From: Monocercomonoides exilis PA203
Lineage: Eukaryota; Protista; Preaxostyla
Assembly (NCBI GenBank): GCA_001643675.2
Contig: LSRY02000029.1
Location: forward strand, 1,116,001-1,180,000
Direction of reading: 5' to 3'
DNA length: 64,000 nt
Under the pieces are notes generated by a model that worked only from the letters and a program-made list of their open reading frames with translations, was not told the origin of the DNA and did no database searches. Shown in pieces: positions 1 to 64,000 of the stretch (positions are counted from its first letter, which is position 1; each line of letters opens with the position of its first letter). Made by a program: the position numbers and the translations under genes.

Positions 1-928
1 TTCGTCTTCTTTTCTTGTTCACTCAGATTGGGTCAATTGAAGCAGCTTCTATTTATTTGGCTGAAATGGAGCAAATTGCACCTCTTCAGGAAAAGACAAA
101 CTCTCTTCTTTTGCACAAGTTTGTGAATATTGTCGTTATATTTGACGATATTTTCGATGATTTCTTAAAATTTCAATGTTTTTTTTTCCAATAACTTTAA
201 TTTCTTTTTCTTTTTCTTTCTTTTTTGTTCATTAATCCTATAACTCTTGTTATTTGACATGTCATGTTTCTTCTTCAGAGGATTGCTCCAAATGGCTATG
301 CATCAATATGGACAAGCCGCTTCCCTCTTTCGGAAGGTTGTCAAATCCAACCCCACAAATGTCATTGCAGTGAACAATTTGGCTGTTTGCATACTTTTTT
401 TTCTTTATCCCTTCTATTCTTTGTTTATCTCTTCTGAATTATCATCATCCATTTAATGCCATTGTAATAACTCGTTTGTTATTTCTGTTGTCAATCAATT
501 GCTTCTTTCAAATAAATTAACTGTATTTTCTTCTGTCCGTATGAACTTCAATGCAACAGCTGAGCTATCTCTATCAGGCAGTCACGCCTTCTTCAAAAGA
601 GAAAAAAGAAAGGCCTGAAGAAGTTGAACACCCTGTTCTTCTTATTCAAAGGGCCATCGATGCCATTGAGCTTCTGTTCCGCTCTAATCCATATCAAACA
701 CTGCACGAGGTATGTTTTCATTATTCTCTAAATGTTAAGTCATTTTATTGTTTCAAATAATTCTTTTGTGTGAATGGTATTTTGAACGTTTAGTCAATTA
801 TTTCTGTTCTTTTCTTGCTCTACGACCTTCTTGCTGATAATCCTCTTCAAAAGAAGAATTTTATAAAGGAATGTGTTAAGCGTTATGGATCTTCGGACTT
901 AAAATCTGATCTTATGTTCCAAGATTGA
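1..928 (+). CDS. TRAPPC12: TRAPP complex subunit 12-like TPR protein, 3' exons (gene starts before the window)
   Basis: Spliced exons read RLLFLFTQIGSIEAA...GLLQMAMHQYGQAASLFRKVVKSNPTNVIAVNNLA...NPYQTLHE/SIISVLFLLYDLLADNPLQKKNFI, matching the TRAPPC12 C-terminal TPR region; stop TGA 926-928. Confidence 0.75.
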
Positions 929-1131
929 AAATGTTATTTCTGTATTATTTAATTTTCATTTTTCTTCAAATCCAATTTCATTTCAAATGTAATTTTTATC
1001 TTAATAATAACCTAAATTAGTTTTTGATTATAATTCTTTTATTTGTCATTTTAGTTAATTATTTATTATTTCTCTTTCTTTCGAAATGAGTAATAAACTT
1101 GAAAAGATCAAAATGGCCACTATTTAGTTTC

Positions 1132-2223
1132 ATGGAAACATCAAAAATAATTTTTCCCAAGTTTCGGACAAGACCGCACAGTAATCCATTGAGCGATCAA
1201 GTATTTGATTACCCAATTTCGCCAGAATATGTTGATTGGGGAAAATTATTTGATAAACCAGAACAAGAAATGTGGTGCGATTTAGGATGTGGTTATGGTG
1301 GTTTGCTTGAAACTCTTGGACCAAGATTCCCTAAAATCAATATAATTGGTATGGAACTGCGGGGTCAGGTTGTGGATTATGTTGAAAATCGAATTTTGAA
1401 GTTGAGACGAGGCGAAATTCCTTTTGATAAAATGAATGTGAATCCAGTCCCAAAAGATTGCAGGGGACGTATTCAAGGTACAGAATTAATTGAAGAGCAA
1501 CTTGAAGTAGATGCTGAGGAAGAAAAAAATGACAACGAAGGGCAACAAGAAAAGGATGAAAAAGATAACAAATCTGCTGATGATAATCAAGATGTCAGCC
1601 CACTTTTTCTAAGTTGTCCAGAACTTGCAATAGCTAATCCTATGAAAGGAGTTGATGTTACCGATCTTTCTTTTGCTCGTGATTCTCCTCCTGTTGTTCC
1701 AATACCCGAAGAAGCATTGAAGGATTATAAATTTCTTAATATTGGAGTGATTCGAGCAAATTCAATGAAAAACATGTCAAATTACTTTAAGAAAGGAGGC
1801 CTTACAAGAATGTTTATATTATTTCCAGATCCTCATTGGAAACATCAGCATATACGGAGAAGAGTTGTAAGTCCATCTCTTCTTGATGAATATGGATATT
1901 GCTTAGCTAAAGGCGGAAGAGTTTACACCATCACAGATGTTCCAATTGTGTACCATTGGATGGTGTGGTGCTTTGAACGTCATCCACTGTTTAAGCGCAT
2001 CCCAGAAGAGGAATTGGTTTGATTGTTTTTAACATAAAGTGTTATATTTAAAGAATAATTATATTTTAATTTTTTTTCTCTCTCTCTCTAACTCTCTTTC
2101 TCTCAAACAACTTTTTAGGAAAAGGACGTCTGTTATACATTAATATTTTCATCAACAGCTGACGCTGGAAGAGCGGAACGAAAAGCGGACGGGAAATTCC
2201 CTGCTGTATTCGAAAGAATTTAA
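1132..2223 (+). CDS. TRM8: tRNA (guanine-N7)-methyltransferase catalytic subunit
   Basis: Motifs RPHSNP, DLGCGYGGLL, GMELR, LFPDPHWK, GRVYTITDV; one intron about 2018-2118; last exon ends AVFERI* (TAA 2221-2223). Confidence 0.95.
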
Positions 2224-2963
2224 TTCATTTCAATTTAAATATTTCACATCAAGAATTTATTTTCAAGTTGATCATTTTTTTTGTATAATTATTATATCCG
2301 GATTAATAAAAAATATGCAAATTTTTACGATATTTTATTAGAAAGAATAATGTTGATGGAGATGAAAAGTGAAATGATGATAGATAAGGGATGAATGATC
2401 ATTTTTAATGAGGTGAAAAAGGTACTGTTAGAAAATTAATGTTCAAAAAAGTGATTGCCTCAAACGGCATTCATGAGAAAAAGTATATATTGGTGACTTT
2501 TTATTTCCTTTATTACACTTCTTCATGATTATTGAAGTTGTCAATTCTCACATGTTGTTTTGTAAAAAGGATTGGTTGATTTTTCTTTCATTCCAGCTGA
2601 GCATATAATATGCTTTCCTCTGATAATCAGCAAACAATATCTGCTGAATCTGTGAAGAAAAAGTTGAAATTCGATCTAACTAATATACCACTAAGATCGA
2701 ATAAAGAATAAAAAAACGCAAAAACTTTGTAAAATGGTTAAATAAAAATGAAATCGTAATGGGAAATGCGTAACTTCGACATTGAAAGTCAAGTTACAAG
2801 CAAATCACAAATATTGCCTTTGAATGGTTTGCCATTTATTAAACAAAAATAAAAAAACTGTTAAAGAAAGTCTAAAACAGCTTAAAATAACAGCAATTTA
2901 AAAAAAAAAAACAAAGCAGATATTAACAAGTTTGTTTGAATCCTCATATGACAAGATTCCTAA

Positions 2964-4931
2964 CTAAGATTTGAGTGCTGCCAATGTCTCCTTCTTCAGA
3001 ATGAGCCAGCAGCGCGGGTGGTACAGCTTGCCCTGCAAGATCTTCTCTGACTTCTTCTTGCCAATCCGCATTTTGTCGCTTTTTCTCGTAATCTTCGCAT
3101 CCAACATCAGAGTTCCTTCATCGCTCTCGTCTTCGTCGTACTCGTCTTCTCCGTCCAGCAGGTATTCTTCCTCCTCTTCTCCATTGTCATCGTTGTCAAT
3201 CGACAATCGGGGCTTCCTTTTCGCATTGTCGCCTTCTTTCTCCTCCACTCCAAAAAACAGCACATCCTTTCTTTTCTCGTTCAAAAGCCGAAACTCCGCT
3301 ATAGACGTCACTCTTCTGTCAGCTGCCGCAACACAGTCAGCAAACACCCACGTTGCGTCTTCTTCGACCAGCTGCTGCTCAAACTGGTCGCCGCACACAG
3401 GACACGTCGTCTGCTGCGCATCGACTGGACACACAAACGGTCCCAGACGCGACAGCAGCGCATCTATTTCTGTGCCCCCTGCCAAAGAATCTGCACTCAG
3501 CCCTTTGTCTAAGCCTGCTCCATCAGCACCCATGTTCTCAATATCGTCAGACAAATCCACATCTTCTCCATCCAGCGGTGGGTAATAGTCTTCTTCTTCG
3601 GCATCCACCAAATTCTTCCGTGTTTTCTCTTTGCTTTCTTGGCCTTTTTCTTTGTCCCTGCCCATTCGGATCTTCAGCGAGGCTGCTATCTTTCTCCTCC
3701 TTTTCTTGACCCACTCTTCCTCTGGCTTCATCCACCCGCGGCAGAACTGGCCTGATTCCTGCCTCTCCTTCAGCAGCACATTCGCATCGAAGTGCCAGTC
3801 CATGTGGCATCGCAGCATCTCTTTCTTCTCAAAGCGCTTGCCACATGTTGAGCACTGGTGCTCTTTCCGTGCGTCATACAGCCAGCTGTACGAGCTGCGG
3901 GAGATGGGCTGTTTGAACACCTCAATGTCTGCGTAATTCGTGGGGAAGCAGATGCGAGGCGGTCCCGCTGGAACCATCTGCACAGATGAAGATCGAGATG
4001 ACGAACGTGAGTGAATTTGAAATGCCTGGTTTGAAGGTTGTGACGATGACATCATTGAGGAAGGAGACGAAATTGCAGGCGGCGACGGAGCTGGTGAAGG
4101 TTTTGAAGAAATAAATTGAGAAAGAAATGAGTTGAGCTGCTCCGACGCTGATGAGCTAGGAGATGGAGAACGAGATGCTCGATCTCTGTAACTTCGCTCA
4201 AATTTTTCTGGATATGGTGGTGGATATGATCTTTGTTTAGTGGATTGAAATGAAGTTCCTTGGTGAAATGACGACATGTTTGAAGGGTGTTGGTAATAAG
4301 GAGGAGATGGTTCTCTTTGAGCGGAATTTCCTTCTGAAAGAACAGAATATAAAATATTCAGCTCATCGGGAGTAAGAGATTGCAAAATTGTGCTATCAAT
4401 TTGCATGAGTGGATCTACACCTCCAGTAACAGGTTGTTGTGTACGAAAATTGGATGGATTGTGTGCTGGAGCTTGCCGAAACGCATCTACCAAATCATTT
4501 CTTGGAGTTGGTTGTATTTGTGGTTCAGGTTGTTGTGGTTTGAAAAGATGCTGAAGTTGTGCAAGGATTGACTGAGAAAATACGCCAGTCCACGTATTAT
4601 ATAACTTTTGTAAAGAATGTCTAATTTTCATATCTGAAGACATAAAAGCGTTTGTGAAACATTCAATAATATTCGTTTCAAAAAGTTCGATCCAAGGACT
4701 TCTTAAATTTTTCACGATGCTATCGAGCAAATACAATGCTGTAAGTTTATATTCTGGTTGGGCCCGTAAAATGCGTAATTGTATACATCGAGCAATTTGA
4801 GGTGCTAATTGAGAATTCTCTTGTGCAACCATTGTTAAAGCGTTAATAGCAGGCTTTGTTGGTTCTGTTAGTTCTTCCAAATTTGCACGATATTCAACAA
4901 CTATAGGGTCGGAGGATTCCCTTCCATTCAT
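2964..4931 (-). CDS. PCF11: Cleavage/polyadenylation and Pol II termination factor PCF11
   Basis: N-terminal CTD-interacting domain (KLTALYLLDSIVKN), C2H2 finger (CSTCGKRF...HMDWHF), RGW motif, C-terminal CPVC...YHPRC finger; first ATG at 4931. Confidence 0.93.
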   Translation of the reverse strand: MNGRESSDPIVVEYRANLEELTEPTKPAINALTMVAQENSQLAPQIARCIQLRILRAQPEYKLTALYLLDSIVKNLRSPWIELFETNIIECFTNAFMSSDMKIRHSLQKLYNTWTGVFSQSILAQLQHLFKPQQPEPQIQPTPRNDLVDAFRQAPAHNPSNFRTQQPVTGGVDPLMQIDSTILQSLTPDELNILYSVLSEGNSAQREPSPPYYQHPSNMSSFHQGTSFQSTKQRSYPPPYPEKFERSYRDRASRSPSPSSSASEQLNSFLSQFISSKPSPAPSPPAISSPSSMMSSSQPSNQAFQIHSRSSSRSSSVQMVPAGPPRICFPTNYADIEVFKQPISRSSYSWLYDARKEHQCSTCGKRFEKKEMLRCHMDWHFDANVLLKERQESGQFCRGWMKPEEEWVKKRRRKIAASLKIRMGRDKEKGQESKEKTRKNLVDAEEEDYYPPLDGEDVDLSDDIENMGADGAGLDKGLSADSLAGGTEIDALLSRLGPFVCPVDAQQTTCPVCGDQFEQQLVEEDATWVFADCVAAADRRVTSIAEFRLLNEKRKDVLFFGVEEKEGDNAKRKPRLSIDNDDNGEEEEEYLLDGEDEYDEDESDEGTLMLDAKITRKSDKMRIGKKKSEKILQGKLYHPRCWLILKKETLAALKS

Positions 4932-5029
4932 CTTCAACTTCAATTAAATTCCCATGATCAATACCACTATTCACTTTTTGATTGCTGTTTTCTTTTAATT
5001 GCCGTCAAAAATTGAACATATAAATTTTC
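4932..5029. promoter_or_regulatory. 98-bp bidirectional promoter interval PCF11/RPB3
   Basis: Divergent ATGs at 4931 and 5030; TGATCA at 4955-4960. Confidence 0.65.
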
Positions 5030-6293
5030 ATGTCACTTAAAATATCAATTATTGAACAGACAAAAAAAAGGCTCGTATTTTTGCTTTCAGGAGTCGACGT
5101 TAGCGTTGCAAATTCGTTAAGACGAATTATCCTTGCTGAAGTTCAAACGATGGCTATTGATTTGGTAGAATTCTATTCAAACACTTCAACATTACCAGAT
5201 GAATTTATAGCTTTGAGATTGGGGCTTATTCCTCTGACGAGCCCTGTGGATGATTCTGCATTTTTGACAAAAGAAGTTTATTCATTATTTTTTCTCGCAG
5301 ATTAAAGTGCAATATAATACATATAACCTAGGATTGTACATGTTCTGGAAATTGCCCAAGATGCACTGTAGAATTCACTCTTGATGTTAAAGCGACTGGT
5401 TTGAGGAATATTTTAATTTTCTTTTTATTTCATGACCTATTTTTCAAAGATTTGCCTGTGTCTGTATATTCAACTGATCTACAATCGGACGATGATAGAG
5501 TTACTGTAGCACAAGATGATCAATTTCCGAAAGGTATATTGCTTTGTAAATTAGCTGAACATCAAGAACTTGTTGTTCGAGCCTATGCTAAAAAGGTATG
5601 GTTAAAAATTAGAAAACTATGGAATTTAAATTTTATTTAAATTCTCTGTTTTAGGGATGTGGAAAAGTACATGCAAAATGGAATCCGACAAGTTGTTGTG
5701 TGTTTTCATATGAACCAGAGATAAAGTTGAATCCAGCAATGCTTGATGAATTGAGCGAATCAGAAAAACATGAATTGTTTGCGTTGAAATGTTTTCTAAC
5801 TTTCTTTTTGAAATTAAAAATTTTTCATTTTTCTTCTTTTTTAAAAAAAGCATCGCATCATGCCCTGCTGAAGTATATGACGAATCTGCTGGACTTGGTG
5901 CAGTTGTTATTTCAGATCATTGGAATTGCATGTATTGCAAGGAATGCGAAATTAAAGCAAAAGAGATGGGAAAAGAGGGAATGGTTTTAATAACTCACAG
6001 GACACCGAATGTCTTTCGTTTTACTGTTGAAGTATGAACTCGCTTTTATCAAAAAGCTTTTGCTGAATTTACTTTAATTTTCTTAATATTTCTTCATTCT
6101 ATTGAATTGTTCAAAATTAATAATTCGATTGATTTTTTCAATTTAATAGGGAACTGGAGCAATGGCTCCGGTGGATATTGTTCGAAAGGGCATTCAGGTT
6201 ATGAATGATAAATTAACTTATCTTTCCAGATGTGTTAATGAACTGGGGCAGATAGCACCAATTAGAGATGGAGATGAATTAGAATTTTTATGA
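5030..6293 (+). CDS. RPB3: RNA polymerase II subunit RPB3 (6 exons)
   Basis: ANSLRRIILAEVQTMAIDLV, DEFIALRLGLIPL, CTCSGNCPRC, GKVHAKWNP, FRFTVE/GTGAM; GT-AG introns restore frame; stop TGA 6291-6293. Confidence 0.93.
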
Positions 6294-6508
6294 AGCACTT
6301 TGCATTGGAATGCTAAAAAATCTATGGCAAAATATGTAAAGTGTTTTCGATTAATTTTTTATTTAGCATTTCACATTTTTATTTTTTTAATAGTATTTTA
6401 AAATATAAAGTGTAAAGATTGCTTTATAATTTGTGACAACAGTTTTTGTTTCCCCATAATATTTTATTTCAGATATTCTTTTTTTTCAAATTTCGCTAAA
6501 TTGTTGTT

Positions 6509-8183
6509 ATGCAGAAGCCTGATCCGTTGATTGTTGGAGCAGGATCCTGTTTATTAAAAGGGAATACGCAAGCTTTGAATCTTCTTTCATTTCTTCAGAA
6601 TGATCAGGAAAATGCAACAGTTTTAATTGTCAACGCTGGAGATTGTAGACATGTTTTGAAGACTATTCAAGGGTTAAAAATCAATAAAAAAATTAAATCG
6701 TTAAATATTTACGTTGTTGAAAGAAATCTCGAATCGCTTGTACGTCAGTTATGCCAGATTTTACTCGTTAATCATTTTGAATTACCAGTTGCGGAAAGAG
6801 CAGAAACTTTTCTTGACATCCAAGGTAATCTCCTCGTTAGCGAATATACATTCAATCAAGTTATTTCACTTGGAAAACAATTACGCAGCTTTTTGGAAGA
6901 GAAAACGAATCCGTTTCTTTGGAATATTGAAAGAAAAAGACTAAAATTTAAAGAAATTGATCAAATGATAGAAATTACTCGCGACTTTGAAAAAGATGAA
7001 GGTGTAAATGCTTCGGAAATGTTGGATACACGATTGAGGGAGTATTACAGAGAAAGATATGATCATCGAAGAAATCTTGTGGATTGGGACATTCACATGA
7101 AGTTACATGACTTAGGTGCAACAATAATTCATGATACAGAATTTCAGAGATGGAGAAACGAAGGTATTGCGTTTCCCATGAGAGAAGGAGGACACATAAA
7201 ACCTAATCTAACAATAATTACCACTTTGAAAGGAAGCGTCGTATGCATTTTTTTGACACAATATTTTTCATAAATAATTTCGTGAACAAATTTGTGTATT
7301 TCTTTGTGACTCTTTCTTGTTATTGTTATTATAGCGGGGAACAGCAGTGAATTCTCGAGGCTATTGGGGAGATATCGTAAATGGTCCATTTTTTGGGTAT
7401 GGGTTGGAATGTGAAGATCAAAAGTTGCTTTCAGTTAGAGATGGAAAGCACATTCATTCTTCTGGCCAAGTTTCGATGCAGCACATGAGAGAAATACTTG
7501 GTGACTTGGACAATTTGTTTGTGAATTATACACCCACAAAGGATGAAGAAGATGCTGGCAAAGATGGCTCAAAAAAAGAAGAAGAGAAGAAAGAGGATAA
7601 GAAAGAAAAGAAAGAAACGAAAGAAAAAGGTGAAGATGAAGACAACACAAGCAAAGAAAAAGAAGAAGAGAGAAAGGAAGAACAAGCAAAGCAGACGTCA
7701 TCAGCCAGCACTGAGCCAAAGTCAAACATAATGACTTTTGAGAGAAAGCCCGAAGCTTGTCAAGTGACAATTGTTCCAGTGAACAGCTTGTTCCCTCAGC
7801 CATTTGCAGAAAAGAAGTACTTCCAACGTCTCTTTGATGTGATTTGCATCGATTTCACTGGCGCAAAAGAGCTGGACTGCATTTCACAGCTTTGCAAGCG
7901 TGATGGCAATTGCGTTTCTGCTTCCTCATCTTCTTCTGCTTCTGCTTCCTCTTCTTCGACACCTTCTTCATCATTGTCATCGACTATCATAATAGAAACA
8001 CCGAAGTTTATGTTGGACTTGGCAAATGAAACAAAAGTTGCATTTGTGGAGAAGATCGTTTCTGATGGCAAAGCACAAGGATGGAAAGAGGAAAAAATGC
8101 CGAATATGATGAAAGATGAAAAAGGAAAGGAAAAACAAGTTGATCCATTGAAAATACCTTCAAAAATTGTGTTCCATGTTTAA
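6509..8183 (+). CDS. DNAAF3: Dynein axonemal assembly factor 3 (PF22)
   Basis: GDCRHVLKT, DTRLREYYRERYDHRRNLVDWD, FQRWRNEGIAF, RGYWGDIVNGPF; phase-0 intron 7241-7334. Confidence 0.9.
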
Positions 8184-8463
8184 ACGAAAGTTTCACAAGT
8201 AATTTCAACTCTATTTTTTGATTGTGTTTTTTATTCAAATTTTAAAAATTAATTAAAAATAAGATCTTTTTAAATGAAAAATAGGATCGTTTTTTTCAAA
8301 TTTTGTGTATGTGTTTATTTTTCAACGAAGTGATTGCAAATACTAATGTTGAACTTCAGAATACATTTGAATCGTATATCAGGACTTTAAATAAAGATCT
8401 GTAAAAAATCAATAACTATCTAAAAGAAAGAGAGAGAATAAGAATAAAAATAATTCATTGAGT

Positions 8464-11400
8464 TTATTGATCCTTTGGCTTCTCTTCTGCTTCTTTTCCT
8501 GCTTCTGCTGTTTCTTTTTCAGCTTTTTCAGCTTTTTCAGCTTCTTTCTTTGCTTTCTTCTCTTTTGCCAGCTTTTCTTTAGCTGCCTTCTTTTCTTGCT
8601 TCAATCTTTCTTTCTCCTCTTTCTCTTTCTTCTCTCTTTCCTCTCTTTCCTTCTTCTCAATTGCCTTCTGCTTCTTCTTCTCTTCAATCTTCCTTCTCTT
8701 CTCTTCCCTCATCTTCTTCTTTTCTTCTGTCTCCTCCTCTTTTGCTTCTCCTTCCTCATCGCTGTCTGCTTCTCCTTCTTCTCCTTCCAATGACTGAGCC
8801 TCAGCAAGTTTCGCAAACTGCCCTGCAAGTGACTCCATTGAAGCAATTTCTGCCTTCTTCGTGATGATCTTCTTCTCCATGTCAGCCACTTTGTCTGCTG
8901 GAATCTTGCCTTTATTTCCCAGCTGCTTTTCCAGTTTGTCAATATCCTTCTTCGTCTTCTCTGCCTGTGCCAGCTGCTTCTTTGCCTCAGCTGCATAGTC
9001 CACACTCGCTGAGCCGCGACGCAATCTCATGAAGATTGTGGCACCTGGAATGAACGACACAACACACTCGTCTCCGCACCCTGGACGCTCGTTGGCTGCT
9101 GGAAGCAGAGCAACTGATTTGGCACCTGCAAGCTTGGTGAGGAACCGGCTGGCAACACATTGGAGGAGCTGTGGGCAGCACTGGATGAGTACATTGGGGG
9201 GAATGAGGTTGGAGTGGGAAGAAGGCTGTGAGGACGATGCAGAAGCAGAGGAAGAAGGAGACTGGGCAGGTGAAGGTGACGGAGATGGAGAGGCAAGCGA
9301 AGCACAACCTCTGTCTCCGGCAGCGTCACTTGAAATTATTCCCTTTTCTATCTGCTCAAACATTGCAGCATGTTCAGCTGAGATGGAAGATGCATCAGTA
9401 AATCCGATAAATGCCTCACATTTGTACGATGGCTTAACTTTGAAAGTATCGCGCAGTGAGCGAATGGCGTTTGTGGCTTGGAAGACAGTTGCCGTGCAAC
9501 TGTTGAGCACAGCAGCATTGTACTTAAGTGTGGATTCTGGGGCAGAGTGGCAGAAGCACTCGTATTGAGTATCCAGAGGGAAGGACGAGACGGAAATTGA
9601 GCTCTTGTCGCCTTCTCTGCGTGGAATGTGCTGCCACAATTCTTCTGTCACAAACGGGATGAATGGATGGAGCAAACGCAGCGATACATCCAACACTTCG
9701 TACAACACTTGTCTCACTTGGTCAGCCTCGCTAAGGGCACCTTCTTTCTTCTCCTTCTCTTCCTTCGCTTCTGATGGCTCGGATGAAGAGGAGGCAGAGG
9801 TGGATGACTCAGACTGGAGAATTGGCTTCACACTCTCCAAATATCTGTCGCAGAAGTCGTCGAGGATGAGTGAGCGGACGGTGTTGACAATGTCTCCAAG
9901 CTTCAGCTGGTTGAAGTAGTTGATCACTTTGTGCACTGTGTGATACACTCTGCTCAGCATCCAGCGGTCTGTTGGTGAGGAAATAAGAGCATTCAATTCA
10001 TGTGGCTGCTGCACGGGCGATGGGGTGGTTGAGGATGAGGCGCCTGATGCTTTCCCCACAAAGCAGTCTGCGCTCCACTCGATCTCCTTCTGCACTGGTT
10101 TGAAGCCTTGTGGAAGGTACATCAGCACAAACTTCGTCATGTTCCAGATCTTATTACAGAAAGCGTGTTGTGCCTTGACCACATCGAGGTTCAGGTTGAT
10201 GCTCGAGTCCTGGCGGAGATATGTTGCCAATCCGAGTCTGAGAGAATCAACGCCATGTCTTTCAATTCCTCGTGGGTACTCTCTTTCGATTGCCTCCTTC
10301 GAAACTTTCTTCTCTGCATCGCTGACAGACGCCTTGTCTGCACGTTCCAGCAGTTCAGCTTTTGTGCGCCCATAGATGACATCACGTGGGTCGATGATGT
10401 TCCCCAGTGATTTTGACATCTTTCTTCCGTTCTTGTCTCTGATCATCGTGTGCAAGTAGACTTCTGTGAATGGCACTTTTCCTGTGAGGTTGATCGACAT
10501 CATCACCATTCTGGCTACCCAGAAGAATATGATATCTTCACCTGTTTCAAGAAGAGATGTTGGGAACAGCTGCTGGAAGTCAGAGTTTGTTTCATCGGGC
10601 CATCCAAGAATGGAGAACGGGAACAGACCAGATGAATACCACGTATCCAGCACATCTTCGTCCTGAACAAGACACACTTTCTCTTCTGGAACATTGAAGA
10701 ACTTCGCTGCTGCTTTCAATGCATCTTCTTCAGTGTGTCCCACAAACCACTTCGATGAATCGTCTTCGGCAGGGATTGAACCGTCAGATGTCTTCAAAAA
10801 GGCACGATATGCAGGAATACGATGCCCCCACCACAGCTGTCTTGAGATGCACCAGTCGCGCATCCCGTTGAACCAATTGTCCCAAATCGTCTTGTGCGAC
10901 GGTGGTGTCACTGCAATCATTCCTTCATATGGGTCTGATGGATGCTCTGGAGGTGGCGTTGTGAAGCTGCGCATGGCACTCTTGCAATGCTTTGCAAGCC
11001 CGTTTTCAGAGCAATCGACATACCATTGGTACTTCAGCATTGGCTCAATCACATCGCCTGTTCTGCTGCACACTGTGATTCCCATCGCATGGCCGAAATC
11101 CCATCCAAACGAGGTCTCATCCAGCTCTGCCTGTTTCTCTGGAGAAAGTTGGATTGCTGGCTTTTCCTCAGAGCTTCCTTTCTTCTCTCCTTTCGCTTGG
11201 AACTTCTTCTTCTTCTTTACAGCACTGTAGTCTCCGCCTTTCTCTTTCGCCTTCTCTTTTTCTTTTGCTTCTGCAGCTGCTTCGGCAAGTTCAGCTTCAG
11301 CTGCTGGGCCAATCATGCCATTCTGAAGCATCCTCTTTCTGAGCAGCGCAAAAGCTGAGGTTGGGTTCCCTTCTTCATCAACAGCGCTTGCGTTTGGAAT

Positions 11401-12564
11401 CTCAGACATTTTGGGGATCTTCAAGATGCTGCCACATTTAATCAGTGCCTCTTTTACTGCCTCTCGTGCCTCGTAACGTGCCATCCCTTCAAACTCCTTC
11501 ACCACTCCATTGATCTTTCCGTCGTCAGTGAGGATATTGATGGCTGGAAGTTTGTGACGCAGCCCAACTTCCCAATCGTTCTGGTCGTGTGCTGGTGTGA
11601 TTTTGACAGCTCCTGTTCCGTAGTTCAGATCCACATAATCGTCAGCTACAACAGGAATCAAGTCCCCACGAAGTGGATGTATCAGCTTTTTTCCAACAAA
11701 GTGTTTGTACACTGGATCTTGTGGGTTAACAGCAACAGCTGTATCTCCAAGCATTGTTTCCAAACGAGTAGTTGCAACAAATATTCTTTCTTTTGCGCTG
11801 TCTGTGTCATTGGATGCTCCTTCAACAACATATGAAAATACTGTAAAATATCCAAAACGTATAGGATCTTTGTATCCAGGAACTTTTCTCATGTCGTTTG
11901 GCTTCACTTCTTTATAATCAACTTCAATATCAGAGATTGCAGACTGAAGTGCAGGGCACCAATTAACAAGACGATATTTTCTAAAAATAAGACCATTATT
12001 AAACATTCTAATGAATGCTTCGTTTACAGCCTTCGTTCTTGTTGCATCCATTGTAAAAACTTCGCGAGTCCAATCACATGATGCACCGAGTGCCCTGTAT
12101 TGTTTGCAGATCTCTCCACCTTTAATGTTGACCCATTCCCAAACGAGATCGAGAAAATCTTCTCTCTTATAATCTGTTCGGTATTTTCCTTGTGTTTCTC
12201 TTAGATGTCTTTCAACAACTGATTGTGTTGCAATTCCAGCGTGATCAGTACCTGGAATCCATGCAACATTAAAACCTTGCATTCTCTTACACCGCGAAAT
12301 AATATCTTGAACAGTAACCCCTAATGCGTGTCCAATATGTAATACACCTGTAACATTTGGAGGTGGTGTTGGAATCACATATTTGGGCTTTGTGCTGTTT
12401 TTCTCAGCAAAATAAAACCCCTGACTTTCCCACCACTCAGACCATCCTGATTCGACTTGTTCAGGATCAAACTCTGCATTTAATGGCTTTGATGTATCCT
12501 TTTTTGAAGCTTCTGGCTTGACGTATGAAAGAGAAGGTCCTTCTCTAAATCTTTGTTGAGACAT
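8464..12564 (-). CDS. VARS1: Valyl-tRNA synthetase (intronless, 1366 aa)
   Basis: PPPNVTGVLHIGHAL (HIGH), PGTDHAGIATQ, DWCISRQLWWGHRIP, KMSKSLGN, LLHPFIPFVTEELW. Confidence 0.98.
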   Translation of the reverse strand: MSQQRFREGPSLSYVKPEASKKDTSKPLNAEFDPEQVESGWSEWWESQGFYFAEKNSTKPKYVIPTPPPNVTGVLHIGHALGVTVQDIISRCKRMQGFNVAWIPGTDHAGIATQSVVERHLRETQGKYRTDYKREDFLDLVWEWVNIKGGEICKQYRALGASCDWTREVFTMDATRTKAVNEAFIRMFNNGLIFRKYRLVNWCPALQSAISDIEVDYKEVKPNDMRKVPGYKDPIRFGYFTVFSYVVEGASNDTDSAKERIFVATTRLETMLGDTAVAVNPQDPVYKHFVGKKLIHPLRGDLIPVVADDYVDLNYGTGAVKITPAHDQNDWEVGLRHKLPAINILTDDGKINGVVKEFEGMARYEAREAVKEALIKCGSILKIPKMSEIPNASAVDEEGNPTSAFALLRKRMLQNGMIGPAAEAELAEAAAEAKEKEKAKEKGGDYSAVKKKKKFQAKGEKKGSSEEKPAIQLSPEKQAELDETSFGWDFGHAMGITVCSRTGDVIEPMLKYQWYVDCSENGLAKHCKSAMRSFTTPPPEHPSDPYEGMIAVTPPSHKTIWDNWFNGMRDWCISRQLWWGHRIPAYRAFLKTSDGSIPAEDDSSKWFVGHTEEDALKAAAKFFNVPEEKVCLVQDEDVLDTWYSSGLFPFSILGWPDETNSDFQQLFPTSLLETGEDIIFFWVARMVMMSINLTGKVPFTEVYLHTMIRDKNGRKMSKSLGNIIDPRDVIYGRTKAELLERADKASVSDAEKKVSKEAIEREYPRGIERHGVDSLRLGLATYLRQDSSINLNLDVVKAQHAFCNKIWNMTKFVLMYLPQGFKPVQKEIEWSADCFVGKASGASSSTTPSPVQQPHELNALISSPTDRWMLSRVYHTVHKVINYFNQLKLGDIVNTVRSLILDDFCDRYLESVKPILQSESSTSASSSSEPSEAKEEKEKKEGALSEADQVRQVLYEVLDVSLRLLHPFIPFVTEELWQHIPRREGDKSSISVSSFPLDTQYECFCHSAPESTLKYNAAVLNSCTATVFQATNAIRSLRDTFKVKPSYKCEAFIGFTDASSISAEHAAMFEQIEKGIISSDAAGDRGCASLASPSPSPSPAQSPSSSASASSSQPSSHSNLIPPNVLIQCCPQLLQCVASRFLTKLAGAKSVALLPAANERPGCGDECVVSFIPGATIFMRLRRGSASVDYAAEAKKQLAQAEKTKKDIDKLEKQLGNKGKIPADKVADMEKKIITKKAEIASMESLAGQFAKLAEAQSLEGEEGEADSDEEGEAKEEETEEKKKMREEKRRKIEEKKKQKAIEKKEREEREKKEKEEKERLKQEKKAAKEKLAKEKKAKKEAEKAEKAEKETAEAGKEAEEKPKDQ

Positions 12565-13165
12565 AATGTTTAAAATGGTACGATCAATTTTTTTTCGTAA
12601 TTTTCAGCGTTTCGTTAAGGTTAAATATTTGATTATAACCTCAAAACAATAATTTTTGCGTGTCTGTGTAAAATTATTAGAATAATGAATCCGACTTTGA
12701 ATTTAAATGAACATATATTTTTTCATTTCCAAAAAACATTCGATATTCATTCAACAGTTTCAAAACAAGAAACTGTCGAAAGTATTGTACGACAGTATCA
12801 AATAAATTATTCTTCCATGACAAATGTTGTCTAATGATTAGTTCTTTATGATTACTGTTTGCAAAAGATTAAAAAAGCAAGAGAATAACTGAGAGGAGTT
12901 ATAAATTCTTATTATTAATTATTTCTTTTTTTTTTCTTTTCTTCATCTTCTTCTTCTTTTTTTTTTTTTTTTTTTTTGTTTTGTTTTAGTTTTTTGTTTT
13001 TAAAGTTTGCACTTTTGAATCAACTTCATTTTAGAAAATGAACTGAGAAATTGTTAAGAGAGGAATAGAAAAAAGTGCAAATAATAGATTGTGCATAAAG
13101 TACCGGACAAGATCGATTTCTCAACGACTTCAAGAAGAATAATTCTGATAATTTTCCTTTAAATA

Positions 13166-13619
13166 CAGTCTTAACCGGATATAATCACTTCGGTTTTTGC
13201 ACAACTTTTTAAAATTATATCCGATTGTAATTATACACGATGATGCTTTACACAGAAGAAAATAAAAATTTACAAATAAATAAATAAAATTTGTGTCATG
13301 TTTTGTATTTTTAATTATTCTTCATTAAAACGCATTTTTCAATAAAAAAAACTAAATTTTTAAATTTTATTATGTTATTTTGACTTATTCAAACATATTT
13401 CTGAAAAAAATAAAAAAATCGAAATTTATGATCAAAAAATCGATTTTTCAATGAAAAATCCACCTATAATGAAAAAAATTGTGATTATATATTTTTTGCC
13501 TTGTGATTATATGCGATGAAAAATGAATGAAAAACAAGCAAAAAAATGTCGGTGCATAGAAAAATGTGACAATAAACGAATGTGATTATATTCGTCGTGA
13601 TTATATCCGGTTTAGACTG
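13166..13619. mobile_element. Non-autonomous Tc1/mariner-pogo type MITE (454 bp)
   Basis: 23-bp TIRs CAGTCTTAACCGGATATAATCAC (13166-13188) and 13597-13619, 1 mismatch; TA on the left flank, TT on the right; internal GTGATTATA repeats near 13481, 13503 and 13582. Confidence 0.85.
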
Positions 13620-13621
13620 TT

Positions 13622-14350
13622 TATCTTTACACTACTAACTCTTTTGATACATGAGACTTTTAAAATAGCCTCATTTGTACTTTGAAAAAGTTATTTCTTA
13701 AATTTTGGCTAAACACAAAATCAAAATTCAAAAAGATTTTAATCATTAATTTTTTCTGAGCACAAATGAAGCAGTTTTGAAAGTCTCGTATATCACATGG
13801 GTGATAATTTTTGAAATCATAACTTTTTTCGGGATATTGAATTTTCAAAGGATGTTGTCGTTGAATAGAGATTTAATATTTTGATGATAAAAATCATCAA
13901 AACCATTTCAAATACAAATGTTAAAGCTGAAATCATGATGAAGATAACTTTAAATGGGGGAAAATATAGACTTTCAAGCTTTTTTTGCGCAAAGCACAAA
14001 CATTTTGTTTCACTCATAACATTATTAAACTTTCAGAGATTTCAAAATAAATTTGATTTTCGTATCCGTATATTAACGTAATTGATATAATAATATTGTG
14101 TTTTGTGATATCAAACGTTTTTCAAAATATGAACCAATTTTTTTTGAAAAATTTTGTTCACAAAAAGTTCATCTAAGATGCATAATTTTTCAATGAAAAT
14201 GCCTGAAGTCAAATATTTTGTCCCAAATAGTATTTTAACTTTTCACTATTCTTTTGTTTATATTCATGTGATATTTTCTAATCGAAATTAAAAAATGAAA
14301 TGATATGATTTAAAAAATAATCACCCACATGTATTAGTATTGTTAAAATA
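13622..14350. repeat. Older degenerate foldback element whose right arm is split by the 13799-14326 insertion
   Basis: Left arm 13622-13699 is about 75-80% identical to the reverse complement of 13741-13798 joined to 14331-14350. Confidence 0.7.
13799..14326. mobile_element. Non-autonomous TIR element with GGG..CCC termini and 4-bp TSD (ACAT)
   Basis: TIR GGGTGATAATTTTTGAAATCATA vs right end (2 mismatches in 23); ACAT at 13795-13798 and 14327-14330. Confidence 0.85.
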
Positions 14351-14355
14351 TATAT

Positions 14356-14378
14356 GGGTGATAATTTTTGAAAGCATA
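14356..14378 (+). repeat. Orphan copy of the GGGTGATAATTTTTGAAA terminus
   Basis: 22/23 identical to the TIR at 13799; no convincing partner end found (weak candidate near 14558-14578). Confidence 0.6.
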
Positions 14379-14851
14379 TTATGTCGATCTAATTTTTCTA
14401 TTCAAAAATTTCACTTGAATAATAACATATGAGTTTCAAAAAGTGAAATTGCTAAATAAAGAGATTTTCTTCTTTATTTCAACTGTAACATTAATTTTTA
14501 TAACATTTGTAAAATTTTAACAATTTGAACACAAAACATCTTCCCAATGACAAGCAACGTTTGAAAATTCTTCACCCCGAAAAAAATTATGATTTCAATA
14601 ATAACCTCCCACATTTTCAAATTTTTTGCAACAACTTTTTGAAGACTCAAATGAATTCTTTCTTCCTTAGATGAAATCTGTTTATTACGTGAAACAAATT
14701 CAATTTGAATCAACATGAGAACTGATATCATAATGTGTCTTTTTTAAATTAAAATAGTTTTTTTCTGTTCTCTATTCATCCTTTTTAAATAAATCGAAAA
14801 TGTCACAAAGAACTAATATTCTCATTAAGATGATTAGAAAAAAATAAACTT

Positions 14852-15104
14852 GGGTTATTCTTTTTGAAAAGTCGCAAATGTTTAATATCAAGGTTTTGTG
14901 AAAAAATACATTATTTGATCATTTTTTGCAATTTATTCATCAAACTTTATTATTTTGCAAATGAAAAAATTAAAGTTTATTTGATGAAAGAATATGTGCA
15001 TTGCATAGAAGTTTGATGAATACATTGTAAAAGATGATCAAATAAAGCACATTTTCAAAAAACCCAGATATTAAACATTTGCGACTTTTCAAAAAGAATA
15101 ACCC
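14852..15104. mobile_element. Foldback MITE (253 bp) with ~95-bp arms, GGG..CCC termini and 4-bp TSD (ACTT)
   Basis: Outer 38 bp form a perfect inverted repeat (GGGTTATTCTTTTTGAAAAGTCGCAAATGTTTAATATC), imperfect to about 95 bp; ACTT at 14848-14851 and 15105-15108. Confidence 0.9.
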
Positions 15105-15406
15105 ACTTTGTAAAAATATCTTTTGATGTTGAATTTTGGATAAATATTTAAAAAAGAAAAAAGTCAAAAATTGATCAAAACTCTGTTTTTGTGAAAAGAT
15201 CATAATGTATTAATTACGAAAATTTTTTCCAACGTCATATGCCTAACAACAATGATTTGAAGAAAAAATAAAAACATTTATTCAAAGAATTGAGATGAAA
15301 AAGAGAAAAAAAATATTTAACAAATTTTATATAAAATGCAATGATTATTATAATTTTTTTAAATGAATTTATTATCATAAAATTATTTTGAATAAAATTG
15401 GAATTG

Positions 15407-16661
15407 TTATTTCCTCTTTTTGTGGGCATATTTCCGAACTGAATGCTTTGAAGAAGAAGAAGAAGAAGAAGATGATGATGATGAAGAGGAAGATAACGAA
15501 CGCTTTGATCTGTGATGACGATGAAATGAATCAGAGGACGAAAACGAAGAAGTAGAAGAAGAAGAGTCTGTTGATGAATGCATTGGCGAAGTTTCGCTTT
15601 TACTGTTTCTGCCATGCCTTTTAATGGGGCGACTTCTGTGAAATGAATGAGAAGATTTTGATCGAGTTGGAGAAATGGAGGAATCTCGATCTGAAGAATC
15701 ACTTCTTGGAGATAAAGATCGATGAGTAAAATTTGTATCCCTGCCTTGTTTTGATCTAGAGGAGGATGAGGAAGACGAAGAAGAAAAAGGTGTTGTTGAC
15801 GAATAATCATGCAAATGAGAATGCGATGAACTTGATTTATGTTCTTTCGATTCTCCTTTTTTAATCTCTTTTTCTTCAATTACATTCAATCCCAATTCTT
15901 GCAATGCTTTTTCAACAGTCAAAGAACTATCAGTTTCGGAGTCGATTGCATCAATCTTTTGCTTAATTAAACTAATTTGTAGCCTATGAATTAACAAAAT
16001 AAATACATCAGTATTAAACAATATCAAAATTATGTTTAATTTCACACATAAGAGGGACAACGCGCTTTTCTGGTTTTTTATCAAAAGCATGCGAGCTTGA
16101 AGCAGGAGTAGATTTCTTCACAACTTTCGAGGATTTGAGTTCATCATCTTCATTTTCCTTGAGCTCTTCAGGAAGTTCTTCATCATCTAATGTTGGAAGC
16201 GTTGGAGAAGGGGGAGCCTCACCAAGTTTTGTATCTCCTTCGTCTCGTTCTGCTGCTTCAAGTTCCCTTGAATGAGACTCAGCAAATCGAACGCGAATTG
16301 GACGTCCAAGTGCCTTTTTTCCATTGAGAGTTTCCACTGCCTTTTCAGCTTCATCACGAGTCTCAAACTCAACAAAGCAAAAACCTGCAGGTTCGCCTTT
16401 TTTTGGGCCAGATTGATGCCATATAAACCTAATTCTTATGACAGTTCCAATTTTTTCTGTAAAGTCAAGTATTTGACTTTCTGTTATTCTCGGATCAAGA
16501 TTACCGATGAAAATCTTATTTAAATAAACGAAAAAATGATAAAAATTAAAACAAAAGAAAATAACAATACAAAATACCTTATTCTCCACCTTTTCTGGAG
16601 GACCTTCCACGTTTGAATCCCCACGACCGGGCATAAGTACTTTTTCATTTATGTACACCAT
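15407..16661 (-). CDS. Single-RRM RNA-binding protein, RBM18-like, with Ser/Arg-rich tail
   Basis: IFIGNLDPRITE...FIWHQSGPKKGEPAGFCFVEF...GRPIRVRFA resembles RBM18; two introns link it to the S/R-rich last exon. Confidence 0.75.
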
Positions 16662-16720
16662 TTTAATAATGAAAGAAAAATGTACTTGTTGATCTATCCT
16701 CTTATTAAAACTTGCTCAAA
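16662..16720. promoter_or_regulatory. 59-bp bidirectional promoter/UTR interval with a central GATC
   Basis: Divergent ATGs at 16661 (-) and 16721 (+); GATC at 16691-16694. Confidence 0.65.
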
Positions 16721-17446
16721 ATGAAGAACTGGATTTTGAAAGAGAATGGAGGATCAATTGTAGAATTTTCAAGTCAATAGTTTGATTATTTAGTAAATAT
16801 CAATATTTCAATAATGAAAACATTATTTTGGAATAATTAACTAAATAAAATTTGTTTTTTTTATTATTTGCTATGTTTGATAATTAAACAAAAATAGCCA
16901 TCACGAATCGCGATGTTTAAATTTACTCACAAGGGATCCTACGCTTTGTTGGTTTTCTGGGCGTTCTCCTGCAGGTATGCATTTTGCATTTTTTTATTCT
17001 TTGAATATTTTATATCTTAATTTAGTTCCGCAACATGTCATATTTTCATTCAGTACCAAAGTTGATTTGAAAAGAGTGGGAATATATTTACATGGAGAAA
17101 GCAATCAAAACCCGAAATGTTTGCGTCATTAAATTTGAAATTAAAAATATCTTTTTTCACAAAAATTTTTTCAAGATCTTATCATACAAACTTCATTAGA
17201 CGGAAAGAATTTTACTACAGTTGCTGAATCAGAGTTAGAGCAACGTGCTGGAGATCATTTGTTTGATTTACCAGAATTAGTTACAGCCAGCTTCATAAAA
17301 TTCATAATAGTTTGATTTATTTTGAAATTTCATCTAAAAATATCATTAACTCTTTGTTTCAGACTGAAAACTTTGGGGGCTCAGGAATATTTGTAACGAA
17401 AGCACTTGCATTTGGAGAAGAGAGCATGGATCACACCAGAAGTTAA
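16721..17446 (+). CDS. Small discoidin/galactose-binding-fold protein, IFT25/HSPB11-like (5 exons; absent from ORF track)
   Basis: Four GT-AG introns give MKNWILKENGGSIVEFSSQYHHESRCLNLLTRDPTLCWFSGRSPAVPQHVIFSFSTKVDLKRVGIYLHGESNQNPKYLIIQTSLDGKNFTTVAESELEQRAGDHLFDLPELVTASFIKFIITENFGGSGIFVTKALAFGEESMDHTRS*. Confidence 0.8.
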
Positions 17447-17625
17447 TTAAATACAATCATTTTCCAAACATTTCAAATATATTAACCTTTAATCCTTCCT
17501 TTATTTTTAATTTGAATGAAATTGAACATAAAATAAAAAGTTAGAAGTGAGTAGATTTTAATCTGACAAATTGTGCTCATTCCATTTCATAAAGTTGGAA
17601 TAATACATGAAATATTTAGTAAATT

Positions 17626-18519
17626 CTAAAAGATTGTTTGAAGCTTGTCAGGGAAAAGAATCCCCTTCATCTTTGGAAGAAGATTTTCATATGCTATTTT
17701 CAAACGAGCTTCAAGTGTGTTATTAAGTCTGATTCTTCCATCGTGGCATGTCAAAATTACACCACCAGCACTTCGAAATGTGAAATAAAAAAAAATTGTT
17801 TTTATTTAAATATTTTTATCAACAAAAAATTGAAAATCATACCAAAATTGACCGCTTTTAGAATGATCAGGTCCTGAAGGAAGCGATTCGTTTTCATCAA
17901 TAATAACATGGAATTCCATTTTCTTTGGAGCAATTGATTCTTCTGCTTTTTTAATTGCTTCTGGAATAGATTCTTTAACAAAAGCAACATCTTCTTTGCG
18001 GCACTAACAATTAAATGAGACAATATATATTTATTTAAATATTCATTTCCATTCACCTGAAGAAACAAACTAAGATTGAAACATGAGTTTCAAGAAGTTC
18101 CGTGAGGCCCTGTGAAATGAGGTTAACAAGCAATTGCTTGTATTTGTCGGTGTTTTTGGATTGCTCAGCAGAGTTTAATTTGGCCTTTTCTAACAAAGAT
18201 TCAAGCATTTCATTTCGTTGTTTTTGAATATCAAGCAAAATCGTATTTGTTCGATTTGAAATTTCACTAAATATACAAAAATTACTGTTAAAATATTTAG
18301 TCATTTGAAAGTGACAAACATTCTCCTCTTAACAGAGATCTGTGACTGTTTGCGTGCATATTCCTTCCTGATTCTTTCTTTTTCAGCCTCAAGCAATGAA
18401 TTCTTTTCTGTGTAATAATCTTCCTCTGCATTAGCAGTAATTTCCTCTGCTTTCTCATTAGCTTCTTGAATGATGAAGCTTTTCATCTGGTCGATAGATT
18501 TCTGAACTTTAGGATCCAT
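17626..18519 (-). CDS. VMA4: V-type ATPase subunit E
   Basis: QMKSFIIQEANEKAEEI, YKQLLVNLISQGL, GGVILTCHDGRIRLNNTLEARL; multi-exon; stop TAG 17628-17626. Confidence 0.93.
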
Positions 18520-18729
18520 GTTTCAACGTTGTAATATATGGGTGAGATCTGAGGCTTTTGTTTATCCCGGATGGTGTTTTCGTTAATAATTTTATTCAAT
18601 GCAACTCAGAGACTTGAATAAAGAAAGATTCTTTTTTCAAAAATAATAAAGTTTTAAAAATGATCGAAAATTGAGTCGGAATGGCAATTTACAAAAAAGG
18701 TCGAAACATTTACAACCTTTCAATATAAC

Positions 18730-18978
18730 ATGTGTCGGAAAACTAAATGCAAGAAATGGTTTGTTATTTTATGACAATTGAAAAGATAAACTTATTTTAA
18801 CGAATTTTTTTTTGTTTTTGCAGTGGAAAATGGTTTTTATAAAAGTATTTGTAATTGCATTTAAATCCTTTATTTTTTTAATAGGACTTGGAAGGGATGT
18901 GGAAAACACATTGAACAAGCTTTGGCCGGTGTTCCCGCCGAAGAAAGATGCACTTGTGAAGTTCATGACCCTGAGTAG
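18730..18978 (+). CDS. 43-aa cysteine-rich microprotein (exons 18730-18758, 18824-18832, 18885-18978)
   Basis: Spliced product MCRKTKCKKCGKWTWKGCGKHIEQALAGVPAEERCTCEVHDPE*; canonical GT-AG introns; 132 nt in total, in frame. Confidence 0.85.
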
Positions 18979-19150
18979 ATGGGTTTTCAAACTTACAAGA
19001 TGGAAAGCTTAAACTATTCCTGTTGAATTTCTTTTTTTAACAAAAAGATATTCCATCACCTGATTGTTATATTTTTTAATGTTTTACAAAGATGATTTAT
19101 CATCTAATTCCATTATAATATTTTGTTTTATTTTATTTGATAAAAAATAA

Positions 19151-20583
19151 ATGGCCCTTGAAGAATCTAACCTCTCTTTTTTATTTACTCCAAAATATAA
19201 AGAAAATACTGTGACAGTAGGATCAATGGATATTCATTATGTTGCAAGTGAAGCATCAAGTACTGATTTTGATGAAACAGGCCAAATTCTGTGGAGAGTG
19301 TCAAAAGTTTGACTTCATAACACTTTTAGTGTGTTCGTGTGAAAAACATTTAAAAACATTGAAATAATGCAATTTAGTTATTTGTTCTATTTTTGCAAAA
19401 AAACCCGCAATTAGTTAGAAACAGAAATATTCTAGAACTTGGAAGCGGGACAAGTATGCTTTTTCAATGAAAAACAGTTTTTAAAATAAACTTCAATTAT
19501 ACGTTGATGCACATGCAACAGCTGCTTTTGGTGGAATTGCTTCTCTTCAATTAGGGGCAAAAGCTGCAATATGCACAGACTACCAACCTCATATCGTTGA
19601 CATTTGCAAACAATCACTTCTTCTTAACAAATTTCATGGTTTGATAAACAATTCTTTGCAAGTAGGATTATTAAGTGACACTTTAGGAAAAGGATCTTCA
19701 TATTGTCATAAATGGGGAGACAAAGAATCATTAATGGAGATTTTGAGAGAAGAAATAGATCATGAAAAAATTCAGTTAGTTGTTGGCTGTGATGTTTGGT
19801 ATGAACAGTTGAACATTTATATGAAAGGACGTCATGAAAAAAAATTTTTTTGTCAATCTTCTGTTTAATCAAGTGTATGGGAAGATTCTCTTCCAGGACT
19901 ATTTTCAACAGCTGTGGAAGCTTTGTCATATAACACATCAGCAGCAGAAGAAAGAAAATCACATTCTTTGAAACAAACGCATCCACAATTGGTTCATTCA
20001 AGTGGCATTCTCCATCCATCTTTGTATCAGCATCCATTAATCATCTTTGCATTTGAACGAAGAGCTCTTCGCCCAGAAAAAAAAGCTTGCTTCACTTTGC
20101 TTTCTATTTTATTTATCACATCTTCGATATTTTGCCTTTCTATTCTATTCTATTATGTTCTGTTCTCTTCTGTTTATTATTATAGATGGAGGCCATTGCT
20201 GGATCTTATGGACTTGAAAGGTTGAGGGTTTGGAGCAATATATTCATATTTATTCTTTTTTTTTTTCCTTAATCATTATTTTTTGTTTCCTTTCTGTTCA
20301 TTCAAATTTTTGAATGAAAACAAAATGGAATCATCAGATATCAGCTCCTGAATTCGTTGAACCAGAAATTTTAGGTGATAAAATATTTTATGTCTTCAAT
20401 TTACTTTTTATTCTAAATTTTTACATTAATATTCCATTTTCTATTCATTCCATGAAATTAGAACAATATCCGTTAGCAGAGTTCTTCATCGACATTTATT
20501 ATTTGCCATCGGCTGAGCCAATTTCCACAGACGAGCCGAATGAAGCAGCAGAAAGCTCGACGTCTTCCTCTCATGAAAGCTGA
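19151..20583 (+). CDS. Seven-beta-strand protein methyltransferase (METTL21/Methyltransf_16 family), multi-exon
   Basis: TDFDETGQILW, NILELGSGT, ICTDY, HKWG, VVGCDVW; the 3' exon structure is less certain. Confidence 0.8.
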
Positions 20584-21158
20584 TGATTGTCCATATGAAT
20601 TGGCATAACTGGCAATTTATTATTAAAATGCTTTACTCAATTGAAAAGGAAAATAGCGCTGTTGAAGACTTCAACAGCAGCCGTGCTGATTGGACAGAAG
20701 AGAAACAGAGAATTCATCTTAGTTCAAACAATTCGCAAAAAAGAAAAAAAAAGACGAAAGAACTTAAGGCAGAGTATATTACATAAAAGAAATATGCAGT
20801 TAAAAACAAAAGGAAAAAAGTAAGTGAAGTGTGTAGTTTGACCAAAACATTAGCTCAAAAGCTTGTAAATGACAAAAACTAAAACAGAAACATAAACAAG
20901 TCTGTCTAAATAAAATGGAATACGTTTATTTCAAAACAATCCCAAACAACGAAAGATCGACAAAAAGAACTCAAAAGAAAACATAATTATAACATCATCA
21001 ATTACACAAAATGAAAAGAATACAACCAAATACAACCAAATATTAATAAATAAAATCTTAATAAAAAAATAAATAAATAAATAAAATGAAATCAAAATAT
21101 AATCAACCCAAATAAAAACAGTGCAAATTCCAAATATAACAGACAGTCAATTACAATT

Positions 21159-24100
21159 TCAACCGGGATGTTCCCTTTGGCCGTTAGCCTCCGCAGCCTC
21201 AGGGAAGACAACATCGGCAGGCAAAGCAGAGAGCATTGGAGAGCTCATCAGAGCAGCCTCGCCCACTTCTGTTGGCTGAGGGGAGATGGATGTGGTGGTG
21301 GAAGAGGAGGAAAGAGAGGAGGAAATAGAAGAAGATGAAGAGGAGGGAGGGAAGGAGATATAAGAAGAAGAAGAAGAGGATGAGGAGAATGAAGAAGAAG
21401 GAAAAGAAGCAGAAGGTTCATTAGACATGAAAGAGCTGAGTGTTTTGTCCGACAGCTGAGTGCGAGCAGGGCGGAGAGGGACAAAAAGGTCGAAGGAGTC
21501 AGAAGAAAGCTCAGAATATGACTCAGCTGGATGAGGGGCATATTCATAGGCAGAAGAGGAGGAGTGGAGATTGGGAGAGGAAGAAGAGGGGAGAAGAGGA
21601 CGGGGCTGAGAATGGGAAGGAGGAGATGGAGAAGAAGAAGAAGAAGATGATGAAGAGGAGGAAGAGGAAGAGGAAGAGGAGGAAGAAGAAGGAGAGGAAG
21701 TAGAAGAAGGTTGATATTCTCTAACAGACGAGCTGTTGAGAGGAGGAGAAGCGAATCTTGATTCCTTCGGAGAGAGCTGGCGGAAGAGGGTGAAGTGTGA
21801 CGAGGAAGGAAGAAGAGAGTTGGCACTGCTGCTGGAGAGGTCACCATAAGAAGAAGAAGAGATAGAAGAAGAAGAAAAGGAAGAGGAAGAAGAAGAGGAG
21901 GATGAGGAAGTAGAAGCAGAAGAAGAATAAGTCGAAGAGGCAGAAGAGCTGATGCTGAGTGTGGAGTGCAGCTGAGATGACTCCTGCGAGGTGGAGTTAG
22001 TTTTGTCGCTGAGGATGCTTTCAGTGCGAGTGTGGGAAGAGTTGGCAGAAGGAGGAGTGGAAGAGGAGGAGTAAGAAGAGGAAGGAGATGTAGAGGAAGG
22101 AGATGTGGAGGAGGACAAGGAAGAAGAAGAGGAAGAAGAAGAGAGGGAGGAGGAGGAAGAGGAAGAAGAAGAAGAATATGAAGACTTCTTGATTGAGGGA
22201 GCAGTTGAAGAAGAGGAAGAAGAGCGGAGGGCAGGAAAGATGAGCTGAAGGGCAGAGTCGAGTGCAGCTGTGTCTGAATCAGAAGAATCGATTGGCTCAG
22301 TCGAAGAGGAAGAGATGTGAGGGGAAGACAGCTTGGAGAGAGGAGAGGAGAAGAGAGGGTGGAATGTAGAAGAGGAGGAAGATGTAGAGAGAGAAGAAGA
22401 AGAAGAAGAAGAAGAGGAAGTTGATGATGACAAAGAGGAGGATGATGAAGAAGAGGAAGAAGAAGAGGAAGAAGAAGGAGATGTCGAAGCAAAAGATAAA
22501 GGATACGATGACATCAGAGGCGACAGACAAGACACAAGTGAATGAGAAGTAGAGAACTCTGCGTTGTCTCTCCCACCGCTGTTAGTCGATTCTGAGTGCA
22601 GATCGTCCTTTGAGTCAATCCTCACATACGAGTCCTCGCACCTCCTGAACAGCTCCTGCCCTTCGCTCTCCCTCGTCTTCCTGCTCTCTGAGCCAGACGA
22701 TCTGCCCCCACAACTGCTGCTTTCGTTGCAGCTGCCTTCCTCTTTGCTCTGGTGCGACAGGCACAAGCTGTCCATCCCAATCACATTGAACCCTTCAAAA
22801 CAGCTCGACGAATCGTCTGAGGAGTCATCAGTGGAGTTATCTGGGGAATTGCTGCTCCTCTTCTCCACACTCTCTCCAATACCACTTTTATTACTACTGC
22901 CACTACTGCTGCTACTACTATTGAGATTACTATTATTACCATTGCTACTGCCATCAACATTACCCCCCGCTTTCTTCTTCTCGTCATACTCGTCAGTCAC
23001 ACCTGCATCTCCCCAGCTCTCAACCCATCTGGATGGAGAGAGTGAGGCTGTGCGACGAGGAGGGGGAGGAATTGGTGGCTGAATGGGTGGGGTGTGCGGG
23101 AGAGGGGCAGACGGGGTGCGAATTGGGGGAATGGTAGAGGAGGCAGCAGAGGTTGTGTTGGAGGAAGAGTAGGAGGTGTAGATGTTGGAGGAAGGGTCTA
23201 AGGCAGGAGAGCGGGAAGGGCGCTGGATGGTGGAGAAGTTGGAGTTTGACTGGAAAGGAGGAGGAGAGAAAGGGCGGATGAAAGAAGGGTCAGTGGAGAG
23301 AGAAGATGCGAGGGAGGAATACAAAGAGGAGTTGATGGCACTCTGCAGTAGATGCTCTTTGTCTGACTGCCCACTCTCAGACGTATGTGCTGTCTGTCTT
23401 GTGCTCTCTGACTCGTTCGAATAAGACGAGAAAGACGACTGGAAAGATGTCTTTCTGGCTGGATTCTGACTGCTTGTCTGCTCTTTCTGTGAGCTGCCGT
23501 GATGATTGCTATTACTATTACTATTATTACCATTGCTATTGTTATTGTTGAGGCCATCAATGTTATTGTGATGATGGCTGTGATGATGGTGGCTGTGGTG
23601 GCTGTGGTGGCTGTGGTGCAGATGGCGATGGCGATGGCGCCTCCCACTCGATCTGGCAGAGAGGGCAGAGATGATCGAGTTTCTGTGCATCGAGCGCCTT
23701 CCGTGTGTTGAGATGGAGTGTGTGTCAGAGCGAGAGAAAGAGCGGGAGTGCCGACGGGAATGCGAATGTGTCTGGTGCTTTCTGCTCAGGCTCAGCTGCA
23801 CATTCAGATCAGACTCACTCGAATGGGCTGTGCTGTGTGCAGAGACTGACGCTGCATCACTCGGAAGAAGAGTTTTCGCTGTGCCTTCATCGGATGATGC
23901 ACTGCTGGACGGTTGCAGCTCTTCTTTGTCTTCTTTGCTTTCTTTTTCTTCTTTTTCCTTCTTGTTCTTAATTTCCTCTTTGTCTTCTTTATCTTCCTTG
24001 CCTTCCTTCTCTTCTTTCTCTTCTGGTGCTTCAGGCTGTGGAGACGGGATTGGTGTCAGCTCCTTCTTTGCATTGAGCGAACTTGACTTGTCTGAACTGC

Positions 24101-27100
24101 TAGTTGACTCACTTTCAGTTGAACTGGAATAATCTGTGTCACTACTGTCATCATCATCATCATATCGAGAGCTGTTGGTTGTTTCTTCGCTGCTGTCATC
24201 ATCATCGTCTTCATCGTCAGAGAGGAGACTTGTGCTGGTTGAATAGGAGGAATGAGACAGTCGATGTGTGTTTGTCGGAGAATTCGGCTCTTTCTGATCG
24301 TTTCTGTGCACAAAATGAGGATTGTGTGGATGCATAAAGGAGGATGGATCAGTGGCAGAGACATTGGAGGAGACTAACACTGAAGAAGAAGCTGAAGAAG
24401 TAGAAGAAGTAGTAGTAGAAGAAGCAGAAGGATTTGCAATTGTTTTCATTGTTGGCATTGAAGGAGAGCATAAAGACGGAGAAATAGAAGCATTCGGCAT
24501 CTGAATTGCCTGCGGTGTGGCTGCCATCCCCGCACTGCCTGAGGCAGCATCGACACCTGCACTGGCTGTCCTCTTTGCGAGTGGAGGAGAGGAAAGAGAG
24601 GAGGCGTCAGCAGCAGAGGCAGAGGGAGACACGAGTGGTGGAACAGACGCCAGTTGGGCGAAGGCAAAGACAGGGGCATACATGAAGCCATGGAAGGGGA
24701 CGGGCTGCTGGATGCGGGAGGAGGAGGAAGGGTTGATCACAGGCTGGGTGGAGGAGAGGGCAGAGACAGGGAGAGTGGTGAGGAGCTGCGGAGTGATACG
24801 AGGGGGAGGGGGGAGAGGTGGGTAGTTTGTGAAGCCTAATTGACTCATCGTTTCTGCTTGCTGCATTTGTTGTTGTTGTTGTTGTTGTGTCTGAACAGGC
24901 ACTGCTCTCTGCTGATGGTCAGAAGAGTTCTGGAGAGGGTGCCTTTGCATTGAAGGTGATTCCCCTTGTGCACCTTGCGTCTGCTGAGGTGCAGAAGGCA
25001 GAGCAGCCATCTGTGAAACCTGTGGGCTGAAGCCAGAAAAGGGAGAGTAATCGCGAAGAGAGGGAAGAGAAGAGATGGAAGAGACAGACTGAGTGCGCTG
25101 TGAGGCTGTGGACTGCAGAAGAGGAGGCGATTGAGTGGAGAATGCGCCCTGGGCAGCAGCAGTTGTTATGCCCACAGAATATGAAGGCTGGTCTGTCTTG
25201 TTGTGGACAGCTGGGCCAAAGGGGAAGAAAGAAGTCTGCATTTGAGAGAAAGGGGTGCCTGAGTTGATTGGTGGAGAGGGCGGGAAAAGCGAATTTGGAG
25301 AGAAGTTCTGTCTTCTCCGCTCGGCAAACGAGGAAGGCGAGGAAGAAGGCGAGGTGCCTGCTGCTGGCAGCTGCCCTGGCTGTGAATGGGCCATAGACGA
25401 AGCATCAGAGTGGAGAGCGTCTTCATCAGTGACTGTGTCACCTTGTGGTGTCTGTACATGCTGCAGGGCGTTGAAGGCGAAAGGGGAGGAGTACATGGGA
25501 TTGAGTGCAAGGGGAGGGGAGGTGGTGAATGGGCCGCTGAGTGTGTTGCTCACACCAGCAGAGGAGGCGATGGAGGGTGTCATGTAAGGGAACTGGGGAG
25601 AATAGAGCGATGTGCCGAGGAGAGGAGGAGAGTGGGTGAGGGTGTAGTTGGAGGCAGGCGAGAGCAAAGAGGGTGACTGGGAGGAGGTGATGATCTGGGC
25701 AGAGGTGGCGAATGTGGGCGAGACACGACGTTGGCCGGGGAGTGGGTGGATCATCGGAGGAGAGACAGAGGATGCGTGGCGGGTGAGGGGAGGGGCAGCC
25801 ATAGAGGAACAGACTGATGAAAGGAAGGGGGGTGACTGCGTGTTGAAGTGCAGGTGGGTGTAAGATGGCTGTTTGGGAATGGTGATGGAAGGGAGCTGCG
25901 GGTTAACAACAAGAGCAGACGGAGGAGATGAGTTCTGTGGCTGAATGGAAGGCTGTTGCTGTTGCTGTGATTGTGTTTGCGATTGTTGTGATTGCTGTTG
26001 TTGAAGTTGTTGAGTGGGAGTGACAGCAGAAGCATACTGAATTCTTTGATCCGCATACTCTTTTGTAAGAAAGAGTTGTTGTTGTTGTTGAGACTGTTGT
26101 TGTTGCTGCTGCTGTTGTTGCATTTGTGCTGCAGAATTCTCAAAATGTTCATTTGTGTATGACATTTCCATCTGAGATTGCTGTTGTGGCTGTTGTGTCA
26201 CAAGATATCCTCCATTCTGTGCCACCATCTGAACAACACTTCGTTCTCTTTGTGGATTCGAACTAGAAACACTCCCACTGATAGCACTAACACCACCAAC
26301 ACCACTTGCACTGTTATTACTACTGTTACTACTATTACTATTGATGCTATTGGTATTGCTATTAATATTGCTACTACCACCTCCACTTCCTCCACCACCT
26401 CCTCCTTCGCTGATCTGTGCCTCCATCAGCTGCACCAGCTGCTGAATGACTTGTGGGTCTGCTGGCTGCCCTGCCTGCTGCATTTGCTGAATGTGCTGAA
26501 TCAGACTCTGCTGCTGCAACAACAACATCCTCATCTTCTCATCCTTCCCTTCTTTCTCTTCGTTTGGCTGTGAATGCCCTGTTCTTTTGTTCTTCCTCTT
26601 TCTTTTTCGCTTCCTCTCGTTCTTCTTCTGCTTCGACTGTTCAGACGCATCACCCCCTCCTGCCATTGCTGATTCTCCCCCTCCTTCAGCACACACACCA
26701 TTTCGGATGAGACCATTCTCTGAATGATCTCCTTTTATCATTCCTCCTCCTCCTCCTCCTTCTCCACTCTCCAATGAATCAACAGCTCCATTTGACAGCT
26801 CTGGTGAAGGAGATGCAGGAGCAGCAAAGTTGACCTGTTTGATGGAAGGAGTGGGCAGAAGAGGCTGAGTGGAGACAGCAGTCGCACTGAGGATGTCTGG
26901 TGAGATTGAGGCATTGCTGAGAAATGAGGCAGAACTGACAGAACTGATAGAATTAACAGAATTAAGAGGCACTCCTTCTTTTGGAACAATGTTCAATTCA
27001 GATGAAGCAACACTTTCTCCTTCATTTGTCACAATGCTGCTGTTTTGTGTCTGACTTGTTTGTTGTTCTGTCACATTCTGTGTCTGCCTCTGCATCTCAG

Positions 27101-30100
27101 ACGAAACAGAACTCATTGCTTCTTTTGGAGGAGAAGTTGATTGGATGACATTTTGTGTGTTGGCAGTTGACATCTGCATTGACATTGACATTGCAATTGA
27201 CATTTCTGGAAGAGAATACGAAGGCAGCTTTCGAGATGGAGAAGAGGAAGAAGAGGAAGATATCGAAGAAGGAGATGATGATGATGATGATGAAGGAATA
27301 GATGCAGAGACAGAAGCAGAAGCAACCCCAGCAGCAGTAACAGCAGCAGTAACAGCAGCAGTAACAGCAGCATTAGACACATTCATAGGAAATCCCAGTG
27401 ATTGCACAGGAGAGGCAGAGCGTCTGTATATTCCGCAGTCAGTTGTGCGTATCTTCGGTGGCGGAGACATTCTCTTCCTCAGCAACTGCACAGCAGCTGC
27501 ATCGACATTCTGAAGAGTGCTGAGAGAAGAGGCAGTGCTATTCATTCCATTGATAGTATTGATACCATTGATAGAAGTGATACTGTTAGAAATGATCATT
27601 CCTTTGTCTTTTGAGGGAAGGGCAGAAGAGACAGAAGAGGAAGAGAGAGAAGAGAGAGAAGAAGAAGAGGAAGAAGAGGAAGATGGTGAAGGAATGGCAG
27701 AAGCAGTTGAGATGGAAGAGAAAGAGGAGAGAGAAAGAGGAAGATCAGCGAATGAAGATTGGAGTGAAGGAGGAAGAGGAGAGGGAGACAGAGAGCGTTG
27801 TGGAGTGATGCCACGGAGAGAAGGAGAAGGAGGAGGAGAACGAGGTTTACGTTGGATTGTTGGAGAAGGGCAAGGAGAAGGAGAAGGAGAGAAAGAGGAA
27901 GAAGAAGAAGATGATGGAACTGAAGATGGATTAGGACAAGTTGTTGAGGATGGCATTTTGGCAGATGAAGAAGATGAGGATGATTCAACAGGAGGAGGGA
28001 GAATGGAAGAAGGAGAAGAAGATGCCGTCAATGAAACATTTTGAGGAGTAACTTTGTTGTTTGTTTGCTGTTCATTTGTTGTGTTTGAAGATGTTCTGTC
28101 TGTTTCTGAGTGAATATGTGACTCATTTGTCTGTTTTGTATGTTCAACAGAATGAGAATGAGAAGAAGAGGAAGAGGAAGAAGGCAGCTGATTATTCTCC
28201 TCCCTTAAAGACACAGAAGAATTCATCATCATCATCGTCATCTGCTGCTGCTGTTGTTGAGAAGCTGTCATTTCATTTGCATCTTTGGCAGAAGTGTCAG
28301 AGAGCATTTCCTCATTCACATCAGGGCTGTTTGGCTGCTGTGTGGAATTGTCCTTTTTTGTGGCTGTTTTTGGAATGAATGCCTTTGCAGCGACACGAAG
28401 AATGGAGCGAGTGAAGGCAGACAGATGCTCTTGAGAGGGGGATTGTTGTTGAGGGTCATGAGAAACAGAATGAGAAGAGGAAGAAGAATTCCTCACATTC
28501 ATTGGTGGAAGAGGAGGAGAAGAGGAAGAAGAAGCAGATGATTTTGAATGGGACGAAAGCGAATGAGAATGAGGAGGGGAAGAAGGAGAAAGATGGATGG
28601 AAACAGGAGGAGATGTTGAGTGTTCTGCTGCTTTTGATGTCTGTCCACTCATCCTCATCAGTTCATCACGAGATGCAAAAGAAGAAGAAGAAGAAGAAGA
28701 AGGTAACGATGATGATGATGATGATGATGATGATGAAGCAGAAGCAAATCCTGATGGATGAATGGTAGTCATTGGTTGCTGAATTGCATATGAGTACTGT
28801 TGTTGTTGTATTTGTTGCATTTGCTGTTGATGACTCTGATGAAGATGATGTTGCTGCTGCTGTTGCTGTTCAGAGGGAGAAAGAGGCTGAACATTCTGAG
28901 TGAATGGATAGGACGGGATGACAAACACAGCAGGGCTGCTGAGAGAGGCCGAAGGGAGACAGACAGAAGACGTTGGATGGGCAGCCATTGGAGACGAGGG
29001 AGAGGCAGAGGAGAAGGAAGACGAAGGGACAGACTGAACATAGCAGGCATTGGAGAGAGAGACAGAGGGGGTGGAAGGAAAAGGGTGTTGCAATGGATTC
29101 TGTTGTTGTTGCTGTTGCTGCTGTTGAGGAAGAGTGAACAGAGCATCAGAACGAGATGGCTGTTGTTGCAATGGCTGGAATGCATTGAAAGTGTTGAGAG
29201 ATTGCTGCTGTTGTTGTTGCTGCTGTTGCTGAACCTGTTGCACTTGTTGTATTTGTGATTGCAATTGAGGTTGTAATTGAGGTTGTATTTGAGTCTGCTG
29301 AGGAGGTGTGGGGAACAGCTGGAGTGTTTGGAAGGAGGCAGACGGGGTGGCTGAAGAGACAGCTGGCTGGACAGACAGAAGAGGACGAATCTGAATAGTC
29401 TGATGGGCCATTGGGATGGATGATTTCAGTGGGATTGTCTGTGACTGCAGCTGAGGCTGAGATAGAGGCTGAGAAAGAGATTGAGAAAGGGGTTGAGAAA
29501 GAGATTGAGACAATGACTGATTAAGAGATTGATTGGCTGATTGAGTGGAAGAAGGTGACTGTATCTGTGTTTGTGTTTGTGTTTGTGTCTGCTGCTGGAG
29601 TGATGTCTGTGAGAGATGGGCAAGAGCCATCTGATGCTGTGCAAGAGGCGCCTTTTTGTGGGGCAGAATGTAAAGACGGACAGTGCCAACATCAATTGTG
29701 CCTTTGCGGAGGAACTCATTTGTGGCCTGTGTGAATGGAAGAGGAAATAAATAAATAAATAAATAAATAAATAAAGTATTGTTTAATAAAAAAAAAGAAT
29801 ATTAATATCATTGATTTGTAACATGAATAAAGCAATGAATAATCACAGTTAATAAAGAAAAAAAGAAGAAATTAGAAACAAACTTCTTCACCTCGTTTGT
29901 TGGCCTTAAAGTGGACAAAGCCAAATCCTCTGAACAGCCCTCCTTCCTGTTTAGGAAGCTCCACCCGCACAACTTCTGCTTGTGTGCTAAATGCCTCTCT
30001 CACTGTCTGCTCATTGAATAGGCCCCGCAGCTCATCAGCACGCGATCCTTTGAACCGCACCATCACAGAGCAATGCAGAGCCATCGAGTCTGCCCAGTCC

Positions 30101-30878
30101 ACGCCAAGCACCGAGTCGCGCAGACGGATCATGTTGCTGTTTCGCTTCGCCTCCACTGCTGAAGAACGGCGAGAGAAGGTGATAAAGCAGGAATGCGTTT
30201 CGCTATCAAGCTCAAATGCACCAATTGGACCAAAAGTTCTATTTGCAAAAAAGTCAGTCATTAAAAAAAAAAAAATAAAAACGATATTTTTTTTTTTGAA
30301 AAAGCATCTAAAAATTAAATAAAAATCATACTCAAAGAGTTGATAAATTTCTGAGACAGTTACATCAGAGGGCAGATTTTGAATTCGAACACTCGAATTT
30401 CGAGCAGCTGAATTCACTTTCAAGGGACGAGAACGAATCCACTGAAAACATTGAAAAGTGTTCATATTCACGAAAAAAATATGAAAAAAAATTTTTTTAT
30501 AAAAATATAGCATATTTCACATACAAATCCTTCAGTTGAAGCTAAAACATTTGCAGGGCCTTCTTCATCCGCGAAATATACAAATCCGTATCCAAGACTA
30601 TTTCCTGTGAATTTATCTCTTTTCACCATGACACTATTTATTTTTCCATATTTATTAAATAGCTCTTGAAGATCATTTTCTGTAATTGATGCATCAAGAT
30701 CGCCAACAAAAATTCCACCTAAAAATTATTTACATTAAAAATTTATCACAGAAAATTTATTGTTTTTAAATGTATGCATTTAATATATATTTAAAGAAGC
30801 AAACGTCCTTCATCATCTAAAAGGCAAACATAAAAAAAATATTAAACATGAATATAAAAACAACATTCCCAAACCCAT
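21159..30878 (-). CDS. Giant (~3100 aa) protein: three N-terminal RRMs followed by ~2800 aa of low-complexity sequence
   Basis: Exons 30878-30875 (ATGG) and 30816-30805 (12 nt) lead into RRM1 (GIFVGDLD..GYGFVYF), RRM2 (VRIQNLP..SCFITF) and RRM3 (FRGFGFVHF); an intron at about 29886-29727 joins in frame to the 2823-aa ORF. Confidence 0.85.
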
Positions 30879-31052
30879 TGACAGCTGAAAGTGATTGTTC
30901 TTTTAATTATGCTGTAGCTATTTATTGGCTCTTCCAAAATACGTCGTTATAACGATTTTCACGAGTTATGAACTAATTTTTAGATCATAATTACTATAAT
31001 TATCATTTGAGAGCTGATCGAATTGATCGTGCCATAGTTATCGCTTTGAACA

Positions 31053-31378
31053 ATGGTATGCTTTTTGATGTATTTTTAGCTGATATATCAATGATCTTAT
31101 TGCATTCATAATCTTCAATTAATGCGGCGATTATTTATCTTTGTTAATTACATTTAGCCGTCACACAAAACATTGCAAATCAAATTGAAAATGGCCAAGT
31201 TGCGCAAACAAAATAGACCGTTGCCTAATTGGTTTAGACTTAAGAAAGATACCAAAATTAGGTTAGAATTATAGTTGTATATATGCAATTTGTATTTTAA
31301 ACTTGTTATTTTGAATATTTCATTTTTAGATACAACTCAAAGCGTCATCACTGGAGACGTACCAAGTTGAATTTGTAA
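31053..31378 (+). CDS. RPL39: 60S ribosomal protein L39 (3 exons, first coding exon is ATG only; absent from ORF track)
   Basis: [51 protein letters not shown]. Confidence 0.97.
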
Positions 31379-32105
31379 AAAATGATAATACAAATTCAGA
31401 TACGTTTTAAACCGTTCATTACAAGTTTTAATATTTCGGCCTTTTTTAGCATTATGCAACAAAGGACAGCTCAATACTTTCCAATTTTTCATTCACTGCG
31501 ATTAAAAAGGCTACAACAAACATTTTCATTATTTGTCATATTTTTATGATTAAGCGTTTGCAAAAACTTTATTTTGCTACAAAGACCTTTATGATATTTG
31601 CAATGAAGGGATTTATTTACATGAAATTCTCAAAAATAATAAATATGTATTTTTCAAAAACGAAACAATAAATTATTATAAAAAAAGAGAAGAAAAGAAT
31701 GGAAAAGCTCACATAAACATTCCTTGATTTAAAAATTTGAAAGTTTGAAAAGAAGGAAAAAATGATACGAAAAAATGAAGATTGTTCTCAGAAAAGAGCG
31801 ATCAGGCAAGAAATATTGAAGTTACCAAAATTTTCCTTTTTCGTGCAGAAATGAAAAGAAATCACTAATTGTTTCTAGCGATAGAGCTGCAATTAGCTTC
31901 TTTAATGATAATATAAAGCATTTTCATATTCAAAAATATTAAGAAATAATGATTTGTTCTTCGGTTAATGATGAAAAGCTTCATTGAGAAAAAAATTCTC
32001 AATTTTTAATTGTTTTTTGTGTTTTTGAAACGAGAAGTTTAAAAAAAAGAAAAAATGTTAAAAAAATTTTGTACCATAGTATTTTTTATTTAAGTTTTTA
32101 AATTT

Positions 32106-34829
32106 ATGTCTGGGTTTTCACTTTATGTAGACTCCATAGAAGGCATAATAGAAGATCCACTTATTGTTTGCAATTTTTCTTTTCTCTCTTTATTTTTTTA
32201 ATCCTTTCATTTTGAAGAGAACGGGGCTGGACATTGATTATTGCTTCTACAGATATAATCTGACATTTTACAATTCATTAACCAAAAGAATCAAAGGCGC
32301 AACATACGAAAGTTGTTTACACAAACCAGAAGAAATTCAAACCAACATTTTCAACTGCTCGATAAACGACCTGTTGTTTTTTTTGTGCGAACCAGAACAG
32401 CATTGCTTTTTAATTTTGGAAATAGTCTTCGTGGCAATTGATAAAATAAACCATGTAGTTCGTGAGGTTAGTCTTGGATGGACTCATGTGGCAATTCCCC
32501 AACCAGAAACTCTTTCTGACATATCAGATTACAAAAGAGTGAAATTATCTCGGAAAATGGAATCAATAGAATTGAAACAAGGGACTCCACGGGTCTTTTT
32601 GTTTTTGAACGATATTTCAAGTACAAGTTTGATGCATTTATTTTCTGATTCAATTTTTTCGTTTCATTCAAATTATTATTAGTTACTGAAAATATACCCG
32701 GTTCTTTTGTCCGCATATGCTTCTTATCACATAAAAAATTGAAAGAATTTACATCTATTGTTCCTTTATATGTAATTTTTGATGAAACAAACGGATCCAC
32801 AACTGTTCCAGGCCTACTTTCTCCTCATTATCAGTATTTAGTTCAGCAAATATACAGAAATGATCTTGAAGTACTTAGAGATCGCCTAACAATGACCCCA
32901 TCAGCTCTTTCGGACAAGTACTATCCTAAAACCTTACAAGATGACGCCGATAGTGGAAACTTCAAATTGGCAAAAGAAAAATGGAAAATGGCAGCGATGA
33001 AAGTATTGATGCAGTCTGGGAAAAACACTTCACAGAATCAAGATTTGACAACTTCATCACAACAAAAGGCTAAATCTCCATCTTTGGCTTCATCTTCCCA
33101 GAGGCCTGCAAGTCGAGCTGATTCAAAATTATCATCTAAAGAAAGCCGATCTGGTTCTGTTTCTTCATCTTCAACAAAACAAGCTCAAGAAAGCAAGCCA
33201 AAGTTTTCTTCATCTGCATTTGCGCGGGCTGCTGTTGCCAGTGTGTTTATGTCACGTCTTAAAAGGAAGCGCAGAATGCATAGCACGAATTCTCAACAAA
33301 TGAACAAGGGATCTTCACAGAATGCTGGCGCAAAAGGAGATGGAGAATTTGGAATAATGAAGGAGCTCAAAAAGGATGAGAAAGAACGACTTGAAGCGCT
33401 GAATATAATGTCGAAAGAAGGATGGCTGGAAGAAATGAATGCAACACGTTCGGCGTTGAAAGATGCTTTCAGAGCGAAAAAGCAAAAGATTAGAAGAGAA
33501 AAACAAAAAAATGAGAAGAAAAAGAAGAAAAACGATAAACCATTCAATATGAATCCGCGAAAGAGAAACAAGGAAACATTGAATATGTCAGAAGACGATG
33601 ATTCAGACAGTGCAAACAGCTCTCAGCGGTCAGATTTTGATGAAGAGGAAGCAACTTTTTCAGAAGGCGAAGAAGAGCAAATTGTGCAACGAATAACAAA
33701 AGACTCGTGGCTGTTTCAGGACGAATGGACAATAAACGATTTTCTACCAACTGAAGCTTCGGAAATACTCAATTTTATGAAGAGAAAAGCACTTTACATG
33801 AAGAACAACCGTCAAATGCTTCCTGAATCGAAAGACGAAATGAATTTGGCAGAGTTGACAGATGCCGAAATGGCAGCAGCAGAAGAAGAAGGGTATTACC
33901 AAAACTTGAAAAGAAGAGGACTTGAAAGAAGGAGTTTGCTTGTTTTGCTGTCAGAAGAGCGAAGAAGATTGTGCAGCAGTTGGCGCTCCACAGAAATGAC
34001 TGTGAAAGAGAGGCCAGCCATGTTTGGGAGCTTGCTGAGGCAGCCTGTGTTGACTGAGCGCATGTCATTCCGACTGACAGACATTACTCTGCGTTTGACA
34101 GCTGGTTTTGAGGATTTGATGAGAGAGCAGCTGAATTGGACACGCAAATGGGAACAGCAAAGAGAAAAAGGTGTGAATGCAAAAAGAGGAAAAAAAAGTG
34201 AACGTTAAATATTTTTTATATATTTCCAAATTAAATAGAATTTTTTTTTGAGTTTTTGCGATTCAAGAAAAAACGTACTCATTTTGTCTGATGAATTTTA
34301 ATGTTCTTTAAATGTGAAAATATAATGTTTTCTTGTCATGCTGTGTCATATTGCAGATATCCAGAAAGTGACAGTCGAGCAAAGACAGCTGCTGATCATT
34401 CCACACAACACTTTGACAATTTGTGGTGAAGTTCAAAGCGAAGAGCTTCTCACAGGAAAGACCATCACAGTGAACAGTGGTAGGAAAAGAAAGATGTACT
34501 CCACACTTCGCACAAAAAAAGGATTCATCACAATCAAAAATGCAATTCCACATCCAGCATACACACTTCTGATTGCTGTGCTTTACAAAGTGAACATTCC
34601 AATTTCTGTGAATCCAACAGAAGTGAAAGAGTCGTCGTCTTCTTCTTCTTCGACTATCAAAAAGTCAGCAAAACGCACGCCAATTCCAGCATCAACACAA
34701 AGAGATCTATGGATTGGATGGAGGGAATATCAGCCATTTGTTCAGAATGTGAAACAAAAGACGTTAAGTGATGTGCTAAATAACACGGAAGCTGATGAAG
34801 AAAGTGAAGAAGAAGAAGAAGAAGAAGAA

Positions 34830-34872
<43 letters not shown>

Positions 34873-37800
34873 ATAATTATTCAAGTACGACAGATGGCAA
34901 AGAAAAATCAAAGAGCAGCAATGTTGGTAGTGCATCCAATACAAACACTCCAAGCAAAGCTTTTCGAGAAACAGGAAGTGATGATGATTTTGCAGACAAT
35001 GAAAGTGTTGCTTCTCTTCTCAACGAATACGATGCAATGCAAACGCCTGCACGAAAGGCAAAAGACACGTTTGAAAGGAAAAAAGGAGATGTTGGCATCG
35101 AAGAGAGCTATCCTGTGTATTCTGTTTTGGTGGATCAGAATGGAAAATCTGTGGATGGTTTGAATGCTCCTTCAAAAATATCTTCTTTTTCTGTTGATTT
35201 ATCAATCCAGAAGTCATCAATTTCATCATCATCATCTTCTTCTTCTTTATCTTTTTTGCCTATGTTTGCCTCAAAATCAGTTTCTCCTTCAAATCTTTCT
35301 CCAAATCCGTCTTCGGTTTCGCCAGCTCCTCATATGTCGATGCAACGTTCTGTTTCTCAAAACACTCATTCTTCGCTTCGTCTTCACAGCTCCATCCTGA
35401 AAAAATGGAAGGAGAAAGTTACAATGACAATTCCAGACTTGATCGTTCCTCCGAAAATCGCCAAAAAGAGAGGGATTAAACAGAGGCACCATCTGGAAAC
35501 AAGGCTGCCATTGCGAACAGAACCTGTTGCTTCTCTCTTTTATCCGTTCATCCAACATTACTTTGTGCTTGACCCAACACGCGGGCCAATCATCTTTGAT
35601 CCTCGCTCTCTGCAGAAAAGACCAGCCACAAGATCATCCTCAAATATGGCCTCTTCTTCTTCTGCTTCTTCTTCATTTCCCACTTCATCTTTTAATAGCT
35701 TTGCTGATAGTCAGATTGCTGGCTCATCTCTTTCACTTGGCTATTCTGGCATTCAGTCAAAGCAATACACATCAAATGCATCTTCCACTTCTCCAAACAC
35801 TTCACCACTTTCTTCTGAACCTACCTTCCCATTTAACATTCTCCATCCACTTTCAATTCCATTTCACGACGGCTCAGGTGATCCTGACTCAATATGCGCA
35901 TTGCTCCCTGATGAACCACATGCCTCAATTCAGTTCTGCCTCCAGCTGAACTCGACCTCTGATTATTCGCTACTTCCTGTTTATGTGGAGCCTCCGTATG
36001 ATAAAAATCGCTTTCCGATCCCCCGCCTCCATCCTGAGCCTCCTCCACAGCCTCAGCCACTCACTCCTCCCCCACAAGACATTCCAGACACAAATGTATC
36101 AGGCGATGTTCAGCCTCCGCTTGTTGAACAGCCAGCAAATGACAACATGCAACCAGAAGAAGTGCTAAATCCTCTGCCTCCTCTACCTATTCCTCTTCCG
36201 CAAGGCCCACCGCTTCCTCCGACAGCAGCTCTTTCTGTCGACACACCGCATCCTCCTGTTGACTCGATGCCTCCTGTGCGCCTTCGCTCTCGCCGCTTGG
36301 ATGAAAAGCTGGACGACTTGTGCAGCGAATTCACCTTCACTTTTGAGTCTTTTGAGAACGATGGGCTGTCTCTTCCTGGCTCAAGACTGGTTCAGCCCCC
36401 GTCTTTTACTCGCTTCAAGTTTCGATTTTTCGAGCTGCCGGAATGTTGGAGCGATATTGGCGTATCTGCGTATGATGAAGGAAGCCATTTCACTACAATT
36501 GGAAGGAAAATGAGCACAGAGTTTGTAACCTAATAAATTATTTTAGAAATGAATGTGAAATTTTGTGAATGAATATTTATTTTATTTATTTATTGTTTGT
36601 GCTCTTTGCATTTCAGAGAGAATATGGCATCGTCCAGTTACGAGACATTTCCACAGCTTTCACCATTGTCCATAACGTTTCAGTGCAATTCATCCACTTT
36701 GTGCAACGCACCCCTCATGTCATCGCTGACATCACTGCCTTACCCTCTCAGTGGAAGTGCTCTGCCTTTGTCGTCAAACACCCCAAAGACATTGGCCGAG
36801 TACTTGGAATCTGAATGGCTCGAGATCGACATCGTCGACTGGTCTTCAAAGTTTCAGTACGGCTGCGTTTTCATTCCGCTGGATTCTCTCCTTCCGTTTG
36901 TCGATGGACGGACAGGGGTGATGAGTTTGCTCTTTTGCATCATCATTTATGCACCAACAAATAAAAATTGTGAATGTTTAATAAATTTTTATATATCCAA
37001 TTTGTATTTTTTTTTTTTTTAGATCCATCTGTTTACGAGACAATTCACCTGACCGCTGATATTTGGCTGCCATTTCCTCCTCTTTCCTGTTCAGTCGATG
37101 CTGCCACGTCTGTCGTGCTTCCTCTGTCTTTCCTTTCTTTTGCATCGCCTCCTCCACTCCACCGCTTTCTGGGTAAGTTGCATTTGTCCATTTCGCATCG
37201 TCGTGTGCCTCCTGCTGTTTCTGTGCCAAAAGCGCTCCAGTTTCTGCGTGAACACAAAGGAAACAAGACGAGAATGAGCAAAGATCTGATAAACATTGGA
37301 AATTACTGGGCATCGCAGGTTGGGCGGCTGGAAGAGGAGAGTGCAAGCGAAGAGGACAAGTCAGGCGATGAGAAAGAGGCACTCGATGGCAGAGTCAGCA
37401 CATCGAAGCAGAGAAGACAAAAGCGGAGTGTTGTTTGCTTTTGAATACTTTAGATTTCTTTGAATTACTTTTTAATTTCCTTTATTTTTATATCAATTGC
37501 GATTCTGTTTAGACAAAGCAAATAAAACTTCATCAGCTGTCATTTGGCAAATTGAGCTGTTCACGTTTAATATTTCCGTCTTTTGCGTCACCTGTGTATT
37601 TTGAGATTCCATTTTTAAACCCATTTTCATCGCCACTCACTGTTGATGTCATTGTTACAGAAAGATTAAAAGAAAATAACCCATCATTTCCCTCTTCTTC
37701 CTCTTCTTCACGATCGAAGCAAAACAAAGAAAAGGAGCTTTTCCTTCTGTCAGACAGCGAAGCAGAATATTTCCGCTTTCTATTTGCACCAGAATCAGTT

Positions 37801-39742
37801 TCTGCACCAAACTCTTTTTCTGTTCCGTCAGCTTCACACAAAAATTTGGGATTTCAGCTCAAAAAGCCTCTTGCTGCAACTCGTTCAATCGGCTCATGTT
37901 CTTCATTCCCAACAGCTGAGAAGCAAACAGGTGGCTCATCCGCTATACTGTTGAAAGATGGTATTTTTATTTATTTTTTTCCTGAATTTTTAACTCGATG
38001 ATCTGGATTCAATGTCTTTATTTTTTTCCATTTCCATTTGTTACATGAAAAATTTCATAGATTTAAATGTTATATGTGCATCGACATTCACATTCGTTCC
38101 ACAAGAAAGCAGAGCATTTCCATTTCTGTTTCAGTCTTTCTGCGGAGGTGATGTATTTTCTCATTGGAACTTAAGCGATGCTGAGAATGATGGCAAAGAT
38201 TCATTCAGCAGCAAATCTGAAGATGCCAACACAAACAAATGGAAAGCATTACTTCAAGAAAGCACACAAAAGGATTCGATTCTTTTGATGCCAACAGTTG
38301 CAGACGAAAACGAAGTTGTTCAGCTGAAGAAAAAGAGAGTTGTTCTTCAGTCTTTCCAACAGCAGAAGAGTCAGAATCCTACAGCAAAGCTTATCAGTGA
38401 AAAAGAGCAACCCTTTTCTGACATTTCGTATCCTTCAGACGGAACTAGCAATTTGGACTCTCTCATTTCGACGCCATTTGGAAAGATAGAGCCAAACCTT
38501 CAGGCAATTCATCCGCGTGTCTTTGAGATTGTGATAAGAGAATCTCATTCAAAGTTTGTGTTTACAACCACCCACATTGTGGTCTGTGCGACAAACTGCC
38601 AAATCTCTCGCACGTTCAACGTCTATCGCCCTGATAATACTCCATCGGAACTTTTCCTTCACATTTCACAGCCTGCACCATCATCACACGCCATCTCTTC
38701 ATTTCCTTTTCCATCTCCTCTTCCTCTCAGCAACTCGACTTCACCTCAACCAATGCTATCCAATTCTTATTTGGCCAACTCACCAACGAGAAGGCGAGAC
38801 ATTTCATTCATTGACACAACTCGTGGCACAGACAGCATCAAAAAAGCTGTCTTGTCTCGATCGACTCCACAGATACAAGCGATCTCTGAAATTTCAAACA
38901 CATACTCAATCACTCAAACACTTCACTTTGACCTGCCTGCTGTAAAGTTCCTCTCGCCAATCAGAATCAGAGTTGCTCTGTTTAACGATGAGTGGTGTGG
39001 GTCGTTGTATGAAATTTGGGAAATTGTCGTGTTTGGAGTTCCAAGCATTGCTGTTAACTCGTCGGTTGGTGAGCCAATTCGTGCATATGAACCATTTGAC
39101 ACGACACAAGATCCAGACATAACAGAGCCAGTGTTTCACGAGCCTGCCTTAAGTTCTGTGACTGCTGCTTCGTTGGACAAAGAATGGGTGGAAAAAGTCA
39201 GATCACAACATGGAAGATTGAGTTGGGAAGAATGGGACATTTCAACAGGCCTTGGGCCGACGCAATCAGGAGTCAACTTCATCATTCGGTCGCTTGCTGG
39301 AGGAAGACAGCAAACTCTGTTTGCTTTGTCTGACCAGCACACAGCCGATCTGTCCCGGCTGTGGCTGATTCTGTCTGATAGCCAGCCTTCAATGGAAGGA
39401 CGCGTATATCATATCGACATTGAGGTTGGGGAGTCGCCAAGAATTGAAATCCCGTTTGAGAATCCGATTGAAGAAACGTGCCTGTTCAGACTGGTAACGG
39501 ATAGGTCTGATATCATTGTTCTTTCATCGAGTTTCCTTTCAATGAAAAAAGGTGAAACAAAAGCAGTAGAATTTCGTATTTCTCCTCAATACACTCCCAT
39601 TCAAGTAACTGCAACAATATTCATTAACGGAATTGGAGCAATGGATTCCATTCTAGAACAAATGTATACAATAAATGTAAATTATACAATGCATTCAACA
39701 TCAGTGAATTGCACATTATTTGATGATACAATTGTTAGCTAG
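32106..39742 (+). CDS. NPHP4: Nephrocystin-4-like ciliary transition-zone protein, multi-exon with large insertions
   Basis: Collinear NPHP4-type blocks: SLGWT..LKQGTPR, VPGLL, IIPHNTL, FKFRFFELP, LAEYLESEWLEIDIVD, YFEIPFLNPF, IPFENP..FRLVTDRSDII. Confidence 0.8.
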
Positions 39743-41288
39743 AAAAAAGGACTATTATGAAAAACTGCTGTTCATCACTTTTTCTTTAATCAAAAATAAA
39801 TACACTAAATTTTTGAAAGTGCCAATGTTTTGCTTTTACATAATCATATAAATTGTTTAATTATAACCCTTTGATAGTTTGTTTTCACGTAAATAAATAT
39901 TTTTTTAAAAAAAAAAAAAAATTGATTGATTCACCAAAAAATATTTAAAACGGGTTGCTTTTTTGGAATGAAAACATTTTTTTTATTTTTTTTAAAAAAA
40001 ATGAAACAAGTTTTACAAAGCAAAAAATCAGATAAAAAAAGAAATACATCTCCCAATTTGTTTTTTTGAACTTAATTCATAACTTTTTTTTTTTTTCAAA
40101 TTTATTTTTTCAGGGATTCATGCTTATGAACAAGCTCTAAGTGCGCATAACTTTGTTATCATATTTATTTAAACTTATAATTTTGTCTTTTCAATAACCA
40201 TTCTCCTTTGAAAGAATTATTAACTGAAAGTTAAATATTAATTGAAAATGCACTGAATTTGCGATTTCATAAATAAACAATTTATTGAATTCAAGGAATA
40301 CTTTGCTTTTTATAATATTTTTTTAAGAAAATACAAAGAAATACTTTTTGAGTTGTTTCCTTTCTGGCATTTTCACATCAATGCATTTCTTTTAATTGTT
40401 AACAAAACAATTCATAAAATATTATGTGAATTTGCTTTCATGCGCAGAATTTGAAGCGACTTTTTCTGAAATTTGGCAACATTTCTGTTGATTTATCGGC
40501 AAGACAGTATTTTATGATCAGAACAAACAATTCTGCATTTCTTTCTAACACCATGTAATCATAAAACATCAAGCTTTAAACTGTTTTATGAAAATCGAAC
40601 GATAGTCAAAATACCAGATCGCACTTTATTTGGATTGAAAATTTCTTCGAACACGATCTTTGAATTAATAAATTGAATGAAATGAAAGAAGATGGAAAAC
40701 ATTTTTTATAAGCGATTGCTTTTATTTAAACAATGGAGAATTACAATTTTTTTTTCCATTTATTTATTTAATCAACTTTTTCTCCATTTTAATTCGTCAA
40801 GAAGCTGCTTTCTATTTTTATTCGGTTCTTATGATCACGTCAGTTTACAAACTTGATTCACAAGCAATAGCGCTTTAACTATTTTAAACACCTTCTCATT
40901 TGAAAATCTACCAATCATTCAGAAATGGTCCTTTGTGCTTTTTCGTTTTAAGCAGACTATCTTTATCTTATTAAGCATTCAACTAACTAAAGTACTTTAT
41001 TGATTAACTAATTCTTCCGCACCTGGTAGGAAGGGATGCTTTGAGAAAGCCAAAGCAGACAGAGTAACAAATCAGATGCAATCTTTCTTTTGAAATTCTC
41101 AAATTGTCATTTTAATCATCGTCCAAGATTCAAACAAGTTGCTATTGAAACGATTACATGAATTAAAGCGTCTACACTTTTGCAGTGAAAACTTCTAGTT
41201 TTTTCATTTTCTTTCATTCTTTTTCAAAATTCCTTTTATCTTTTTCTTTTCTTTAAGAAAAACGAATCGCTCGAAAACTTATTTATTA

Positions 41289-43864
41289 CCATGGGTGCTT
41301 TACCCGCCCCCTGGTGCCAAATCCGCACCCACAAATTGAATTAAAAGTTCACATTTTGTTATATGAACACTATTCATTTTCAATCATTGAGCTTTGAAAA
41401 AAATAGGACAAGTACATCACATTATTGAAAAGCTTCATTGTTTGGTGTTTGAGATAAAAAGGTTTCGAAGTTTTTTTTAAAAATTCTTCAACTTAATCAG
41501 TTTGCGGTAATACAAGAACAAAAAAAACCAAATGGGGTACTCACTCGTTCTTCTTTATCAATAATCACTTTCAGCAGATGCAAACCTTTCAATGTGAAAA
41601 AACAAACAAACAAACTACGATGACAACGAAGAATAATACTTTTCGCGACATTCAATTTCTTTTCTGCTGAAAGATGGTGAAACTGCTCTTTGAATTGGCT
41701 TCTCCTTTTCCGGTTTTCTTCTTTCATCAATGTTGCTTTCTCCACTTGTATCATCGTTCATAATATAATATATTATCTTTTTCTTTTTCTTTTTATGTTT
41801 TATTTCTCTTTTATCTTCATCTGCAGAAGAGCTTGACAAAAGAATGTTGAATTCTTCACGAGAATGCTTGGTTTTTGATGTTGAAGGAGTCGAAGAAGTT
41901 TTCGCTTTTTCTATTTTTTTATATTTGGATCGAAGAAATGCAAGATGCTTTTCTGCATATTCAAGTTGTTTTTTCAATTCGAAGCTGTCCAAATCTTCTA
42001 TAATTGTTGTTGAATTTAATTTGTGATCATCAGACGGAGAAGAACAGATCGATTCGTTCGGCGAAGTTGATTTTGTTGAGTTTGCTTTTTCTGAGGAATA
42101 AATATCTGATGGTATTGATGAAGCTGAAACACTTTGCCTTTTTGGTGGAGAATAGCTTCCAAAAAGTTCTTCACGCCAATCTTGAAACGAAGAATGAAAA
42201 TCTTCTTTCGATGGAGAGGCTCCAATAGGTGCTCCAGATACGCGAGAGAGAACGGGAGCTGCAGCAACAGGCCAGACTCCTGTCTTAATGAATGCTGCCT
42301 TCACTGTTGATGGAACACAAGCTGCAGCCAAGGCTTCGGGGAGAATTTCTGCAAGTTGGGCTCGATAAGAAGGGAGAGAAAATGGAGAAGGAATAACAAA
42401 TTTGTTACTCAAAGTGGATTTTAGTCGAGAAAAAACACATGAGTCACACGGCTGAAGCAAATGTGTCATATTAGGTGGGAATTTTTTCAGAATGATGAAA
42501 TTTTTTTCAGCTGCTTCAATTACAGTTTCGTCATTGTGAGTTGAATGATTATCCATTAACAAAAGTGCACGATGAGAACTTGTAGGTTTCACTTTCTCCG
42601 CGATTAATGGAATCCAGTAATTAATCATAATGTACTTGAAGATATCCTTAGTGATCCACCCGGAAGATGAAAAAATATATCTGATATCAAATGAAGAAAG
42701 TGTGCGAAACTCTTTCGGGAGTGTTTTCTTTGGCCATAGAAGAAATCGCGGTAATGAGGATCCGTCAGCGCAGATACAAAGGCATATAGTTGCATTCGGG
42801 ACTTTTGGAACGACGGGAACTTGTGGAGGAGTTTGACTTTTTAGGCAAACAACCAGTTTGTTCGATGATTCCCCACATGAGATAGACGATTCATCAAAAT
42901 TGAATATATCCGCAGCTGTGATATTGTATTCCGTAACAGTGCTTAACAATTCTGAAAACCATCCTCTGATATTTTCTGGTGACTGCGCTGATATTTTTGC
43001 AACGTCCGTGTGCCTTGCGATTGCAGCCTTCAAAACATCACTTCGTTGAATTAATTTGAATGCATATTTTTTGTTGATTGTTTGGAATTCTTTCTTTGGT
43101 TTTGATGATTTTTCTATTTGATCCACACACTTAGCAACATGAAAATGTTACAAAAACAAATTAATAAATAATGCAAACCATGTTTTGCACATCGCGAATT
43201 CGAACTATTGTCTGATTTGATAAAAGGACTAGCACCTGGTTCTCAATTTCTTCCAATTGCTCGTTCGTAATTGCCTGAGGGTGCCCATTCCTTCCAGCTT
43301 CTCTGCCAGCTCTTTCCGCTCTTATACCTCTTTTCCATGCATCTTTTGACACAACCTTTGCTTTTATGGCAGTTGAATATTTCACTTTAAAACTTTTTCG
43401 AATTGCGAAAAGCTTTTTCGATGGGGATTTGAATGATCGATATTCCTTGGTTGCAAGAACTCTGTGCAACTGAGTTGATGATAATTCAGGTTTTTCAGTC
43501 ATCTTTATTGGGTGTGATCAAGCATATCAAAATTTCTTTTGTTGTCATTTTGAATCAAAGATAACGTTAACAAATTTCGTTGTCTGACATACAAAGCGAA
43601 TAATATTGAACTGGTTTATTATTTTCACTAGCTCTGAAAAAGTTGCGATAAATATAGTCTTTGGATTAAAGAAGAAACTGGCTTTATTTTGAAAGAACAA
43701 AAATTAACGTAGATTGAGCAAAAGCAAAACTTGGATTGTTGACATCATTTTTAGCTGTTTTAAAATAGTTTTCAATAGTTAAACATCTAATTGTGTTTTG
43801 AAAGCTCATTCAAATATGAATAGGGTGCGGGTTTGGCACCAGGGGGCGGGTAAAGCACCCATGG
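41289..43864 (-). mobile_element. Full-length pogo/Fot1-type DNA transposon (2576 bp)
   Basis: 42-bp TIRs (41289-41330; 43823-43864) with 1 mismatch, TA duplication at 41287-41288 and 43865-43866, internal transposase gene. Confidence 0.97.
41615..43502 (-). CDS. DDE_1 (pogo/CENP-B family) transposase, 612 aa, DD35D
   Basis: Exons 43502-43179 and 43129-41615 joined across a 49-nt GT-AG intron; motifs FNFDESS, SSSGWI, LLLMDNHSTH, THLLQPCD with 35 residues between the last two Asp. Confidence 0.93.
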
Positions 43865-44309
43865 TAATTATAGATATCGAATTATCAATTAAAAGTTAAA
43901 ACAATCTCGATTTTTCGCATTTTTCGGAAAAAAATTTCTTATGAATACTCTGTGTGTGTGTGTAAGCCTGGTACTATGCATTTTATCTTTAAAAATAATT
44001 ATTATTTAATGAGATGCCCGAACGAAAAAAAAAATGTTCTGATAAAAAAAATACTCGGATAGAAGAATTCCACCCAACTCAAAGAATTACTCATTTTCCA
44101 AGTTTAATTCTTAAAAAAAGTTGTCTTAGGTTGTTGGCAAACAAACACTTAATTATTTAGATCTGTTCGCTCATGGCAACCAACATTACGTAATATTCGA
44201 AGGAAATGAAATATTTATCTTGAATTCTGAAACGAAGAATAGATATTTATTTTTGATTATTTCACTTTTTTTTTTTTTTAAAAGGTTATAACAAACAAAA
44301 TTATCTTTT

Positions 44310-47300
44310 TCAACCCACAAACAAGTCCTTAAACACTTCTTTAAATGAAAACTTAATGTTTCCTTCAGAAAAATTTTGATCTTCCATTGATTGCGTTGAA
44401 ATACTTGAAAGTTCTGTTAGCACTTGATTTCCAACGAGATGGGACAAATCTGTGCTCGAAGATGAATGGACACACTTAGAAACATTCAACAATTCCATCA
44501 GCAACGTTTCATCATCTACTAACAGAATCTTTTCTGTTGAACAGTTCACGCAAAACATATCAGAGTTCCTTTCATTTTCCATGGAATTCGAAAGTCTCTT
44601 ATTAAGCTTTTCACTGTAATCATCTGCTTTCTTTTCAGATATCTGTTCTGCAAAGATATTCTCCCTCTTTTCTGGTTCAGCCTTTTTTTCTTTAACAGAA
44701 GAATAATCATAATCATCGCAAATATCAACATCAATGCTTTCAAACTCGTCATCTTCTATGATTGTGGTTGGCCGGGTGTTGGCTTCAGTTATGTCAAACA
44801 ACGAATGAGAAATACCACCTTGTAGCGGACAACTTGGTGTTGTTTGAGCATTTAAAGAAGAAATAACTGTTGGACTTGAAGAATATTCCATCTGCGTTTT
44901 TGAAAGATTGAATTCACTGTTTTTGTTAGCGTGAGTAATTTCCTTCTTTGCTGATTCTTCTATTGATCTTTCAACACTATTTGTCTCGTTTTCACTTTCA
45001 TTTTCAGAAACCGCTCCGCCTTTGTTTTCGTTTGCTTCTGATGTTGATAATGATTCATTCGGAGGAGCAATTACATCAGAAACAGAATCAGAAAATATCT
45101 GAGGAGAACGGTCTCTGCAATTCATATTGAATGGACTATCTTCAATATTATGAGAGTTTTTTGAAGATGAAAGAAACGATGAAATTTTCTCAATTTGTTT
45201 ATAGCTTTCGCACATGATATGAACGCATTGCTTTTCAGCATAATTATATCGATCATCTCGATTTTCATTATCATTTTTGAAACTTGAAAGGTTTCGTCCA
45301 ACTTTCTTCAATTCTTCCGCAGCTCGAAAGCGAATCATTCTTTCTTCTGTGAGTTTCTCTTCGAGAATTCTAATCGAAGCAAGAAGAACCGCGGGAGAGA
45401 TATTAACAACGCCAGCTGAAGAAGTTGCCTTTCGTTCAGCCACAAAATTCCTATTTGCGGAATGCATCATGTCTGTTTCTGTGCCCACGGACTGCGGCGG
45501 TATCGGAGGAAATCTTGCTATGTCTTCGTTGGCTAATGGATGAACCTCCTGCTGAGGCATCAAACGCTCCATTTCAGGAGGTGGAGGCTCCGGCTTTTGT
45601 TGGAAAGGTTCCGATAAAGTTTGTTGAAATGAAGAGAAAGAGGAACCATTCGAAGAGGAAGCAGAAAGAGAAGAATTTTTAGTCGAATTCATATTCGAAA
45701 GCGAGTCTAATATTTGTGAGTCATGGGATCTTTCAACTGAGAATTTTGAATCACCAGTTGAATTATCTTTTAAAGATTGATTGCTCGTTGGAATAGCAGA
45801 ACTCCCAATTTTTGAACTGCTTTCTGTTGTTGAATAAACGTTCTCGTTATCTTTTTTATCTTCTTCAATCTGACAGCTATTGTTTGTCGTGCAAGAGGTG
45901 CTTTGTGATTCCGATCTCAACTCTTTGTTTAATATCAATTTGTTCATAAGGTATTTATCTGATAATTCCAAAATTTCCTTTTGAATCGGAGAAAATTTAT
46001 AATTCTCCGGAATCAGAATACTTGTAACCTGCTTCGCCAGATTGTGTGGAGGATAAAATGGGGCAACCATATTTTTCTGGTAAAAAGGCGAAGGCGAAGG
46101 CGAAGGTGAAGCGAAAGGTGATGGAGAAGGAGATTGATAAGGGTAAAACTGCGAAATCTGCGAAGATGCGGGTGAGTGAACAACAAACGATGGCAGAATG
46201 CTTTTCTTTTTGCGAGATCGAAAAGAACGTTTTTTGCCTTTATCTGCAGAGTCATCTACGATGGAATATGAGCATTGCACAAGCTCAGCATCATAGTCTC
46301 CTTCACCATCTGAATACGCTTCTTCGCTGTCCTTTTCTTCTTTACCTTCTTTCCTTTTATTGTCTTCTGCCAATGAATCCACTAGCACCGTTTGTTCTTC
46401 ATCGTCTTCAGCATTCGCCATGCTAGCTGGACTTCTCCCTTCTTGCTCATTCATCCGTTCTCTTTCCAGTTTGATAGACATTTTCTGGTGGCGCAGCGAC
46501 GGAATGTCCGATACCTGTGTTGTGTACAGCACCGAGTCAAATGGAATGCTCCCGTTGTTCTTCAGCGTCAGCGCCTGGAAAATGAAGGTGTTGGCGTCCT
46601 TGCGTGTTGTCTTTGGGTAGTGCATTAGCAGCGATAGACATGTGTTTTCATCTGTGTCAGTTGAACAGATCTCAGACTTCACAGCCTTGATCATCGCAAC
46701 AGAGATATAATCGATCAGACTGAAATCAGAGAAAGGCGATCCATCGCTGTTACATGCAAAGATCGCATCCCAAATGCGGAGTGCTTCTGAAAGTTCGAAC
46801 TCGCGAGCAAACAACATCCGAAGCCAGCGCATCAAAAAGTACTGAGGTTCAATCCCAAAGTCGTTGATCTTTTCCCACAGCGCCGGATCTTTCGCCTTCA
46901 GTAGCACAAATACACGTCGTGAATATCGCACGATGTATGGAATTTCAGAGAAATGAACCGTTTTTGTACGCTTAACAACTGCTTTTGCGTTTCCTGCTGC
47001 TCCATTTGAATCCAGAGTGTCAGCTGACAGATCGCCTGTGCCCAATACGTTCGACAACTGCTTGATTTGTTCTGCTTCAACGGGCGGCTTTGTGGTGTCG
47101 TAGAACCATTTTGAGGTTATGCCCATAATTCTGTCGAACATTGCAAACAAATCGTGCTCAGGATACTCCTTGGAGAGTGCATCAACAAGAACTGATGCCA
47201 TCATTCGCTGTTCGTCCGTCAGATCTTCTGGGAAATCTGAAAAATCCAATGGATAAAGTGATGACTCCATAACAACGTAATAAAGACAAGCAAGTATTTC

Positions 47301-47835
47301 GTGCATTCCCTGCTGATAGCCTGTTTCTGGATTCTTTAAACTCCAAACAAGTAAAATACGACGAAGACAATCATGAACTTCAGGTCGCGTAAAAAAAGGA
47401 ATATCGGTGAAAAGTCTATTTAAATCCTTTTTAATATTAGTCTCAACGTCTTGGTTTTTAAAGTACTTATTCCACGAAGAAACAGATGAATCACTCAAAG
47501 GATTTGAAATTTCTAAATCCTCAGTTTCTGCCTCATGCGGATCAATAAGAAATCCATCAATTAATTCTTGATATTGCCTACGCCATTCACGACTTTGCAT
47601 TTTCCAATCAGGTCCTGGCCTTCCAGAAAAGCATCCAAGAAAAAATTTCCAACACAATGAACGTATTGGTGACTTTTCAAGACCGTATTTTATAGCATAA
47701 ATGCGTGCTTTTATGGAAAATTCTTCTCCCGCTGATCCAAGCAAAACACAAAATTCATTTCTAAATTATTAAAAAATTTAAAATTTCAACAATTACTTGT
47801 TAATTTTTTAAAAAGCCTTTTTCATACAAATCCAT
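44310..47835 (-). CDS. TBC1D5: Rab GTPase-activating protein, TBC1D5-like
   Basis: RSLCWKFFLG, NPLS..SSWNKYF, IKKDLNRLF (Arg finger), YQQGMHEI (Gln finger), MRWLRMLFAREF; short first exon with start at 47835 (alternative 47853). Confidence 0.88.
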
Positions 47836-48854
47836 TTGTATTCCATGGATCATTTCACTTTGGCATGCCTCGAATAACTGTATGGAAAGCTAAAAAAATA
47901 CAAAAAATTTCTTTATCATCCCTTATTTATATAATTTGTGATCTATTGAAGTATTGTTTGATAAATTATTTTGTAAATTCTCTATTATTTATTTATTTGT
48001 TTGTTCTAACTTCTGAAAACATATATACAAGCATAAAAAATTTCGATATTATTAAAATATTCGACAGAGAGAGTAAAAACGCATTAGAAAGGGTATTTTT
48101 TTTAGAAATAAATATATTTGATTGATTTCAATATTTTTGATTCATTTTTTTCATTTCCGAAAGCCATTTCAATGTAATGACTCTTCTTTAAAACAATTTC
48201 TCTCTTCTCAATTTCAATTGCATTTCCAACTTTTTGAAACTGTTACATTGAAATTTTCTGAACAAATGATTTACTTAAATCAAAGAATAAAACTAGTTTT
48301 GCTAATTGAAAAAGGATCAATGTTTATATATGTTTTTTGGCATATTGTTGAAAGGAGTTTCTTTTCAAGCATTCTGAGCCTTTCGGCCGAATGATGAAAA
48401 CTTAAATTGTAAATAATTCTTGAAAAGAATGACCTTTTAACGAAAAGAAAATATCTCTTCAATTATAAGCCACAATCTGAGGAATAATTTTATTCAAGTA
48501 CTTCGTAAGGTTGAAGGAATTTCAAAAAATTTCACATTTTGGATAATTTGTGATATTTGTTTTTCATTGAAGTTCTGGGAGAACTGAAGTATCAAGAAGC
48601 TTGTGGAAAATAAGTGGAACATACATGTTGAAGTTGAACGAATTTGATGAATAGTATTTGCTGAAAAGAAGGAAGATGAAACGTACAGTGTAGCAAAATT
48701 GAAGGGAAAGATGAGTACAAAAATTCCTCACAGCAAGTTTCTTAAAAGGAAACTATAATAAAATAATCTTCTTCACAACAAATAAGAGAGATATGGAAAA
48801 TTACAGAAGTGGATATCTGATGAATTGGTTTTTGTAAGTGTGTGAATATTGTCT

Positions 48855-50335
48855 CTACTCGTTTGATCGTTGCTCCCGTTTTCTGCCGGAATCCCTTCCT
48901 CGACTGCTGCTGCGACTGTCGAGCCTCAAGTCGCGCCTGCTGTTTTGATCGTCGGAGCGAGAGCGGCTCCCGCTGCGGCTACGACTTCGACTGTTGCTCG
49001 ACGGACTGCTGCTTGCGCTGCGGTGGCGACGATGTCTGCTTCCACTCCGATGTCTTCCATGTCGATGGGAATGATGATGATGGCGGCGATGACGGCTGGG
49101 GCTATCGCGATCACGTCGCATGCTACCCATCGCAGACGAAGCTCCAGACCCTGCTCCCATCACCATATGCCCAGCCATCCCATGAAGTTGAGATGGATCA
49201 ACATACTTGATCGTAAACTGCTGCTGCCCTCCAGGCCCGCTAACAGGTACAGCAAGCGGTATTCCCAACCCGCTGCTTTGCAACGAAAGAGCAGGAGTTG
49301 TGATCATCCCGTCTGCAAGACCACCGGAAAGCGGAGTAGCAGATTGGAGAAGAGGTGCATGGGATGTGGAATAAGATGATTGTGATGATGAGGGATATGA
49401 ATCACGTGAAATTGCACCCCTGTCTCTGTCAGATCTGTATGATCCTCTATCTCTTCTGTAATCATCTCTATCGCGATCTCTGTCCCGATCTCTATCTCTG
49501 TCTCTATCGCGGTCACGATCTCTTCCCCATTCACGATCCCGCCCCCTGTCTCTGTAGCCATCACGTGGACGCATCCCTGATCTTGTTGGAGAAGTTGAAA
49601 ATTCGACAGTAAGTCGATTTCCTTCGAGCAATGTCTCGTGCATTTCCTTCTGTGCTTTGATTGCGTCATCCAAGTTTCGGAATTGTATTTTGCAGAAGCT
49701 GTTTATCATTTCAAAGTTTATTATTTCTCCAAAAACTTCAAACGCTCTACGGATAGTTGATTGAGATGTATGAACAACGTCAAATCCTACAACAAATAAA
49801 GTGTCACGAGGTACGCTTAGTGCAACCTTTGCTCGCTCACTTTCTCTCCTGAAATAAATGAATTGAAAAATTTTATTCGTAAATGACAAAATAATTATTT
49901 CGAACCTTCTAATTTGCTGATGAGATTTTGAAATTTCCACGTTTACGGGCTTCGTACCGGGACCTATTACGGTTTGTGATAATGCTGAAATTGCACCATC
50001 AACGTCTCCTAGAAGATCAACAAAAGCATATCCATGTTTTAATTCTTTAAGAAAAAATGAAATAAACATAAATTTCCATTCGAATTACTCATGAACCAAT
50101 TAAATATATTTAAGTGATGCATGCCAACTCTTTTTACAGAACCAAAACGAGAAAAAGCATCTTCTAAGTGGTTTTTATAAATTGCAGGTTCAACGCCTCC
50201 AACAAAAAGTGTTACAGGTGTCTCTTCTTTTTTTTCTTCTTCTTCATCTAATGTTGGTTTGTCTTTTGCAGGAGAAGTCCATTCAGCTTGCTCTGGAGAA
50301 GATCTGTCAACACTGTTACTTCTTGATCGAGACAT
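48855..50335 (-). CDS. SR-like splicing factor: two RRMs, (RD)n and RS tracts
   Basis: LFVGGVE..HGYAFVD RRM1, LFVVGFD..FCKIQF RRM2, DRDRDR run, C-terminal SRSRSRSGSRSRS; two introns. Confidence 0.85.
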
Positions 50336-50489
50336 AAATTCACGATTTATACTTAAATGATCATACAATTAAATAAAAAAATTTATTTTTGAGCTAGTTT
50401 TCAACTATTAAGCAGAAAGATATTCACTATTTGAAATAAGTTTATTTTAATAAAACTTTAATCGATAATAACTACTGCAAAAAGCGGTA

Positions 50490-52876
50490 ATGGAAGGTGA
50501 AAGGGTATTGAATTTGCTTAAATTTTTGTTCATATTTAAATGTGTTTTGGTGCAAATGAGTGAAGATTCAAAAGCGTATGATTAATTTTTAGTTTTCTTG
50601 TGATTGCATTTGTGAATCCTTAATTTTATAATCTGTAGTTGGAGATATACCAATATTTAAGTTTAACTCAAAGAGGAGCGGATTCGAAGAAACTTTGTCA
50701 AAGCTACATTTTGCAATTTTTAATTCACACAAAGATACAAAAGAGAATATCGCAGAACTATCTGATTGGAGGTTCATTTTTGAATCTGAAGTTGTTTGTT
50801 CTTTCTTTTTTTTGATAATCATTTCTATAAGAATTAAAATGTTTTATATGCTCACCAACATTCATTAGGATGCACATAAAAGATTCGAATCATTAACGAA
50901 CAGCGATTTAAGATTATGCCTCAAATTCTTGGGTCAATCAACATTTGGTTCAAAAGTTTGCCACTGATTTCAAATAATATTTCTTAAAACACAATATCAG
51001 TAGGATTTATTAATTATGAAACTTTTATCATTTTTTGAAGAATGTGCAAAAAACCCAAAAGAAATACCGTTACAATCAAGAACACTGAATTCGTATTCTC
51101 AGACTTTTGAATTGACAAAACGAAATGAAGAGATGCCAAAAAAATCGCAAAACAATGAATTTAATTTGCCATTAAGTCGCTTAAATAAAGCAGGAAAAAG
51201 CAATTCTCAAAAGAAAGTAGATAAAATAAGAAAAGGAAAAATGTTATTGCAACATGCCAATAGTATTCAAATGAAAGATGTTATCACAGAAAAGATTGAA
51301 AAGCAGAGTAAAGTATTTTCATTTGATTCATCTGATGAGCTTGGCTCTGTGAGTTTTGGCTTTTGTTGCAGTGAAAGCGACAACGAAGACAACGAGCTAT
51401 TTGATAATAAGATCGAAGAGAAAGTTTCTGAAGGACAAAAATCAAACTTTGGTGTGAAAAGGAAACAAAAGCTTTTGGAAAGTGATCAGAACTCGGACAA
51501 ATCTTCAATTGAAATTTCTCCTCCCTCAAAAGTGTTAGGCGATGATTTTGAAAATCCAAAAATGGAAACAAACATACTGAATGATTCTTCAGAAATAACA
51601 GAAAGGATTGAACCAGAAACAGTTGTGCGGCATCAAAGGCGACAATGCCATCCTTTGGACACAACACCCACGCTGTGGCCGCTACCATTTCATCTGTTTC
51701 GACGCGAACTGAGTGACAAACTTCCATCGACGAAGGAACAAAAGGTATTGACGATATTAATCATATGGCAATGTTTCATATTTATTTTATCATTTGCTTA
51801 AAATACCTTCAAATTTCATCATTAAAAATTCAATTTTCTTCTTTTTTTGATAACTTTTTAATTTTTCTTTCTATTTATCTTTCTTTCTTTTTGAAAGGGC
51901 ATAAACACTTTGACAACAACAGCTGGCGAGAAGTGGAGGAAACTGTCAGAAGATGAAAAAGGAGTGTATTACATTCGAGCGAGAGAGCGTGTGGAGAAGA
52001 ATGGCGGAAGATGTCTTGATAAATCGAGCAAACTGAAAGAAGAAGCAATGTCATCTGCATCGCCACGTGCCTCTTCCAGGTCTTCGATGAGATCGAGATT
52101 CAAAAGAAAAGAGCAGCCAGAGCTGAGCTTTGTGAAGAAGCTGACAAGACCAAGCAGAACGAAAACGGCAGCAACGCATCAATCTCGCGAGCTTGTGCAC
52201 AACTACGGCACACGAAAGAATTCGACAGCGAGGCTTGGCGAAGGGAAGAAGACAGCACTGCCACTTCTTGAAAGCGGGAGAAGCAGCAATACAACAAAAG
52301 CTGAAGAGAAAGAAGAAGAAGATGACGATGATGATGATTTCGACTTGTCTTTTCTGACTGATTCGTCGGACGAAAGCAACGAAGCGGATGAAGACAGCCA
52401 TTTTGTTGAGGTTCTTGGCTCGAAGCCGAAATGCGTGTCGTCTCCATCGCAGCTCCCGTTGCAGGCTGCAGTTCCACTCTTTTCGCAGCCGTCTCCTTCT
52501 GTGATAATCGAAGACACAGACACATTGCAAAATATTCTTCGGCCTTCTGATGATGCAATCATGTATCAGTTGCAACTTATATTACAAAATGTATGAAATC
52601 TGAACTTTTAATAAATCTGCTTTTGGTTTTGCTTTTGCTTTGTTTACTATCTTGTTTGTTTATATTCAAAAATTATTTATTGTTTACAATACTTTTTTAT
52701 ATGATCAGTGCAAGGATGGCTGCAATGTATCGCTGCTAGAGTTGAGAAAGAAATTGGAGCATACGTTTTCATTTTCTTTTAAGAGTTACTCAAGTTTGAT
52801 AAAGCAATTAATTATTAAAGTTACTGATTCAATGGAATTGACTGAAAGTGCATATGGACAGTTTTGTGTTACATAG
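50490..52876 (+). CDS. DEK-like chromatin protein with SAP domain, internal HMG box and DEK-C domain
   Basis: Spliced 5' exons give KLGDIPIF..LSKLHFAIF..KENI (DEK N-terminal) and FESLTNSDLRLCLKFLGQSTFGSKDLLIMKLLSF (SAP); HMG box PFHLFRREL..AGEKWRKLSEDEKGVY; DEK-C PSDDAIMYQLQLIL..LRKKLEHTF. Exact first exons uncertain. Confidence 0.75.
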
Positions 52877-53024
52877 TGTTGAACTTTTAATGTTTTATTA
52901 TGCATAAGGAATTTTTTTTCACATATTATTTTTGATATTTTTTTGCAAAAAATGAAAAAATCCAAAAATAGAAAACAAAAATTTTATTTGGTTGCGATCA
53001 GTTTTTTTTTTTTCTTCTTCAAGC

Positions 53025-54472
53025 ATGCTAAATGTTACACAGACGTTAAGTGTGATTTGAATTTTATTACTATATTTTTATCTTCAAAAAATTGGTTTTT
53101 AAGATGATCTGCCTGATGAACTCATCAAATTGTATGAATTGTTTAAAATATGATATTTCTTTTTTTTGAAATACATTTATCATTACCGTTGTCTTTTTAT
53201 TAAAGGATATTTTCAAAATGTGATTTGGAAACATTTATCGTCTTGCAGCAAGTTAATAGGAGATTTAGGAAGATTGGTTCAGTGGATAGGTTTGTTTTGA
53301 TAAATTCTATTTTTAGGTTTTTTAAAAAAATGATTGATTCAAAAGCTTTTGGAAAAAGCATGCACTTACAGAAATTCCTCGATACCGTGCTGTGTTAAAA
53401 ATTAATTTAAATACTTTCTCTTCTTTGATGGATTTTGATGAAGACTTTTCGAGAGCTACGTATTTTGGGCTGAGTCCCGCAGGATGGAAGGCTTCTGTAA
53501 TGTTTGCTTTATAATGTATTGCTTGTTTTATTAATATTAAAATATAGGGCACATTTAAAAGCTCTTTCAACTCCGGCGACTTTGAATGTTCCAACAACTA
53601 CTCCTTCCCAAAAAAAAGCCCATAGAAGGATGAATATTGCAGGAATATTTTTGTTCATAACAATATTACTAACAATTTTAAGTGGAGTAATATTATGTTT
53701 TGCGGCTGAGTATCAATCGCTGCCAGATAAACAACAGCCAATCATTTTTACATTCACGTCATCCGCACTTTTTATAACTGTTGCGCTTGTGACAGCATCA
53801 GTTGGAATATATTTAATGAAGAAGGAGTGCATTTACTTCTGTTTAATGATAATTCCGTTGGTTTTAATATTTCCTGCTCTTCGATTGGATGGAGTTTTTG
53901 GAGCATCATTTGCATACCCATTGATCGGGATAAGTTTATGTTGGATTGCCTTGGCGTCCTTTGTGATATTTTTGTTTTTTGATGCAATGCAAGGCGAATA
54001 TCTTTCTTTTCGATTGCTCTCCCCGTTGGCTTTCTTATGCCTTTTAGCTTCATATATCTTAGTCATCATCAGATTTGACCATGGGATAGAGATTTCATGG
54101 ACTTATTGCTTTATTCCATTTTATGTGGGGCTATTTCTAATAGTTTTGGTCGTAACATTTCTAGAAGATATTCCGAGGATAATGTTTAAAACTTTTATTT
54201 CATTAATGTTGATTTATTGTTTTGTAACGTCCCAACTCGTTTTATTGCCTCTTCGCTTTGACAATTTTATCAAATGGAGCTACTTCTTTGTGTTTTTCCC
54301 TTTTTTGCTAGCATTACTTTGCGGAGGTATTTTCTTTGCTGTTAGCATTTACGATTGGATCAAATATACAAAATCAACTGTGGGATTATATCGCTCATCC
54401 TGTGCAAGTTCTTCTATATCAATAAAAAATGCAGATCTTTTAAGAAAGTGCCTTCAAGAGTTTAACTTATAA
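53025..54472 (+). CDS. F-box protein fused to a multi-pass transmembrane domain (TMEM185/FAM11-like repeats)
   Basis: Four small 5' exons splice to MLNVTQTLNDLPDELIKLIFSKCDLETFIVLQQVNRRFRKIGSVDSFWKK (F-box), in frame with the ~8-TM ORF containing RLDG/RFD..SW..F.P repeats. Confidence 0.82.
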
Positions 54473-54901
54473 ATTGATGAAACATACATCAAATTTACAT
54501 TAGGTTATATTATGCATCTTTTTTGTGAAACAATTTTCGCAGCTTTTTTAATATTCAAAATGAAAGTTTGGAGAATTGCTCACTTCACATTTTTTCTTGT
54601 TTTATGAAAAAATTTTTTTATTTTTTTTTTAGTTTTATTTTTCGTTTGTAAATTTTTTCTTTTTTGCTTTTGAAATCTTGCAACAAGATTTTTGATTCAA
54701 CTATTAATTCCAAAAAATACACCAAAAATATTTCAAAACAAGTATTTTCACAATCAATTCTAAAATTTCAGAATATAATATGGTATGATCAAAGTACTTC
54801 ACTTTTTCACTTCGCATTTAATAAGAGGTTTACAAAAACAGATTGATTTTTTTATTTAAGCGCACTTATTTTATTAACATTTCCATAGATATTATCTGTA
54901 A

Positions 54902-56581
54902 ATGAGTTGCTTTGGAAATAGATTGTCTGGAATTCTGAATGAAGAACATTTATCTCAAATGTCTTGTTCAGTTGCAATTTTTATAAGTCAACTTGAAACA
55001 GATGGATTTGAAGTTGAAGGAAGTTTGACCGAAATGATTATTCACATGTTTAACTTTAAACTCATTTTATCAATTTTTCCGCTTTTGACCAATTCAGAAG
55101 ATATTAAGGAAGAATCCGCAGATTTAATGTTTGAATTTTGGTGATAATAGCTTTCAATAAATCTAACTCAAAAATTAGGTTAGGACATAAACTTATAAAA
55201 CCAAACTTATTATCAATGAAATTTGTAAAAGTTGGGAAGAAGTTGTGGATTCATTCTATTCTTCTTGATGAATCTAAAAAAGAAACAAGCGATTTAGCTC
55301 CAGTCGAGTTTCTGTATGTAATCATTAAATTCATTGCAATTATCAACTTTTAAGAAATTGATGTGAAAATTCACCAGGATAGAAAAGTATTGTTCTCCTG
55401 AAAAAATTGAATTGTTAAAAGCCAGCACTCATCCATTGAAAGAAAATGATGTCTCCAAATTATTTGGTGCAAATCAGACTGAGATTAGAGATTCAATACA
55501 ATCTATTCGATCAAATATTCAAGCATCAATTTCAAGAAAAGTGATTCCGTGCTTTGATGACTATTTAAATCAAATGTATCACAGCTCTTCTTCAAGCGAC
55601 AAAGAAAAAGCATCTTGTGACGTGTGTGGTGGATCATTTGCGGAGTCATCTCCACAATCCGATTTTGAAAAGACTCATTCTTCAGCAACACCTTCTTCCT
55701 CTTCAACATCAATGGCATTACCAAAGCCTATTTCACCAGAAACTCCTCAATCAAGCTCAGCCACTCCATCTTCAGTTGGTAGTGCTGAAGACGATAAGAT
55801 TGATCCAAAAGACTTTTCCGTGATTAATCCATTCAGGCACTTTCCACCTTCAACACAGCGTCTGATCGTACCTCCGCGTATTGGCGATCCGCGAGGGATC
55901 AGGTTTGGTGATGATGACAGACTTCCTGGTATGTCCTATTGCTATCTAATGTGGCAGCTGCTTTTCTTTTGATGAAAAATAATTGAAAACTGTTTTTTTA
56001 AAATTAAATGAACATTATTTTGAAAAGGATTGATATGAAGAGAAGAATGAATTTTTTGTGAGAGTAATTATCTTTTTTTCATGCATGCTCTATCACACCA
56101 TTTTCTTTGTATAAATGTTCGTTTGCGTGCATTTAACTTGCTTTTGTTATTTGACTATGTGTCTTAACATACAATAGGAATGATTGGACCCGAACTTGGA
56201 AGAGGCGGAGGAGGTAATTTGCTTGGCCCGAATCATCCGATGTTTTTTGGGGGCGATGACTCCACTCGATTTGGATCAGATTATAAGGATGAGTCAAGAC
56301 CTGCTCCGTATGAAACGCTTCATTCTTTTTGAAAGAAAACTAACCAAACTTTATTTTATTTTATTTTTATCTTTTCTTTTTCTTTTTTTTATTTTCTTGT
56401 TTTGCTTGAAATCTGTGATTGATGCATTCCTTCAATGTTCAGTGGCTCTATTCCACCAGGAGCTCGCTATGATCCTCCATATCCAGAATTTGGCAGACAT
56501 GGTTTGGGAAGTAATCCACGGAACTTGCATCCAGATCTTGAGCACTTTCCAGGAGGCGGAAGCAGAGATTTCTTCATGTAA
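54902..56581 (+). CDS. PSMF1: Proteasome regulator PI31-like
   Basis: FP-like N-terminal region then FGDDDRLPG, GGGGNLLGPNHPMF, IPPGARYDP, HPDLEHFP, C-terminus DFFM* (TAA 56579-56581); start position uncertain. Confidence 0.85.
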
Positions 56582-57072
56582 CTTTTATTTTTGTGATATT
56601 TGACGTTTGCTTTATCAGCATTTGTGGTTCAGTTTTTCTGATTATTTTTTGCTTTCTTTACTTATTGAGAATTAAAAGAAATACTGAAAAAATATTGCTT
56701 TTTTCAAAATAACATATGCCAATTTGTGATAGTCGAGTAACATGATAACATAAGAGGGGGAAAAAATGTAATGAATCATAAGTGAGTGTTTAACAAATAA
56801 ATCAAATTGAACTGAAGTGAACATACATAATAATATTGTCTGAAGAAAAACTTTAAGACACTTGTTTGCGACAGCGAAAAAAAACAGTTGATAAACTTTC
56901 AAACAATACATACAAAACGTAAATTAATACGCTCCAAAACTCAAACAAAATAGGAAGGAAAGGAATTGCCTTTGGTGCATAGCAATGAATAATTTGCGTA
57001 AAAAAATGATAAATTATTAATTGAAAGCAAATAAAACATATGTAAGTGTTCGTCACAACATAAATATTTCAA

Positions 57073-60000
57073 TCAAAGAGACATAAGGTCGTTTTCAGAA
57101 ATCGGAGCAAAATCTTCTTGTGCCATTGAGCAACTTGCTTTGTTATCATCCGTCATAATCAACGAATCAGTGAAAAATTTGAAGGAGCTTATCTGATCAG
57201 GATCGGGAGATTGAGGAATTTCTGTGTCGAGAAAATGTTCAGAGCAAGGCGTCGAAGGATTAATGTCATCGTCAATCTGGCTTGTGATGTTTGCGCGATC
57301 GCTTTCTGCTTCCTTCTCATTCATTTCACATTCCTTTATTTGAATAACAAACGATGGCTGTTTTATGCTTAGATCTTCAAACTCTTCCATTTCTGTCTGA
57401 TCATCTTTTTTTGATGCATCCTTTTCCAATTCCTTTGCTTTGCCATCAGCAGGTGATGGATCAATCTCTCTCTGAGCTGTCTGCATCATCCTCCGTTTCA
57501 CCACACACACAACAACAACAAGCACAGCAAGAATTACAATCACCGGGATGACTGCAGAGATGACGATGATTGTTGTCAGCTTCGGATTAGAAAGAGGATC
57601 CGTGCTGTTTGCTGTGATACCTTTCGTCAAGTTATTTGGATCAGAAGAATCAGGATTTGGATTTGGTGAAGGATCATCCGCAGAACCGCCTTGATCAGGC
57701 AATAAAGAGCGCTTTTTAACAACACAAGGAAACTCGGTGATGGCACCAGACGCCTGCCATGAATAAATGAGGCTGACTTCCACTTGCTTATTGTCTGAGA
57801 CGGAGGAAATCTGAGCTTGTGGAACATTCACAACAACGATTGATTCATTCACATGCTGCAAAGATGATGACGCAAGCTGTGTCAGCTCTTCTCCATCATC
57901 TCCGGTTATCACAATGTAGATATGCAAAGAACAATCCAGCAGCAGCTTTCCATTAAAAGTGACTTCAATTGTATCTCCTATTGTCTTGTAACTAGAGGAT
58001 GAGACAGATGGCACAAAATATGAAAGTAAATAAGAATTCTGAAGTGCATCTTTCTGATACACTCCATCTGGTAATCCATTTCCAGTGACAGAGCAAGTGT
58101 CACAATTAATCCACAATGAAGGATATGCCGCATCGAGTCCATCCCCACCTGCGATGCTATTAACAACTATCTGCCCATTTCCTGTGCAGATAATGTTCCT
58201 CCGCGCAGAGGGATAATCTATAATTACCGGATTGTTGTCTCTAAACATCCAACTGTTCACAGTTAAGATTCCTCCTTTGACTTTGATTGCTCCTCTCGAA
58301 TGGCCAATGAATGGAGTGTTAGTGAGCTCAACGTTGCTGTCCGTTAAATATGCAAAGGCCGAGTTCCAGCTGCAAACAACTCCATTCTCCTCTACATTTG
58401 CTTCGATTCCATTGTTGTCTTTAAGTCTCAGTGCAAATGCATCTTTCCTGAATACATTGGACTGAGCAGCGACAAGCGACTGTTCTCCATTGAAGCTGCA
58501 GCTTGAGATAGCAACTGAAGAACAATTGTTTATCGTTATTGCATATGCCGTTGAAGCTGGGGAGATCACACCTGAATCTGCAATGCAATTGGTGATAGAT
58601 GTTGTTGATAAGTCTTTAAAGAAACCAAAAGATTTCAGTGCCAGCGACTGAACATGTATATCGCTGAGTTCAATAGAACCAGAATTCAAATAAAAAATTG
58701 TGTAAAATGAAGACGGTATATTCAGAGTGTCGTTGCTTCTGAAAATAGAAGAAGATATCGTCAGAGAGCCTCCAGATGAATAGAAAAGTGCTGCTGAATT
58801 AAGTGAAAATGTAGGCGAAAATACAAAATTGACTTTATCCAAATTGACGCTTGAATCGAAAATAAAAGCATTCTTGTTTACGAATTGAGTTGAAACTAAC
58901 ACATCGCAGCTGATGCTGTTAGCAGGGCTAATGCTGACTTTGACATTGTTGATTTGTATTTGACTTCCATAAGAAACAACCTCGTCCACTTTCAAGACAG
59001 CAGTCGTTGAGCCAGCAGGCAGATCATCAAATGGGATGCAATGACGAATAGCTTCTGATAAAGAGGCGCAAGGAATATCCTCTCCACCACAATATCCGTA
59101 GTTGTTGCTGTAGACCCCGCTTTTTGTGGTTGCGAACACAGTGGAACCTCTTTTGATGAAGAGAATAGGAACAAGATCTTCAGGATTCCCTGGATTTGAT
59201 ATCTCGTCATACATAATGGAGTTAGTTATATCATACGATGGAGATGAAAAATCGATATAAATTAAATCTGACAGATTGTAGTTCTGAAGGCAAAGCAATG
59301 AAATAAACATATCTTTCCCGCAGTTTGCTGCATTTCCATTGAAAGAAACGTCCTTCACAGAGAAAGAGCTGTCAAACGAGGCTGGGCACGGACTGCCTGC
59401 TGCTTGCCCTAGCGTCGCATCAATGTACATCGACCCGCCCCTCCCGTTTGATCCACCAGCCAAACATCGAGTGAATGAGCAGTTTGAAATGGTGGTTTTC
59501 GTAGACGAGGTTGTGATAAACATTAGACATCCACCCATTTGTCCAGAATTGGTGGTGCAGCTTGTGAAAGTGCTGTTTGTGATTGAAGAATCTACAGGCA
59601 AAGTTGCAACATCAACAGCTTCGAAATACAGCAAAGAAGACATCGGAGTGCTTGGCAGAACTTCGACCGAACTGAAAACGCAGCTATCAAATTGAAATGT
59701 TCCACATGCGTTTGGCTCTGCGCTGCTTGATGCACCTGAATATATGATGATTGGACTGTACTTGTATGCTGCATTCAGCGTGGTGTACCGAATTGACAAA
59801 AAGCCTCCATTCCACTGGAACAACGGGAGAGACGGATCGTTCACTTCATTTTCATCGAGTTCAATGCTTATCTGATCAAGTGACATCGCACCTGCGCGTT
59901 GTGATCCGGTGACCGATAGAAGAAACACTGTCAAGAAATATGTCTGTGTTAAAAATGCTTTCAGCTTAAAGCGTGAAAGCAGAAGCGATCCATTTGTCAC

Positions 60001-61715
60001 TGTGAAGAACCCTTCGGTGTCAGTCGACAGGTACGACTCCATCGAGACTGTGGTTTGGTCGATTCCTTTCCCGATAAACTCGACGTCCCTCGTTTCGTAT
60101 TCAGGCTTGTAAAATGGTTCGTACAGGGGTTCGGTGAGAAAGATGACTACACGCTCGTCGAGCGGGATGTCCCCGAGAAACGGTGGGAACTGGGCAGCTT
60201 TGTCGTCTATGTCGTTGATGTTGCCCTCAATCCAGTCTGACGTGAGCGAGGAATCGATGGTAAAGTACACAAGCCCTGACGAGCGTGTGGCGTAGCTGTC
60301 TGCGATGATTGGGCGGTCTTTGCTGAAGGGATGGTACCCTTCTATCACCAAATCATAACTCGAACCTTCTGTGGAGCAGTTGACAAAGCTCAAGTTTCTA
60401 AAAAGGATGGAGCAGAGAGGAAGCGAAGATGGTGTCGTAAAGGAAAGAGATAATGCTCCAAAGTTCGTTGACGTACAATAACACGAAACAAATCGCGCAT
60501 TAATGATAAGCTCTAATTATGAAGTGTATTCAAAGATTATTTTTTAAGAAAATAATTAATGATATTTTAAAATGAGAAATAAACACAATTTTCGAAATGA
60601 AACAAACCAGATTTCGATCGCACATCCGTAAGGGAAAGCGCAGAGCCCATCCGAAGAGCAGTGCAGTTAACTGTAAAAATGTCTCGCACACACAAATGAG
60701 TTAATATCGAGGCAATACAAAAGGCTCCTCCAATGCTATTTGGACCCAAAGCAGTGCAATTATTGACATCTAATTTTGTGAGAAGGCATTTGTCAATGTT
60801 CTTTAAGAAAATACACCCTCCGTTCCCGTTGGCAGTGCATCCGCTAAATCCACAAGAGGTGATGGTTACAATCGTCGAAGACTTAATTTCTGGTGAAACG
60901 ATGAAAAGAGCACCTCCATTGCATTCATTACCTCCAGATGAACAGATTTGATCTGTACCAGCAGTACATCCGGAAAAAGTATCACCAAACATTGTTAAAT
61001 TAGTAAGTATTTCTAAACGCTGCGAATAATCATTGTTTGATTTAAGATTATAATTTGAAATACGTTTCCTAAAACAATAATCAAATGTATTATTCATAGA
61101 CTCGTACAACCCGAGATTTTGGTTAATTCCATGCAAAACACTTCCATAATAAACATTTTCACATGACAAAAAATAAGAGTGACTCAATAAAGCAGAATGA
61201 ACAAAAGTTGATGATAAGTTGTGAAGTGGTTTGGGGCATGTAGTAATATTACGAAAATTGCAATCAAAAACTAATTCGTTCCCGCCAAAACCTTCGCTTA
61301 ATAATGAAGAAAAAACATGTAAGGAATGCAAATTCGATTTGTAAAGAAATACTGAACCTGCATTTCTGAAATTACAAAATCCATGAAATTTTTGGAAATT
61401 ACAGAAACCACAAGTTAGTGAAATGTTTGAAATGAATAACTTTCCACAATTATCCACTAAAGGTTGATTATGGAGCAGATTCCTATTTATTATTACGTTG
61501 CTTAACGTAAGAACAGAGGAAGTGTCCAAAATACCTATAAACTGGTAGGGTTGAACGGATATAAAAGGGTCAAAAAGTTGGATTGTTGAATTGTCCAAAT
61601 GAAACAGAAGTAATGAAGAACAGGAAAAATGTGATGAATATTTTGAAGTGGGTTGAATGTGGCAATGCGGGTAAAGAAATGCCACAAAAAATATAAAAAA
61701 GTAATCGTACATCAT
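57073..61715 (-). CDS. Large type-I membrane surface protein with pectin-lyase-like beta-helix repeats
   Basis: Hydrophobic N-terminus, repeated F..C.A..NGG.(I/L)(F/Y) turns, CG..DIPC.SL motif, CSWNS..YPSARRNIIC..GGDG block, single TM followed by KRR and an acidic tail; one intron at about 60587-60510 joins the two ORFs. Confidence 0.8.
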
Positions 61716-62073
61716 ACGACTACCTTAAAAGCTGCTTCCAAAGTTTATCAAATGAATATAAAGAAAAAATAATTGATGATCATTAATAACATAATTTGTT
61801 TTCAGAATTAAAAAGTTCATGCGAATATAATTATTGCAGTTAAATCAAACAAGTTTGGCTTGAAAAGTGGAAAAATAAGAAATATGTTTTCTTTATGAAA
61901 TTCTTCTTGATATAATTCTTTCATTCAAGCAAAGAACAAAAATTTCTTTCAGCAAAGGATTGACTTTTCAAAATATTCACCTGAAATTATTCAAAATGGA
62001 AATTTTTCAATCTATTTTAAACATCTGCGTCACCTTGGAAAAGTAGAGACCAAGTCAATCAGTGCCCGTCAGT

Positions 62074-62074
<1 letters not shown>

Positions 62075-62126
<52 letters not shown>
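62075..62126. repeat. 52-nt poly(T) tract
   Basis: Uninterrupted T run seen directly. Confidence 0.95.
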
Positions 62127-62129
<3 letters not shown>

Positions 62130-62662
62130 TGGAAAATTGGTGACGAACGTGACGAATTTTTTTCTTCACCTCACCCAGGGCTAGAAAGAATAATAATGAT
62201 AATGTTGGAGAAAAAGTTAGGAACAAATAGTTGTTTTTTCGTCAAGAAAAAAATTTCGTTCCATATTTTTTCCCTGTTTTTATCAGATATTAAGGTTTTA
62301 ATAGTTGAAAACAATTGAAGGTTTGATCAACATTATTTCTGGACAGATCAACATTAATTACGGGCAGACGGTGAAAATTTCACCCCACATTTAGAAAAAT
62401 TTTCCATAATTATTACCATTTAGTTTCTTTGAAAAATTTATGACTATCGCAAATGTTGAAAACAATTTCCAAAGCACATTTAGTCTGCTTACTAATATTT
62501 TTATGCACAGTTGCTGATAAAATTTCCAAAGATATATTTTCAGTCTAAAATTTTTATTGAAAAAACACTTCTTTAAATCATTCGCGTATAATTTGGAATT
62601 TGGCAATTAAAAATTTGAAAAACATAAACATACAATATATTTTATAGTGAAAGCTCATTGGA

Positions 62663-64000
62663 ATGCTTGTTCTTGCAACTCCAGTAGAAAGCGATCATCC
62701 AATCCATGGAGGATTTTGTGACCACAGGAATAATCCAAGGTTAACTGCAGTAATAGTTTATAAATACGAAAAGATTATACGAAGGCAAGGTGAGCTATCA
62801 AAAAAACAATCAGCAGCAATTGTTAGCACTCAACCACAATTAGAAAAACTTGAAGAAATAAGAAAAGCTGAAACATCCTTTCTGAAAGCGAATTTCATAA
62901 AGAAGATTGACACAACAACGATTTAAACGAAGAAATAACAAACGAATGAACAGAGAAGCTTTTTTCAATATCATCCAGATTTTCATCATACTGAAACCTC
63001 AGCCGATATTGCAAAAAGAAAATTCACATTATATTTTAGGAACTGAAAGAAAAGTTTCCATAAGATGATGAAGGAACAAAGGGTCAAGAATAGTCATCTC
63101 GAACAGAAACAGAACCTGTTCAACAGCGAGGATATATGGCGCTTATGGATGAGTTCTTACTTCATCACATTGTTATGAAAAAGGGAAGAACTGTCATTAA
63201 CACTCCTGAATTCGAGTCCTTTGCCCGCACATATAAAGATTACTGGTCAAGAATCAACGAGGCGCTGATCCAATTCGAGGACTGGGCGGAAGATAATGCG
63301 TTGGACCTTCTGTTTTTCGATGGAAAGAAGATTGCTGATTTTGCTCTTAGCGAATGGCTTGTACTTTCATCACAAAGTGCCTTGACTTCTTCTTCTTCTT
63401 CCACGTCAACGGTCACTTCGTCTACTTCTTCTCAACTTCAATCGTCTTCTGCATTGCATCGTTCCACTCGCATTGAATATGCAAATCTGAAAGAAGAGCA
63501 AATGTTGAGCTGCCTTGTGAACATTGATGCAGTGATGGCTTGTCTGAGGCAGCTTGGCCAATGCTTCAAACAAGGAAAGAGAGAAAACAAAGCTTCAAAG
63601 GCTATTTTCATTCAGTGAATGAGGATGCAGCTGACTTTACGTTACTGTCGAAGAGAGTCAATGAAAGGAAAGGCAGAGACATTCATTCAAAGAAGATAGA
63701 TGGCATTTCAGATAAGGCAATGGCCCCAGCAAAAACTGGATGAGCTGCAAGGAGGGCGAAAAAGAGAAGTGTCTGAAGCTGTAGCCGAAGTTGTATGAAG
63801 AATTAGACATCATCAAAGAAGACAAATGAGCATTCATTCATCTTCTGTCACTCTGGCTGGATGAAAGGCTCAAATGTTCAATAAACACGCATAAGCCTAC
63901 TGATTTGAAGCTCATCAGGAACATTAGCATTTCACCTAAGCTATTATCTCAATTGCAGATACGACAACTCTATTCACTTCAGCTTCTACTTTCTCTTCTT
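62663..64000 (+). pseudogene. IQCH-like (IQ motif-containing H) disrupted copy
   Basis: RGYMALMDEFLLHHIVMKKGRTVINTPEFESFARTY..DGKKIA resembles IQCH; in-frame stops at 63061 (TAA), 63091 (TAG) and 63616 (TGA inside the IQ motif), plus apparent frameshifts downstream. Confidence 0.65.

What the first reader, a model, noticed from the sequence alone, without database searches (positions are those of the whole stretch)
1106..52999. Position-restricted GATC motif 12-29 nt upstream of start codons: candidate core-promoter/initiator element
Seen: GATC precedes 11 of 20 modelled starts at a tight distance (gap to ATG): TRM8 1106 (22), PCF11 4956 (24), ValRS 12582 (17), RBM18-like and IFT25-like sharing 16691 (29 and 26), V-ATPase E 18546 (26), RPL39 31025 (24), transposase 43516 (13), TBC1D5 47848 (12, if the start is 47835), SR-like 50359 (23), F-box-TM 52996 (25). 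Five more genes have one at about 60-110 nt; DNAAF3, the methyltransferase, NPHP4 and the DEK-like gene lack a nearby copy. By my rough estimate, an 18-nt window of such AT-rich DNA would contain GATC by chance only a few percent of the time. Known: metamonads such as Trichomonas use short Inr-type elements close to the ATG, and GATC is an N6-adenine methylation context. Inference: a palindromic, orientation-independent TSS element, factor site or 6mA mark that the transposon also carries.
Basis: partly seen in the sequence, partly recalled or inferred. Interest (0 to 1): 0.8.

Follow-up and report, generated by a model that had tools for sequence, protein, structure and literature searches.

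The report
Oxymonad GATC bidirectional promoter element
In mitochondrion-lacking gut protists (oxymonads), the palindrome GATC sits just in front of roughly a quarter to a half of genes and is shared by head-to-head gene pairs, so it is probably an undescribed two-way promoter signal, although no transcription start has been mapped to it yet.

Summary
The window is from Monocercomonoides exilis. All listed GATC sites exist: 11 of the 17 starts I could place have GATC 12-29 nt upstream (1.0 expected), or 10/16 without the doubtful TBC1D5 start. Bulk GATC is not enriched. The motif replicates, but the tight spacing does not. In 200 kb of held-out M. exilis DNA, 7/27 starts have it within 40 nt (2.9 expected, p=0.02) and only 3/27 at 12-29. 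In Blattamonas nauphoetae (NCBI gene calls), 19/36 have it within 40 nt (7.3 expected), at gaps from 1 to about 75 nt. All 11 head-to-head spacers carry it, some only 30-44 bp long; 0/5 short tail-to-tail spacers do. Flanks favour G at -5 and T at -2 in both genera. Best reading: an orientation-independent, protein-bound core-promoter element at or near the start site, serving both genes of divergent pairs. No TSS, binding or methylation data were obtainable. It is not the Trichomonas Inr or M5, nor the published M. exilis TATA-like motif, and I found no paper describing it. The scan noted the same motif in other windows of this genome.

The parts
1106..1109 (.). GATC 22 nt before TRM8 ATG (1132,+); an out-of-frame ATG follows 3 nt after the motif
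   Evidence: start fixed by orthologue alignment; orthologues in three other oxymonads have GATC at gaps 8, 10, 15
4956..4959 (.). GATC in the divergent spacer shared by PCF11 (ATG 4931,-; gap 24) and an RPB3-like gene (ATG 5030,+; gap 70)
   Evidence: (CID domain from residue 16)
12582..12585 (.). GATC 17 nt before ValRS ATG (12564,-)
   Evidence: (database protein P0121 is identical, 1366 aa, same start)
16691..16694 (.). single GATC in a 59-bp divergent spacer: RBM18-like ATG 16661(-), gap 29; IFT25-like ATG 16721(+), gap 26
   Evidence: (IFT25-like splice joints)
18546..18549 (.). GATC 26 nt before V-ATPase E ATG (18519,-)
31016..31028 (.). two GATC 33 and 24 nt before the RPL39 ATG (31053,+; first exon is the ATG alone); a third GATC at 30983 lies 104 nt before the divergent RRM gene ATG (30878,-)
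43516..43519 (.). GATC 13 nt before the first ATG (43502,-) of a DDE_1 (pogo/Tigger-type) transposase gene
47848..47851 (.). GATC at the TBC1D5 start: gap 12 if the start is 47835(-), but overlapping the annotated upstream in-frame ATG; doubtful member
50359..50362 (.). GATC 23 nt before SR-like/RRM gene ATG (50335,-)
52996..52999 (.). GATC 25 nt before a modelled ATG (53025,+); start not verified by homology

Best explanation
GATC is the palindromic core of a short DNA element (half-site preference G-n-n-T-Y-GATC on either strand) that marks RNA polymerase II promoters in oxymonads. SHOWN: positional enrichment just upstream of start codons in two genera, presence in every head-to-head spacer examined in Blattamonas, near absence from gene 3' ends, and a conserved flank bias. 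INFERRED: a sequence-specific, probably dyad-reading protein binds it and recruits or positions the pre-initiation complex irrespective of orientation, so one site serves both genes of a divergent pair. Transcription would start at or within a few bases of the motif. The motif-to-ATG gap (1-75 nt) would then be roughly the 5' leader length, which explains why the gap is not fixed. I put this initiator-like placement at about even odds against a nearby but looser placement. It covers about a quarter to a half of genes, most visibly conserved genes in dense regions.
For: Window 11/17 versus 1.0 expected. Held-out M. exilis, partly motif-masked start calling: 7/27 within 40 nt, rank 1 of 136 4-mers (permutation p=0.02). 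Masked start correction turned 3 misses into hits, including a 69-bp divergent pair sharing one GATC. Blattamonas: 19/36 within 40 nt versus 7.3 and 26/36 within 75 nt versus 12.3; density peaks in the last 25 nt before the ATG at 18.8/kb versus about 5/kb. 11/11 divergent spacers carry GATC, including spacers of 30, 36, 44, 44, 55, 74, 97 and 110 bp, versus 0/5 tail-to-tail spacers of 160 bp or less; 14/20 versus 1/20 spacer ends. TRM8 orthologues of four oxymonads all have it. G at -5: 0.41 vs 0.21 and 0.45 vs 0.22, p=2e-3 in each genus; T at -2 likewise. Genome-wide, GNNTYGATC lies just upstream of WAAAATG 472 times, versus 325 at 151-180 nt and 290 for the C-at-minus-5 control. Gaps of 1-10 nt rule out TATA-like spacing. 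In Blattamonas there is 1 ATG in 525 nt between motif and start versus 28 in 1334 nt 5' of the motif, as expected of leader sequence. The published mean 5' UTR is 62 nt with a broad range (PMC8767320).
Against: No TSS was mapped: RNA contigs stop short of 5' ends. Plain GATC near AAAATG shows little genome-wide excess (10760 versus 10213 and 10670), although that proxy is swamped by non-starts and GATC-bearing repeats. 16/27 held-out M. exilis starts have no GATC within 75 nt, and these starts are my own models. In M. exilis 7 ATGs lie between motif and start (9.5/kb versus 15/kb), so depletion there is weak. No candidate reader was identified (no GATA, IBD or MT-A70 hits, no positive control). 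Blattamonas data come from only two contigs, and shared sites are not independent.
Confidence: 0.68

Rival explanations
1. GATC is the site of a general regulatory (nucleosome-excluding or activator) factor that defines an open promoter region, while the TSS is chosen by separate A/T-rich or YR sequence at variable distance.
For: Wide gap range (1-75 nt). Tandem copies 12-14 nt apart in several Blattamonas promoters. Out-of-frame ATGs 12-19 nt after the motif in a few genes would be harmless if the TSS lay further 3'. The dyad flanks fit a dimeric transcription factor.
Against: Gaps of 1-4 nt leave almost no room for a downstream TSS. Spacers of 30-44 bp leave little else to act as core promoter. 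This rival differs from the best reading only in TSS placement.
Confidence: 0.17
2. GATC is kept at promoters as a target of N6-adenine methylation (Dam-like or AMT1-like) that marks or regulates them.
For: GATC is the Dam target and contains ApT (established knowledge). 6mA tracks transcription in many protists, including Trichomonas (PMC12695648). An unchecked scan note reports a Dam-like gene in a mobile element of this genome (s1-465230).
Against: No MT-A70 candidate in the genome (uncontrolled, introns could hide it). In AMT1 species 6mA is described as a periodic pattern on transcribed genes (PMC12695648), not as one site before the ATG. A Dam enzyme needs no G at -5 and would hit all genomic GATC, which is neither enriched nor depleted. 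Not exclusive of protein binding.
Confidence: 0.07
3. GAUC acts in the mRNA leader (translation or stability element) rather than in DNA.
For: It is close to the ATG, and a palindrome reads the same in both transcripts.
Against: One site shared by two divergent genes would need overlapping 5' ends. The flank bias is two-fold symmetric, typical of duplex DNA recognition. Out-of-frame ATGs follow the motif directly in TRM8 and PCF11.
Confidence: 0.05
4. Chance, start-codon cherry-picking or transposon-derived copies.
For: Held-out M. exilis is weak at 12-29 nt. High-copy repeats carry GATC.
Against: Independent replication on NCBI-called Blattamonas genes (p<=2e-4), the divergent-versus-convergent contrast, conservation at orthologous TRM8 promoters, and no shared repeat sequence around the promoter sites.
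Confidence: 0.03

Closest known systems
Trichomonas vaginalis Inr (HCAHW, bound by IBP39) and M5 (CCTTT)
   Same: Short motif within about 20-30 nt of the ATG in a metamonad, dictating the TSS of genes with short leaders (PMC7370421).
   Different: Different sequence. Inr and M5 are directional and cover about 90% of genes; this element is palindromic, shared by divergent genes and covers about 25-55%. HCAHW and CCTTT are not significantly enriched here, and no IBD-domain hit was found.
[quoted passage not shown]
   Same: Same organism, proposed promoter motif in about 52% of promoters with predicted UTR.
   Different: Different sequence, not enriched over shuffles in my start sets (10/44 versus 8.4; 5/32 versus 2.5), and with no consistent offset to GATC. 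That paper and PMC8767320 never mention GATC.
Microsporidian CCC/GGG-like motif (Encephalitozoon cuniculi, PMC2803860)
   Same: Lineage-wide 3-4 nt signal immediately before start codons in a compact genome with very short leaders, usable to correct start-codon annotation.
   Different: Unrelated lineage and sequence, not palindromic, and at a much tighter distance.
GATC-binding GATA zinc fingers (yeast Gat3/Gat4/Ecm23-type, plant GATA) and Dam/6mA GATC sites
   Same: Same 4-bp core (from memory; my literature search did not confirm the GATA-factor motif).
   Different: No GATA zinc finger detected in this genome (uncontrolled); methylation untested.

Membership tests
Core-promoter element (general) | Positional enrichment at gene 5' ends, not 3' ends | tested here: met
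   peak in the last 25-50 nt before the ATG; 14/20 divergent versus 1/20 convergent spacer ends
Core-promoter element (general) | Fixed position relative to mapped TSS | not testable with these tools
   only assembled RNA contigs were available and they stop short of 5' ends
Core-promoter element (general) | Needed for transcription / bound by a factor | not testable with these tools
   needs reporter, EMSA or footprinting
Core-promoter element (general) | Conserved at orthologous promoters | tested here: met
   TRM8 in four oxymonads, gaps 22, 10, 8, 15; the Blattamonas TBC1D5 orthologue lacks it within 75 nt
Trichomonas Inr / M5 | Consensus HCAHW within 30 nt or CCTTT within 20 nt of the ATG | tested here: not met
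   HCAHW 26/44 vs 22.1 (p=0.12) and 21/32 vs 16.6 (p=0.06); CCTTT 2/44 and 0/32
Trichomonas Inr / M5 | IBP39-type initiator-binding domain (PF10416) encoded | tested here: inconclusive
   no hit, but no positive control and introns are ignored
TATA-like element | A/T-rich consensus about 25-30 nt upstream of the TSS, directional | tested here: not met
   the motif is a GATC palindrome; gaps of 1-10 nt to the ATG are incompatible with that spacing
AMT1-type 6mA promoter mark | MT-A70 family AMT1 gene in the genome | tested here: inconclusive
   zero candidates, no positive control
AMT1-type 6mA promoter mark | Methylated ApT at these sites | not testable with these tools
   needs raw Nanopore or SMRT signal
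GATA-factor site | GATA zinc finger (PF00320) encoded | tested here: inconclusive
   5 candidates scored, none significant; no positive control

The most novel reading that the evidence does not exclude
Oxymonads use a palindromic, intrinsically bidirectional initiator: one GATC-centred dyad, read by an unidentified factor (no GATA or IBP39-type reader detected), launches transcription on both strands from within 30-45 bp and stands in for TATA/Inr at a large share of housekeeping genes.
Probability: 0.3. Interest if true: 0.8.

Novelty: new variant of a known kind. Interest (0 to 1): 0.62.

Why it matters
In the papers I could search, the only promoter motif proposed for an oxymonad is a TATA-like one that does not beat shuffles in my start sets. 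A conserved, testable element gives a handle on how transcription starts in eukaryotes that lack mitochondria and adds a further metamonad solution beside the Trichomonas Inr/M5. It explains how divergent genes only 30-44 bp apart can both be expressed. It also offers a practical signal for correcting start codons and designing expression constructs for these organisms.

Tried and rejected
Genome-wide counts of plain GATC before AAAATG at three distances, and of TGATC before AAAATGTC (217 near versus 346 far), were uninformative: non-start ATGs and a high-copy GATC-bearing repeat dominate. A self-trained gene finder misplaced many starts because first exons are often 3-30 nt, so starts were refined by hand with GATC and decoy 4-mers masked; the first batch of starts was fixed from ORF lists before looking upstream. 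RNA contigs gave introns but no 5' ends. The metagenome scan for TRM8 returned only distant matches; ten such loci showed no GATC in the 160 nt before the match, a loose negative control. The ValRS homologue search listed no named oxymonad. Paratrimastix: 2/4 starts with GATC within 45 nt, inconclusive. Anaeramoeba: 0/3 within 40 nt, too few. The Trichomonas Inr/M5 and the published TATA-like motif were rejected as the identity. Spliced gene models were not searched as joined proteins.

Full report
Source. The genome has 82,301,135 bases in 101 contigs and an 18S rRNA gene of about 3 kb. This matches the Monocercomonoides exilis ONT assembly (PMC8767320), and the window's TBC protein is named as M. 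exilis in the database. The window is a gene-dense stretch of conserved genes.

Observation. All ten GATC positions are as stated. The window holds 220 GATC against 219 expected, so there is no bulk excess. I could place 17 starts. Well supported are TRM8 (orthologue alignment), ValRS (identical database protein), PCF11 (CID domain from residue 16), and RPL39, V-ATPase E and IFT25-like (recognisable N-termini; splice joints for the last two). Eleven of the 17 have GATC 12-29 nt upstream versus 1.0 expected, the best of 136 4-mer classes. TBC1D5 is doubtful because the public protein begins at an in-frame ATG overlapping the GATC (homologues undecided). Without it the count is 10/16 versus 0.99. 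Motif and distance were chosen after seeing this window, so held-out tests were needed.

Held-out M. exilis. I fetched 200 kb next to the window. Starts were listed from ORFs and uncertain ones were re-called with GATC and decoy 4-mers masked. That correction turned three misses into hits, including a 69-bp divergent spacer with one central GATC (gaps 36 and 29). Result: 7/27 within 40 nt (2.9 expected, p=0.02), 11/27 within 75 nt (5.1 expected, p=0.01) and only 3/27 at 12-29 (p=0.15). GATC again ranked first among 4-mers at 3-40 and 3-50 nt. The effect is therefore real but weaker and broader than in the window. This region is richer in expanded families and transposons, and some of my starts may be wrong.

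Genome-wide proxies. GATC before AAAATG counts 10760 at gap 12-30, 10213 at 42-60 and 10670 at 102-120. This is nearly flat, but the proxy is mostly non-starts and repeats. With the extended half-site, GNNTYGATC occurs 472 times within 30 nt of WAAAATG, against 325 at 151-180 nt and 290 for the same pattern with C in place of G. By eye about a sixth of the listed near hits are one repeat family and no far control was run for C, so this is supporting rather than decisive evidence.

Second genus. Blattamonas nauphoetae loci with NCBI gene calls (two contigs, 36 starts) are an independent test. 19/36 have GATC within 40 nt (7.3 expected) and 26/36 within 75 nt (12.3 expected), p<=2e-4, rank 1 among 4-mers. 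Density rises to 18.8/kb in the last 25 nt before the ATG from a background near 5/kb and falls back inside the gene. All 11 head-to-head spacers contain GATC. Eight of them are only 30-110 bp long and hold one or two copies between the two ATGs. The five tail-to-tail spacers of 160 bp or less hold none. Gaps run from 1 to 73 nt. TRM8 orthologues from two gut-metagenome contigs, presumably oxymonad (64-68% identical), have GATC at gaps 8 and 15. Paratrimastix (2/4) and Anaeramoeba (0/3) samples are too small to date the origin.

Shape of the element. Among unique promoter sites, read from either strand into the core, G at -5 is about doubled (0.41 vs 0.21 in M. exilis; 0.45 vs 0.22 in Blattamonas; p=2e-3 each) and T at -2 is raised (0.50 vs 0.32; 0.53 vs 0.27). 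These were found among 32 position-base tests but recur in both genera. The bias appears on both sides of the core relative to gene direction, suggesting a loose dyad of about 14 bp. That is what a dimeric DNA-binding protein would read (inference).

Mechanism. Shown: location, sharing by divergent genes, conservation and flank bias. Inferred: an orientation-independent protein-binding element that positions Pol II initiation. Gaps of 1-10 nt exclude TATA-like spacing. In Blattamonas the sequence between motif and start is nearly free of ATG (1 in 525 nt versus 28 in 1334 nt upstream; part of this is an annotation effect), as expected of a 5' leader. In M. exilis the depletion is weak. Out-of-frame ATGs 0-3 nt after the motif in TRM8, PCF11 and TBC1D5 would be too close to a cap at the motif to be used, or would be excluded by a TSS slightly further 3'; both fit. 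The reported 5' UTRs (mean 62 nt, broad; PMC8767320) are compatible with gap roughly equal to leader length. RNA contigs confirmed introns but did not reach 5' ends, so the TSS is unmapped. No GATA, MT-A70 or IBP39-type domain was found in the genome, but these searches had no positive control and ignore introns.

Comparison with what is known. It works like the short ATG-proximal signals of Trichomonas (Inr HCAHW, M5 CCTTT; PMC7370421) and microsporidia (CCC-like; PMC2803860), but it fails the Trichomonas consensus tests and differs in being palindromic and shared. The M. exilis genome papers report only (A/G)TATTT(T/C/G) and an A/T-rich Kozak region and do not mention GATC (the supplement of PMC6759080 was not held). 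That TATA-like motif is not enriched in my sets. Further literature searches found no description, within the limits of an open-access library. Other first-stage notes of this scan report the same motif in other windows of this genome. These are unchecked AI notes and are not counted as evidence.

Verdict. A real, conserved, apparently undescribed promoter-proximal element of oxymonads. Class: new variant of a known kind; interest 0.62.

Noticed in passing
Divergent from V-ATPase E.
   Followed up: partly
window ~13420-15200: Non-coding A/T-rich element containing a high-copy repeat that begins with TGATC. About half of the listed hits belong to it, often as inverted pairs 0.3-5 kb apart, suggesting MITE or transposon terminal repeats. 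It inflates genome-wide GATC counts.
   Followed up: partly
window 20085-20185: GC..AG intron in the methyltransferase gene, supported by RNA contigs.
   Followed up: no
window 31053, 47835, 30878; L004:5064 and L021:1013: Many first exons are 3-8 nt (ATG directly followed by a donor site), which misleads ORF-based start calls.
   Followed up: partly
window 50491 (+): A possible earlier first exon for the DEK-like gene, which would make it divergent from the SR-like gene with the GATC at 50359 about 128 nt away; unverified.
   Followed up: no
window 41615-43502 (-): Pogo/Tigger-type DDE_1 transposase split over two frames (intron or frameshift near 43130-43180); further transposase genes in held-out DNA at L019:792-1337 and L007:3811-5439.
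   Followed up: no
L023, L054 (Blattamonas): Extremely compact gene spacing: divergent ATGs only 30, 36 and 44 bp apart.
   Followed up: yes
L001/L002: The 18S rRNA gene spans about 3.0 kb, with at least 10 copies on 8 contigs.
   Followed up: no
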